Of a stretch of DNA of 32,000 bases, positions 1 through 32,000 are shown piece after piece (positions within the stretch are counted from its first letter, which is position 1; each line of letters begins with the position of its first letter). Location: assembly GCF_000010625.1 (NCBI RefSeq), contig NC_010296.1:2490001-2522000 (forward strand). The letters are read 5' to 3'. Under the pieces are notes generated by a model that had not been told where the DNA came from, did not search any database, and worked only from the letters and a program-made list of their open reading frames with translations. The position numbers and the translations under genes were made by a program. This DNA is from Microcystis aeruginosa NIES-843 (GTDB lineage Bacteria > Cyanobacteriota > Cyanobacteriia > Cyanobacteriales > Microcystaceae).

Positions 1-310
1 TTGATAAAGTTTGTCCATTACTCGACCAATTTTATCATCATTCAAGTGCTTGGGTTCGATGCCCTCTCCCAGCAGATGTTCGGTTGCTTTATCTTCAAAA
101 AATTGAGGAAATAAATACAAGGCTCGGGAGACAAATCCCAATCCATTCAGGATAATTGCTTTCACGACTTGCCCCGCTGTGACAATTTCTCCTCGCTCAA
201 TTGAGACTTGTTCGTTGATAATTTCAACGATTCCTATTTCATCGATAATTCCGGCTACTAATCCCAGATGGTCTAGATTTTTGACTTCAATTTCTGTTGA
301 TTGATTCATG
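1..310 (-). CDS. IS1634-group (IS4 superfamily) transposase, N-terminal fragment; the gene runs off the left edge of the window
   Basis: Absent from the ORF track because the window edge truncates it. Manual reverse-complement translation from the ATG (rc of cat at 308-310) is open to position 1: MNQSTEIEVKNLDHLGLVAGIIDEIGIVEIINEQVSIERGEIVTAGQVVKAIILNGLGFVSRALYLFPQFFEDKATEHLLGEGIEPKHLNDDKIGRVMDKLYQ. I recognise the LDHLGLVAG...ILNGLGF.SR.LYL.PQFF...DDK.GR.MDKLY pattern as the conserved N-terminus of IS1634-type transposases. Confidence 0.7.
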
Positions 311-560
311 GTCGAACAGTCCACTCGCCTCAGTTTTCCAACAATTCCTATTTTTTCATAATTAGGGGTCTCAAGACCCCCCTAGCGGCCACCGAGAAAA
401 CCTTCACCAGCTAGGTATTTTTACTCAAGTCTCTGGAGGGGGACAGCTTATGTGACAGTTGAGGGTGCGGAATGTGGGATTAACGAAGGCAGGGGGCGGT
501 CGGCAGGGGGCGGTCGGCCGTTTTTGTAACGGGGATTTATGCCCCGCTCCCAAAACTTTT

Positions 561-600
561 CGCCTTAAGGCGAGGTTTTAGACCCGATTTTTTCGATAAC
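561..600 (-). repeat. IS200/IS605-type left-end-like module (GC hairpin plus conserved flank), a second copy of the segment found upstream of the tnpB pseudogene
   Basis: The hairpin cgccttaaggcg (561-572) is followed by ggttttagacccgattttttcgataac (574-600). This parallels ccgtcgtagaacgacgg (4257-4273) followed by ggtttcagacccaaattttcgatgac (4274-4299), in the same order and orientation. Confidence 0.4.
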
Positions 601-757
601 AGAGTTTACCCACAGATGGTGGAATTAAACCGATGCTCTGGGGTTGACCCTTCGGCTTCGCTCAGGGTCATTGATATTCTGGTCGGATTTCATCCCCCGC
701 AAAGGTGAGTATCTTGTCGAAAAATCTAGCGGGGGCATTCATTCGACATTTTAGGTA

Positions 758-982
758 GGGCTTGCTGAATAATGGTAAAACCCTTTTAAAATAAGGCTTT
801 TGACCTGTTAAAGTCCGATGTTAGTGCAAGAAAATAGGATTGGGACTTTCAAAAACCTTGCATTATCCTTCTTGTGGTACATCGCTTGGTACAAAAAACA
901 AGGGCAACAAAGCCTGAAACGACCGACTCCTGACTCCTGACTCCTGACTCCTACCCCCAGGAAAAACTTTTTCAGCAGACCC
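758..982 (+). mobile_element. MITE family A, copy 1 (225 bp) with 6-bp target-site duplication TAGGTA
   Basis: Terminal inverted repeats are GGGCTTGCTGAA (758-769) and TTCAGCAGACCC (971-982; rc GGGTCTGCTGAA). The direct repeat TAGGTA sits at 752-757 and 983-988. By eye the element is base-for-base identical to 3687-3911. It carries an internal GACTCCT x4 heptamer array at 925-952 and has no ORF. Confidence 0.85.
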
Positions 983-996
983 TAGGTAAGATCCGG

Positions 997-1103
997 GGCT
1001 GCCCGCGCAGTTAAATTGCTTGTTTAGATGAAACAAGAGGCAACAGTAAAGGGATGGGGAGAGATTCAGCTAATCGGATAGGCGATTAAAATGCCTCTTA
1101 GCT
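997..1103 (+). mobile_element. MITE family C, copy 1 (107 bp)
   Basis: About 85% alignable by eye to the reverse complement of 12037-12170 (ggctgcccgcgcagttaaattgcttg ... ggataggcgattaaaatgcctcttagct). TA follows the right end (1104-1105), but no matching TA precedes the left end, so that boundary is less certain. Confidence 0.5.
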
Positions 1104-1128
1104 TAAAACCCCACACCCGTTCGGACCT

Positions 1129-1164
1129 CGGCGTGAGACTTCGGTGTGAGACTTCGGCGTGAGC
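1129..1164. repeat. 13-bp tandem repeat cggYgtgagactt, about 2.8 units
   Basis: Read directly: cggcgtgagactt cggtgtgagactt cggcgtgagc. It lies in the non-coding flank 3' of the tnpB pseudogene. Confidence 0.8.
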
Positions 1165-1660
1165 TTTTGTCGAACGCTCAGTAGTTGGCGTTGTCAGATC
1201 AGAATATGAAAGATGCAATGCAATCCTTGCTATCAAAGTAATTTCAGTTCCGGTGCTGATTCGGATCATCTTTCAATTTGACAACGCCTTTCCACCTCTT
1301 CGACCCCATCTTGCTCCCAAAAATGAGCGGACGATGAGTTAAGACTCTTCCTCACTCTTGATGGCAGGACAAATTGACATCCTCGCCGCCGTAAAACGGA
1401 CGGCGATTCCCAAACCTCACGATTTGGGTTTCTGCTTGGGGTCCCGAAGGATTTTTCGCACCTGCCTTAACAGATTTACTCTGTTCTGGTCTTATGGTCG
1501 CTCTACAGACTGACACCGCAAGCCCTGCGGCCAAAATATTTTTACTGGCGTTAATATCTCGGTCATGGTGAGTCCCACAGTCTGGACAGTCCCATTCTCG
1601 AACATTTAACGGCATTTTCAAGGGCAATATACCCGCAATTACTACACCTTTTAGAGCTAG

Positions 1661-3023
1661 TGGGACTTAAACAAATTTCAAGCCCAAACAAAGCCTAAAC
1701 TGGCTTTGTAAGCGGCAAACACATCCCGATTCTCGGTCAGCCACTCAAAGAAACGGAAAGACATCGCTGTCCGAAAAGCTTCCAAGGCTTCCACAAAAGT
1801 GTTTAAAGGTCGATTCGCCCACTGCCTTTGCAATCCCCCAGTTAACTTATGCCACAGGATAAATGTATAGGCACAAAACACCAGGATAAAATGACGAAGT
1901 AAGCTTCGTTTATCCCTGACTTGATATTCCCTTAACCCTAACCATCCTTTGGCTTCTCGGTAGAATACTTCCACCCAATTTCTTTCGGTGTAAGTCCTCA
2001 CTATCCACGAAGCTGTTACTGTATCTGCCTCAACTACATTGGTGATGAAATAGTCCACCTCTGTGGCTTTTTCCATTGAACTTGCATTCATGACGATCGC
2101 CAAGTTCCTTTCTCCTTCTAGTTGAGATATTTTCGCTCTGAATACCGCTACCCAAACCGTTTTTTCTTTATCTAGATTTAGGGTGATTTTCTCCCAATCC
2201 TTTTCTGATAGGCTTTTTGCTAGTTGCTCAAGCTGGATTGTTTCTTCCACACCCCCTTCTTTTTCAATAATTACTTTTCGATTTTTTGCCAATCCTCCTA
2301 AGTATTTTAGCTTTCTTTCTTCCAGGGCTTTGAGAAAATTTGTGTTGTTGCCATAACCAGCATCTATTAAGACGATTTTCGGTCGATAGCCTCTGGTTAA
2401 GCTCCGGTCAATTAAATCTATCGCTATCTCTGGTTTCTTCTTAAATTCTTTGTCTTCTTTCCCCTCGGCTAAGGAACTAGCCGGTTGATAAATTTCAATG
2501 TCTAGGGGGACACTTTTTTTGCCGTCGTAGAGATGGGTAGTGACGGCGACTATTCCGTTGTCTGTCTTGCCAATTTCTCCTAGGTACTGCCTGCCAACTC
2601 CGGCGGTCAGATTGCCACTTTTTCGATGTCCTGAGTCATCGACAATCAGGGAAAATCCTCGGGGGATTTGCGTCTGGCGGCATTGGTTCATCACTTGCAA
2701 CCGACATTCATTCACCTGACGGTCTGACCAGGGAGATTCGGTCAAAAAGTGATGTAATCGGTTATAAACTACTCCGACGGCATTATTGGCCATTTGAGTG
2801 AGGTTTTTCCTCTCACTTTCCCCTAATAATCCTCCTAAATATTGTCTGAAGCCGTTTTTTTGCGCTTCGTTTTTGAAGCAATTGTCAAACCGCCGACACC
2901 ATCGGTCAAAGCATGGGGGCATCGCGGCTGGGGTTGTCTCTTTCATCGCTGATCTTTCAACGTAAAGTGCTTACTCTTTAACGATTATACTCGATTTGAT
3001 CTTTATTTGGCGTTTAAGTCCCA
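1661..3023 (-). mobile_element. IS701-family insertion sequence (1363 bp) inserted in tnpB, with TSD CTAG
   Basis: It has perfect terminal inverted repeats TGGGACTTAAAC (1661-1672) and GTTTAAGTCCCA (3012-3023), flanked by CTAG at 1657-1660 and 3024-3027. It carries a single transposase ORF. Excising it restores the tnpB codons [12 protein letters not shown]. Confidence 0.85.
1678..2946 (-). CDS. IS701-family DDE transposase (SRSO17/COG5659-like), 422 aa, apparently intact
   Basis: The N-terminus FDRWCRRFDNCFKNEAQKNGFRQYLGGLLGESERKNLTQMA...SPWSD is typical of IS701-like transposases. Candidate DDE residues lie in LIVDDSGHRKSG, VLIDAGYGNN and YREAKGWLGLREYQVR. Confidence 0.8.
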   Translation of the reverse strand: MKETTPAAMPPCFDRWCRRFDNCFKNEAQKNGFRQYLGGLLGESERKNLTQMANNAVGVVYNRLHHFLTESPWSDRQVNECRLQVMNQCRQTQIPRGFSLIVDDSGHRKSGNLTAGVGRQYLGEIGKTDNGIVAVTTHLYDGKKSVPLDIEIYQPASSLAEGKEDKEFKKKPEIAIDLIDRSLTRGYRPKIVLIDAGYGNNTNFLKALEERKLKYLGGLAKNRKVIIEKEGGVEETIQLEQLAKSLSEKDWEKITLNLDKEKTVWVAVFRAKISQLEGERNLAIVMNASSMEKATEVDYFITNVVEADTVTASWIVRTYTERNWVEVFYREAKGWLGLREYQVRDKRSLLRHFILVFCAYTFILWHKLTGGLQRQWANRPLNTFVEALEAFRTAMSFRFFEWLTENRDVFAAYKASLGFVWA

Positions 3024-3686
3024 CTAGGAAACCATCTATCTATTTCGATGTAATTTCTCCCATACCAACGGCATTTATAGGCTAATTGTCGGGTTATTTC
3101 TCCCCAGCTTACATCAGATATTGCCTGAGATAATTTCGGGTTTTTGACCATATTCTTCACGGCTAAATTCTCAACCACAATCGTTTGGTTTTCACGAACT
3201 AATTGAGTGGTTAGCTTATGTAAATGGTCTTTTCTGCTATCGGTGATTTGAGCGTGAATCTTGGCTACTTTGATTCTCGCTTTTTCTCGATTCTTTGAGC
3301 CTTTCTGTTTTCGAGAAAGATTTTTCGATGCTCTTCGCAGTCTCCGATAATGCTTTTTAAAATGCTTGGGATTAGACACTTTATCGCCATCGCTGGTAAT
3401 CACGAGGCTACTAATTCCTAAGTCAATTCCGATGGCTTTATCGGTTGGGGGTAATGGCTTAATCGTTGGGTCATCAAATCTTATTGAAATATGCCAACGT
3501 CCTGAGGGATGTAATCTGACTGTTACTGTACTTGGTTCACATCCGTCTGGTATTTGTCTTGACCATCGAATAGGTAAAGGTTCTGTGCATTTAGCTAAAT
3601 AGATTTGTCTGTCTTTGAATTTAAAAGCAGATTTGGTAAATTCGGCACTTCCTCCCTGATGTTTTTTCTTAAAGTTAGGATACTTA

Positions 3687-3911
3687 GGGCTTGCTGAATA
3701 ATGGTAAAACCCTTTTAAAATAAGGCTTTTGACCTGTTAAAGTCCGATGTTAGTGCAAGAAAATAGGATTGGGACTTTCAAAAACCTTGCATTATCCTTC
3801 TTGTGGTACATCGCTTGGTACAAAAAACAAGGGCAACAAAGCCTGAAACGACCGACTCCTGACTCCTGACTCCTGACTCCTACCCCCAGGAAAAACTTTT
3901 TCAGCAGACCC
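3687..3911 (+). mobile_element. MITE family A, copy 2 (225 bp) with 6-bp TSD TACTTA, inserted in tnpB
   Basis: Identical by eye to 758-982. TACTTA lies at 3681-3686 and 3912-3917. Excision restores the tnpB reading frame (GRTK|YPNFKKKH). Confidence 0.9.
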
Positions 3912-4204
3912 TACTTAGTACGACCAGCAAAGAAATTAGTGAAAGCTGTTTGTAGGTGTCTTAACCCTTGTGGTAAAGGTACACAGCTAACTTCGTTTAA
4001 AAAGTCTAATTCTTCTTGTTTTTTCCAATCGGTCAACATTGAAGAAGTTTGAGCGTAGCCTACTCTTTCTTGTCTTTCATACCAAGCTTGTGTTCGTTCG
4101 TGGAGAGCTTTATTGTAAACCAATCTTACACAGCCCAAAGTGCGCCGCAATAGCGACTCTTGTTCGGGTGTGGGGTAAAATCGAAACGAATAGGCTTTTT
4201 CCAT

Positions 4205-4315
4205 GTCTCACATTCTAGCATATATTTCGTAAATGTTCTAATATTTAACAGTAAAGCCGTCGTAGAACGACGGGGTTTCAGACCCAAATTTTCGATGACT
4301 GCGATAATCATACCG
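4205..4315 (-). other. Probable left end (LE) of the IS200/IS605-type element carrying tnpB
   Basis: A non-coding 111 bp lies between the tnpB ATG (4204) and the stop codon of the RND gene (4316). It contains the subterminal hairpin ccgtcgt-aga-acgacgg (4257-4273), as expected for single-strand-transposon ends. The exact boundary was not determined. Confidence 0.5.
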
Positions 4316-7300
4316 TTACTGCGGTTTAGCACTCTGTGCAAGATTTTTACGACATAAGAGTACATATACGGAAGGAACAAAATATAACGCTATTAAAGTG
4401 GCGCCACCTAACCCACCAACAATACTAATCGCAAGAGGTGGCCAAAAACCACTGGGATCAAATAATAAAGGGATAAACCCGATAATCGTGGTTAAGGTGG
4501 TTGCTACCACATGACGAGTAGCTCGCATAACCACATTTCGAGTTGCTCGACGTGAACCAAGGCTGGCTTGAGCATCATGACGCAAAGCGTCAAGAATTAC
4601 GATTGAATCATTAACACAGATTCCTAACAGTCCAATGATCCCTAAAATCGCTGTAAACCCAAAAGGATAATTAAACAAGGCCAATGATCCTAAGCCTAGT
4701 CCTAAAGATAAAATGGCAACTATGATAATAATACTAGCCATACGGAAAGAATTAAAAGTGAGGACTAAACTGGCCACCATAACGATCGCTAAAACCCCAA
4801 GAGTTGCAATCAAATTACTTAAAGCATCCTGACGTTCTCCTTGTTCTCCGCCAAAATCCCATGAATAACCATAGGGTAACTGAAAATTACTCATTTCTAA
4901 TCGTTTTTCAAACTCAGAGAGTACTTGTTCCGGTAATACACCAGCCGGAATAAAACCCTGTATGGTATTCATCCTTTGGCCATTACGACGTGAAATAGCA
5001 ACAATATCGGGGACAATTTCCACATTTCCCACCGCTGATAAGGGAACAATTGTCGATGAAGTTGCAGAATTTCCTGAAGATAAGAGGTTTAATGAGCTAA
5101 TTTCAGCTAGATTGCTCCGTTGACTATTAGAAGTCCGAACTCTCACAGGTAGTTCTTTTGTTCCTTCTAAAATCGAGCCTCCGACTGTTCCCTCTAAACT
5201 GGTGTCTAATTGACGAGCAACGGCTCTTTTATCTAACCCTGCTAAACGTAGCTTTTCTTCATTAAGATTGACAGCTAATTTGGGCAAACTTTCGCTTAAA
5301 GTGGCGCGAGTATGGATAATATCAGGGGTTTTAGCTAATTCGGCGCGAACTTGATCGCCTAAAGCCTGTAATTGGGCTAAATCTGACCCATATAAGCGTA
5401 ATTCAATCGGTGCATCAAAAGGAGGACCCTGTTCTAATTGTCGGACAATAATTTGCGCTTGGGGAAAGGCTTGATCTAATTCTTGCTGTAAGGTGCGAAT
5501 TAACGCACCCGACTTGACGTTTTTCTGAAGTTGAACAATTCCTTGAGCATAATTAGGAGATTGTTCTCGATTTTGTAAGACATTGTAGTAAAAAGAGGGC
5601 GCACTTTTCCCAATAAACCATTGAACGTCTTGAATTTCAGGATGCTGTAAGATTAACTTTCGGGCTTGCATCACTTGAGACTGGGTTTCGGGTAAAGACA
5701 CACTGATGGGTAATTCAAAGGTTAAATGAAATTGTTCGCGATCGGTGGGGGGGAAAAACTGTTGTTGTAGGGTAGGAAAGCTAATAAAACCCCATAAGGG
5801 AAGAATAAGAATAAGGGCGATCGCTAATAAGGGACGTTGAAAAGTGCGATCTAAACTCCACTTATAAAGATAGGTTAAACGAGAATGGGTAAATCCGCTT
5901 TGCCACCAATATCCATTTGTGGGGGTTGGTTGCCAATGATGTAATCTTCCCGCTAAGGCGGGAATCACGGTGACAGATAGAATAAACGAGCTAATTAGGG
6001 CTAAAATTACGGTTACTCCAATCGTTCCGGTAAATTCTCCAGTTGCTCCTGAAGCGGTAGCAATGGGCAAAAAAGCGATAACACTGGTAAAGGTAGAAGC
6101 GAGTAAGGGAATAAAAATATGATGTACGGTAGTAGCAACGGCTTTGAGCGGTGATATACCTTCTTCTTCTTTTAAAGCCATTTGCACCTCATCAACCACA
6201 ATAATCGCATTATCAATTAATAATCCCAAAGCAATGATTAGTCCTGTTACCGAAATTTGATGTAGGGGAATGCCTAACACCTTCATACTGCCAAAAACCA
6301 TCAAAACTGATAAAGGAAGTGATGTTCCCACGATTAAAGATGATTTCCAGCCCATGATCACAAAGGTGATCCCAAAAACTAAGACAGCACCCATGATCAG
6401 GTTTGATAAAACCGAGTCTAGTTGTTGCTGCACATAACGACTTTGATTAAAGATAATGTGTAGGCCAATTCCTTGAGGAAGGTTTTTTTCAAATCTTTCT
6501 AACTTAGCCTTGGCGACTGTCATCCAAGAATCTAAGCGTCTATCAGATTCCACAAAAGCAGCAATTGCGATCGCCCGTTTTCCCTTAATCATCGCGACTT
6601 CTCTGGGGGGATCTTCAATTCCTTTACTAATATTTGCAATATCACCTAATCGCACTACTTGACTAGACGAACCTGATTTAATTGATAAACGATTTAAACG
6701 GTCTAAAGAATCTAATTCTCCTTCAATTTCCAGCAATAAGCTACTTTGTTCGCTTCGTAATTGGCCGGCAGCAACTTTGGCATCACTTTCTAAGATTTGT
6801 TGAGATAGGGACTGTATGGTTAATCCTAAATGGGTTAATTGTTGGGGAGAAACTTCAACTCGAATTTCCTCCGTAGGATTGCCAAATAATTCAACTTTTT
6901 CTGTTCCTTCAATTAACCGTAAATCATCTTCTAATTCTTGCGCCCAACGGCTCAAAATGCCATAATTCGGAGGGCTTGATAATTGCCAAGTTAAAGCAAC
7001 AATTAAGGCGTTGGCTTTCGGTTTTGATTCTTCAAATTCAGGGAGAGAAGTTCCCGATGGTAATTGAGAAACAGCATCATTGACTTTATCACGAATTTGT
7101 GACCAAACGGGATCAACATCGGTAATTTGGTCATTTAATTCAATGGTAATGCTGGAGAAGCCAAGCTGAGAGGTAGAATCAATATTTTTAATTTCTTCGA
7201 CTTCTAGTAAAGCTTGTTCTAATTTATCAGTAACTAGCGTTTCTACTCGTTCAGGGGTTGCGCCAGGAAATTGGGTGTTAATGACCGCAAAACGAGGGGT

Positions 7301-7414
7301 TAATTCGGGATCTTCCATACGAGGTAAACTGAAAAAGGAAGATAAGCCCCAAACTGCGATCGCTAAAATAGTTAAAACTAATAATCGGACGTTTTTATAA
7401 AAGATAGAAGACAT
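4316..7414 (-). CDS. RND-family efflux transporter permease (AcrB/AcrD/AcrF-like), 1032 aa
   Basis: Its size, an N-terminal TM helix followed by a large periplasmic loop (PRMEDPELTPRFAVINTQFPGATPERVETLVTDKLEQAL), a repeated 6+6 TM architecture, and position directly downstream of a membrane-fusion protein gene all fit this family. Confidence 0.9.
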   Translation of the reverse strand: MSSIFYKNVRLLVLTILAIAVWGLSSFFSLPRMEDPELTPRFAVINTQFPGATPERVETLVTDKLEQALLEVEEIKNIDSTSQLGFSSITIELNDQITDVDPVWSQIRDKVNDAVSQLPSGTSLPEFEESKPKANALIVALTWQLSSPPNYGILSRWAQELEDDLRLIEGTEKVELFGNPTEEIRVEVSPQQLTHLGLTIQSLSQQILESDAKVAAGQLRSEQSSLLLEIEGELDSLDRLNRLSIKSGSSSQVVRLGDIANISKGIEDPPREVAMIKGKRAIAIAAFVESDRRLDSWMTVAKAKLERFEKNLPQGIGLHIIFNQSRYVQQQLDSVLSNLIMGAVLVFGITFVIMGWKSSLIVGTSLPLSVLMVFGSMKVLGIPLHQISVTGLIIALGLLIDNAIIVVDEVQMALKEEEGISPLKAVATTVHHIFIPLLASTFTSVIAFLPIATASGATGEFTGTIGVTVILALISSFILSVTVIPALAGRLHHWQPTPTNGYWWQSGFTHSRLTYLYKWSLDRTFQRPLLAIALILILPLWGFISFPTLQQQFFPPTDREQFHLTFELPISVSLPETQSQVMQARKLILQHPEIQDVQWFIGKSAPSFYYNVLQNREQSPNYAQGIVQLQKNVKSGALIRTLQQELDQAFPQAQIIVRQLEQGPPFDAPIELRLYGSDLAQLQALGDQVRAELAKTPDIIHTRATLSESLPKLAVNLNEEKLRLAGLDKRAVARQLDTSLEGTVGGSILEGTKELPVRVRTSNSQRSNLAEISSLNLLSSGNSATSSTIVPLSAVGNVEIVPDIVAISRRNGQRMNTIQGFIPAGVLPEQVLSEFEKRLEMSNFQLPYGYSWDFGGEQGERQDALSNLIATLGVLAIVMVASLVLTFNSFRMASIIIIVAILSLGLGLGSLALFNYPFGFTAILGIIGLLGICVNDSIVILDALRHDAQASLGSRRATRNVVMRATRHVVATTLTTIIGFIPLLFDPSGFWPPLAISIVGGLGGATLIALYFVPSVYVLLCRKNLAQSAKPQ

Positions 7415-7469
7415 AGGAGAATGATGAATTAAGAATTGAGAATTATGAAGTTCGGGGGAGAAAGTAATA

Positions 7470-7613
7470 AGTAGGGAGGCACAATTATTTGTAGGATGGG
7501 TTAGCGGTAGCTTAACATAATCGGGGGTTGGGTTTCATGCTTCAACCGTTCGGCTGATCTCACGGCCGAAGCCCAACCTACGTTCATCTTATATTTAATT
7601 CCACCCACCCACT
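7470..7613 (+). mobile_element. MITE family B, copy 1 (144 bp, including a nested 26-nt hairpin insert), TSD TA
   Basis: Its ends AGTAGGGAGGCAC...CCCACCCACT are the same as in copy 2 (10460-10577). TA sits at 7468-7469 and 7614-7615. It is inserted in an AGTAATA heptamer run between the MFP and RND genes. An extra 26 nt (7548-7573, gttcggctgatctcacggccgaagcc) is absent from copy 2. Confidence 0.8.
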
Positions 7614-7652
7614 TAAGTAATAAGTAATAAGTAATAGGTGTTCAGCTTTTCA

Positions 7653-7729
7653 TTGATAACTGCTCACTGTTTACTGTTCACTGTTCACTGTTAACTGATA
7701 ACTGCTCACTGTTTACTGTTTACTGATTT
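7653..7729. repeat. Heptamer tandem array CTGNTNA, 11 units (STRR-like)
   Basis: Read directly: ttgataa ctgctca ctgttta ctgttca ctgttca ctgttaa ctgataa ctgctca ctgttta ctgttta ctgattt. The array overlaps the last 5 codons and the stop codon (7713-7715) of the MFP gene. Confidence 0.9.
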
Positions 7730-9269
7730 TTACCTTTTGCCCCGAAATAATGCGATTTGTGCCATTACTAATCACTTTTTCGGTTCCGTCTAATGTTCCT
7801 CGCACGAGAACTCGCTCCCCATCGGTGTATAAAACCTCCACATCCCGACGTTCTACGACAAATCCTTGGGCTGCATTCCCATCTCCTAGGACATAAATCG
7901 ACCATAATCCTCGAATTCCCTTAACAAGAGCGGTACTAGGTAGCCAATAACCCGAAGTATTAATGTTTTGTTGCCATTTCCAGGTGACAATTTGTCCAGT
8001 GGTTAGCAGCGGTGAGGTAGCCTCGCCGCTACTTCCTGCTCCTTTAACTTGAAAAACCACCGTCACGGTACGACTAGCAGCATCTAGTTCAGGTAAAATT
8101 GCCTTAACGGTCGCTGAATAAGATTTTTGGTCAATTTTTAGGGTTTGTGATTGTCCGATCTTAATCTCAGAAGTCAGGGACGTAGGAACACCAATATGGG
8201 CTTTAACGCCGTCTAATTGCACCAAACGCACCACCCCTTGACCCGCTTGTACCGCCGTTCCTTGATCGAGATAACGTTTTTGAATTTTGCCCGAAAAAGG
8301 GGCTTTAAGAACGGTCTTTTCTAAATCAAGTTCAATACTAGCTAAACGACTATCTAGCTGTTTAATAGCTGCTTTTTGGGCTTCAATCACTTCCCTGCGA
8401 GTCCCTGCTAACAACTCATCCAGTTGACTTTGAGCCTGTTTAACCCTTGCTTGCTGTTGAGTTAAGATTTCAGGGCGTGTTCCTGCTAATAGCTCATCTA
8501 ATTGGCTCTGGGCTTCATTAACCCTTGCCTGTTGACTATCCATATCTGTGACGACTTCGTCAAACTGTTCAAGAGAAATAGCCCCTTGCGTATAAAGATT
8601 CTGTCGTCGCTCCCGTTTACTACGAGCCAAAGCTAATTGTGCTTGGAGGGTTTTCAAACGCGCTTGGGCTGCCGCAATGGTTTCAGTGCGAGGTCCCACT
8701 TCCATCTCTTGTAGTTGAGCTTTTTCTTGAGCCAAATTTGCTTGGGCTGCGGCAATGGTTTCAGCACGAGAACCCGCCTCCATTTCTTTTAATTGTGCTA
8801 AAGCCTGTTGTTTTTGGGCTAATAAGTCTTGTGTTTGGGCGATTAATTGACGGTCATCTAAACGAGCAAGGGGCGTTCCTTGATTCACCCATTGTCCTTC
8901 TGTCACCAGCAGTTGAGTCATTGTTCCTCCTCGTTCAAACCCTAAATCACTGGTGTTTTGAGCGACAATTTCCCCAGTGTAAGTTCGAGACTGTTGATAA
9001 GCATTGACCTGTACTAGCTGGTCGATTTCAACGGGGAGAAAATGTTCATTTTCAGCAACAGAAGGGGCGATTGGTTGAGTTGGTTGACTGATTGACCCAA
9101 TCCCATAACCGACTCCTAACAATAAAAGTCCCCCAAGATACCATCGCCGAGCCCCTTGGAAACGGCGTTTTGAGTGTTTTTGAGGTTCAGAAGAGGTGGC
9201 AGTGATTTTTAGGGGATCTTCCGACATAGGGGGTGACATAGGATGGCTATCTGGCATAAGTCTATTCAT
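7713..9269 (-). CDS. HlyD-family membrane-fusion / periplasmic adaptor protein, 518 aa
   Basis: It has an N-terminal anchor (WYLGGLLLLGVGYGIGSI) and a long Q/A/E/L-rich coiled coil with internal repeats (AQSQLDELLAGTR twice; ETIAAAQA twice). A C-terminal beta-rich region follows, and the gene lies immediately upstream of the RND permease. Confidence 0.85.
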   Translation of the reverse strand: MNRLMPDSHPMSPPMSEDPLKITATSSEPQKHSKRRFQGARRWYLGGLLLLGVGYGIGSISQPTQPIAPSVAENEHFLPVEIDQLVQVNAYQQSRTYTGEIVAQNTSDLGFERGGTMTQLLVTEGQWVNQGTPLARLDDRQLIAQTQDLLAQKQQALAQLKEMEAGSRAETIAAAQANLAQEKAQLQEMEVGPRTETIAAAQARLKTLQAQLALARSKRERRQNLYTQGAISLEQFDEVVTDMDSQQARVNEAQSQLDELLAGTRPEILTQQQARVKQAQSQLDELLAGTRREVIEAQKAAIKQLDSRLASIELDLEKTVLKAPFSGKIQKRYLDQGTAVQAGQGVVRLVQLDGVKAHIGVPTSLTSEIKIGQSQTLKIDQKSYSATVKAILPELDAASRTVTVVFQVKGAGSSGEATSPLLTTGQIVTWKWQQNINTSGYWLPSTALVKGIRGLWSIYVLGDGNAAQGFVVERRDVEVLYTDGERVLVRGTLDGTEKVISNGTNRIISGQKVKISKQ

Positions 9270-9324
9270 TAAAGAATTTAACGTGAAGACGGGGATGGGT
9301 CTCAGCTTATCTACAACTGCTGTC

Positions 9325-10299
9325 TTATTCTTTCCGAATTTTATTTTTCAAACGACACCCCACGGCAATAATGCCTAAACTCATTAAGCCAAGGGTAACA
9401 GAGGGGTCGGGAGTCGAAACAATTCTCAGTTGCAGGGGAAATTGAATAGAAACCACGGGATTTAATGGGCCAATTGAGGGATCGATAAAAACGTCATCTG
9501 GGACAACGGCGGCATCTTCACTGACTAATTGTACTTTATTAGAACCCACATCGGCTAAGAAAGCATTGGCTAATCCGTCAAATTCTCCGAGCAGGCCAGC
9601 TACCTTAGAAACACTAAAGGGATCACTAATAATCGCTTCAGAGTCATCATCAGGAGCGGTGGTTGCACCATATTCTAAGAATGAATAAATATCGCTATAA
9701 CCAAAGCTAAGAATTTTAGTGTTGTCCAACAATAAAAAGCTTTCCACTTCCTTAGAATTAGCGGCATAAATGCGTTCTTCTAGAGAAGACGTAGGAGAGG
9801 AAAAATAGTTCTCTCCATTAATATCATTTCCTAAATTCCAACTCTTGGTAAAATCCCCGTTTTTAGGACCAAAACTAAACCCAATACGATCGACATTAAT
9901 ACTGTTATTGGTGAGGAAAGTCGCAAAGTTAGAAAATCCTGTAATATTATTTAACAATGTGGCGGATCGGGTTGCTCCTAAAGGATTAACCAAATTTTCG
10001 GGACTAAAATCAATCCCCGCAGCATAATAGGGGGCTGGATTTCCGGGTGAATTTAAAGCGGTTTCAGTGTGACCGGCGCCATAGCCCACAAATCCTTGAG
10101 GAGTCGGGTCTGTTCGTTTTCCAAATAACCGCAAACAGTTATTAGAAGCAATAGGCCGAGTTGCAATAAATTGGATGGAACTAAAATCAAATAAATCACC
10201 TGTTTCACAACTAGCAGCACGAGTGGGAAGGGGAGCTAATAAAGTGGCTGTTCCAGCGGTAGTTAGCCCAAGCAATAAAGCAAAATGACGCATAGACAT
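9325..10299 (-). CDS. PEP-CTERM-type secreted protein (PDP variant), 324 aa
   Basis: The signal peptide is MSMRHFALLLGLTTAGTATLLAPLPTRAAS. The C-terminus STPDPSVTLGLMSLGIIAVGCRLKNKIRKE has the Pro-x-Pro motif, a hydrophobic helix and a basic tail. Confidence 0.6.
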   Translation of the reverse strand: MSMRHFALLLGLTTAGTATLLAPLPTRAASCETGDLFDFSSIQFIATRPIASNNCLRLFGKRTDPTPQGFVGYGAGHTETALNSPGNPAPYYAAGIDFSPENLVNPLGATRSATLLNNITGFSNFATFLTNNSINVDRIGFSFGPKNGDFTKSWNLGNDINGENYFSSPTSSLEERIYAANSKEVESFLLLDNTKILSFGYSDIYSFLEYGATTAPDDDSEAIISDPFSVSKVAGLLGEFDGLANAFLADVGSNKVQLVSEDAAVVPDDVFIDPSIGPLNPVVSIQFPLQLRIVSTPDPSVTLGLMSLGIIAVGCRLKNKIRKE

Positions 10300-10629
10300 G
10301 AGTTTTTTCCTAATTCAAAATAGAGAGATTCTGAAAAACCTTTTGTGGTTTTTGCTGATCAGCATACTTCTAAATTGCTGAAGATTAGAGATTTAGATAG
10401 ATTAATTTTAGATTTGATGATTAAGTTTTTTTAAGTTCAATCTATCTAGACATCATCTAAGTAGGGAGGCACAATTATTTGTAGGATGGGTTAGCGGTAG
10501 CGTAACATAATCGGGCGTTGGGTTTCATGCTTCAACCCAACCTACGTTCATCTTATATTTAATTCCACCCACCCACTTATATCTAGTTTAAAATAGGAAA
10601 GTCCTCAGCAAAATGGAGAATCTTTGGCA
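10274..10629 (-). repeat. 5' cassette copy A (236 bp plus a 120-bp MITE-B insertion with TSD): promoter/leader and first 9 codons of the PEP-CTERM gene at 9325-10299
   Basis: After removing 10460-10579, it aligns with 11549-11784 with only 2 mismatches seen by eye (tgatc/tgctc and atact/atatt). Confidence 0.85.
10460..10577 (+). mobile_element. MITE family B, copy 2 (118 bp), TSD TA
   Basis: TA sits at 10458-10459 and 10578-10579. The paralogous uninterrupted site is catcTAtatctag, with TA at 11733-11734. Imperfect TIRs are AGTAGGGAGG / AGTGGGTGGG (rc of the right end). Confidence 0.85.
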
Positions 10630-10797
10630 CAATTTGTCAATTCTTTGTTTTTGTTGAGGAGTCTAGTTAAATGATTTAGTAAAAAATTATAGCGTTTCCC
10701 AATCTCATGAGGTACATTAAAATCTTAACTCCTGGCTCCTGAATTCTCAAAACCTAAGACTTTGCACCTCACAACTATGGGAATTGCTATAGTAGTT

Positions 10798-11574
10798 TTA
10801 TTTAATACATAAAAATTTAGAATAACCTGCAGCTAATACAACCATTAATAATCCTAATATACTGCTTGGTTCAGGGACACTTTGAGTCGATAAAGGCACA
10901 AATGAACGATCTGCTCTACCGATAGCAATTTGTAGCCCTTCCACCGATTGAGTCGCTCCAGCTTTTACTAAAAAATCACTAAATTCTTTAGTGAAAAGAA
11001 AAGGAACAGGTTCCAGTGACCAAGTATTATTATTGAGGTCAACATTAGGTAATCCGGGTTCGATCGGACTGAGAACTTTAAGACCTGTATTGAGCGTATC
11101 GGTTATAAAAACCAAAAAGGGTAAGGGAATATCTGGATTAGTGTTTGTTTGGAAGGATGCGGAAAAATTTCCTATTTCTAAAACCGAGGGAAGACTCAAC
11201 TTATTTTGATCAACGTTAAAAAATATACTTCCCGTAAATTCAGTTGTTCCACTAATCACTTCATAATTGCCTGTTTCTTGATCGTAACTAAATACCCAGT
11301 CAGTTCCTCGTATATTGGGATCAGAACTAGGAGGAAGAATATTAAAAGCATAATCGTATCCCTGTGCGGGAGTATCAGTATTCTCAACCGATGCCAAAGA
11401 TAAACCAATACTTTCTAAGACGGCTAATCCATCGGGATCAAAGCTAAGACTTTCTTTTCCACCTGTTTCGATATAAATGACAGGTTCAGCTTGTACGGAA
11501 GGAGACGGTAGCATGACTGTGCTGATCATTGTCAGTCCGAGTCCGAGTAATAAAGCAAAATGACGCATAGACAT
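10798..11574 (-). CDS. PEP-CTERM secreted protein, 258 aa
   Basis: The signal peptide is MSMRHFALLLGLGLTMISTVMLPSPSVQA. The C-terminus VPEPSSILGLLMVVLAAGYSKFLCIK is a canonical PEP motif followed by a TM helix. Confidence 0.7.
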   Translation of the reverse strand: MSMRHFALLLGLGLTMISTVMLPSPSVQAEPVIYIETGGKESLSFDPDGLAVLESIGLSLASVENTDTPAQGYDYAFNILPPSSDPNIRGTDWVFSYDQETGNYEVISGTTEFTGSIFFNVDQNKLSLPSVLEIGNFSASFQTNTNPDIPLPFLVFITDTLNTGLKVLSPIEPGLPNVDLNNNTWSLEPVPFLFTKEFSDFLVKAGATQSVEGLQIAIGRADRSFVPLSTQSVPEPSSILGLLMVVLAAGYSKFLCIK

Positions 11575-11784
11575 GAGTTTTTTCCTAATTCAAAATAGAG
11601 AGATTCTGAAAAACCTTTTGTGGTTTTTGCTGCTCAGCATATTTCTAAATTGCTGAAGATTAGAGATTTAGATAGATTAATTTTAGATTTGATGATTAAG
11701 TTTTTTTAAGTTCAATCTATCTAGACATCATCTATATCTAGTTTAAAATAGGAAAGTCCTCAGCAAAATGGAGAATCTTTGGCA
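11549..11784 (-). repeat. 5' cassette copy B (236 bp, uninterrupted) of the PEP-CTERM gene at 10798-11574
   Basis: See copy A. The similarity ends exactly at ...aatctttggca (11784), where the IS5-type transposase remnant begins. Confidence 0.85.
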
Positions 11785-12268
11785 GAAGACGACTTTGACT
11801 GCGATTAACAGCCCGAAGGTATCGACTAATGTGAATCTCTTTCTTCCTTTAATCCGTTTCCCCGCATCATAACCCACCTCTTGATTAATCATCGTGGCGG
11901 TTTTGACCGATTGGCTGTCTAAAACTCCCGCGCTCGCCGCCGTTAGATGACCTTCCATCGTCCTGACGTAATCCCGGAGACAGTTATGGATTTTCAGCCA
12001 TGTTCCGTCTTGAGTCCACTTTCTCAAGTAGTAGTAAGCTAAGACGCATCTTAACCGCCTATCCTTAGATTAGCTAAATCTCCCCTAATCCCTTTACTTT
12101 TGCCTCTTGCAAGAGTGCAAGAGTGCAAGAGTGCCTCATCTCAACAAGCAATTTAAATGCGCGGGCAGCTTATACTGTCCCGTCAGGCGGGTAGTCCTGG
12201 GGCAGCCACCGCCACGCGCATTACCTACAGAGGACGTAAAATAGGGCGTTGATGACACCGATGCAAAA
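11785..12268 (-). pseudogene. IS5-family transposase remnant, truncated at both ends, with an internal stop and split by MITE-C
   Basis: Manual translation of the minus strand gives FCIGVINALFYVLCR*CAWRWLPQDYPPDGTV (12173-12268). This is followed by the 134-bp MITE plus TA, then YYYLRKWTQDGTWLKIHNCLRDYVRTMEGH...GVLDSQSVKTA...GYDAGKRIKGRKRFTLVDTFGLLIAVKV (about 11790-12036). INA.FYVL..GC.WR.LP.D.PP...VY.YFR.W..DG.W and DSQSVKT...GYDAGKK.KGRKRH.LVDT.GLL are hallmark IS5-family blocks. Confidence 0.8.
12037..12170 (-). mobile_element. MITE family C, copy 2 (134 bp), TSD TA, inserted in the IS5-family transposase gene
   Basis: TA sits at 12035-12036 and 12171-12172. Removing the element plus one TA fuses ...PPDGTV to YYYLRKW... 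in one frame. The ends are AGCTAAGACGCATC... and ...ATGCGCGGGCAGCT. It contains TGCAAGAG x3 (12108-12131), which copy 1 lacks. Confidence 0.75.
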
Positions 12269-12588
12269 GTTAGTTCGGGTCTAGGTTTTAAGAAATTCCG
12301 CCCAAGAAGATTCATATCTCAAATCAGCAACGCCTTGCATGACTACTTACTATAATTTGAAGTGCGGAATGTGGGTTTTAAAAATTTGCGGAAAGACGCA
12401 TCTCCGCTTGTAGATCAAAGACAAGCTCAATACAACACTTTCCGAGACGGAACATCCCATGCAATCACCGAAAGGCTTACTGTATAAGCACTTCAACCCT
12501 AGTAGTTGTACTTGAGCGATCAGCCAAGTGCTGTAATTTCCTTATCAAGAATTAAGAAGATCAGGAAATCAGTTTTGTCTGTGATGGA

Positions 12589-13548
12589 GTGAAAACCATC
12601 TTTTGTCAAAAAATTATCTATTTTGAAAATTATAGGAACAGTCTCATGCTTTTAACTCCAAACTGTAACCCTCTTAACTCCCTTAACTTCTCTCATTCTA
12701 CGACTAACTTTCTTAATTCCGTCCCTCAGCAAGAAATAGCTGAATCCATATCTGTTATTCAATATTTAATCAATCAAATCCCTGAATCTGTATTGTGGAT
12801 CGATTCCCAAGGACGGATTAAGCATTACAATGATGCGGCTTGTGCTTTATTGGGACATTCCAGAGAACAGTTATCTAATTTGACTATAGAAGAAGCTGCT
12901 CAAGATTTTTTAAACTCAGATTGGTCCAGATACTGGAAATTAATTCAACGTCGAGGTTTTGGACGTTTGATCACACACCATCCTTATTATGAGGATCATC
13001 AATCCCTCGATATTACGGTTAACTTTCTCAAATATGGAGATCAGGATTATATAAGCATAGTAGCTCGTTCTTTAAATTTTCTAGAATCTGAAAAAGATGG
13101 CTACGCTTGCAGAATTCATCCTTCTGTTAACTCAAAACAAGCTCCTCAATCGTTGATACAGCGTTCTTCTAACCCTCAACCGAATTTCTTTGATTCTTTG
13201 GCTTCTTTCTACCCTGATAGTTCTCAATTAAAACCAGTTTTTGAGTTTATTGAGGCAAATTATAGTCAACCCATTACCCTCAATGATGTGGCTGGATCGG
13301 CTGGTTATTCTCCTGCTTATTTAACCAATTTAGTTAAGCGTCGCACCGGCAAAACGATTATTCATTGGATTGTGGAACGAAGAATGCTAGAAGCCCAATC
13401 CTTGTTACTGAAAACCCATGAGTCAATTACCAAAATTGCCGCCACCGTTGGGTTTACTGACCCCTATTATTTTTCCCGTCGCTTTAGTCAGTTACATAAA
13501 GTATCTCCTAAACGTTGGCGAGAAAAATATCAAACTCAAGTAGCTTAA
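12589..13548 (+). CDS. PAS-domain / AraC-family (HTH_18) transcriptional regulator, 319 aa from the GTG; the true start may be the ATG at 12646
   Basis: The N-terminal half is PAS-like (SVLWIDSQGRIKHYNDAACALLGHSREQLSNLTIEE). The C-terminus carries the AraC double HTH (ITLNDVAGSAGYSPAYLTNLVKRRTGKTIIHWIVERRMLEAQSLLLKTHESITKIAATVGFTDPYYFSRRFSQLHKVSPKRWRE). Confidence 0.8.
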   Translation: MKTIFCQKIIYFENYRNSLMLLTPNCNPLNSLNFSHSTTNFLNSVPQQEIAESISVIQYLINQIPESVLWIDSQGRIKHYNDAACALLGHSREQLSNLTIEEAAQDFLNSDWSRYWKLIQRRGFGRLITHHPYYEDHQSLDITVNFLKYGDQDYISIVARSLNFLESEKDGYACRIHPSVNSKQAPQSLIQRSSNPQPNFFDSLASFYPDSSQLKPVFEFIEANYSQPITLNDVAGSAGYSPAYLTNLVKRRTGKTIIHWIVERRMLEAQSLLLKTHESITKIAATVGFTDPYYFSRRFSQLHKVSPKRWREKYQTQVA

Positions 13549-13615
13549 ATGATGGCTGAGTTTTAGGTTTTAGGTTCTAAGTATTTAAACTTTACACCTT
13601 ACATAATCATGATTG

Positions 13616-13634
13616 AGGTGGGCAATGCCCACCT
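13616..13634. terminator. GC-rich hairpin between convergent genes, a possible bidirectional terminator
   Basis: aggtgggc-aat-gcccacct forms an 8-bp perfect stem. It sits in the 100-bp gap between the AraC gene stop (13548) and the stop of the minus-strand gene (13649). There is no clear U-tract. Confidence 0.35.
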
Positions 13635-13648
13635 TAGTAGTGCTTAAA

Positions 13649-14167
13649 TTATCCCTGTTTGATGGCAGAAAGATAAGGAGATTGACGAGAGAGTGAAAGG
13701 GTAATACCTAGTTGGGATAAATCAACCATTTTATCTTTTAGGATAAACCCTAAGCCATATTTTTCTACCACAGGAAGCGGTAATTTGGCGGCATGACTAT
13801 AAACCACTCTAACGGTATCTTTGCTTCCTTTATTGGGTAAATTATTAGGTTTTTTTTGAACAGATTCACCTAAAAACTGGAGAGAGCTACAGGTTTTATT
13901 TGCTTGTTGGGCAATGTGGAGAAATTCAGAAATTGCTTGCTCTAATTCCTGTGTCAAGGCATTAATCTTCTCACCAACTTCCAACAGTTGATACTCCTGT
14001 TTAGATAACAGTTTTTCTAGCTTATCTTGCAGTTCTGTTTCAAGCTGTACAACGGCTGAAGTTAATAATTCTTGGAGCATTTGCGGAGATTTATGAGCGG
14101 TTTCAATCGGTTGAGTAGTGGAATAAATCTCTGTAACAGATGGGTTAAGAACATGAGTCTCTATCAT
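13649..14167 (-). CDS. Hypothetical protein, 172 aa, with a coiled-coil-rich N-terminal half
   Basis: This is an ORF-track ORF, divergent from the carrier-protein gene across a 285-bp AT-rich gap. I recognise no family. The C-terminal VRVVYSHAAKLPLPVVEKYGLGFILKDKMVDL is only weakly reminiscent of SpoVT/AbrB-type swapped-hairpin domains, which are C-terminal in cyanobacterial AbrB-like regulators. Confidence 0.5.
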   Translation of the reverse strand: MIETHVLNPSVTEIYSTTQPIETAHKSPQMLQELLTSAVVQLETELQDKLEKLLSKQEYQLLEVGEKINALTQELEQAISEFLHIAQQANKTCSSLQFLGESVQKKPNNLPNKGSKDTVRVVYSHAAKLPLPVVEKYGLGFILKDKMVDLSQLGITLSLSRQSPYLSAIKQG

Positions 14168-14452
14168 AATTTTTACCTAGTAACTAGCAACTTAACTTTG
14201 TTACCTTTTATTGTAAGAAAAAAGGAGTTGAAATTTAATGGATAATATTTTGTATTGTCTGCTAGGTTTTTCGATTATATTTATATGGTAAAAATGTACT
14301 AAATTTGGCCATAAAAAATAGGAATAAAAAAAATCCAGTTTTGGCGAAAAATAAAACATGGCTGATCAATGGGTAGAGGAATAAACTAGGAATATAAGTT
14401 AAGCAATCTTAGGTTGCTACAACACTTTTTTCACGTTAAAGGAACTTAACCC

Positions 14453-14716
14453 ATGATGACAACTGTTCAATCTCCTTGTACCGTTGAAGACATTCAAAAC
14501 TGGCTCGTTGATCAGTTTGCTCAACAACTCGATGTTGACCTTGATGACATTGATATTGAAGAACCTTTTGATAATTATGAACTCGACTCACGAAAAGCGT
14601 TAGTTTTATTAGGACGCTTAGAAAAATGGCTCGGAAAGGAATTAAATCCTGTGGTCATTTTTAACTATCCCACCATTGCTGAATTAGCAACCCGATTAGG
14701 GGAATTATATCTTTAA
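14453..14716 (+). CDS. Free-standing acyl/peptidyl carrier protein, 87 aa
   Basis: The phosphopantetheine-site motif is YELDSRKAL (Ser46, 14588-14590), followed by FNYPTIAELATRL, which is typical of PKS-type ACP helix III. It is the first gene of the co-directional cluster. Confidence 0.85.
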   Translation: MMTTVQSPCTVEDIQNWLVDQFAQQLDVDLDDIDIEEPFDNYELDSRKALVLLGRLEKWLGKELNPVVIFNYPTIAELATRLGELYL

Positions 14717-14778
14717 CTTTTTCTTGTATTCTTTCTTATTCACTCTATTCCTCATCACATTTTAGGAGAATTTCACCA

Positions 14779-16575
14779 ATGGTTACGACTGACACAAAAG
14801 TTTATGATGTTGTGATTATGGGAGCAGGTTTCGCCGGGGTCTGTCAAGCAAGACACTTACTTCTAAATGTTCCCAACATTAAAATTGCACTGATCGATCC
14901 TCGTCCAGAAGAAAGAACTAATAAAGACCTCAAAATTGGCGAATCAATGGTGGAAATTGCCACCCTATTTGTTTGCAAAGAATTGGGGTTATACGAATAT
15001 ATGATCGAAAATCATCCTCCCAAATTTGGACTAAACTTCCATTGGCCGAAAAAGAAGGACAAAACGACTACCACTGATGATTATTATCATATTTGGAATA
15101 ATCGTCAACCGCCTTTGGCTTCCTTTCAAATGAACCGGGCAAAATTTGAACGGGATCTCCTAAAAATGAATAAAGCGATGGGAGCAACTTTTTATCAAGG
15201 TCGAGTTGTAGATGTTGATTTAACCTCAAAAGATGAACTCAAAACCGTTATCGCTAAAGTCGAAAATGAACAGATAACTCTCAAAGCAAAGCACGTTATT
15301 GATGCCGCAGGACGGAAGTTTATTATTGGTCAAAAAACCGATAATCTCCTATTTGGAGCAGATAATCTTTTTGGACTTGATACCGGTTCTGTTTGGGTTA
15401 GAGTTAACAATATTGATCGCACCATTTTTCACGATGGTTATGATCCTTATGGTACAACTTGTAGCCATTACTATGCAACCAATCATTGGTTCGGTCATGG
15501 TCATTGGTTATGGATGATTCCTACCGAGAAGGATAGTCAAGAAATTTCCATTGGCATTGCTTATCATCGTTCAGCGATCGCTGATAAGCAAATTAATACA
15601 AAAGAGAAATTCTATGCTTTCTTAAAAGCCAATCATGAAATTCTTTATCGTTTAGTTAATAGTGGTGAAAATATTGATTTCCATTATTTACCGCGACCTT
15701 CTCATACAAGCAAAACCATGTTTTCAGCCGATAATTGGTATGTAATTGGAGATGCAGCTTGTATTTTTGATCCTTTTTATTCTTTGGGATCTAGCATGAT
15801 TTCCTATCAAATTGAATGTACGACAGAAATTATTCGCAGTAAATTAGTAGGAGAAGCTATTGGCGAGAAAAAACAAGCGGCGTACAATGATTTTATCCTA
15901 ACTTACACGCGGTTTAATAACCATCTAATCAAACATCATGATCAACAGTTAGGAGATGCCAGTATTATGAGTTGGCGGATCTATCATGATTATATCTGGT
16001 GGTTTGGTGTCCAAGTTCCGATGTACACGGGAAAATGGTTTTTAGATTTAGATTTTCTCACCCGATATACTCCTGGTTTAAAAGAACATCAAATGGGGTA
16101 TTGTGAACATCTTTATCAGCAATTTAACGAAGTCATCGCTCAGGGCAAAAATTTAGGGTTTATGGATTGTCATCGAGGAGATCAACTTTGGGGTGATTAT
16201 CATACCTTAAAACATTTTGATGATTTTGTTGAAAATGCCAAACTTGAACCCAGACGGTGTAATGTTTTTGCTTGTATGAAAACCACTAATTTTTATACAG
16301 CCATTTGGTATGCTAATTTTCTCTGGAAAGGGTTTGGAGTCACTGCTTTTGTTAAACCGAAGAATCTTTTCTACTTACTGAAGCACTTACAAGGGGTAAT
16401 ACAAGCGGACATCGCAGAAAGAGTTTATAAACATTTCACCAAAGGAATTCCCTCCAATCGCAAAATTGCGGAAATGCGTCAAGAGTTTACCACCTATCAC
16501 TATCAGCCAGAACTTAATTCGTGGGAACAAGAAACAGCACCTTTAGCTTCTCAAAAAATTACAGTTACTGTTTAA
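14779..16575 (+). CDS. Flavin-dependent halogenase, paralog 1, 598 aa
   Basis: It has GxGxxG (VVIMGAGFAG, 14821-14838), Lys in DLKIGES (K52), WxWxIP (GHWLWMIP, 15505-15522) and FxxPxxSxG (IFDPFYSLG, 15766-15789). An RBS aggag lies 8-12 nt upstream. Confidence 0.85.
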   Translation: MVTTDTKVYDVVIMGAGFAGVCQARHLLLNVPNIKIALIDPRPEERTNKDLKIGESMVEIATLFVCKELGLYEYMIENHPPKFGLNFHWPKKKDKTTTTDDYYHIWNNRQPPLASFQMNRAKFERDLLKMNKAMGATFYQGRVVDVDLTSKDELKTVIAKVENEQITLKAKHVIDAAGRKFIIGQKTDNLLFGADNLFGLDTGSVWVRVNNIDRTIFHDGYDPYGTTCSHYYATNHWFGHGHWLWMIPTEKDSQEISIGIAYHRSAIADKQINTKEKFYAFLKANHEILYRLVNSGENIDFHYLPRPSHTSKTMFSADNWYVIGDAACIFDPFYSLGSSMISYQIECTTEIIRSKLVGEAIGEKKQAAYNDFILTYTRFNNHLIKHHDQQLGDASIMSWRIYHDYIWWFGVQVPMYTGKWFLDLDFLTRYTPGLKEHQMGYCEHLYQQFNEVIAQGKNLGFMDCHRGDQLWGDYHTLKHFDDFVENAKLEPRRCNVFACMKTTNFYTAIWYANFLWKGFGVTAFVKPKNLFYLLKHLQGVIQADIAERVYKHFTKGIPSNRKIAEMRQEFTTYHYQPELNSWEQETAPLASQKITVTV

Positions 16576-16642
16576 TCGTTTGGAAATTCATCGAGTCTTT
16601 GCTAAATTACTTATTTCATTTCGTATCAGGAGAATTTGAACA

Positions 16643-18442
16643 ATGGTTGCTACTAACACTAATGAGTATGATGTTGTGATTATGGGAGCAGGTTTTGCTG
16701 GGGTCTGTCAAGCAAGACACTTACTTCTAAATGTTCCCAACATTAAAATTGCACTGATCGATCCTCGTCCAGAAGAAAGAACTAATAAAGACCTCAAAAT
16801 TGGCGAATCAATGGTGGAAATTGCCACCTTATTTGTTTGCAAAGAATTGGGGTTATACGAATATATGATCGAAAATCATCCCCCTAAATATGCTCTTAAT
16901 TTTCATTGGGCAAAAGATGCAGATAAAACTGACACCATTGATGATTATTATCATATTTGGGCGAATCGACAATTTCCCCTTGGCACGTTTCAAATGAATC
17001 GGGCAAAGTTTGAACGGGATTTGCTCAAAATGAATAAGAAAATGGGAGCAAGTTTCTATCAAGGGCGTGTGGTTGATGTGGACATTACTCCTACTGATGA
17101 GATGCACACCGTCAAAGTTAAAATGATTGACGGAAATTATCACGAACTGAGAGCAAAACACCTTGTTGATGCAGCAGGACGTAAGTTTATTATTGGCCAT
17201 AAAACTGATAACGTTATTGTAGGTGCAGATAATTTATTTGGAGTTGATACGGGATCGGCTTGGGTACGGGTTAAAAATATAGATCGCACCATTTTTCATG
17301 ATGGTTATGACCCTTATGGAGCAACTTGTAGCCATTACTATGCAACCAATCATTGGTTTGGTCATGGTCATTGGTTATGGATGATTCCCACAGAAAAAGA
17401 CTCCCAAGAAATCTCTATTGGAATTGCTCAACATCGCAGTGTTATCGCCAACGACCAAATTAATACTCAAGAGAAGTTTTATGCTTTCCTAAAAGCCAAT
17501 CACAATCTACTTTATCGCTTAGTCACCTCTGGCGAAAATGTCGATTTTCATTATCTTCCTAGAGTTTCCCATACTAGCAAAACGATGTTTTCTCAAGATA
17601 ATTGGTATGTAGTTGGAGATGCTGCTTGTATTTTTGATCCCTTTTACTCTTTGGGAACAAGTATGATTGCTTTTGCGATTGAAAGTATCACGGAAATTAT
17701 TCGTTCTCAACTTGCAGGAGAAGCGGATACAGAAGAAAAACGGGCTGCTTACAATGACTTTAACCTTACCTATACTCGATTGAATAATCATCTCATTGAA
17801 CACCATGATAAACAATTAGGTCATGCTAGTATCATGAGTTGGCGTATTTATGCCGAATATATGTGGTGGTTTGGGATTCAAATTCCCCTTTATGTCGGCA
17901 AATGGCATTTAGATACTGGCTTTATTTCCCGTTATGTGCCAAAAGTTCAAGCGGATATAAAAGGATATTGGCATCATCTCTATGAACAATTTAACCAATT
18001 AGTTGAGCAGAATAAAAATATTGGTTTTATGGATGCTCATCGTACTGATCAATTAATCTGGGGTTATCATACCCTCAAACACTTCGATGACTTTATCGAA
18101 AACACTAAATTTGAACCAAGACGGTGCAATGTTTTCGCTGGAATTAAAGCGACCAGTTTTTATACAGCAGTTTGGTATGCAAAGTTCCTCTGGAAAGGAT
18201 TTGGTTTTTCAGCTTTTCTCAATCCAAAAAATCTGTCCTATCTGTTTGGACATCTTAATGGCGCAGTTCAATCTGCCATTACGGAAATGGTCTATAAATA
18301 TTTGACTCGTAAGCTTTCTGATAATAGCCAAATTGAACAAACTCGCCAAGAATTTACCAACTATCGTTATCGTCCTCAACTAAATCCTTGGGTAAAAAAA
18401 GAAGTAAAAAGATCGCCCGAAAAAATACCTATTATTGTCTAA
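16643..18442 (+). CDS. Flavin-dependent halogenase, paralog 2, 599 aa
   Basis: It carries the same four motifs as paralog 1 (VVIMGAGFAG, DLKIGES, GHWLWMIP, IFDPFYSLG). The two are collinear along their whole length. The RBS context is near-identical (caggagaatttgaacaATGg versus taggagaatttcaccaATGg). Confidence 0.85.
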   Translation: MVATNTNEYDVVIMGAGFAGVCQARHLLLNVPNIKIALIDPRPEERTNKDLKIGESMVEIATLFVCKELGLYEYMIENHPPKYALNFHWAKDADKTDTIDDYYHIWANRQFPLGTFQMNRAKFERDLLKMNKKMGASFYQGRVVDVDITPTDEMHTVKVKMIDGNYHELRAKHLVDAAGRKFIIGHKTDNVIVGADNLFGVDTGSAWVRVKNIDRTIFHDGYDPYGATCSHYYATNHWFGHGHWLWMIPTEKDSQEISIGIAQHRSVIANDQINTQEKFYAFLKANHNLLYRLVTSGENVDFHYLPRVSHTSKTMFSQDNWYVVGDAACIFDPFYSLGTSMIAFAIESITEIIRSQLAGEADTEEKRAAYNDFNLTYTRLNNHLIEHHDKQLGHASIMSWRIYAEYMWWFGIQIPLYVGKWHLDTGFISRYVPKVQADIKGYWHHLYEQFNQLVEQNKNIGFMDAHRTDQLIWGYHTLKHFDDFIENTKFEPRRCNVFAGIKATSFYTAVWYAKFLWKGFGFSAFLNPKNLSYLFGHLNGAVQSAITEMVYKYLTRKLSDNSQIEQTRQEFTNYRYRPQLNPWVKKEVKRSPEKIPIIV

Positions 18443-18555
18443 ATTTGGGTTAATCACTTAGGCATAGGTAAAAGATAACATCAAAAATCACAAGATAGCA
18501 TCTTTTACCTTTAACCCTACGCAATTACTGTCTATTAATTACGGATATCTCAACT

Positions 18556-21500
18556 ATGAAACCTATTGCAATTATTGGAATTGGCTGTCGTTTTCCTAAA
18601 GCGAATAATTATCATGAATTCTGGCAATTATTATCAAAGGGAATTGACGGCATCACCGAAATTCCTAAGGAGCGCTGGAATATTGATGAATATTATGATG
18701 AGAATCCCGAAACACAGGGGAAAATGAATTCTCGTCATGGGGGATTTTTATCGCAAGTTGATGGGTTTGATCCTAATTTTTTCGGGATTTCTCCTAGAGA
18801 AGCCTTATTAATGGACCCTCAGCAACGCTTACTCTTAGAAGTAGCTTGGGAAACCATTGAAGATGCAGGAATAACACGGGAACAATTGGCAGGATCGAAA
18901 ACAGGTGTATTTGTGGGAATTGCCACAAACGATTATAGTCGCATTCATGCAGGATATAGCCACCATCCCCAAGGCTATGATTTAACAGGAAACTGCACAA
19001 ATATCGCAGCCGGTCGTCTTTCCTATCTTTTTAACTTAAAAGGTCCTAGTTTAGCGGTAGATACGGCTTGTTCTTCCTCTTTGGTCGCAGTGCATCTCGC
19101 TTGTCAAAGTTTATGGAATGATGAGTCTTCAATGGCGATCGCAGCAGGGGTTAACCTGATTTTATCCCCTATTGGTCATATTGCGTTAAGCAAATTGAAA
19201 GCCTTGTCTCCTGATGGACGTTGCAAAACCTTTGATGAAAGCGCCAATGGATATGTGCGAAGTGAGGGAGTCGGTTGTATTATTCTCAAACCGTTGGCTC
19301 AAGCGATCGCAGATAAGGATTCCATTTATGCGTTAATTAGAGGAACTGCTATTAATCATGATGGACGCAGCAAGGGGTTAACGGTTCCCTATGGACCGGC
19401 ACAAGAAAGCTTGATTCGATCAGCCTTGAAAAATGCCGAAATTGAGCCAAAAGAGCTTAATTATGTGGAATTACACGGGACGGGAACATCTTTAGGCGAT
19501 CCCATCGAAGCGATGGCCTTGGGAGCTGTGTTAGAAGAAGGACGAGACAAGGATAATCCTTGTTTGGTGGGATCGGTAAAAAGTAATATAGGACATCTCG
19601 AAGCAGCGGCAGGAATTGCCAGTGTGATTAAGATGGCACTTTCCCTGAAAAACAAGCAAATTCCGCCCAGTCTGCATTTTAACAAGCCGAATCCTTATAT
19701 TCCCTTTGATAAGTTACCCCTTAAGCTTCAATCATCTTTAATTACCTGGCCACAACAGGAAACAACCGCCAAGGGGGGAATTAGTTCTTTTGGATTTTCG
19801 GGAACAAACGCTCATCTTATCTTAGAAGAAGCTAATTTATCTCACCCAGAACCAATTTCCTTAACTTTCCCTCATTTACTCCCTTTATCTGCCCATAGTC
19901 AAGAAGCGGTTAGAGATTTAGCTCAAAATTATGAAGATTTCCTGAAAGATCAAGCTTTAACCGCTGAATTTGTCCAGAATCTTTGCTATAGTGCTAGTGC
20001 AAGACGGACTCATCATGCTCATCGTCAGGCGGTTGTGGTTCATTCTCATGAGGAATTATTGAAGGGTTTAAAAGAGTTAGAAACGATTGATTTATCGACT
20101 CAATCTAAGCCTTCAAAACGTAAAACAAACATTGCTTTTGTCTTTTCTGGCCAAGGACCTCAATGGTGGGCAATGGGACGGGAATTATTAGCAACAGAAC
20201 CGGTTTTTCGCTCTGTTATTAAACAATGTGATACTTTGATTCAAAAGTATGCTAACTGGTCATTATTAGCGGAATTTAATGCGTCTGAAGCTCAATCTCG
20301 TTTACAAGAAACAGAAGTTTCTCAACCTGCTTTATTCGCTTTACAAGTTGGATTAGCTAAATTATGGCAATCTTGGGGGATTAATCCTAAATCTGTGGTT
20401 GGTCACAGCTTGGGAGAAGTTGCAGCCGCCCATTTTGCGGGAATTCTAACTCTTGAGGAAGCCATTCATTTGATTTGTCAGCGCGGACAGTTGATGCAGC
20501 AAGCAACAGGAAATGGAAAAATGCTTGCGATTGAATTACCTGTTAATGAGGTAGAAAATTTAATGGCTGCTTGGGAAAATAAATTAGAAATTGCTGCCAT
20601 TAATAGTCCCTATTCAACGGTTGTATCTGGGGAGTCTCAATCGATCGATCAATTAATTGCTGAATTGTCCCAAAACCGTCCCGATATTTTTTCCAAAGAA
20701 CTACCTGTTAATTATGCTTTTCATAGTCAACAAATGACTACTTTTGCGGATAATTTAGTTAAAAAATTAGGAGAGCTTCAGCCTCAAAAAAGCACCATAC
20801 CAATTTTCTCAACCGTAACAGGTGATCAACAAGAGGGGACATTATTTAATGCCGCTTATTGGGGACAAAATATGCGTCAGACGGTACGTTTTAACCCTGC
20901 TATTGAAGCAATGATTAAATCTCGTCATACTATCTTTGTTGAAATCAGCCCCCATCCTGTTTTATTGGGATATATTAAAAGTACCTTACGAGAACAAGAT
21001 ACTGAGGGATTTGTTTTACCCTCTCTAAGACGAGAACATTCTGAACGGGGAACGCTATTAAATTCTTTAGGAAAGCTCTACACTTGGGGACATTCGATTA
21101 ATTGGGAAAAATTATATCCCGAAAATTGTCAGTTTGTTAAGTTACCGCTTTATCCTTGGCAACATGAATCTTATTGGGTAAGTGATGCTAAACCTCAATT
21201 TAAGTCTGTTTCGTCTGCTTCTAGTTTACTTAATTTATTAGTTGAAGGCAAAACTGAACAACTAACGGAACAGTTAAATCAAAGTGATCAATTATCACCT
21301 GAAGTCAAGCAGTTTTTACCGCAATTATTACAGTTATTGGTGGGAGAAGATACAACAATAGCAGGCCAGATGCCTATCCTACAGGATGTGAGTAAAAACT
21401 GTTACAAAGTGGAATGGCAACTCAGTCCTTTAAACTTAAAAAATAAGCCTTCTCAAGGAGAACGGTGGTTAATTTTTAATGATAATCAAGTAGTCGGTAA

Positions 21501-23289
21501 AGCCTTAGCAACAACCCTAAATGATGCTTATGTTTTGGTGTCTTCTGGTCAAACTTATCAGAAGTTGGTGTCAGGTCATTATCAAATTAATCCTAATAAT
21601 GTTAAGGATTTTCAACGGTTGTTACAAGATCTAACTGAACCAATCACCAAAGTGGTCTATTTATGGGGGTTAGACAGCGATATTAACTCCCAACCCTCTC
21701 AAACTCGTTCTTATGCCAGTTTATTGTATCTAACACAAGCTTTAGCTCAATTTAAAACTAAAGAACCCCCTAAACTTTGGGTCATAACACAACAAGCACA
21801 ACCGGTGAATGATGCTGTTAAACCGCTTAAAATAGCGCAAACGTCCTTATGGGGAATGGGTCAAGTCATTGCCCTTGAATATCCTAATTTATGGGGAGGA
21901 TTGATTGATTTAGAAGAAAAACAACCATCGTCTCAAGCAATTATTGCTGAAATAACAGAAAATCTAGGAGAAGATCGCATCGCTTTTCGGGATCATCAAC
22001 GATATGTTGCCCGTTTAGTACCTAATAAAGCAATAAAAAGCTCAAACATCAATTTTAAGAAGACAGAAGCCAGTTATCTCATTACTGGTGGCTTAGGCTC
22101 TTTAGGATTAAGTTTAGCAGATTGGTTAATTGAAAAAGGTGCCAATCATTTAATCTTAACCAGTCGGCGAGCCTTAGCTGACCATTCAACGGATAAACAG
22201 GTAAAAATCAAAGCTTTAGAGGATAAAGGGGCTACTATTCAAGTAATTGCCGCTGATGTCAGTGATCATCAACAAACCCGTCAACTTTTTCACCAAATTC
22301 AAGAAAATTGTCCTCCCTTACAGGGTATTATTCACGCAGCAGGGGTTTTGAGCGATCGCACCATTGACAAGATGGATTTCCATTGTTTTGAGAGCGTATT
22401 TAATCCTAAAGCAGCAGGAGCGTGGAATTTACACCAACTTTCTCAAGATTTATCCTTAGATTTCTTTGTTTGTTTCTCTTCCATGTCTGCTTTAATCGGA
22501 TCACGAGGTCAAATTCACTATGCTGCTGCCAACCATTTCTTAGATGGTTTAATGCACTACCGTCGGGAGTCTGGACTCACAGGGTTAAGCATTAACTGGG
22601 GACCTTGGGCTCAAGGGGGAATGGCCACGCAAGGCTATGAAGAAGGCTTAAAACGCCTGGGAATCAATCCATTACAACCTAATTTAGCCCTAGATACTTT
22701 AGATGCTCTAATCAATGGTAATGTTACTCAAACAATGGTAGCAGAGATTGATTGGTCTAAGTTTAAAACGATTGTTGCAGCAAAAGGACGGGTGGCTTTC
22801 TTAGAAGCGTTATTCAAGCAAGATAAGGATAATTTTGTGCAAACGGTCGAGAATTTCCCCCAAACCATCCAAAAAAACCCTCCTCACCGACGAGTCACCC
22901 TATTAACCACTCGTTTACAGCAAGAAGTAGCGCAAGTCTTAGGAATTCACGGAGATACTTTACCAGATACTGATCAAGGGTTCTTTGAGATGGGAATGGA
23001 TTCTTTAATGTCCGTAGAACTGAAACATCGTCTAGAAGGCTTATTTTCTGTCTCTTTACCTTCTACCTTTGCTTTTGAGTATCCCACTATTGGTGATGTG
23101 GTGCAGTATTTTGTCCAAGAAGTATTTGCTTGGCAAGATAATTCAGAAAATTCTCAGATTTCTTCGGAAACCGAGTCAACGGATGTTGTAGTACTCAACC
23201 AAGCCCTTGCTGAATTGGAGTCACTTTCAGAAGCAGAAACAGAAGCTTTGATGGAACAGGAATTGGCGGAATTAGAAGCATTACTTTAA
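18556..23289 (+). CDS. Type I modular PKS, KS-AT-KR-ACP, 1577 aa, no loading module
   Basis: KS: DTACSSS (Cys172, 19069-19071), HGTGT, NIGHLEAAAG. AT: GHSLGE (Ser618, 20407-20409), YAFHS. KR: TGGLGSLG (22084-22107), HYAAAN, VLSD. ACP: GMDS (Ser1483, 23002-23004). The acidic helical C-terminal tail ELESLSEAETEALMEQELAELEALL looks like a docking domain. No DH HxxxGxxxxP motif was seen. Confidence 0.9.
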   Translation: MKPIAIIGIGCRFPKANNYHEFWQLLSKGIDGITEIPKERWNIDEYYDENPETQGKMNSRHGGFLSQVDGFDPNFFGISPREALLMDPQQRLLLEVAWETIEDAGITREQLAGSKTGVFVGIATNDYSRIHAGYSHHPQGYDLTGNCTNIAAGRLSYLFNLKGPSLAVDTACSSSLVAVHLACQSLWNDESSMAIAAGVNLILSPIGHIALSKLKALSPDGRCKTFDESANGYVRSEGVGCIILKPLAQAIADKDSIYALIRGTAINHDGRSKGLTVPYGPAQESLIRSALKNAEIEPKELNYVELHGTGTSLGDPIEAMALGAVLEEGRDKDNPCLVGSVKSNIGHLEAAAGIASVIKMALSLKNKQIPPSLHFNKPNPYIPFDKLPLKLQSSLITWPQQETTAKGGISSFGFSGTNAHLILEEANLSHPEPISLTFPHLLPLSAHSQEAVRDLAQNYEDFLKDQALTAEFVQNLCYSASARRTHHAHRQAVVVHSHEELLKGLKELETIDLSTQSKPSKRKTNIAFVFSGQGPQWWAMGRELLATEPVFRSVIKQCDTLIQKYANWSLLAEFNASEAQSRLQETEVSQPALFALQVGLAKLWQSWGINPKSVVGHSLGEVAAAHFAGILTLEEAIHLICQRGQLMQQATGNGKMLAIELPVNEVENLMAAWENKLEIAAINSPYSTVVSGESQSIDQLIAELSQNRPDIFSKELPVNYAFHSQQMTTFADNLVKKLGELQPQKSTIPIFSTVTGDQQEGTLFNAAYWGQNMRQTVRFNPAIEAMIKSRHTIFVEISPHPVLLGYIKSTLREQDTEGFVLPSLRREHSERGTLLNSLGKLYTWGHSINWEKLYPENCQFVKLPLYPWQHESYWVSDAKPQFKSVSSASSLLNLLVEGKTEQLTEQLNQSDQLSPEVKQFLPQLLQLLVGEDTTIAGQMPILQDVSKNCYKVEWQLSPLNLKNKPSQGERWLIFNDNQVVGKALATTLNDAYVLVSSGQTYQKLVSGHYQINPNNVKDFQRLLQDLTEPITKVVYLWGLDSDINSQPSQTRSYASLLYLTQALAQFKTKEPPKLWVITQQAQPVNDAVKPLKIAQTSLWGMGQVIALEYPNLWGGLIDLEEKQPSSQAIIAEITENLGEDRIAFRDHQRYVARLVPNKAIKSSNINFKKTEASYLITGGLGSLGLSLADWLIEKGANHLILTSRRALADHSTDKQVKIKALEDKGATIQVIAADVSDHQQTRQLFHQIQENCPPLQGIIHAAGVLSDRTIDKMDFHCFESVFNPKAAGAWNLHQLSQDLSLDFFVCFSSMSALIGSRGQIHYAAANHFLDGLMHYRRESGLTGLSINWGPWAQGGMATQGYEEGLKRLGINPLQPNLALDTLDALINGNVTQTMVAEIDWSKFKTIVAAKGRVAFLEALFKQDKDNFVQTVENFPQTIQKNPPHRRVTLLTTRLQQEVAQVLGIHGDTLPDTDQGFFEMGMDSLMSVELKHRLEGLFSVSLPSTFAFEYPTIGDVVQYFVQEVFAWQDNSENSQISSETESTDVVVLNQALAELESLSEAETEALMEQELAELEALL

Positions 23290-23353
23290 CAGTTATCAGT
23301 TATCTGAATACCTAACAACCTCACACCTAATATCTAAGGAGCATTTTAACATC

Positions 23354-26300
23354 ATGGGTTCTCATCACCAGAAAACAGAATTAACGCCGTTACAAAAAGC
23401 AGTTATTGCGCTTAAAGAAGCTCGTAACAAGATTGAAGCCTTAGAACGGCAAAAAAATGAACCGATCGCTATTATTGGCATGGGGTGTCGTTTTCCGGGG
23501 GGTGCAAATAGTCCAGAGGCGTTTTGGGAGCTATTATCAAGGGGAAAAGAAGCAATTGTCCCTGTTCCTAGCCAAAGATGGGATGCGGAGGCTTATTATG
23601 ACGAAAATCCCGATCTTCCTAACAAAACTTATGCTCGTTATGGCGGGTTTCTTGACGCAGTAGATCAATTTGATCCGCAATTTTTCGGGATGACTCCCCG
23701 GGAGGCGATCGCACTAGACCCTCAACAACGATTATTATTAGAGGTAAGTTGGGAAGCGTTAGAAAATGCCGGAATTGCACCTCAGAAGCTGACAGGGACG
23801 CAAACAGGCGTATTTGTGGGCATTGGCTTGGATGATTACGCAAAACGGCAAATTAAGCAACAAATTCCCATTGATGCTTATACGGGATCAGGAAATGCGT
23901 TTTGTTTCGCTTCAGGTCGCTTATCCTATTTTTTAGGGCTACAAGGACCCAGTTTAGCCATTGATACCGCCTGTTCTACCTCTTTAGTCACGGTACATCT
24001 GGCTTGTCAAAGCTTACGCAACAGAGAGTCAAATTTAGCTTTAGCAGGGGGAGTTAGTTTAATGCTATCCCCGGAGGTGACGTTATATCTTTCTAAAACC
24101 CGCGCTTTGTCCCCTGATGGTCGTTGTAAAACCTTTGATAAAGATGCAAATGGCTATGTGAGAGGGGAAGGCTGTGGAATGGTGGTCTTAAAACGCTTTT
24201 CTGATGCTATAAGCGATGGAGATAACATTTTAGGGGTAATTAGAGGCTCGGCGGTCAATCAAGATGGCCCCAGTAGTGGTTTAACGGTTCCCAATGGATC
24301 AGCGCAAATGGCAGTTATTCGTCAAGCATTGGAGAATGCAAAAGTAAAACCCGAACAAATTAGCTATTTAGAAGCACACGGGACAGGAACAGCCTTAGGC
24401 GACCCTATTGAAGTACGGGGGATTAACAATATCCTATGCAAAGATCGTTCCACTGATAACCCCTTAATGGTAGGTTCAGTAAAAACGAATATCGGCCACC
24501 TAGAAATTGCAGCAGGGATGGCCAGCCTATTAAAAGTCATTTTATCCCTAAAAAATCAAGAAATCCCCCCCCATCTTCATTTTAAAGAACTTAATCCTGA
24601 TTTAGCGGCTGCTGCAACCGCTCTCAAAATTCCTACCGCTTCTCTGCCTTGGCAGCGAACAGAAGAACCTAGAAGGGCTGGAATTAGTGCATTTGGATTA
24701 AGTGGCACAAATGCCCACATTATCATCGAAGAACCGCCTCAATTAAGCTTTAATCCTTCTGAAGTGGATCGTCCTGCTCATTTACTCACTCTATCAGCGA
24801 AAAGCGACGATGCTTTAGATGATTTAGCGCAAAAATGGGTCAACTATTTAGAGAAAAATCCTCAATTAAACCTAGCAGACTTAGCTTTTAGTGCCAACAC
24901 GGGACGAGGACAATTTAACCATCGTCTGGCAATTTTGGCAAAATCAACCCTTGAAGCCAAGGACTCTTTAACAGCATTTACGCAAAAACAACCTTGTTTG
25001 AATGTTTTAAGCCAAGCAGTTGCAAAAAGTCGTCAAAATAAGATTGCTTTCTTGTTTACAGGACAAGGTTCTCAGTATGCAGACATGGGACGACAACTGT
25101 ATGAAACTCAACCCACCTTTCGTCACGCCTTAGAGGAATGCGATCGCTTATTGCAACCTTACCTAGAAAAGTCCTTATTAGAGGTTTTATACAGTGATTC
25201 TAGCTTATTAGACCAAACTGCTTATACTCAACCCGCCTTATTCGCCATTGAATACGCATTATATAAATTATGGCAGTCTTGGGGCATTAAACCTGATGGG
25301 GTTTTAGGTCATAGTGTGGGGGAATATGTGTCCGCTTGTGTTGCAGGGGTTTATTCTCTCGAAGAGGGAATCAAGTTAATTGCCGAAAGAGGACGCTTAA
25401 TGCAGTCTTTACCCCAAAAAGGCGCAATGGCAGCCATATTTGCCCCTATTGAAACAGTAAAATCTGTTATTTCTCCTTATGGGGATCAAGTTGAGATTGC
25501 AACTATCAATAGTTCGGAAAATATTGTTATTTCGGGTGATCAGGAAGCAATTAATCAGATTAAAGCAGATTTAGAATCACAAAGCATTGAAGTGCGTCTG
25601 CTTAAGGTATCTCATGCTTTTCATTCCGGGATGATGCAACCGATATTAGCAGAATTTAAAGTGATCGCTGCTAAAATTAGCTATAAAACACCCCAATTAG
25701 ATTGGATTTCCACCGTAACAGGTGAAGAAATCAGCCAAGCAGTAACAGAGGACTATTGGTGTCAACAAGTGCGTCAATGCGTCCAATTTGCCCCAGCAAT
25801 AGAAACCTTAGCCAGCCAAGGTTATAATCTATTTATTGAAATCGGCTCTCATCCGATTTTAACGAGATTGGGTCAAAAAACCTTAGCAAACCCTGATTAT
25901 CTGTGGTTATCTTCCCTACAACGAGGACAGGATGATTGGCAAATTTTATTACAAAGTGTGGCGAAATTAGCCGTTTCTGGGGTTAATATTGATTGGAATG
26001 GCTTTGATAAAGATTATGCTCGTCTTCGTCTTCCTTTACCTACTTATGCTTTCCAAAAACAACCCTACTGGTTAACCGTAGAGGCGCCTGGTTTACGCCC
26101 AACCCAAGGGACAGAAACCGTAGAAGGGCAAGACTTACACCAAAGTCAAGAACGAGAAACTCTAGTGGCGCCAGGCTTGCGCCCAACCCAAAAACAAAAC
26201 GAAACCAAGGCTGAAAGCTTAGAAAGTCAATTAATTGCCTTAATAAGTCAAATTACGGGTTTAAATCCTCAGCAATTGAGTTTGAATGTTTCCTTAGAAG

Positions 26301-28177
26301 CAGATTTAGGGTTAGATTCTATTATGATGACCCAATTAATGAACGGGTTACTATCATTAATTCCTGAAGAGCAACGTAGTCAATTTAGTGAAACCTTTTC
26401 CCTACGCCATTTAATGCAAGTCTCCAATCTTCAGGAATTATTAACCATTATTCAATCTCATACTTCATCCCCCAAACCTCAAATCTCTAACCCTAAACCA
26501 CAAACCAAAAACCTCAAACCACAACCCTCGAATCTGGTTCCTATTCTCCATAGTCAAATTCCCTTGTTAATGAGTTATTGGAGTCTCAATTCTAATAGTT
26601 TATTTACTAAGGTTAAAATTGCAGGAGAATTTGACTTAAATATTGCTCAACAAGCATGGAAACTGTTAATTAATCGACATCCCATGTTACGGGCGCAATT
26701 TCAGATTCCAGAAGATGCAACCTGCTTTGCAGACTATCAATTAGAAGTGCTAGAAAATCCCATTCCTCCTGAAATTCTTGTTAAAGATTTCACCACTTTA
26801 ACTCCTGAGGAACAAGGGGAGAAAATTGAAGAAGAAATCTATCATTGGTTAAACTATAACTGGTCCTTAACGCAATGGCCGTTGCATGGATTTTCTGTTC
26901 TTAAATTATCTGATCAAATTCATCAATTATTTTTAGGGAATGAACACTTAATTTCGGATGGGTTAAGTAACCATGTCATGATGCGGGAATTCTTGGAAAT
27001 TTACCGGGCTATAGTTGCTAAAGAAACGCCAAATCTTCCCCCTACATTGACTGTAGAAGATTATCGAAAACAGGTTCAATTAATGAACGATTGGCAAGAT
27101 ATTGAGGAAGATCGAGCCTTAGCAGAATACAATAATGCTGTGTCTGGAATGTCCTATCGTTGGCAACCTAAACAGCAGAAAAATGCTCAAAAATCTCCTC
27201 TCTTTTACAATCAAAAGTATCTACTTTCAGCAGAAACTACCTCTCAATTAATCGACAAAACCCGTCAATGGCGAGTCCCGATGAATGCACTATTATTAGG
27301 TGCATTTATAAAAACTATGTCACAAATAGATTCAAAAGCTGAAAATATCGGAATTTCGATTCCCACCAGTGGACGAATTTACCCCGAAGTAGATGCAACA
27401 GGTGTGGTTAGTAGTTTTGCTCAAAATCTTGCATTAAGTTTTGCTAAACCTCAATCTGAGCAAGATTGGCCGACCTTTTTAAGCCAAATTCAGCAAACTG
27501 TACAACAACATATTGGCACCGGTTTAGATCGGGCGCAAACTCGTCAAATGGGAACAATTTTTCGAGACAATATTACCCTAGAAAAGGGTAAAATTCCCCC
27601 TCATAGTCTTTCTTTAATACAGGAGGCTTTAAAGTCTAATTTATACCTTCCTTATACGGGACAAACTCACCTGCAACCTCAGTATGATGCTTTATCAATT
27701 ACTGACTATCAAGCAGGAGGAATGAACGCAACTGGAACAATTGATATTTTGCAAGAAATATTTAATAATCGTCTTCATTTATTTGCAAGTTACGATTACC
27801 ATCACTTTGACTTATTGCTAATAGATCAATTAATGACAGCCTATGTCAGCCAAATTGAAGAACTAGCCAATTTACCCGTCCAAGATCAAGTTATTATTTC
27901 TCATTCTTCCTCTATTTCTCTTAATACAGAGATTGAAGAAATGCTACGACAAATAACTTCCGAAATTTGTCATTGGACAATTGAAGAAGACGAAATAAGT
28001 GATGATTTGGAGGCAGATTTAGGACTAGATTCTTTAGAACGCATTCGCCTTGTTACCAAGCTAGAAGGGATTTATGGCAAACAATATCGCCAAGACCTTT
28101 TAAATTGTCGTACCTTGCAAGAAATGGCTGCTATTTTAGCCCCATCTCAACCTTCAATCGTCAACAGCTATTCGTAA
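23354..28177 (+). CDS. Hybrid PKS/NRPS, KS-AT-ACP-C-T, 1607 aa, with no A domain between C and T
   Basis: The N-terminal coiled coil LTPLQKAVIALKEARNKIEALERQ looks like a docking domain. KS: DTACSTS (Cys207, 23972-23974), HGTGT, NIGHLEIAAG. AT: GHSVGE (Ser654, 25313-25315), HAFHS. ACP: LGLDS (Ser989, 26318-26320). The condensation-like domain has EHLISDG (His1198, 26945-26947). The terminal carrier has LGLDS (Ser1560, 28031-28033). Confidence 0.85.
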   Translation: MGSHHQKTELTPLQKAVIALKEARNKIEALERQKNEPIAIIGMGCRFPGGANSPEAFWELLSRGKEAIVPVPSQRWDAEAYYDENPDLPNKTYARYGGFLDAVDQFDPQFFGMTPREAIALDPQQRLLLEVSWEALENAGIAPQKLTGTQTGVFVGIGLDDYAKRQIKQQIPIDAYTGSGNAFCFASGRLSYFLGLQGPSLAIDTACSTSLVTVHLACQSLRNRESNLALAGGVSLMLSPEVTLYLSKTRALSPDGRCKTFDKDANGYVRGEGCGMVVLKRFSDAISDGDNILGVIRGSAVNQDGPSSGLTVPNGSAQMAVIRQALENAKVKPEQISYLEAHGTGTALGDPIEVRGINNILCKDRSTDNPLMVGSVKTNIGHLEIAAGMASLLKVILSLKNQEIPPHLHFKELNPDLAAAATALKIPTASLPWQRTEEPRRAGISAFGLSGTNAHIIIEEPPQLSFNPSEVDRPAHLLTLSAKSDDALDDLAQKWVNYLEKNPQLNLADLAFSANTGRGQFNHRLAILAKSTLEAKDSLTAFTQKQPCLNVLSQAVAKSRQNKIAFLFTGQGSQYADMGRQLYETQPTFRHALEECDRLLQPYLEKSLLEVLYSDSSLLDQTAYTQPALFAIEYALYKLWQSWGIKPDGVLGHSVGEYVSACVAGVYSLEEGIKLIAERGRLMQSLPQKGAMAAIFAPIETVKSVISPYGDQVEIATINSSENIVISGDQEAINQIKADLESQSIEVRLLKVSHAFHSGMMQPILAEFKVIAAKISYKTPQLDWISTVTGEEISQAVTEDYWCQQVRQCVQFAPAIETLASQGYNLFIEIGSHPILTRLGQKTLANPDYLWLSSLQRGQDDWQILLQSVAKLAVSGVNIDWNGFDKDYARLRLPLPTYAFQKQPYWLTVEAPGLRPTQGTETVEGQDLHQSQERETLVAPGLRPTQKQNETKAESLESQLIALISQITGLNPQQLSLNVSLEADLGLDSIMMTQLMNGLLSLIPEEQRSQFSETFSLRHLMQVSNLQELLTIIQSHTSSPKPQISNPKPQTKNLKPQPSNLVPILHSQIPLLMSYWSLNSNSLFTKVKIAGEFDLNIAQQAWKLLINRHPMLRAQFQIPEDATCFADYQLEVLENPIPPEILVKDFTTLTPEEQGEKIEEEIYHWLNYNWSLTQWPLHGFSVLKLSDQIHQLFLGNEHLISDGLSNHVMMREFLEIYRAIVAKETPNLPPTLTVEDYRKQVQLMNDWQDIEEDRALAEYNNAVSGMSYRWQPKQQKNAQKSPLFYNQKYLLSAETTSQLIDKTRQWRVPMNALLLGAFIKTMSQIDSKAENIGISIPTSGRIYPEVDATGVVSSFAQNLALSFAKPQSEQDWPTFLSQIQQTVQQHIGTGLDRAQTRQMGTIFRDNITLEKGKIPPHSLSLIQEALKSNLYLPYTGQTHLQPQYDALSITDYQAGGMNATGTIDILQEIFNNRLHLFASYDYHHFDLLLIDQLMTAYVSQIEELANLPVQDQVIISHSSSISLNTEIEEMLRQITSEICHWTIEEDEISDDLEADLGLDSLERIRLVTKLEGIYGKQYRQDLLNCRTLQEMAAILAPSQPSIVNSYS
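26075..26200 (+). repeat. Three in-frame 42-bp (14-aa) tandem repeats in the AT-ACP linker of the hybrid PKS
   Basis: The units are TVEAPGLRPTQGTE / TVEGQDLHQSQERE / TLVAPGLRPTQKQN. Units 1 and 3 share the GC-rich cores ggcgcctggtttacgccc (26083-26100) and ggcgccaggcttgcgccc (26167-26184). Confidence 0.85.
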
Positions 28178-28179
28178 AA

Positions 28180-28286
28180 TATAGCCCGACAAATTAATGT
28201 TAGGACGAAGAAAAATATGTCATTCCTGCGGTAGGTAGGAATCCACAAATATTTATGATATCCTGAACTTTTTTTGTCCGGCTATA
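28180..28286. repeat. 107-bp segment bounded by 14-bp inverted repeats, immediately after the hybrid PKS stop codon
   Basis: TATAGCCCGACAAA (28180-28193) pairs with TTTGTCCGGCTATA (28273-28286; rc TATAGCCGGACAAA, 13/14). An internal hairpin is attcct-gcggtaggt-aggaat. I see no TSD. Confidence 0.5.
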
Positions 28287-28343
28287 CCTCAATCAGCGAA
28301 GGTTCGTTATCAGTCCTTAATGGCTACCTTTTAAAAGACCAAT

Positions 28344-28362
28344 GGGCGCAAGCCTTGCGCCC
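28344..28362. repeat. Perfect GC-rich palindrome GGGCGCAAG-C-CTTGCGCCC
   Basis: Read directly, 34 nt upstream of the A-C gene start. It resembles the core of the 42-bp coding repeats at 26083-26100 and 26167-26184. Confidence 0.7.
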
Positions 28363-28395
28363 CTACCACCTAACATCTAATAGAGGATTATTCTT

Positions 28396-31329
28396 ATGGC
28401 TTTTTCCCCCGAAATTCCCTACTATAAAATTATTAAACAAGCACAATTAACCCCTGATGCGATCGCTGTTTTAGATGAGACTTGTCCCCTAACTTATCAA
28501 CAATTAGACCATCTTTCTAATCAAGTTGCTGCTTATTTACAGACTCAAGGTGTTAACCCCAATACCAGAGTAGGAATTATGACGGAACGAAATCCAGGCA
28601 TGATTATTGGTATTTTGGGAATTCTTAAAGCAGGTGGCTGTTATGTACCCTTAGATCCCGATTATCCCGTCGAAAGATTGCGTTATATTCTTGATCATGC
28701 CACTATCGAGATTTTACTTACCGAACATCAAGTAAGTGAACAGTTAATTTCCTGTGTGACAGAACCTTTACCCTTGCAAACCGTCCTCTTTTTAGATGAA
28801 GGAGAAAGATTAAACAAAATTAATGATTTAACTCAGATTACCACTTCTATCTGGCAAAAACACAGTAAAGAATCCATAAATCTTTGTAATCGTCCTGAGG
28901 ATTTAATGGTAATTCTTTATACGTCTGGATCAACAGGACGGCCAAAAGGGGTAATGTTAAACCATCGCGGTTATATGAATCGTCTAGAATGGATGCAAAA
29001 GACATTTTCCCTGAAAACAGGCGATCGCGTTGCACAACGCACCTCTTTTTGCTTCGATATTTCCGTATGGGAAATTTTCTGGACGTTAATGGAAGGTGCA
29101 ACAATATGTCCCGTCAAACGCGAAGTAGTCTTAAATCCTTGGGAATTTGCTGCATGGATTAAAAAGACTAAAATTAATGTAATGCACTTTGTTCCCTCCC
29201 TCTTTGGGGAATTTATCAGTGCGATTGAAAACGAATCTTGGACATTTCCTGATCTACGCTGGTTAATCTTTAGTGGGGAAGCCTTACCCATGTCTTTTAT
29301 CCAAAAATGGCTTGATTGTTATGGATTAAAGACAGGTTTAGCCAATCTTTATGGACCGACAGAAGCCTCAATTGATGTGACTTACCATATTATTACAGAA
29401 CGTCCTGACGAACGCACCAGCAGCCAAATTCCCATCGGAAAAGCGATCGATAATGTCTATCTCAAAGTGTTGGATGATCAGATGCAACCGGTTAAACAAG
29501 GGGAAATGGGAGAACTTTGGCTTGGTGGCGTACAATTAGCATTAGGATACCTCAAAGATCCTGAAAAAACCGCTAAAGCGTTCTGTTCTAATCCTTTTTC
29601 TGATGTCTCTGGTGACTATATTTATCGGACAGGTGATCTAGTCAAGGAATTACCCGATGGTACGCTGGAATATCATGGACGTATCGATAATATGGTCAAA
29701 ATTCGGGGTTTTCGCATTGAATTAGGGGAAATTGAGAGCATCTTAACCACTCATCCCAATGTCCGCGAGGCCGCCGTTTTAGCTATTGATTACGGTGAAG
29801 GACAAAAACGATTAATTGCTTGTTTATCGGGGGATAAAATCAAAAACCGAGTTCTCAAAGCACATTTAGAGCAGAAACTCCCCCATTACATGATTCCTCA
29901 ACGATTCGCTTGGTTTCCACAACTTGCTAAGAATCATAACGGAAAGTTAGACCGTAAAGCATTAGCCGCCGAATTACTTCCTGCTCCCGCTGCTCCCGCT
30001 GCTCCCCCTACTCCTTCTCTTATACCCCTTGGACCGGCACAAAGTTGGTTAGTCAACTATTTTGAACCTCCCTATCAATGGTTGGGTTATACTCGTTTTC
30101 TCTATCATCAGTCTTTGAATCTTGATATTTTCAATCAAGCCGCTAATCTTTTGGTGCAACGTCATGAAGCTTTTCGGACGGTTTGCCTACAAAATCAAGG
30201 TAAATGGCAGCAATACTTGATCAATGATCCTCAACCTATCCTAGCAGAGTATTGGGATGGAAGCCACTTAACAGAAGCAGAACGTAATGCTAAAATCAAA
30301 GCTCAAATGTCAGATTTAGCTAAAACAATCCAGATTGACCGTTGGCCACTCACTGCCACTCTTGTTGTTAAAGTTAGTCCCTATTGCTACGATATTACGA
30401 TGGTCGCTCACCACATCATTGCCGATATGTTAAGTGCAACCATCTTGTTTAAGGAACTTTGGAGTGCCTATCATCAATTATTGGTAGGAAGTGATCCGAC
30501 TTTTCCTAACCCTAATCCTCAGTCTTACTTAGATTTTGTGCAAGTCTTGAGGGATGAGGAGAAAAAAGGAACAATGAACGAACACTTGAATTATTGGAAG
30601 GAACAATTTCCCGATGCAGAGAGTCGCTTTGAAGTCCCCGTCGATCATGTCAAAGGCCCAAATATTGAAGCTTCTGCCGAAAGTGCGCGATTTGTCCTAA
30701 GTAAAGCGCAAACTAAACAGTTATTAAGCCAAGGCAAGGCTTATTATCAGTCTAACTTTTATCCTATTCTCCTTGCTCCTTTATACCGTTTATTAGGTGA
30801 TTGGAGTCAACGCAAACAGGTGGTTATCAGTCATCGTAGTCATGGGCGAGATTTAGGCGAAGGTCAGTCTTTTATGGAAAGTATGGGCAATTATGCTGTA
30901 AATTTTCCCATAGGCATTAATTTATCCACTTCTACGACTTGGCAAAAAACTATCAGTACCATCAATGAGCAGTTTGAAAGCTTACCAATGAATGGCGTAA
31001 CTTATGATTGGATAGGTGAGTCTTTACCTGAATATCTCTATCCTGATAGTAATTTAACCCCAGTAAGGGCTAATTATCTGGGAAATCGTTCGGTTCCTCT
31101 CTCTGACTTGTTTGAGTTTGTTTATGGCGAGCGCGATTGTCGTTTATCGCCACTGGATCAAAAACGTACCACATTGATTGAATTCTTTTTCCTAATCATA
31201 GATGGTCAGTTAGAGATAAGAATTGAATATTCTCGTAATTTCCATCTTCCTACGACCATTCAAAAAATCGGACAAGATTATCTCATTCTTCTTGAGGAAT
31301 TAGAGCCTATTGGCGTTGCTGATTCGTAA
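28396..31329 (+). CDS. NRPS-like protein, adenylation domain fused to a condensation-like domain, with no carrier domain, 977 aa
   Basis: A-domain core motifs run in order: LTYQQLD, LKAGGCYVPLD, YTSGSTGRPKG (28918-28950), FDISVWE, NLYGPTE, GELWLGG, YRTGD, GRIDNMVKIRGFRIELGEIE, LPHYMIP, NGKLDRKAL. A Pro/Ala linker PAPAAPAAPPTPS (about 29976-30020) follows directly, then a C/E-like domain (PLGPAQSWL...; HHIIADMLS, His672-His673, 30409-30414). No GxDS / LGxDS carrier motif occurs anywhere in the protein. Confidence 0.85.
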   Translation: MAFSPEIPYYKIIKQAQLTPDAIAVLDETCPLTYQQLDHLSNQVAAYLQTQGVNPNTRVGIMTERNPGMIIGILGILKAGGCYVPLDPDYPVERLRYILDHATIEILLTEHQVSEQLISCVTEPLPLQTVLFLDEGERLNKINDLTQITTSIWQKHSKESINLCNRPEDLMVILYTSGSTGRPKGVMLNHRGYMNRLEWMQKTFSLKTGDRVAQRTSFCFDISVWEIFWTLMEGATICPVKREVVLNPWEFAAWIKKTKINVMHFVPSLFGEFISAIENESWTFPDLRWLIFSGEALPMSFIQKWLDCYGLKTGLANLYGPTEASIDVTYHIITERPDERTSSQIPIGKAIDNVYLKVLDDQMQPVKQGEMGELWLGGVQLALGYLKDPEKTAKAFCSNPFSDVSGDYIYRTGDLVKELPDGTLEYHGRIDNMVKIRGFRIELGEIESILTTHPNVREAAVLAIDYGEGQKRLIACLSGDKIKNRVLKAHLEQKLPHYMIPQRFAWFPQLAKNHNGKLDRKALAAELLPAPAAPAAPPTPSLIPLGPAQSWLVNYFEPPYQWLGYTRFLYHQSLNLDIFNQAANLLVQRHEAFRTVCLQNQGKWQQYLINDPQPILAEYWDGSHLTEAERNAKIKAQMSDLAKTIQIDRWPLTATLVVKVSPYCYDITMVAHHIIADMLSATILFKELWSAYHQLLVGSDPTFPNPNPQSYLDFVQVLRDEEKKGTMNEHLNYWKEQFPDAESRFEVPVDHVKGPNIEASAESARFVLSKAQTKQLLSQGKAYYQSNFYPILLAPLYRLLGDWSQRKQVVISHRSHGRDLGEGQSFMESMGNYAVNFPIGINLSTSTTWQKTISTINEQFESLPMNGVTYDWIGESLPEYLYPDSNLTPVRANYLGNRSVPLSDLFEFVYGERDCRLSPLDQKRTTLIEFFFLIIDGQLEIRIEYSRNFHLPTTIQKIGQDYLILLEELEPIGVADS

Positions 31330-31539
31330 CCGTTCAGGGGGGGGTGTCAAGCAGCCCGTGGCATTGACTCATATTAAATCCGTTTGATTAAGTCAGGAGA
31401 ATATTTTGGCAAAAGTACTACCTCGAAAATGTCTTGACTATCGTACTCCGAATGAGGTATTCCCCAAAGGTAGATCAGACAGGGATGCAATTCAGGCTTG
31501 AATTGGCGTTACCAAGAGCGTGATGGACTACTCTAGTTA

Positions 31540-31744
31540 GGGGTTGCTAAAAAAGTTTTTCCTGGGGGGGGGTGTGGGGTGTAGGGTGCAGGGTTTTACC
31601 CATTTTCAGGGGGTCAATTACCTCATTTTCAGGGAAAAAGTCCCTAAATTTCCCCCCCGATCACTCCAATGGCCGGTACTTTTTGATTTCAAAAAAGCCT
31701 AAAAATATTATCCAACAAGGTTTTTAGATTTATTCAGCAAGCCC
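31540..31744 (-). mobile_element. MITE family A, divergent copy 3 (205 bp), TSD TAGTTA, inverted relative to copies 1 and 2
   Basis: The termini are GGGGTTGCTAAAAAAGTTTTTCCTGGGGG (compare rc of copy 1, GGGTCTGCTGAAAAAGTTTTTCCTGGGGG) and TTATTCAGCAAGCCC. TAGTTA lies at 31534-31539 and 31745-31750. The interior is diverged and carries ggggtgt ggggtgt agggtgc where copies 1 and 2 carry the GACTCCT array. Confidence 0.7.
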
Positions 31745-31939
31745 TAGTTACCAGATTTTTTCTCCCCCCGAACGCTTACTAAAAATCATCCATTTGTGAG
31801 AGTAGATCATCCATTGTATAAACGTGGAACTCTGCCTAAACTGAAGCTAAAGGGAATCAAACAATTCTTTGTTCATTCTTTAAGAACTATTCGTTGTCTC
31901 TACAGACTGCTATATTATTGATTGGAGAACACACCTACA

Positions 31940-32000
31940 ATGTCTGCTCAATCCTCAACCTCTAGCCTAACTGCTTTACAAAAAACACCGATCGCTATTA
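31940..32000 (+). CDS. Start of a further PKS-type protein (KS N-terminus); truncated by the right edge of the window
   Basis: Manual translation gives MSAQSSTSSLTALQKTPIAI, open to the window end. LT.LQK...PIAI mirrors the N-terminus of the preceding hybrid PKS (LTPLQK...EPIAIIGMGCRFPG). An RBS-like ggag lies 13 nt upstream. Confidence 0.5.
   Translation, partial: MSAQSSTSSLTALQKTPIAI

Follow-up and report, generated by a model that had tools for sequence, protein, structure and literature searches.

The window, a 32-kb stretch at about 2,490,001-2,522,000 on the chromosome of the bloom-forming cyanobacterium Microcystis aeruginosa NIES-843, contains seven same-strand genes between positions 14453 and 32000 (Table 1). 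Their limits, and the intergenic gaps of 62, 67, 113, 64, 218 and 610 bp, were exactly as given in an earlier note on this DNA. Pfam searches also agreed with the domain orders proposed there, except that the 'C' of the 'A-C' protein is not a standard condensation domain but an epimerase-like one (C* below). PKS1 opens directly with its KS (MKPIAIIGIGCRFP), as had been described, and carries the Cys-His-His triad (DTACSS/HGTGT/NIGH) and the AT motifs GHSLG...YAFH. The KS triad of PKS2 is likewise intact and is accompanied by AT (GHSVG...HAFH), C (EHLISDG) and T (LGLDSL) motifs. The ORF list shows full-length reading frames throughout the window, and all three KS triads are intact.

Table 1. 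Features of the locus, with positions in the window and the evidence for each assignment
Feature	Position	Strand	Evidence
RND (AcrB-type) efflux pump	4316..7414	-	Pfam ACR_tran 1.5e-167
Membrane-fusion protein (MFP, HlyD family), RND-pump partner	7713..9269	-	Pfam HlyD_3 / HlyD_D23
324-aa secreted protein, signal peptide, PEP-CTERM-like tail (PDP variant)	9325..10299	-	Sequence
258-aa secreted PEP-CTERM protein	10798..11574	-	TIGR02595 PEP_CTERM 17.5 bits (NCBIfam cut-off 16 bits)
Rearrangement junction: multi-copy Microcystis repeat and DDE transposase fragment (11743-12027, -)	11546..12027	.	Pfam DDE_Tnp_1
PAS-AraC transcription regulator	12589..13548	+	Pfam HTH_18, HTH_AraC, PAS
Free-standing Asl1650-type acyl carrier protein (ACP), 87 aa	14453..14716	+	PP-binding 1e-16
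Flavin-dependent halogenase 1 (BAG02598.1)	14779..16575	+	Trp_halogenase 2.3e-13; GAGFAG and WLWMIP motifs
Flavin-dependent halogenase 2	16643..18442	+	Trp_halogenase 2.4e-13
PKS1, KS-AT-KR-ACP, no loading module, acidic C-terminal docking tail	18556..23289	+	Pfam
PKS2, docking head, then KS-AT-ACP, then C-T	23354..28177	+	Pfam
A(Ser)-C*, predicted serine-type adenylation and epimerase-like terminal domain	28396..31329	+	AMP-binding 2.1e-86, Condensation 4.3e-46
MITE, 204 bp (31540-31743), TSD CTAGTTA at 31533-31539 and 31744-31750	31533..31750	.	Empty-site alignment
PfaA-like KS-AT-ACP protein (1273 aa), first 20 codons	31940..32000	+	Continuation on contig L001

The published locus and its boundaries

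This locus has long been in the literature. Kaneko 2007 listed a 'PKS of unknown function' at 2,508,556-2,513,289, which with the offset of +2,490,000 is window 18556-23289 and thus PKS1. The locus was later classified as a type G secondary-lipid synthase (2011 paper), termed MIC1 with the RND transporters listed as part of it (Humbert 2013), also published as 'cluster 4', and assigned by a survey of June 2026 to clade II of the PKS-NRPS-PUFA-synthase-like hybrids, a clade still termed uncharacterised. NIES-843 is the reference strain for the published locus, and proteins of the window, halogenase 1 among them, match NIES-843 accessions exactly. Its published features match those found here: a split pfaA with a gene between the parts, a fused pfaBC without KS/CLF, two PKS modules with a single NRPS module, and, in Microcystis, either one or two halogenase genes. 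The published 'unknown Rossmann protein' corresponds here to a pseudo-KR piece of PfaA. A highly transcribed cluster of matching description (NRPS-T1PKS-hglE-KS by antiSMASH, with a tryptophan halogenase), possibly this one, has been reported from Lake Erie. The accessible parts of the published accounts do not describe the epimerase-like last domain, the permuted C-T-A-C* order, its terminal position or its serine code, nor the Asl1650/FAAL-ACP link, the PEP-CTERM proteins or the inversion of the export tail. The locus is thus not new, having been described as an orphan since 2007 in at least five papers, but the 'orphan' label itself stands: no product is linked to the cluster, and no match to a characterised syntenic cluster was found. 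The window represents the front two-thirds of this long-known cluster without known product.

The cluster extends beyond positions 14453-32000 at both ends. The seventh gene had been taken for the start of a further PKS module; it does begin with a KS, but is, as judged by homology, the first piece of a split PUFA-synthase-like (Pfa-like) iterative lipid synthase. Contig L001 shares 13.3 kb with the window at 99.9% identity, carries the same MITE, and beyond the window edge runs on through KS-AT-ACP, a 239-aa piece and KR-DH into the start of a further gene, which encodes a PfaB-AT/FabAx2 protein on contigs L002 and L010. The '239-aa unknown' aligns with positions 1756-1977 of PfaA (E 2.2e-33), and a gene after pfaD encodes a 425-aa flavin oxidase with a full-length match to LkcE (E 1.5e-20). 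No disruption of the downstream genes was found: the first ones are intact on the 99.9%-identical contig and the remaining ones in a strain 95-98% related. The 211 bp attributed to a MITE plus its TSD were confirmed by the empty site in contig L002, from another strain; the site is also empty in T1-4. A further copy lies elsewhere in Microcystis DNA (contig L010), and no terminator-like site was found within the element.

The absence of FAAL, CoA ligase, TE and R domains held across the whole 32 kb, as judged by Pfam. Its interpretation as a trait of the cluster did not, and is largely an artefact of where the window ends: Pfa-like genes lie downstream, and C*, a candidate terminator, lies inside.

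Upstream of the ACP, the regulator, the two PEP-CTERM proteins and the RND/MFP exporter are, to judge from synteny, cluster members that are inverted relative to other strains. In Microcystis sp. T1-4 and LSC13-02, DNA orthologous to the RND-pump gene follows the same cluster on the + strand, and Moorena producens JHB has the same export tail. The MFP shares 95.6% identity with a T1-4 protein whose gene lies downstream of the cluster, and 52% with the MFP of the Moorena cluster. The 324-aa secreted protein is a conserved cluster member, with homologues adjoining the C-T-A-C* gene in Moorena (42-43% identity), Anabaena cylindrica (40%) and T1-4 (92%). The 258-aa protein ends in VPEPSS, a TM segment and a basic tail; it is 86-88% identical to T1-4/S464 proteins and 51% to a Moorena protein, and a paralogue (250 aa) is encoded after an amine oxidase downstream of the window. 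Synteny with T1-4 breaks exactly at the junction, of which 11546-11787 has several matches in contigs L010/L011. The PAS-AraC regulator is probably cluster-specific, and Cyanothece sp. BG0011 has a 49% identical AraC gene at the corresponding place ahead of the ACP.

Carrier protein, halogenases and starter supply

The free ACP is ~80% identical to Asl1650 of Anabaena PCC 7120 (PDB 2AFD, E 1e-42), and its next PDB matches are the N-terminal (loading) ACPs of Pks13. It is also 47% identical to the ACP fused behind a FAAL in the homologous cluster of A. cylindrica; a FAAL-ACP-PKS arrangement is present in Clostridium pasteurianum as well, and relatives without pfa genes have a FAAL fused to the same ACP type. 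We infer that the free ACP is the loading carrier for PKS1. The starter supply that had seemed to be missing most likely sits just beyond the window edge, where the Pfa-like synthase is the obvious candidate source of an acyl starter for the KS-first PKS1. Such feeding has been proposed for chitinimine ChtnA, with the lipid passing straight onto the N-terminal KS of a loader-less PKS. No enzyme transferring the Pfa product onto the free ACP was identified, the PfaB-type AT being a candidate. Near the ACP-halogenase-PKS genes of Moorena JHB there are neither pfa genes nor a FAAL, and therefore the starter source is not uniform. In Scytonema NUACC21, no ACP adjoins the halogenase.

Some databases name the Microcystis orthologues of the free ACP 'hetM', and it is by this naming alone that the cluster ACP is linked to the ACP portion of HglB/HetM in the heterocyst glycolipid synthase (hgl, type F), which is also a cyanobacterial Pfa-like lipid synthase. 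The long-chain hgl lipid reaches the cell exterior via dedicated exporters. The hgl system includes a KS-CLF-AT (HglC), a thioester reductase and a glycosyltransferase, with neither NRPS nor halogenase; Microcystis, by contrast, forms no heterocysts.

The two halogenases are 73% identical to each other, and the best solved relatives of halogenase 1 are PltA, CmlS, ChlB4 and CndH. With these carrier-dependent 'variant B' enzymes they have in common the fold, the GxGxxG and WxWxIP motifs and a neighbouring carrier gene, and their long C-terminal extension is like that of CmlS and CndH. However, the sequence match is remote only (E 1e-18 to 1e-11) and the cyanobacterial subfamily (590-600 aa), unlike variant B, adjoins lipid- or polyene-making PKSs; in Microcystis, 60-63% identical paralogues, in triplicate, adjoin an enediyne-type polyene-making PKS. 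Halogenase number varies from 0 to 2 across strains and genera. In PCC 9807 the recovered halogenase shows 74% identity to halogenase 1, and the accession numbers of its ACP and PKS1 are two apart, leaving space for one gene between. Halogenase 2 is apparently the copy kept in one-halogenase strains, as deduced for PCC 9807. Flavin halogenases acting on aliphatic chains are rare. The halogenated product predicted in the earlier note is still plausible.

The serine unit and chain release

The A domain, with the specificity code DIWHISLIDK (invariant in 18/19 homologues), is predicted to be serine-type and to belong with the C-T end of PKS2, the two together forming a conserved C-T-A(Ser)-C* unit. 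In many genomes C-T-A-C* is a single fused protein of ~1650 aa. The best hits for C* are E domains (those of PvdL, TycA and GrsA); it matches TIGR01720 weakly, and its motifs are conserved. It retains the HHxxxD motif and lacks the Glu of the E-domain EGHGRE motif.

In A. cylindrica, Gynuella, Moorena and S. hofmannii, the assembly line ends with the gene for C-T-A-C*, and no TE or R domain was found in these lines. Since the unit is the last element of unrelated TE/R-less clusters, the release function is probably encoded within the window. C-T-A-C* is thus the best candidate for termination, and the release step may be performed by the last domain of the serine module. A separate thioesterase gene lies near the unit in two genomes, Clostridium (235 aa) and A. 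cylindrica (137-aa ORF), so that release in trans is possible there. Cyanothece BG0011 has only ACP-halogenase-PKS1 and pfa genes, without NRPS, and release must therefore differ in this strain.

PKS2 has no KR and the beta-keto group would therefore be retained; the PKS module before the serine unit lacks a KR in 5/5 cis-AT cases. A non-reducing last ketide followed by one terminal amino-acid module is also the arrangement of tetramate PKS-NRPS lines (equisetin-type in fungi, polycyclic tetramate macrolactams in bacteria), and the amino acid of equisetin is serine, as here. A flavin oxidoreductase is nearby in both, with a zinc alcohol dehydrogenase in addition in the Moorena cluster. This likeness is one of logic only, no tetramate being known from Microcystis, and the NIES-843 cluster, in contrast to tetramate lines, has no R*, TE or TrdC-type Dieckmann cyclase and ends in an epimerase-like domain instead. 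To our knowledge, no Dieckmann activity has been attributed to such a domain. The 425-aa oxidase, similar full-length but at low identity to LkcE (the lankacidin amide oxidase/Mannich cyclase), is conserved in the Moorena cluster; none was seen in A. cylindrica or S. hofmannii at a distance of up to 10 kb from the module.

Proposed pathway and alternatives

We propose, with a probability of about 0.55, that the cluster encodes an orphan triple hybrid in which a Pfa-like lipid passes via the free ACP to PKS1, PKS2 and the serine unit, with termination by C*. The split Pfa-like synthase, ~11 kb from 31940 (KS-AT-ACP, pseudo-KR piece, KR-DH, PfaB-AT with two FabA dehydratase/isomerases, PfaD enoyl reductase), would assemble malonyl units into a long acyl chain, probably with some unsaturation. 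From the Asl1650-type ACP, the chain would enter the KS of loader-less PKS1, be extended with malonate and reduced to the beta-hydroxy level, then receive a further malonate on PKS2, where the beta-keto group would stay. One or two carrier-type halogenases could act as optional tailoring enzymes at an activated (enol or alkene) carbon. The C domain would couple the chain to serine on the T domain, itself loaded by the A domain on the next protein, and C* would end the line; our preferred guess is a Dieckmann-type release giving a 5-hydroxymethyl tetramic acid. The LkcE-like oxidase may modify the product, and export would involve the MFS and RND/MFP transporters together with the dedicated PEP-CTERM secreted proteins. 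The predicted product is a long-chain acyl-polyketide-serine lipid that may be halogenated and is perhaps a tetramate. The analysis establishes the genes and their domains, the strain, and the conservation and synteny of the locus; the chemical steps, including the order of hand-off, the site of halogenation and the chemistry of release, are inferred.

Pfa-like iterative synthases also stand with PKS and NRPS modules in zeamine/fabclavine (clade I) and chitinimine/megapolipeptin (clade III). Unlike the NIES-843 line, those of clades I and III terminate with a TE domain or rely on a separate condensation enzyme; canonical KS-CLF pairs, tandem ACPs and several NRPS modules are present there, and halogenases and a free loading ACP are absent. 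Parallel PKS-NRPS and Pfa-like lines have been described for zeamine, fabclavine and megapolipeptin. Two such lines are an unlikely alternative here, with C* joining the Pfa chain to a small-starter, possibly halogenated PKS-Ser line by an ester or amide and so releasing the product. C* has kept the HHxxxD motif, and in Microcystis it is encoded immediately 5' of the pfaA-like gene. Yet C-T-A-C* terminates pfa-less clusters too (A. cylindrica, Gynuella, Moorena, Clostridium), neither an aminotransferase nor a thioester reductase is present that could provide the lipid with a nucleophile, and the starter source for PKS1 would still be lacking.

Strict colinearity appears slightly less probable again. 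A small starter on the free ACP (malonyl or acetyl), halogenated at its activated carbon, would pass through PKS1 and PKS2 to serine, and the Pfa-like KS would elongate the seryl thioester last, in keeping with the Microcystis gene order (ACP, Hal, PKS1, PKS2, A-C*, pfa). Malonyl self-priming is usual in Pfa-type and iterative systems, in Moorena a reducing PKS follows the ACP-Hal pair and no lipid source is close by, and CmlS, a relative from the PDB search, is a chloramphenicol-biosynthesis halogenase by its NCBIfam name. Against this order stand S. hofmannii, where nothing pfa-like follows A-C*, and the variable position of the pfa genes, which are divergent in Cyanothece; the ACP type is moreover that fused to FAALs for long-chain loading. 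We know of no precedent for a Pfa KS that elongates an N-acyl-seryl thioester.

An aromatic starter (hydroxybenzoyl or hydroxyphenyl), loaded on the ACP by an enzyme encoded elsewhere and halogenated there, much as CndH or PltA act on a carrier-bound phenol or pyrrole, to give a dihalogenated aryl-polyketide-serine, seems improbable. PltA and CndH, among the best solved relatives, halogenate carrier-bound pyrrole and tyrosine, and Microcystis, Cyanothece and Moorena have all kept the halogenase next to the ACP. But halogenase-free relatives retain the same ACP, which is of the fatty-acyl loading type; nothing in the cluster or adjoining it encodes an aryl-acid ligase, an A domain for such an acid or a chorismate-derived pathway enzyme; and the nearest Microcystis halogenase paralogues adjoin the polyene-making PKS, not NRPS genes.

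Finally, very little weight can be given to a decaying, non-functional relic in NIES-843: the MITE between the NRPS and pfa genes, the inverted transporter tail with its transposase-fragment junction and the surrounding IS elements (nested at 1352-4204) are set against full-length ORFs and intact KS triads, intact downstream genes on the 99.9%-identical contig with the same MITE, a MITE without terminator-like site, and transcripts matching the NIES-843 cluster that outnumbered those of every other PKS/NRPS cluster in a Singapore bloom.

Gene content, extent and identity of the cluster

The ORF list reproduced the seven genes described in the earlier note together with their gaps of 62, 67, 113, 64, 218 and 610 bp. 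Pfam searches returned PP-binding for the 87-aa carrier, Trp_halogenase for both halogenases (598 and 599 aa, with 73% mutual identity), KS-AT-KR-ACP for PKS1, which opens at its KS, and KS-AT-ACP-C-T for PKS2, all as the note had read them. The Cys-His-His triad is present in all KS domains, including that of the next gene, and the AT domains of PKS1 (GHSLG/YAFH) and PKS2 (GHSVG/HAFH) look malonyl-specific by standard motif rules. The 977-aa protein presented as A-C does match AMP-binding and Condensation, but its last domain is epimerase-like and not a plain C domain; it is called C* here. A Pfam search of the 32-kb window likewise found no FAAL, CoA ligase, TE or R domain. Nevertheless, the assembly line cannot be described as simply lacking starter and release: the starter gap is largely an effect of the window end, and the release step appeared to be missing because C* had been read as a plain C domain.

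The sequences of halogenase 1 and PKS1 coincide exactly with BAG02598.1 and BAG02602.1, which lie on the 5,842,795-bp chromosome of M. aeruginosa NIES-843. At 2,508,556-2,513,289 the genome paper of that strain records a ‘PKS gene cluster of unknown function’. These coordinates equal window positions 18556-23289 plus 2,490,000, and the published cluster is therefore the PKS1 locus. An ‘NRPS-T1PKS-hglE-KS cluster with a tryptophan halogenase’, equated with the present one by description only, was strongly transcribed in Lake Erie and is probably the same cluster. A keyword search of a recent Microcystis review and of a metabolomics study found no passage on its chemistry. The orphan status proposed earlier stands, since no product is linked to the cluster, but novelty does not: the locus has been in the literature since the genome paper while its chemistry has not, and it is a true orphan, intact and expressed. 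The cluster is widespread in Microcystis, with PCC 7806 among the strains that lack it, and its ACP turns up on hundreds of contigs. Unaltered copies of the A-containing protein are found on metagenome contigs, and the ACP-halogenase region had no match in a plasmid database. Microcystis blooms are a global water-quality problem in which attention has gone mostly to microcystins, and this cluster is still without an assigned product nearly twenty years after genome publication.

The seventh gene, previously taken as the start of another KS protein, does bear a KS, but the Pfa-like genes downstream indicate that it begins an iterative lipid synthase. The downstream gene set was read from L001, a contig 99.9% identical to window 18721-32000 and running 6.8 kb further, from L002 of another strain and from Microcystis genome loci L010-L012. 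Beyond the window, L001 carries KS-AT-ACP, the 239-aa gene, KR-DH and the start of a further gene, which is pfaBC-like as judged by L002 and L010; the full pfa-like set including PfaD is present in L010. NIES-843 is the reference strain of clade II/MIC1, and all the features of that group were found: two PKS modules, one NRPS module and one to two halogenase genes, pfa-like genes directly adjoining the hybrid PKS-NRPS genes, a pfaA homologue split with a small gene between (1273/1279, 239 and 588 aa), and a fused pfaBC in which domain searches detected neither KS nor CLF. From its match to PfaA, the 239-aa protein is assigned as a pseudo-KR piece of PfaA and not as a stand-alone unknown enzyme. 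The canonical PUFA synthase (PfaA-D) differs, with its PfaA carrying tandem ACPs and its PfaC a KS-CLF pair: here the KS-AT-ACP protein has a single ACP and the 1667-aa protein has no KS or CLF. Further downstream, the 425-aa flavin oxidase has LkcE as its sole good solved relative (full-length match, E 1.5e-20), and a protein of this flavin amine-oxidase family is kept in the Microcystis and Moorena clusters. LkcE is the amide oxidase/Mannich cyclase of lankacidin, and the similarity hints at oxidation of an N-acyl-serine amide.

The cluster also reaches further left than its proposed start, and four upstream genes on the opposite strand belong to it. This export tail is 94-96% identical in DNA to plus-strand genes downstream of the cluster in Microcystis sp. 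T1-4 and LSC13-02. The same tail is found in Moorena producens JHB, whose homologous cluster reads A-C*, MFS, 250 aa, 324 aa, ADH, MFP and RND. The tail lies downstream and on the strand of the biosynthetic genes in T1-4, LSC13-02 and Moorena, and upstream and inverted in NIES-843. A single inversion of the biosynthetic core against the tail accounts for this order, and a transposase fragment and a multi-copy repeat lie in the breakpoint region. In Microcystis and Moorena (L013 15447-17536), two to three PEP-CTERM-tailed secreted proteins accompany the C-T-A(Ser)-C* unit, and the 324-aa type also occurs in Anabaena cylindrica (L016 15408-16379). They have no Pfam family, and might bind or anchor an exported lipid. 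Here, as in Cyanothece sp. BG0011, a PAS-AraC regulator gene lies ahead of the ACP. The 172-aa ORF between regulator and ACP has no family match and a coiled-coil-like appearance; it was not found in the Cyanothece and Moorena loci and so may not be a gene.

Features of the cluster and its surroundings (window positions unless a locus is named)
Feature	Position	Strand	Size	Remarks
Nested mobile elements	1352-4204	-
Intact IS	1657-3027	-	422-aa transposase	DDE_5; perfect 16-bp terminal inverted repeats; inside TnpB (IS605 OrfB) gene
TnpB TNB zinc-finger pieces	3014-3403 and 1352-1627
TnpB N-terminal HTH piece	3911-4204	-
Export tail	4316-12580	-		258-aa and 324-aa PEP-CTERM proteins, MFP, RND pump; compared with L011 17260-22078 and L012
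324-aa secreted protein	9325-10299	-	324 aa	signal peptide, PEP-CTERM tail
258-aa secreted protein	10798-11574	-	258 aa	signal peptide, PEP-CTERM tail
Inversion breakpoint	about 11546-12580 (11.5-12.6 kb)
172-aa ORF	13649-14167	-	172 aa
Halogenase 2	16643-18442		599 aa	intact; RefSeq WP_041804082.1
MITE	31540-31743		211 bp with target duplication	target duplication CTAGTTA
KS-AT-ACP protein	downstream, first		1273/1279 aa
239-aa protein	downstream		239 aa	matches PfaA positions 1756-1977
KR-DH protein	downstream		588 aa
1667-aa protein	downstream		1667 aa	PfaB-family AT (291-785), two FabA dehydratase/isomerase domains
PfaD enoyl reductase	downstream		518 aa
MFS transporter	downstream
Flavin oxidase	L010 17916-19193; L013 8184-9473 (Moorena)		425 aa	LkcE-like
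PEP-CTERM protein	L010 19394-20146		250 aa	follows the flavin oxidase

Starter supply and halogenation

The free carrier shares about 80% identity with Asl1650 of Anabaena PCC 7120 (PDB 2AFD); after that, the nearest solved structures are Pks13 N-terminal loading ACPs. In A. cylindrica the homologous line opens with a FAAL-ACP fusion, whose ACP is 47% identical to the carrier, followed by two PKS modules, and Clostridium pasteurianum likewise has FAAL-ACP-PKS. This kinship and these fusions identify the carrier, at the level of sequence, as a fatty-acyl loading ACP. An intercomparison of carrier domains showed weak differences only and gave no clear assignment.

No fatty-acyl-AMP ligase accompanies the loading ACP, the serine A domain being the only AMP-binding protein in the window and L010. 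Where the relatives have a FAAL, Microcystis, Cyanothece and the heterocystous members of clade II have a Pfa-like synthase. For the chitinimine pathway, it has been proposed that a Pfa-like line passes its product straight to the N-terminal KS of a PKS that has no loading module. In the best reading of the present locus, the Pfa-like synthase would similarly feed PKS1, its product presumably passing to the free ACP and from there to the loader-less KS. Near the ACP-halogenase-PKS front end of Moorena JHB, neither pfa genes nor a FAAL were found. Cyanothece sp. BG0011 (L007, PRLH01000142.1) has a reduced cluster of AraC, ACP, one halogenase and PKS1 only, divergent from the pfa-like genes and without PKS2 and the serine unit; the front end should therefore be able to work without the NRPS part.

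Both halogenases scored 50 bits with Trp_halogenase (cut-off 21), carry GxGxxG as GAGFAG and WxWxIP as WLWMIP, and extend by 150 aa at the C terminus. Among solved structures their relatives are PltA, CmlS, ChlB4 and CndH; a candidate catalytic Lys, in HPPK(F/Y), lines up with PKKFG of PltA. The 193-aa ‘unknown protein’ BAG02601.1 of the original annotation clusters with halogenase 2, which suggests that this gene was called in fragments in 2007. The halogenases are optional: Cyanothece, Moorena and Scytonema NUACC21 each carry a single gene, PCC 9807 apparently does too, and the heterocystous relatives have none.

A columbamide/jamaicamide-type front end of ACP and halogenases was dropped as a model because the halogenase class differs and no FAAL is present; a survey of dimetal-carboxylate (CylC-type) halogenases reportedly includes ColD/ColE, non-flavin enzymes. 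An AerJ/McnD identity for the 60%-identical Microcystis hits was also set aside, since the one checked (P0069) is among three tandem halogenases by an enediyne-type PKS. At this locus (L020 8001-13514, JAQMSX010000178.1), a second orphan Microcystis cluster with the same halogenase subfamily, the tandem halogenases (587, 589 and 602 aa) are 60-63% identical to those of the window. They lie after an enediyne-type iterative PKS, a polyene-making enzyme, and before an alpha/beta hydrolase and an SDR. The small ORFs ahead of the halogenases in L020 and in locus L015 are not carrier proteins. The position of these paralogues beside an enediyne-type PKS weakly favours an unsaturated or enolisable aliphatic carbon over an aromatic ring as the target.

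The C-T-A(Ser)-C* unit and release

Family searches class the A domain as an ordinary amino-acid A domain. Its ten specificity residues, read from conserved motifs, are DIWHISLIDK, close to the canonical serine code DVWHLSLIDK; of 19 homologues, drawn from cyanobacteria, Clostridium, Methylococcales and other bacteria, 18 have the identical code. The C-A-T order of a canonical NRPS elongation module was not found on one polypeptide: C-T is followed by A-C* across two proteins here, while in many genomes C, T, A and C* form a single protein of about 1650 aa with T ahead of A (C-T-A-C*; in P0152, T at 584-644 and A at 676-1177).

The best PDB matches of C* were the E domains of PvdL, TycA and GrsA (72-129 bits), whereas standard condensation domains (SrfA-C, TycC) reached 30-50 bits; TIGR01720 gave 28 bits, under its cut-off. 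Motifs E1, E2, E5, E6 and E7 are recognisable, with PAQSWL, HHIIAD and ANYLGN present. The EGHGRE motif reads SHRSHGRD, its Glu being replaced, and SHRxxGR is kept in 15 homologues. Because of this replacement, and because C* sits after the A domain and not after a T domain, it was not filed as a canonical E domain.

C-T-A-C* is the last assembly-line gene in A. cylindrica and Moorena. In Scytonema hofmannii it is also last, followed by MFS and small proteins of similar size, with no pfa genes; in Gynuella sunshinyii (L017, CP007142.1) it is last too, after a 9148-aa megasynthase, and has the A code DIRQLSQIEK; in C. pasteurianum (L019, CP112872.1) it is fused to an SDR, beside MFS and the FAAL-ACP-PKS genes. 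No TE or R domain was found in the lines of A. cylindrica, Gynuella, Moorena and S. hofmannii. This terminal position without TE or R argues that a release function is probably present in the window, and C-T-A(Ser)-C*, as a conserved terminal unit, is the best candidate for termination.

The PKS module preceding the serine unit lacks a KR in 5/5 cis-AT cases: PKS2 (KS-AT-ACP), two Scytonema strains, Moorena and A. cylindrica all combine a non-reducing last module with a single-amino-acid end. A beta-ketoacyl-seryl thioester, the classic tetramic-acid precursor, is thus the likely last intermediate. We propose that C-T-A(Ser)-C* may be an unrecognised termination module, spread from cyanobacteria to clostridia and proteobacteria, in which the epimerase-derived domain would release this thioester, for example by Dieckmann cyclisation to a 5-hydroxymethyl tetramic acid; we give this about one chance in five. 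An E-type base could plausibly trigger the Dieckmann step. A recognised Dieckmann cyclase (R*, TE or TrdC-type) was not found, neither TE nor R occurring in the window or among the L010 downstream genes. Alternatively, D-Ser may be formed, with release following another route, or serine may be dehydrated or the chain transferred to an acceptor. In two of the relatives, release may also occur in trans by a separate thioesterase: Clostridium has a 235-aa thioesterase gene near the module and A. cylindrica a 137-aa thioesterase ORF downstream. Literature searches on asl1650, on the code DIWHISLIDK and on cyanobacterial tetramate, Dieckmann and condensation domain returned nothing characterising the family.

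The full gene set is now defined and spans about 45 kb, from window position 4316 through the downstream pfa genes, MFS and oxidase to the 250-aa gene. The product hypothesis is sharpened to a long-chain lipid-polyketide capped with serine, which may carry chlorine or bromine and is probably cell-associated or exported. If release by C* holds, the Microcystis product would be a halogenated very-long-chain acyl tetramate that leaves the cell through the RND pump and is handled extracellularly by dedicated PEP-CTERM proteins; it would give this major bloom former a new class of envelope or colony lipid. The end unit, conserved and phylogenetically broad, merits biochemical study.

Mobile elements

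The MITE described in the last intergenic gap is real, as judged by an empty site in the other strain (L002). L001 has the same 610-bp gap as the window, and a further copy of the element occurs elsewhere in Microcystis DNA. No terminator-like site was found in it. At the left end of the window, mobile elements are nested, an intact IS interrupting a TnpB gene whose TNB zinc-finger domain is broken into two pieces.

Follow-up and report, generated by a model that had tools for sequence, protein, structure and literature searches.

Tandem, putatively flavin-dependent halogenase genes with a 5' tract probably homogenised by gene conversion, and their hybrid alleles, in the MIC1 cluster of Microcystis aeruginosa

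In flavin-dependent halogenases the catalytic lysine is located about 25-30 residues past a GE(S/A) motif. Adjacent paralogous halogenases are known from barbamide biosynthesis, where BarB1 and BarB2, which are non-haem iron/2-oxoglutarate enzymes, act in turn on one carrier-bound substrate. Interlocus conversion and non-allelic recombination are known from the concerted evolution of PKS KS domains, from mcy recombination and from human tandem paralogue loci. No description of gene conversion in halogenases was found in the literature searched. Microcystis strains differ in whether they have a halogenase gene, which Cadel-Six et al. (2008, PMC2515870) put down to recombination and excision.

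The window analysed here, a stretch of 32,000 nucleotides from Microcystis aeruginosa NIES-843, lies within the orphan "MIC1" PKS/NRPS cluster. MIC1 is still counted among the orphan clusters (PMC3741299; PMC12838216), and no description of its product was found in the literature searched. The genome paper lists a 'PKS of unknown function' at 2,508,556-2,513,289 (PMC2779907), the length of which fits the window PKS at 18556-23289. The features of the window are as follows.

12589-13548, + strand: PAS/AraC-type regulator, conserved 5' of the ACP in all syntenic loci
14453-14716, + strand: stand-alone carrier protein (PP-binding) of 87 aa, directly 5' of the halogenases, with an 'LDS' phosphopantetheine site (ORF and translation)
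14779-16575, + strand: Hal1, putative type-1 flavin-dependent halogenase of 598 aa (PF04820, motifs, sequence and fold matches to PltA, CmlS, CndH and ChlB4 in the PDB)
14803-15017, + strand: putative conversion tract (tract 1), Hal1 copy, codons 9-80, from GxGxxG through the GES motif, ending two codons before K82
15457-15521, + strand: tract 2, Hal1 copy, sequence ...CSHYYATNHWFGHGHWLWMIP, conserved by constraint
16576-16642, + strand: Hal1-Hal2 spacer of 67 nt, carrying the Hal2 ribosome-binding leader AGGAGAATTTGAACA
16643-18442, + strand: Hal2, putative type-2 flavin-dependent halogenase of 599 aa (PF04820, motifs)
16667-16881, + strand: putative conversion tract (tract 1), Hal2 copy, a direct repeat at a spacing of 1864 bp
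17324-17388, + strand: tract 2, Hal2 copy (pairwise match and homologue alignment)
18556-23289, + strand: type I PKS (KS-AT-KR-ACP), the next operon gene after Hal2
23354-28177, + strand: hybrid PKS/NRPS (KS-AT-ACP-C-PCP; domain annotation)
28396-31329, + strand: NRPS protein with adenylation and condensation domains (domain annotation)

PUFA-synthase-like genes come after the NRPS gene, beyond the window. The carrier protein matches the N-terminal ACP of Pks13 (NCBIfam) and has syntenic 87-aa orthologues, annotated as PP-binding, in three loci (L001, L002 and L004); an ACP neighbour of the halogenase is kept in the window and in the MAG, Cyanothece, Crocosphaera and Moorena loci. No terminator-like site was found in the Hal1-Hal2 spacer, and a promoter and terminator scan of 14100-18700 returned nothing exceeding shuffled expectation. 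Hal1 and Hal2 are co-transcribed behind this discrete carrier protein at the head of MIC1.

Hal1 and Hal2 share 75.3% nt and 73.6% aa identity over their full length and are predicted to be flavin-dependent halogenases of the PltA/CndH-like kind. Both match the PF04820 (Trp_halogenase) profile well above the curated cut-off of 21 (50.3 bits for Hal1, 50.2 for Hal2), and the top Foldseek matches in the PDB for an AF2 model (pLDDT 83, pTM 0.86) were PltA, ChlB4, FasV, PltM, CndH and CmlS, with E values of about 1e-18 to 1e-21. GAGFAG (GxGxxG) occupies residues 15-20, KIGES residues 52-56, and WLWMIP (WxWxIP) residues 243-248 in Hal1 and 244-249 in Hal2; the GxGxxG and WxWxIP motifs are invariant across 59 relatives. 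The first-pass annotation had assigned a full halogenase signature to both proteins, including the lysine of KIGES and an FxxPxxSxG motif. The GxGxxG and WxWxIP parts of that signature stand. The literal FxxPxxSxG is absent, both proteins having FDPFYSLG (FxPxxSxG) in its place, and the KIGES lysine, which aligns with a histidine in PltA, was ruled out as the catalytic one. K82 (in PPKF/PPKY) fits instead: it aligns with the second lysine of PltA 'PKKFG' and is invariant in 59 family members, and on the pattern of PltA, PrnA and CndH we take it to be the putative catalytic residue. A description of PltA K73 was not found in the literature searched.

The motifs are kept in both copies, with no loss of catalytic residues in either, and dN/dS against the MAG orthologue (about 0.08 for Hal1 and 0.06 for Hal2) indicates purifying selection on both. 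The two genes thus appear, as the annotation had proposed, to be intact and putatively functional tandem paralogues. Type 1 and type 2 are separated by 64 fixed type-specific residues, some of them at family-invariant positions, and these start at residues 83/84, adjoining the putative catalytic K82. Together with the strong purifying selection on the two types, these residues favour a difference in function between the copies, which, as the annotation had suggested, may lie in regiochemistry, substrate or halide; that a single, often hybrid, gene suffices for most Microcystis strains tempers this view.

Tract 1 has a core of 182 nt (14836-15017 versus 16700-16881) in which the sole mismatch is at 14965 (C/T), exactly as first annotated, and its maximal extent is 215 nt with three mismatches (14803-15017 versus 16667-16881). 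A synonymous-codon permutation test was performed using only codons with a conserved, degenerate amino acid (414 codons, 64% identical). Tract 1 contains identical-codon runs of 42 and 15 (P<1e-5); the longest run in 100,000 permutations was 36, and none equalled that of tract 1. Divergence is far from uniform along the genes. Over codons 9-80, paralogues differ by a dS of 0.09 in NIES-843 and 0.066 in the MAG, and orthologues by 0.74-0.91; over codons 81-598, the values are 1.6-1.9 between paralogues and 0.8-0.9 between orthologues. NJ trees are likewise incongruent: codons 9-80 group all Microcystis sequences (bootstrap 1.0) and MAG_H1 with MAG_H2 (1.0), with type clades at 0, and codons 81-540 give 1.0 for both the type-1 and the type-2 clade. 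The exclusive clade of the two window genes reached only 0.32 for codons 9-80 as the tract is almost identical in every Microcystis allele, whether of type 1 or type 2, and the NJ tree therefore does not fix the timing or number of conversion events within Microcystis.

The drop in dS, the conflicting trees and the homogenisation seen in a second lineage all point to interlocus gene conversion (non-allelic homologous exchange) as the process behind tract 1, and so agree with the conversion first proposed from the identity alone. The homogenisation of codons 9-80 in Microcystis was independent of that in the second Microcystaceae lineage, that of the MAG, and the remaining ~1.55 kb has been diverged since before the two lineages split. 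The suggestion that FAD-binding and active-site parts had been homogenised applies to residues 9-80 (the ADP-binding beta-alpha-beta fold through GES), but the tract stops two codons before K82. Among 18 other cyanobacterial loci with two or three halogenase copies no near-identical 5' tract was found; one Nostocales pair among them shows 86-90% identity in codons 9-80.

Most sampled Microcystis strains carry one gene, often a hybrid in which the H1 5' part is joined to the H2 3' part. The hybrid state equals the loss of exactly one 1864/1867-bp repeat unit, in frame, the breakpoint falling at the ribosome-binding site, within tract 1 or tract 2, or close to the 3' end. Strain PCC 9807 is 98% identical and fully syntenic, and has a single gene with H1-like upstream sequence and leader and an H2-like body; its crossover is in 14803-14831, where the alignment offset to the window jumps by exactly 1864 bp. 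At the aa level, the single genes of PCC 9807 and T1-4 match Hal2 at 97-99% identity. The allele of FACHB-1757, for which 50 collection blocks are indexed, changes from type 1 to type 2, as many contigs also do, in tract 2, within 15455-15491 (between 15454 and 15492). In LSC13-02, W13-18 and S464 the type switch is at about 16446-16451; this 3' breakpoint is in low-identity, poorly conserved sequence and is preceded by a segment matching neither NIES-843 copy, so simple deletion does not explain this allele class. In total, the halogenase locus has at least five genotypes, namely the tandem pair, three H1::H2 hybrids and a type-2 gene. Recombination between alleles of different strains has certainly played a part in the mosaics as well.

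We infer that the tandem is ancestral and that its two copies recombined, with deletion, to give the single hybrids. The opposite history, in which types 1 and 2 are alleles of a single-copy locus, inter-strain recombination that ends in conserved sequence makes the mosaics and spreads a single lineage-specific 5' end, and the NIES-843 tandem is a recent joining with the tract as its scar, is unlikely, though several observations would fit it. These are the single gene of most sampled genomes, the mosaics with a third-origin segment, the 94-98% identity of Microcystis 5' tracts regardless of type, and the recombination known in Microcystis biosynthetic genes (PMC2515870). In addition, a 24-mer from the tandem junction in the H1-H2 spacer had no match in JGI metagenome contigs. 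Within Microcystis, only NIES-843-like sequences proved to have the tandem, nothing closer turned up in two metagenome scans, and a true type-1 C-terminal peptide was found at only three distant loci in the metagenome scan. Against this history, the locus of a distant Microcystaceae MAG (L001), with orthologues only 85% nt-identical to those of NIES-843, has the same AraC-ACP-H1-H2-PKS order as the window, the Hal2 leader AGGAGAATTTGAACA common to both tandem pairs, and its own homogenised 5' tract. Furthermore, the 5' end of the second copy in a tandem can be homogenised only by non-allelic exchange, and the gene bodies of hybrids all run one way, from H1 to H2, as for deletions; a change from type 2 to type 1 was seen at the 5' end alone, and the two-way pattern that allelic exchange should give was absent.

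In principle, the 5' segments could be kept alike without recombination, by purifying selection acting alone on the protein or on an RNA or DNA element, and the protein is most conserved at residues 9-80 (orthologue dN 0.02-0.03). For tract 1 this is very improbable and is refuted by the synonymous sites: of ~47, 22-25 differ in each orthologue pair but only 3-4 between paralogues of the same genome, and the tree of the segment follows lineage and not paralogue type. Between lineages the tract differs by 12-14%, and as this difference is mostly synonymous, nucleotide-level constraint is excluded for tract 1.

Selection does account for tract 2 (15457-15521 versus 17324-17388), the second patch on which the first-pass annotation had based conversion. 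As an observation it was confirmed, with 65 nt and a single mismatch (at 15492). As a conversion tract it was rejected, being non-significant alone (its 10-codon run has P of about 0.4-0.5 in the permutation with tract 1 masked) and near-invariant at the nucleotide level in 13/13 homologues, including those of Moorena, which outside tract 2 are just 68-72% identical to the Microcystaceae genes. Its dS is 0.22 compared with 0.35-0.52 for orthologues, over only 10.7 synonymous sites.

That repeat collapse or mis-joining created a false tandem with identical 5' ends has a negligible chance of being correct, as, although short repeats can mislead assemblers, nothing specific favours it, the NIES-843 genome is finished and BAC insert lengths served as a check on its assembly (PMC2779907), the tandem recurs with an unchanged mismatch pattern and 99.9-100% identity in three independent metagenome assemblies, and the unrelated MAG has the same architecture.

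The explanation that we favour, and hold to be likely, is of ancient tandem halogenases at the head of MIC1, with the 5' part homogenised by conversion and H1::H2 deletion hybrids elsewhere. Recombination between the two copies would remove one repeat unit and leave a single H1(5')::H2(3') gene. The end of the tract at codon 80 may reflect selection against longer conversions, type-specific residues starting near K82, or falling identity may stop heteroduplex extension. The upstream carrier protein may hold an intermediate that both enzymes halogenate, one after the other or each at its own position, in which case the congeners made would differ in halogenation between strains that have one, two or hybrid genes. 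It is doubtful whether the 5' identity tract is kept as a recombination hinge in polyploid Microcystis, letting lineages switch with appreciable frequency between two-, one- and hybrid-halogenase states and with them MIC1 halogenation chemotypes. If so, the widespread hybrids would show that the enzymes are modular, with a FAD module (residues 1-80 or 1-225) that can be exchanged and is joined to a specificity module, and would offer a natural map of permissive crossover points for halogenase engineering.

MIC1 is a long-standing orphan cluster of the main freshwater bloom-forming cyanobacterium, and comparing the halogen isotope patterns of strains of known halogenase genotype by mass spectrometry should reveal its product and the role of each enzyme. 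Through conversion and selection, the gene would here have come to consist of a cofactor module that is homogenised and specificity regions that are diverged, with the same homology leading to gene loss and fusion, and naturally successful hybrids mark junctions where halogenases tolerate recombination.

Compared with the solved carrier-dependent halogenases (PltA 5DBJ, CndH 3E1T, CmlS 3I3L, ChlB4 7FCO, Mpy16 and Bmp2), Hal1 and Hal2 have the same PHBH-type FAD fold, GxGxxG, WxWxIP and lysine aligned with that of PltA 'PKKFG', and their genes adjoin a carrier-protein gene, but identity to the solved structures is just 15-21%. Unlike PltA, they are about 150 aa longer, and their C-terminal region (residues about 336-570) is helical and modelled with high confidence. 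Their closest PDB relatives by sequence and fold include carrier-dependent enzymes, and Hal1 and Hal2 may act on a carrier-tethered substrate. BarB1 and BarB2 are also adjacent paralogues beside a carrier protein and may serve as a model for successive halogenation; they are not flavin-dependent, and the likeness is functional only. A homologue in Moorena producens JHB, a candidate for the alkyne halogenase JamD, is 76% identical and lies behind an ACP, with no acyl-ACP synthetase or desaturase called upstream, and JamA/JamB-like genes were not found in the window.

Microcystis and Nostocales have abundant relatives at about 60% identity. One of these from Microcystis, at 61% identity, was rejected as part of an aer or mcn cluster and has another orphan context. 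AerJ, McnD and ApdC (~590 aa, in NRPS clusters) belong to the same superfamily, come from the same genus and are patchily present between strains, and we take AerJ and McnD to be close to Hal1 and Hal2. They differ in that the present locus has two tandem paralogues and a discrete ACP in a PKS-led cluster (ACP-Hal-Hal-PKS), and in that its gene loss leaves in-frame hybrid genes and not clean excisions. As in known cases of interlocus conversion, there is a patch of synonymous near-identity, incongruence along the gene, and deletion hybrids that break in identity tracts. Here, however, the genes are tailoring halogenases, and homogenisation has affected one and the same 72-codon segment independently in two lineages, ending in both beside the putative catalytic lysine. 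The process and the enzyme family are both known and the case is well documented here, and the hybrid-gene alleles are a new observation.

The tandem flavin-dependent halogenase paralogues Hal1 (type 1, H1) and Hal2 (type 2, H2) lie within an operon-like row formed by the + strand genes of the window, which runs from a PAS/AraC regulator to an adenylation-condensation (A-C) protein as follows.

12589-13548, + strand: PAS/AraC regulator
14453-14716, + strand: stand-alone carrier protein, 87 aa
14779-16575, + strand: Hal1, 598 aa
16643-18442, + strand: Hal2, 599 aa
18556-23289, + strand: polyketide synthase, KS-AT-KR-ACP
23354-28177, + strand: hybrid protein, KS-AT-ACP-C-PCP
28396-31329, + strand: A-C protein

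Overall, Hal1 and Hal2 share 75% nt and 74% aa identity, and two tracts stand out as near-identical. Tract 1, at the 5' end, was described in the first-pass annotation as 182 nt with a single mismatch, at 14965, and is exactly that; at its widest it spans 14803-15017 vs 16667-16881 (codons 9-80), with 3 mismatches in 215 nt. A permutation test was performed on synonymous sites only, using 414 codons with a conserved, degenerate amino acid and 100,000 permutations; tract 1 holds two unbroken stretches of identical codons, 42 and 15 long, and the longest permuted run was 36. The ADP-binding beta-alpha-beta unit and the GES loop fall inside the tract, which ends two codons before K82, the lysine of PPKF/PPKY.

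Related loci settle the question of whether tract 1 arose by gene conversion, and show that it did. A Microcystaceae MAG (L001) has the identical order AraC-ACP-H1-H2-PKS, with orthologues of ~85% nt identity to those of NIES-843. Outside tract 1 the closest relative of each copy is its orthologue (orthologue dS 0.8-0.9, paralogue dS 1.6-1.9). Over codons 9-80 the two copies within a genome are separated by a dS of only 0.09 (NIES-843) or 0.066 (MAG), whereas between the two genomes about half of the synonymous sites differ (dS 0.74-0.91). Neighbour-joining trees of 13 homologues were built separately for codons 9-80 and 81-540; the former groups the genes by lineage, with bootstrap values of 1.0 for the all-Microcystis clade and 1.0 for the MAG pair, and the latter by paralogue type, with 1.0 for each type. 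As the 5' codons group by lineage and the remainder by type, non-allelic exchange accounts for the pattern and must have occurred separately in the NIES-843 and MAG lineages. The conversion first proposed for the 182-nt tract is thus borne out by the collapse in dS and the incongruent trees, and protein or nucleotide constraint as its cause is incompatible with both.

The H1-H2 tandem arose once. The Hal2 leader AGGAGAATTTGAACAATGGTT is common to NIES-843 and the MAG, and it is unlike the post-ACP leader of the MAG, Cyanothece and Crocosphaera. The NIES-843 arrangement was recovered base for base in three independent assemblies. Another, distinct tandem pair from this halogenase family, carried by Nostoc minutum NIES-26, Anabaena subtropica, Dendronalium, and Nostoc and Nostocales MAGs (L030, L033-L036), is 86-90% identical over codons 9-80 and about 75% overall, which could reflect weaker or older 5' homogenisation, or constraint alone.

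Tract 2, further 3', encodes ...CSHYYATNHWFGHGHWLWMIP. The 65-nt segment exists as initially annotated, with its mismatch at 15492, but its attribution to conversion is not supported, given its near-invariance, orthologue-like dS and ordinary run length. The run is 10 codons, for which P is about 0.4-0.5 in the permutation test with tract 1 masked. The segment is nearly invariant in nucleotides across 13/13 homologues, among them Moorena sequences that over codons 81-598 have only 68-72% identity to their Microcystaceae counterparts, and its dS, from only about 11 synonymous sites, is no different from that of orthologues. Given this near-invariance and dS, the identity of tract 2 is explained by constraint, with no evidence of conversion.

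Single-copy alleles, several of them hybrids with breakpoints that could be mapped, were found in other strains. Microcystis PCC 9807 is fully syntenic with the window at 98% identity, yet has one halogenase gene, which is Hal1 in its upstream region and first codons and Hal2 from there on. The switch, within 14803-14831, coincides with the edge of tract 1, and the alignment offset jumps there by exactly 1864 bp, one repeat unit. In the single gene of T1-4 the switch is inside the ribosome-binding site. The M. panniformis FACHB-1757 allele, indexed in 50 contig-collection blocks, is type 1 through 15454 and type 2 starting at 15492, so that its crossover falls within tract 2, at residue ~226-238 of the protein, and LSC13-02, W13-18 and S464 are type 1 until about 16446-16450, followed by a type-2 tail and downstream spacer. 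The polarity is H1(5')::H2(3') in every hybrid gene body, as predicted for the loss of one unit by recombination between tandem copies. The reverse switch, type 2 to type 1, is confined to the 5' end: in S464 and FACHB-1757 it affects the leader, and in P0132 the type-2 part extends to about residue 154. These cases resemble conversions of Hal1 by Hal2 that are anchored at the 5' end and differ in length. A Crocosphaera MAG has the post-ACP leader followed by a single type-2 body, and Cyanothece BG0011 has one type-1-like gene.

Some of these alleles carry further variation. The single-copy type-1 alleles of LSC13-02 and S464 are 96-100% identical to NIES-843 Hal1 until about codon 450 (window 16230-16575 vs L006, L007); over codons ~480-550, before the type-2 tail, they match neither NIES-843 copy (61-82%) and are closest to Cyanothece BG0011 (76%), which makes this a segment of third origin within the hybrid. 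The type-2 3' tail and PKS spacer occur in two variants (window 18380-18560 vs L004, L007, L006, L010), one in NIES-843 Hal2, T1-4 and LSC13-02 and the other in PCC 9807 and S464. The spacer to the PKS is 378 bp in PCC 9807 vs 113 bp.

The main alternative is that allelic recombination between strains with single type-1 or type-2 genes made the mosaics, the NIES-843 tandem being secondary. Such between-strain recombination surely contributes to the mosaics, but it leaves unexplained why two distant lineages share a tandem junction and each have a homogenised second copy, and why the polarity of the hybrids is one-way. Conversion of tract 1, and its independent recurrence in a second lineage, are shown by the data, and the tandem is probably ancestral for these Microcystaceae clusters.

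Both enzymes match PF04820 and carry GAGFAG, WLWMIP and the segment GDAA...FDPFYSLG; by sequence and predicted fold the closest solved structures are PltA, ChlB4, FasV, PltM, CndH, CmlS, Bmp2 and Mpy16. The lysine of KIGES, previously read as part of the signature, faces a His in PltA; it is K82 that aligns with the lysine of PltA 'PKKFG' and is invariant across 59 relatives, and which we take to be the catalytic lysine of this halogenase family. The first fixed type-specific differences, F83/Y83 and G84/A84, follow directly after tract 1, and elsewhere in the family G84 does not vary. Fixed type-specific residues number 64, all of them beyond residue 80 and concentrated in 81-200 and 401-480, and both types have altered some positions conserved elsewhere in the family. 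The tract boundary may be set by selection for type-specific residues beside the active-site lysine, or by the drop in identity. Orthologue dN/dS is 0.06-0.08 for type 1 and type 2 alike; neither copy is decaying, and both are intact and under purifying selection. Both would act on an intermediate tethered to the upstream carrier protein, in succession or at different positions. A halogenase 75% identical to Hal1 was also found on a contig labelled Candidatus Gracilibacteria SU_1_2 (L013), which is probably a mis-binned cyanobacterial contig.

At 2,508,556-2,513,289 the NIES-843 genome paper lists a 'PKS of unknown function' (PMC2779907), equal in length to the ORF at 18556-23289, which would place the window at 2,490,001-2,522,000 of the chromosome. 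The cluster that contains the halogenases is 'MIC1', an orphan described by Humbert et al. 2013, in which NRPS and PKS genes are adjacent, with RND transporters, and for which NIES-843 is the reference strain (PMC3741299); such orphan clusters are still linked to no product according to a 2026 review (PMC12838216). Upstream of the row, the opposite strand carries RND/HlyD efflux genes and transposase remnants, and the cluster continues past the window with PUFA-synthase-like genes for KS-AT-ACP, KR-DH and a FabA-FabA protein (L050, L051). The NRPS functions are split unusually, KS-AT-ACP-C-PCP being followed by an A-C protein in which no PP-binding match separates the adenylation domain from the condensation domain. 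A 172-aa ORF lacking any family match (13649-14167, - strand) lies between AraC regulator and ACP and is kept at the same position in all examined Microcystis MIC1 loci (L004, L054-L059, L063-L064).

Perfect direct repeats of 229 nt each (756-984 and 3685-3913) flank a DDE transposase (1678-2946) and a truncated IS605 OrfB/TnpB fragment (3014-3403), and after the A-C gene, at 31533-31746, are arms 76-80% complementary to them; together these resemble MITE-type repeats placed on either side of the cluster. A segment of ~1.1-1.3 kb (10265-11790), bounded by direct repeats of 195 nt (97%) and 55 nt, is extra in the window relative to PCC 9807; its ORF at 10798-11574 encodes a secreted-looking protein of 258 aa whose C-terminal tail is hydrophobic and which has no Pfam match. 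Repeat copies of 80 nt and 44 nt are also present at 7468-7615.

The copy-number and hybrid polymorphism would alter halogenation of the putative MIC1 product, and halogenase genotypes offer a practical key for tracking that product down. The hybrid breakpoints are also a natural map of crossover points tolerated by these halogenases.

That tandem paralogues undergo gene conversion and recombination is textbook knowledge. For aerJ and mcnD in Microcystis peptide clusters, recombination and sporadic halogenase loss have been described, and a Microcystis PKS cluster with multi-copy halogenases has been noted (PMC2515870). M. aeruginosa LEGE 91341 (L031) has a three-copy tandem halogenase locus; in this and two further three-copy tandems (L032, L027), which are more distant family members with 50-60% identity to Hal1, identity tracts above about 70 nt were not found. 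In our literature search we found neither the Hal1/Hal2 pair nor its conversion tract nor the hybrid alleles described, and the pair is an unusually well-resolved case of an already known process.

What the first reader, a model, noticed from the sequence alone, without database searches (positions are those of the whole stretch)
26530..31329. Split and permuted NRPS module: C-T at the end of the PKS, A-C on the next protein, with no T after the A domain
A canonical module is C-A-T. Here the hybrid PKS ends ...ACP-C-T, with only about 30 residues between the end of the C-like domain and the terminal carrier, so no A domain fits in cis. The next protein is a complete A domain (all ten core motifs in order). 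It is followed by a Pro/Ala linker exactly where a T domain should be, then a second C-like domain, and I find no Ser-containing carrier motif. The simplest reading is an A domain acting in trans on the preceding protein's terminal T. The physical order is then C-T | A-C instead of C-A-T-C. A-less modules served by trans A domains are known, but I do not recall a trans A domain permanently fused to the next C-like domain.
Basis: partly seen in the sequence, partly recalled or inferred. Interest (0 to 1): 0.7.

Follow-up and report, generated by a model that had tools for sequence, protein, structure and literature searches.

The report
Permuted peptide-synthetase module, serine-loading, widespread
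It is an uncharacterised end module of a lipid-peptide assembly line in which the carrier sits before the serine-activating domain, and the last domain derives from an epimerase but lacks that enzyme's catalytic glutamate.

Summary
The PKS (23354-28177) ends ACP-C-T. The next protein (28396-31329) is A followed by a C-like domain, with no carrier detectable even at Pfam E<=10.

The window is the orphan Microcystis cluster called MIC1, or 'NRPS-T1PKS-hglE-KS'. Its product is unknown.

- The order ACP-C-T-A-C recurs in at least 10 cyanobacterial genera.
- In 33 of 81 database clusters, including Gynuella and other Proteobacteria, it is one polypeptide, C-T-A-C.
- The Microcystis gene break lies exactly in the T-A linker.

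Two points need correcting:
- The second 'C' is a sister clade of epimerization domains. HHxxxD is kept, but the catalytic Glu of EGHGRE is an invariant Arg (SHRxHGR).
- A trans-acting serine A domain fused to the next C domain has a precedent, ClbH.

The A-domain code, DIWHISLIDK, is serine-like in 74 of 76 relatives. The last PKS module never has a KR. No thioesterase or further carrier follows in most loci.

The most likely mechanism is a permuted termination module that makes N-(3-oxoacyl)-seryl-S-T, which the E-like domain then processes or releases. The chemistry of that last step is unknown.

Novelty: new variant of a known kind. Interest 0.65.

The parts
14453..14716 (+). Free-standing 87-aa carrier protein; the likely starter-acyl carrier for PKS1, not the partner of the A domain
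   Evidence: It resembles the N-terminal ACP of Pks13 (NCBIfam). Its homologs precede the first KS in L011-L013, and in L012 the carrier is fused to a FAAL.
18556..23289 (+). PKS module 1: KS-AT-KR-ACP, giving a beta-hydroxy unit
   Evidence: Pfam. The module is conserved in the related loci.
23354..26470 (+). PKS module 2: KS-AT-ACP with no KR, so the beta-keto group is retained. ACP Ser989 is at 26318-26320.
   Evidence: Pfam. KR is also absent from the last module in L009 and L013 and in Gynuella L019.
26531..27913 (+). C1: condensation domain with active-site motif EHLISDG (26942-26962)
   Evidence: Pfam PF00668, 82.6 bits. His and Asp are invariant in 34 relatives. The best PDB hits are true C and Cy domains.
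27944..28135 (+). T: terminal carrier domain of the PKS, with Ser1560 in LGLDSL (28031-28033); the predicted acceptor of Ser from the A domain
   Evidence: Pfam PF00550. It aligns with the T that sits directly before A in the fused homologs.
28178..28395 (+). Intergenic spacer at the position of the T-A linker; contains a GC-rich hairpin (28344-28362) and GAGGA about 9 nt before the ATG
28435..29964 (+). A domain, complete, with specificity code DIWHISLIDK (serine-like); an LPAP motif follows A10
   Evidence: Pfam PF00501 and PF13193. The code was read against GrsA numbering and compared across the family. TIGR01733 scores 430 bits.
29965..30021 (+). Pro/Ala-rich linker of 19 residues where a T domain would normally sit
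   Evidence: No PP-binding at E<=10. AF2 pLDDT is below 50 for residues 529-539.
30022..31299 (+). C2: epimerization-like domain with HHIIADM (30409-30429), SHRSHGRD (30829-30852; Arg814 replaces the catalytic Glu) and ANYLGN (31069-31086)

Best explanation
This is a conserved, circularly permuted NRPS termination module with physical order C - T - A - E-like. In Microcystis it is cut into two genes within the T-A linker.

Proposed steps:
1. The serine-specific A domain of the 977-aa protein aminoacylates Ser1560-phosphopantetheine of the T domain at the C-terminus of the PKS. This T is its immediate upstream neighbour in the fused homologs.
2. C1 transfers the 5-hydroxy-3-oxoacyl chain from the PKS ACP onto the seryl amine, giving N-(3-oxoacyl)-seryl-S-T.
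3. The last domain descends from epimerization domains. It keeps the catalytic His but has Arg in place of the catalytic Glu. It acts on this T-bound thioester from its donor side and processes or offloads it, because no thioesterase, reductase or further carrier follows.

Shown here: the domain content, the order, its conservation, the fusions, the serine-type code, the E-like ancestry and the Glu-to-Arg change.

Inferred: who loads what, and above all the chemistry of the last step. Candidates are Dieckmann release to a 5-hydroxymethyl tetramic acid, beta-lactone formation through the Ser hydroxyl, dehydration to dehydroalanine, and hydrolysis or transfer.
For: Order and fusions:
- tblastn maps the order ACP-C1-T-A-C2 in 10 loci.
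- C-T-A-C occurs in one ORF in Capilliphycus, Nostoc, Anabaena, Gynuella and a Pseudomonadota MAG, and in relatives with only 28% identity in C2.
- 33 of 81 90%-identity clusters are fused and 36 are A-C only.
- The Microcystis split lies in the T-A linker with no docking tails.

Serine specificity:
- The code is DIWHISLIDK in 55 of 76 relatives and Ser-like in 74 of 76.

C1 competence:
- The C1 catalytic His and Asp are invariant.

The last PKS module lacks a KR:
- In the window, in L009 and L013, and in Gynuella.

C2 is E-like:
- The ten best PDB profile hits are all E domains, 167-260 bits at full length, against 98.6 bits for the best true C domain.
- R814 aligns with the Glu of EGHGRE in PvdL-E2 and BacC and is invariant in 82 sequences.
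- The SHRxHGR motif occurs only directly after an A domain among the top hits of the 1.84-billion-protein representative library.
- The family forms a monophyletic sister clade to canonical E domains.

C2 is terminal:
- Nothing biosynthetic follows it in Gynuella or Xenococcaceae.
- Transporters follow in L010-L017.
Against: - No biochemical data exist and the product of the cluster is unknown (PMC3741299; 10.1101/2022.10.12.511943).
- The AF2 models give confident domains but undefined inter-domain geometry (pTM 0.50-0.54). Whether T can reach A, C1 and C2 was therefore not tested.
- In Microcystis and Nostoc parmelioides more synthase genes follow the A-C gene, so in these two C2 might not be the releasing domain.
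- Some relatives carry a FabG-like SDR after C2. It could reduce the 3-oxo group, which would argue against a universal Dieckmann release.
- A type II thioesterase is present in the Clostridium locus.
- The serine prediction rests on the specificity code alone.
Confidence: 0.7

Rival explanations
1. C2 is a working epimerase. The module simply makes N-acyl-D-seryl-S-T, and release is done by an enzyme encoded elsewhere or by spontaneous cyclisation.
For: C2 is closest to E domains over its full length. HHxxxD and the N-Y of FNYLG are invariant. A type II thioesterase lies in the Clostridium locus.
Against: The second catalytic residue of E domains, the Glu of EGHGRE, is an invariant Arg in all 82 family members. 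By contrast, 116 of the 142 top-scoring proteins newly listed by the representative search carry EGHGRE. No DCL-type C domain follows. No hydrolase was found in the cyanobacterial flanks examined.
Confidence: 0.15
2. C2 is a true condensation catalyst. It joins the N-acyl-seryl thioester to an acceptor: a soluble amine or alcohol, or a unit on the ACP of the PfaA-like protein encoded next in Microcystis. This would be like VibH, or the terminal C of FkbP/RapP.
For: HHxxxD is intact. In Microcystis and Nostoc parmelioides a KS-AT-ACP gene follows. From general knowledge, terminal C domains that release chains are known (FkbP/RapP, CroK-C2).
Against: C2 scores far better against E domains than against any C domain. 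From established structural knowledge, not tested here, E domains lack an open acceptor site. In most loci no carrier follows. A KS needs no C domain to take over a chain.
Confidence: 0.12
3. The A domain does not serve the PKS T. Like ClbH-A1, it loads serine onto the free carrier (14453-14716) or another ACP to make a modified extender unit, and the C-T pair is served otherwise.
For: ClbH-A1 is serine-specific, is fused to a C domain, and loads the free-standing ClbE (PMC5055756). A free carrier exists in the window.
Against: The free carrier is of the Pks13/FAAL-acceptor type and is fused to a FAAL in relatives. No ClbD/ClbF-type dehydrogenases are in the window. T and A are fused in 33 clusters, and in Gynuella the T is the only carrier in the protein. 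No other A domain is available for the C-T pair.
Confidence: 0.05
4. The arrangement is a decayed or mis-assembled locus: a frameshifted canonical module, or an inactive remnant.
For: A transposase lies in the window, and Microcystis genomes are plastic (PMC3741299).
Against: The identical protein occurs in 6 independent assemblies. The order is conserved down to 28% identity. All catalytic motifs are intact. A cluster matching this one's description (hybrid NRPS-T1PKS-hglE-KS with a tryptophan halogenase) is transcribed in Lake Erie blooms (10.1101/2022.10.12.511943).
Confidence: 0.02

Closest known systems
Canonical PKS-NRPS termination modules that make tetramic acids (KS-AT-ACP-C-A-T-TE or -R*), e.g. 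AtsG of the aurantoside cluster (PMC9802089) and fungal PKS-NRPS hybrids
   Same: A non-reducing last PKS module hands a 3-oxoacyl chain to a C domain that N-acylates a carrier-bound amino acid. The aurantoside cluster, like the Microcystis cluster, also has two halogenases and a separate chain-building PKS.
   Different: The order is C-T-A instead of C-A-T. The last domain is E-like, not a TE or R*. Tetramate formation is only a hypothesis here.
FkbP/RapP-type C-A-T-C modules at the end of PKS lines (from general knowledge)
   Same: The domain content is the same (two C-family domains, one A, one T), and the second C-family domain is terminal with no carrier after it.
   Different: A and T are permuted. 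The terminal domain is of the E clade with a Glu-to-Arg change. The substrate is predicted to be serine, not pipecolate.
A-less modules loaded in trans, e.g. yersiniabactin HMWP1 Cy-T loaded by the HMWP2 A domain, and viomycin/capreomycin T-C proteins such as CmnI (from general knowledge)
   Same: In the split Microcystis form, a C-T pair without an A domain is served by an A domain on another polypeptide.
   Different: In those systems the A domain has its own cis T and is shared. Here the A domain has no T of its own, and in a third of relatives it is covalently downstream of the T it serves.
ClbH of colibactin (A1-C-A2-T; PMC5055756)
   Same: A serine-activating A domain with no T after it, fused directly to a C-family domain and acting on a carrier that is not downstream of it.
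   Different: ClbH-A1 loads a free carrier for aminomalonyl-ACP synthesis, and the C domain that follows belongs to a normal C-A-T module. Here the A domain loads the assembly-line T, and the following domain is terminal and E-like.
Epimerization domains (GrsA, TycA, PvdL-E2)
   Same: These are the best sequence matches over the full length. HHxxxD, xHGRx and NYLG motifs are shared.
   Different: The catalytic Glu is replaced by an invariant Arg. The domain follows an A domain, not a T. No DCL condensation domain follows. The family forms a separate clade (22% identity to E domains).
VibF of vibriobactin (Cy-Cy-A-C-T-C; from general knowledge)
   Same: An A domain is directly followed by a C-family domain rather than by its T.
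   Different: In VibF the T still lies downstream of A. Here it lies upstream.

Membership tests
Canonical NRPS elongation/termination module (C-A-T) | C, A and T domains all present and catalytically intact | tested here: met
   Pfam. C1 His and Asp, the ten A motifs and the A10 Lys, and the T domain's DSL serine are all present.
Canonical NRPS elongation/termination module (C-A-T) | Collinear order C then A then T, with T tethered to the A C-terminal subdomain | tested here: not met
   The order is C-T-A in the window and in all 10 loci and 8 fused proteins examined.
A-less module with trans-acting shared A domain (HMWP1 / VioI type) | C (or Cy)-T without an A domain on the same polypeptide | tested here: met
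   The PKS ends C-T with no A domain. This holds only for the split forms.
A-less module with trans-acting shared A domain (HMWP1 / VioI type) | The serving A domain belongs to a complete module with its own cis T | tested here: not met
   The A-C protein has no PP-binding domain at E<=10.
Epimerization (E) domain | Condensation-superfamily fold with best similarity to E domains, plus the HHxxxD motif | tested here: met
Epimerization (E) domain | Catalytic Glu of the EGHGRE motif (GrsA E892) | tested here: not met
   The position is an invariant Arg (R814) in 82 of 82 family members. It aligns to the E of EGHGRE in PvdL-E2 and BacC.
Epimerization (E) domain | Positioned directly after a T domain and followed, in cis or trans, by a DCL condensation domain | tested here: not met
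   C2 follows an A domain. All 15 canonical E domains sampled have a T motif upstream. No C domain follows C2.
Epimerization (E) domain | Racemisation of the carrier-bound aminoacyl or peptidyl alpha carbon | not testable with these tools
   Needs an enzyme assay.
Ordinary condensation domain (LCL/DCL/starter) | Best similarity to C domains, and a downstream acceptor carrier | tested here: not met
   The best true C domain scores 98.6 bits with a partial match, against 167-260 bits for E domains. No downstream carrier is present in most loci.
Dehydrating C domain (CmodAA, AmbE/AlbB type), X domain, Cy domain, PapA5-type acyltransferase | Closest similarity to that subtype | tested here: not met
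   Profile scores: AmbE 59 bits, Cy about 59, X domain 45, PapA5 28.
Serine-activating A domain | Specificity code of the DVWHxSLIDK type, with Asp235 and Lys517 | tested here: met
   The code is DIWHISLIDK. Its assignment to Ser rests on the established Stachelhaus code as I recall it. Substrate activation itself was not tested.
Tetramate-forming PKS-NRPS terminus | 3-oxoacyl donor (last PKS module without KR) condensed to a carrier-bound amino acid | tested here: met
Tetramate-forming PKS-NRPS terminus | A Dieckmann cyclase (TE, R* or TrdC-like) at or near the terminus | tested here: not met
   No TE or R* was found. Only the E-like domain is present, followed in some relatives by a FabG-like SDR (PF00106, not an NRPS R domain).

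The most novel reading that the evidence does not exclude
The C-T-A-E* unit is a distinct, ancient type of NRPS termination module. In it, an epimerase-derived domain has been converted by a Glu-to-Arg active-site swap into a serine-dependent offloading or tailoring catalyst. Possible reactions are tetramate (Dieckmann) release, beta-lactone formation or dehydration of the N-acyl-seryl thioester. The carrier works between an upstream C and a downstream A, the mirror image of the textbook module. It would make a family of N-(5-hydroxy-3-oxoacyl)-serine-derived lipids, chlorinated in Microcystis, that are exported together with conserved PEP-CTERM proteins.
Probability: 0.4. Interest if true: 0.8.

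Novelty: new variant of a known kind. Interest (0 to 1): 0.65.

Why it matters
Models of NRPS structure and engineering assume that the carrier hangs from the mobile C-terminal subdomain of the A domain and moves with it. Here a natural module type keeps the same parts but puts the carrier before the A domain and hangs a 50-kDa domain on the A subdomain instead. It is found in at least 81 protein clusters from cyanobacteria, Proteobacteria and Clostridia. It tests how much of the canonical architecture is really required, and it offers a split point (T|A) that nature already uses.

The terminal domain may be a new catalytic use of the epimerase fold.

The cluster is an orphan in bloom-forming Microcystis and is reported to be transcribed in Lake Erie blooms. 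Its product, probably a chlorinated acyl-serine-derived lipid, may therefore matter ecologically.

Tried and rejected
- Cryptic T in the A-C linker: rejected (Pfam E<=10; only 19 residues).
- Upstream extension of the A-C ORF: impossible.
- A domain loading the free carrier: unlikely.
- C2 as a dehydrating CmodAA, X, Cy or PapA5-like domain: rejected on profile scores.
- NCBIfam scan: no informative family for C2, because the hit list is dominated by the A domain.
- Foldseek of the A-C model: only recovered A domains and A-T-C cross-module constructs, so it could not separate E from C.
- AF2 of a T-A-C2 fragment: gave folded domains, but no coordinates or PAE are returned, so carrier docking could not be assessed.
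- The 1.84-billion-protein representative search: ranked megasynthetases with many E/C domains first. It was useful only after motif filtering.
- Literature searches for the domain strings C-T-A-C, C-PCP-A, PCP-A-C, ACP-C-T and similar: nothing relevant. A search on Dieckmann/tetramate/cyanobacteria gave only the aurantoside analogy. The Microcystis reviews do not discuss this module.
- A thioesterase or other release enzyme in the flanks of L013, L014, L017 and L018: none found.
Full report
**What the window is.** The window comes from Microcystis; the A-C protein is 97-98% identical to loci in M. aeruginosa and Microcystis sp. T1-4.

On the + strand it encodes:
- a free 87-aa carrier (14453-14716);
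- two tandem flavin-dependent halogenases (14779-16575, 16643-18442);
- a KS-AT-KR-ACP PKS (18556-23289);
- a KS-AT-ACP-C-T hybrid (23354-28177);
- an A-C protein (28396-31329).

On the - strand it encodes an RND pump, a HlyD-type protein, two secreted PEP-CTERM-like proteins and a transposase.

Contigs carrying the identical A-C protein continue with a KS-AT-ACP protein, a 239-aa protein, a KR-DH protein and a FabA-FabA protein, that is, a PUFA/heterocyst-glycolipid-like synthase.

This matches two published descriptions. One is the orphan cluster 'MIC1' (adjacent NRPS and PKS genes with RND transporters, 37-39.6 kb, present in NIES-843 and T1-4; PMC3741299). The other is the 'NRPS-T1PKS-hglE-KS cluster with a tryptophan halogenase', reported as transcriptionally active in Lake Erie blooms (10.1101/2022.10.12.511943). 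Both papers give the product as unknown.

**Check of the observation.** Pfam places the following in the PKS: an ACP at about 947-1039, a Condensation domain from 1087 (by alignment about 1060-1520) and PP-binding at 1531-1594. In the next protein it places AMP-binding at 14-386, AMP-binding_C at 445-517 and Condensation at 543-968.
- There is no room for an A domain in the PKS.
- Only 19 residues (AAELLPAPAAPAAPPTPSL) lie between A10 and the second C-family domain.
- Pfam run at E<=10 finds no carrier in the A-C protein or across its linker.
- The ORF cannot be extended upstream.
- The ten A motifs are all readable in order.

**Conservation and gene fusions.** A scan of one genome per species found 12 related loci.
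- Mapping the window's domains onto ten of them gives the same order every time: ACP-C1-T-A-C2.
- The module is split between T and A in Microcystis, Nostoc parmelioides (which has two tandem T domains), a Xenococcaceae MAG, Moorena, a Leptolyngbyaceae MAG and the Gracilibacteria-labelled MAG L017.
- In Capilliphycus, Lyngbya and Coleofasciculus, and in the partial locus L015, the parts lie in a single ORF. Pfam on the Capilliphycus protein gives T 576-640, A 664-1166, C 1191-1624 and SDR 1659-1880.

The protein database holds 81 clusters (at 90% identity) with this A-C2 unit. Of these, 36 are A-C only, 33 are fused C-T-A-C of about 1650 aa, and 12 are partial or carry an SDR.
- Pfam confirms C-T-A-C in Nostoc, Anabaena cylindrica, Gynuella sunshinyii and a Pseudomonadota MAG.
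- It also confirms it in relatives sharing only about 28% identity in C2.
- An alignment across the junction shows that the Microcystis gene break lies exactly in the 20-45-residue T-A linker. The PKS ends 12 residues after the T, and the A-C protein begins 5 residues before the conserved EIPY. No docking-type tails are present.

These fusions are the main evidence that the A domain serves the T that precedes it. C1 needs an aminoacyl acceptor on that T, and in Gynuella this T is the only carrier in the protein.

**The A domain.** Read against GrsA numbering, the specificity code is DIWHISLIDK. It is identical in 55 of 76 relatives and of the same DxWHxSLIDK type in 74 of 76. By the established Stachelhaus code, as I recall it, this is the serine signature (DVWHLSLIDK). 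The assignment is a prediction. The near-invariance over such a diverged family suggests that serine itself matters for the downstream chemistry. The LPxP motif that normally follows A10 is retained (LPAP).

**The first C domain.** C1 has (E/H)HxxxD(G/A), with the catalytic His and the Asp invariant in 34 sequences. Its PDB hits are true C and Cy domains. It looks like a competent PKS-to-NRPS condensation domain.

**The second 'C' domain is epimerase-like.**
- The single-sequence PDB search already ranks E domains first: PvdL-E2, bacitracin synthase 3, TycA-E and GrsA-E. Entry 9up2 is described as PvdL-E2-C3-A3-PCP3.
- With a family profile, the ten best hits are all E domains at full length (167-260 bits). 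The best true C domain reaches 98.6 bits over part of the domain. AmbE CmodAA, Cy, X and PapA5 types score 28-59 bits.
- In the tool's alignments, the window's VVISHRSHGRD pairs with LVQLEGHGRE of PvdL and RITLEGHGRE of BacC. The catalytic Glu of the E-domain motif EGHGRE is therefore Arg814.
- Across 82 family members the motif S-H-R-x-H-G-R-(D/N) has an invariant Arg, HHxxxD is invariant, and R-x-N-Y-L-G-N-R is nearly so.
- A profile search of 1.84 billion representatives listed 142 new top proteins, and 116 of them carry EGHGRE. Only 6 carry SHRxHGR, and each has an A10 motif directly upstream and a further 420-460 residues after the motif, enough for the rest of C2 plus an SDR-sized domain.
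- A neighbour-joining tree (no bootstrap) puts the family as one clade sister to canonical E domains, all of which have a T upstream. Mean identity is 22% to E domains and 17% to C1.

The domain is thus an E-fold derivative under strong constraint. It fails a defining test for a canonical epimerase, and it occurs only in the A-then-C2 context.

**What surrounds the module.**
- The PKS module before C1 lacks a KR in the window, in Nostoc and Capilliphycus, and in the trans-AT-type Gynuella line, which ends ...KR-ACP-KS-(ACP). The module before that one has a KR. The predicted intermediate is therefore N-(5-hydroxy-3-oxoacyl)-seryl-S-T.
- After C2 there is no carrier, TE or R domain. In Gynuella an unrelated restriction-modification locus follows. 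In the Xenococcaceae MAG a regulator and housekeeping genes follow. In L010-L017 the neighbours are MFS, HlyD/FtsX/ABC and PEP-CTERM genes.
- Some relatives add a FabG-like SDR after C2.
- A Clostridium pasteurianum locus has the same set (C-T-A..A-C-SDR, MFS, FAAL-ACP-KS-AT...) plus a type II thioesterase.
- In relatives the starter is supplied by a FAAL-ACP. In Microcystis the homologous carrier is free-standing and no FAAL is in the window. The downstream PUFA-like synthase is therefore a plausible source of the starter chain, but this is inference.

**Structure predictions.**
- AF2 models the A-C protein with mean pLDDT 86. The linker (529-539) is disordered and pTM is 0.54.
- A T-A-C2 fragment of the Nostoc fusion gives a folded helical T (residues 12-83), a disordered T-A linker (85-101) and pTM 0.50.
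- These results fit independent domains on flexible tethers. They say nothing about docking, because no coordinates or PAE are returned.
- Foldseek finds A-T-C cross-module constructs of LgrA and DhbF as the best matches.

**Mechanism.** The best-supported model is a permuted termination module:
1. The A domain loads Ser on the upstream T.
2. C1 N-acylates it with the 3-oxoacyl chain.
3. The E-like domain then acts on the T-bound thioester.

Steps 1 and 2 follow from domain logic plus the fusions; I put them at about 0.8. Step 3 is open.
- A His base with an Arg in place of the opposing Glu would suit stabilising an enolate or oxyanion. It could serve a Dieckmann cyclisation to a 3-acyl-5-hydroxymethyl tetramic acid. 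The 3-oxo group is always kept, and the proposed aurantoside pathway (PMC9802089) uses the canonical counterpart KS-AT-ACP-C-A-T-TE together with two halogenases.
- It could equally serve attack of the Ser hydroxyl to give a beta-lactone, E1cB dehydration to dehydroalanine, or hydrolysis.
- The invariance of serine favours chemistry that uses its hydroxyl.
- The optional FabG-like SDR argues against a universal need for the 3-oxo group.

I cannot choose among these options with the tools at hand.

**Comparison with known systems.**
- The domain content equals the FkbP/RapP-type C-A-T-C terminus, and functionally resembles tetramate-forming C-A-T-TE/R* termini. The order differs and the last domain is of another clade.
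- A-less C-T modules served in trans are known (HMWP1, viomycin/capreomycin T-C proteins). There the A domain has its own T.
- ClbH (A1-C-A2-T), whose serine-activating A1 loads the free carrier ClbE (PMC5055756), is a direct precedent for an A domain with no T that is fused to the next C-family domain.
- I could not find any description of a module with T upstream of its A domain, or of this E-like clade. Full-text searches for the domain strings were empty. That corpus lacks most subscription journals, so prior description cannot be excluded.

**Verdict.** The feature is real, non-random and widely conserved. It is a new variant of a known kind (an NRPS module), not a new kind of system. It interests specialists for three reasons:
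- it mirrors the textbook carrier topology;
- it points to a possible new catalytic use of the epimerase fold;
- it sits in an expressed orphan cluster of a major bloom-forming cyanobacterium.

Interest 0.65.

Noticed in passing
window 9325-10299 (-) and 10798-11574 (-): Two secreted proteins with a signal peptide and a PEP-CTERM-like C-terminal anchor and no other Pfam domain. Homologs lie next to the C-T-A-C cassette in L010-L015 and L017, so they are conserved neighbours of unknown role.
   Followed up: partly
window 14453-14716 (+); L012 2-1960: The free carrier resembles the N-terminal ACP of Pks13 and is fused to a FAAL in relatives, yet no FAAL is in the window. A PfaA/PfaC-like synthase follows the A-C gene only in Microcystis and Nostoc parmelioides and may replace the FAAL as the source of the starter.
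   Followed up: partly
window 14779-16575 and 16643-18442 (+): Two tandem flavin-dependent halogenases of about 598 aa, weakly CmlS-like. They are absent from the related loci examined. Their substrate is unknown.
   Followed up: no
L009 9304-9549 and 9547-9765: Nostoc parmelioides has two tandem T domains after C1, both upstream of the split and of the A domain.
   Followed up: no
L013 8044-9441: In Capilliphycus a P450 gene sits between the KS-bearing PKS protein and the ACP-C-T-A-C-SDR protein, so the last PKS module is itself split. In Moorena (L010 8335-9606) an amine-oxidase-like flavoprotein gene sits between the C-T and A-C genes.
   Followed up: no
L020 7401-10004 and 10001-13273: In Clostridium pasteurianum the gene boundary falls inside the A domain, with a 4-nt overlap. 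Whether this is a frameshift, a sequencing error or a real split was not checked. The locus also has a type II thioesterase, an MFS gene and a FAAL-ACP-KS-AT megasynthase.
   Followed up: no
window 28344-28362: A GC-rich perfect hairpin (GGGCGCAAGCCTTGCGCCC) lies in the 218-nt spacer between the PKS and the A-C gene.
   Followed up: no
window 1678-2946 (-) and 11743-12027 (-): A DDE transposase (DDE_5) lies at the edge of the cluster, and there is a short 94-aa ORF inside it. The stretch 2001-4000 has a strong AT skew (-0.20) and no long ORF.
   Followed up: no
L001 17098-17817: A 239-aa protein conserved between the PfaA-like and KR-DH genes (71% identical in Nostoc parmelioides) has no Pfam match.
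   Followed up: no
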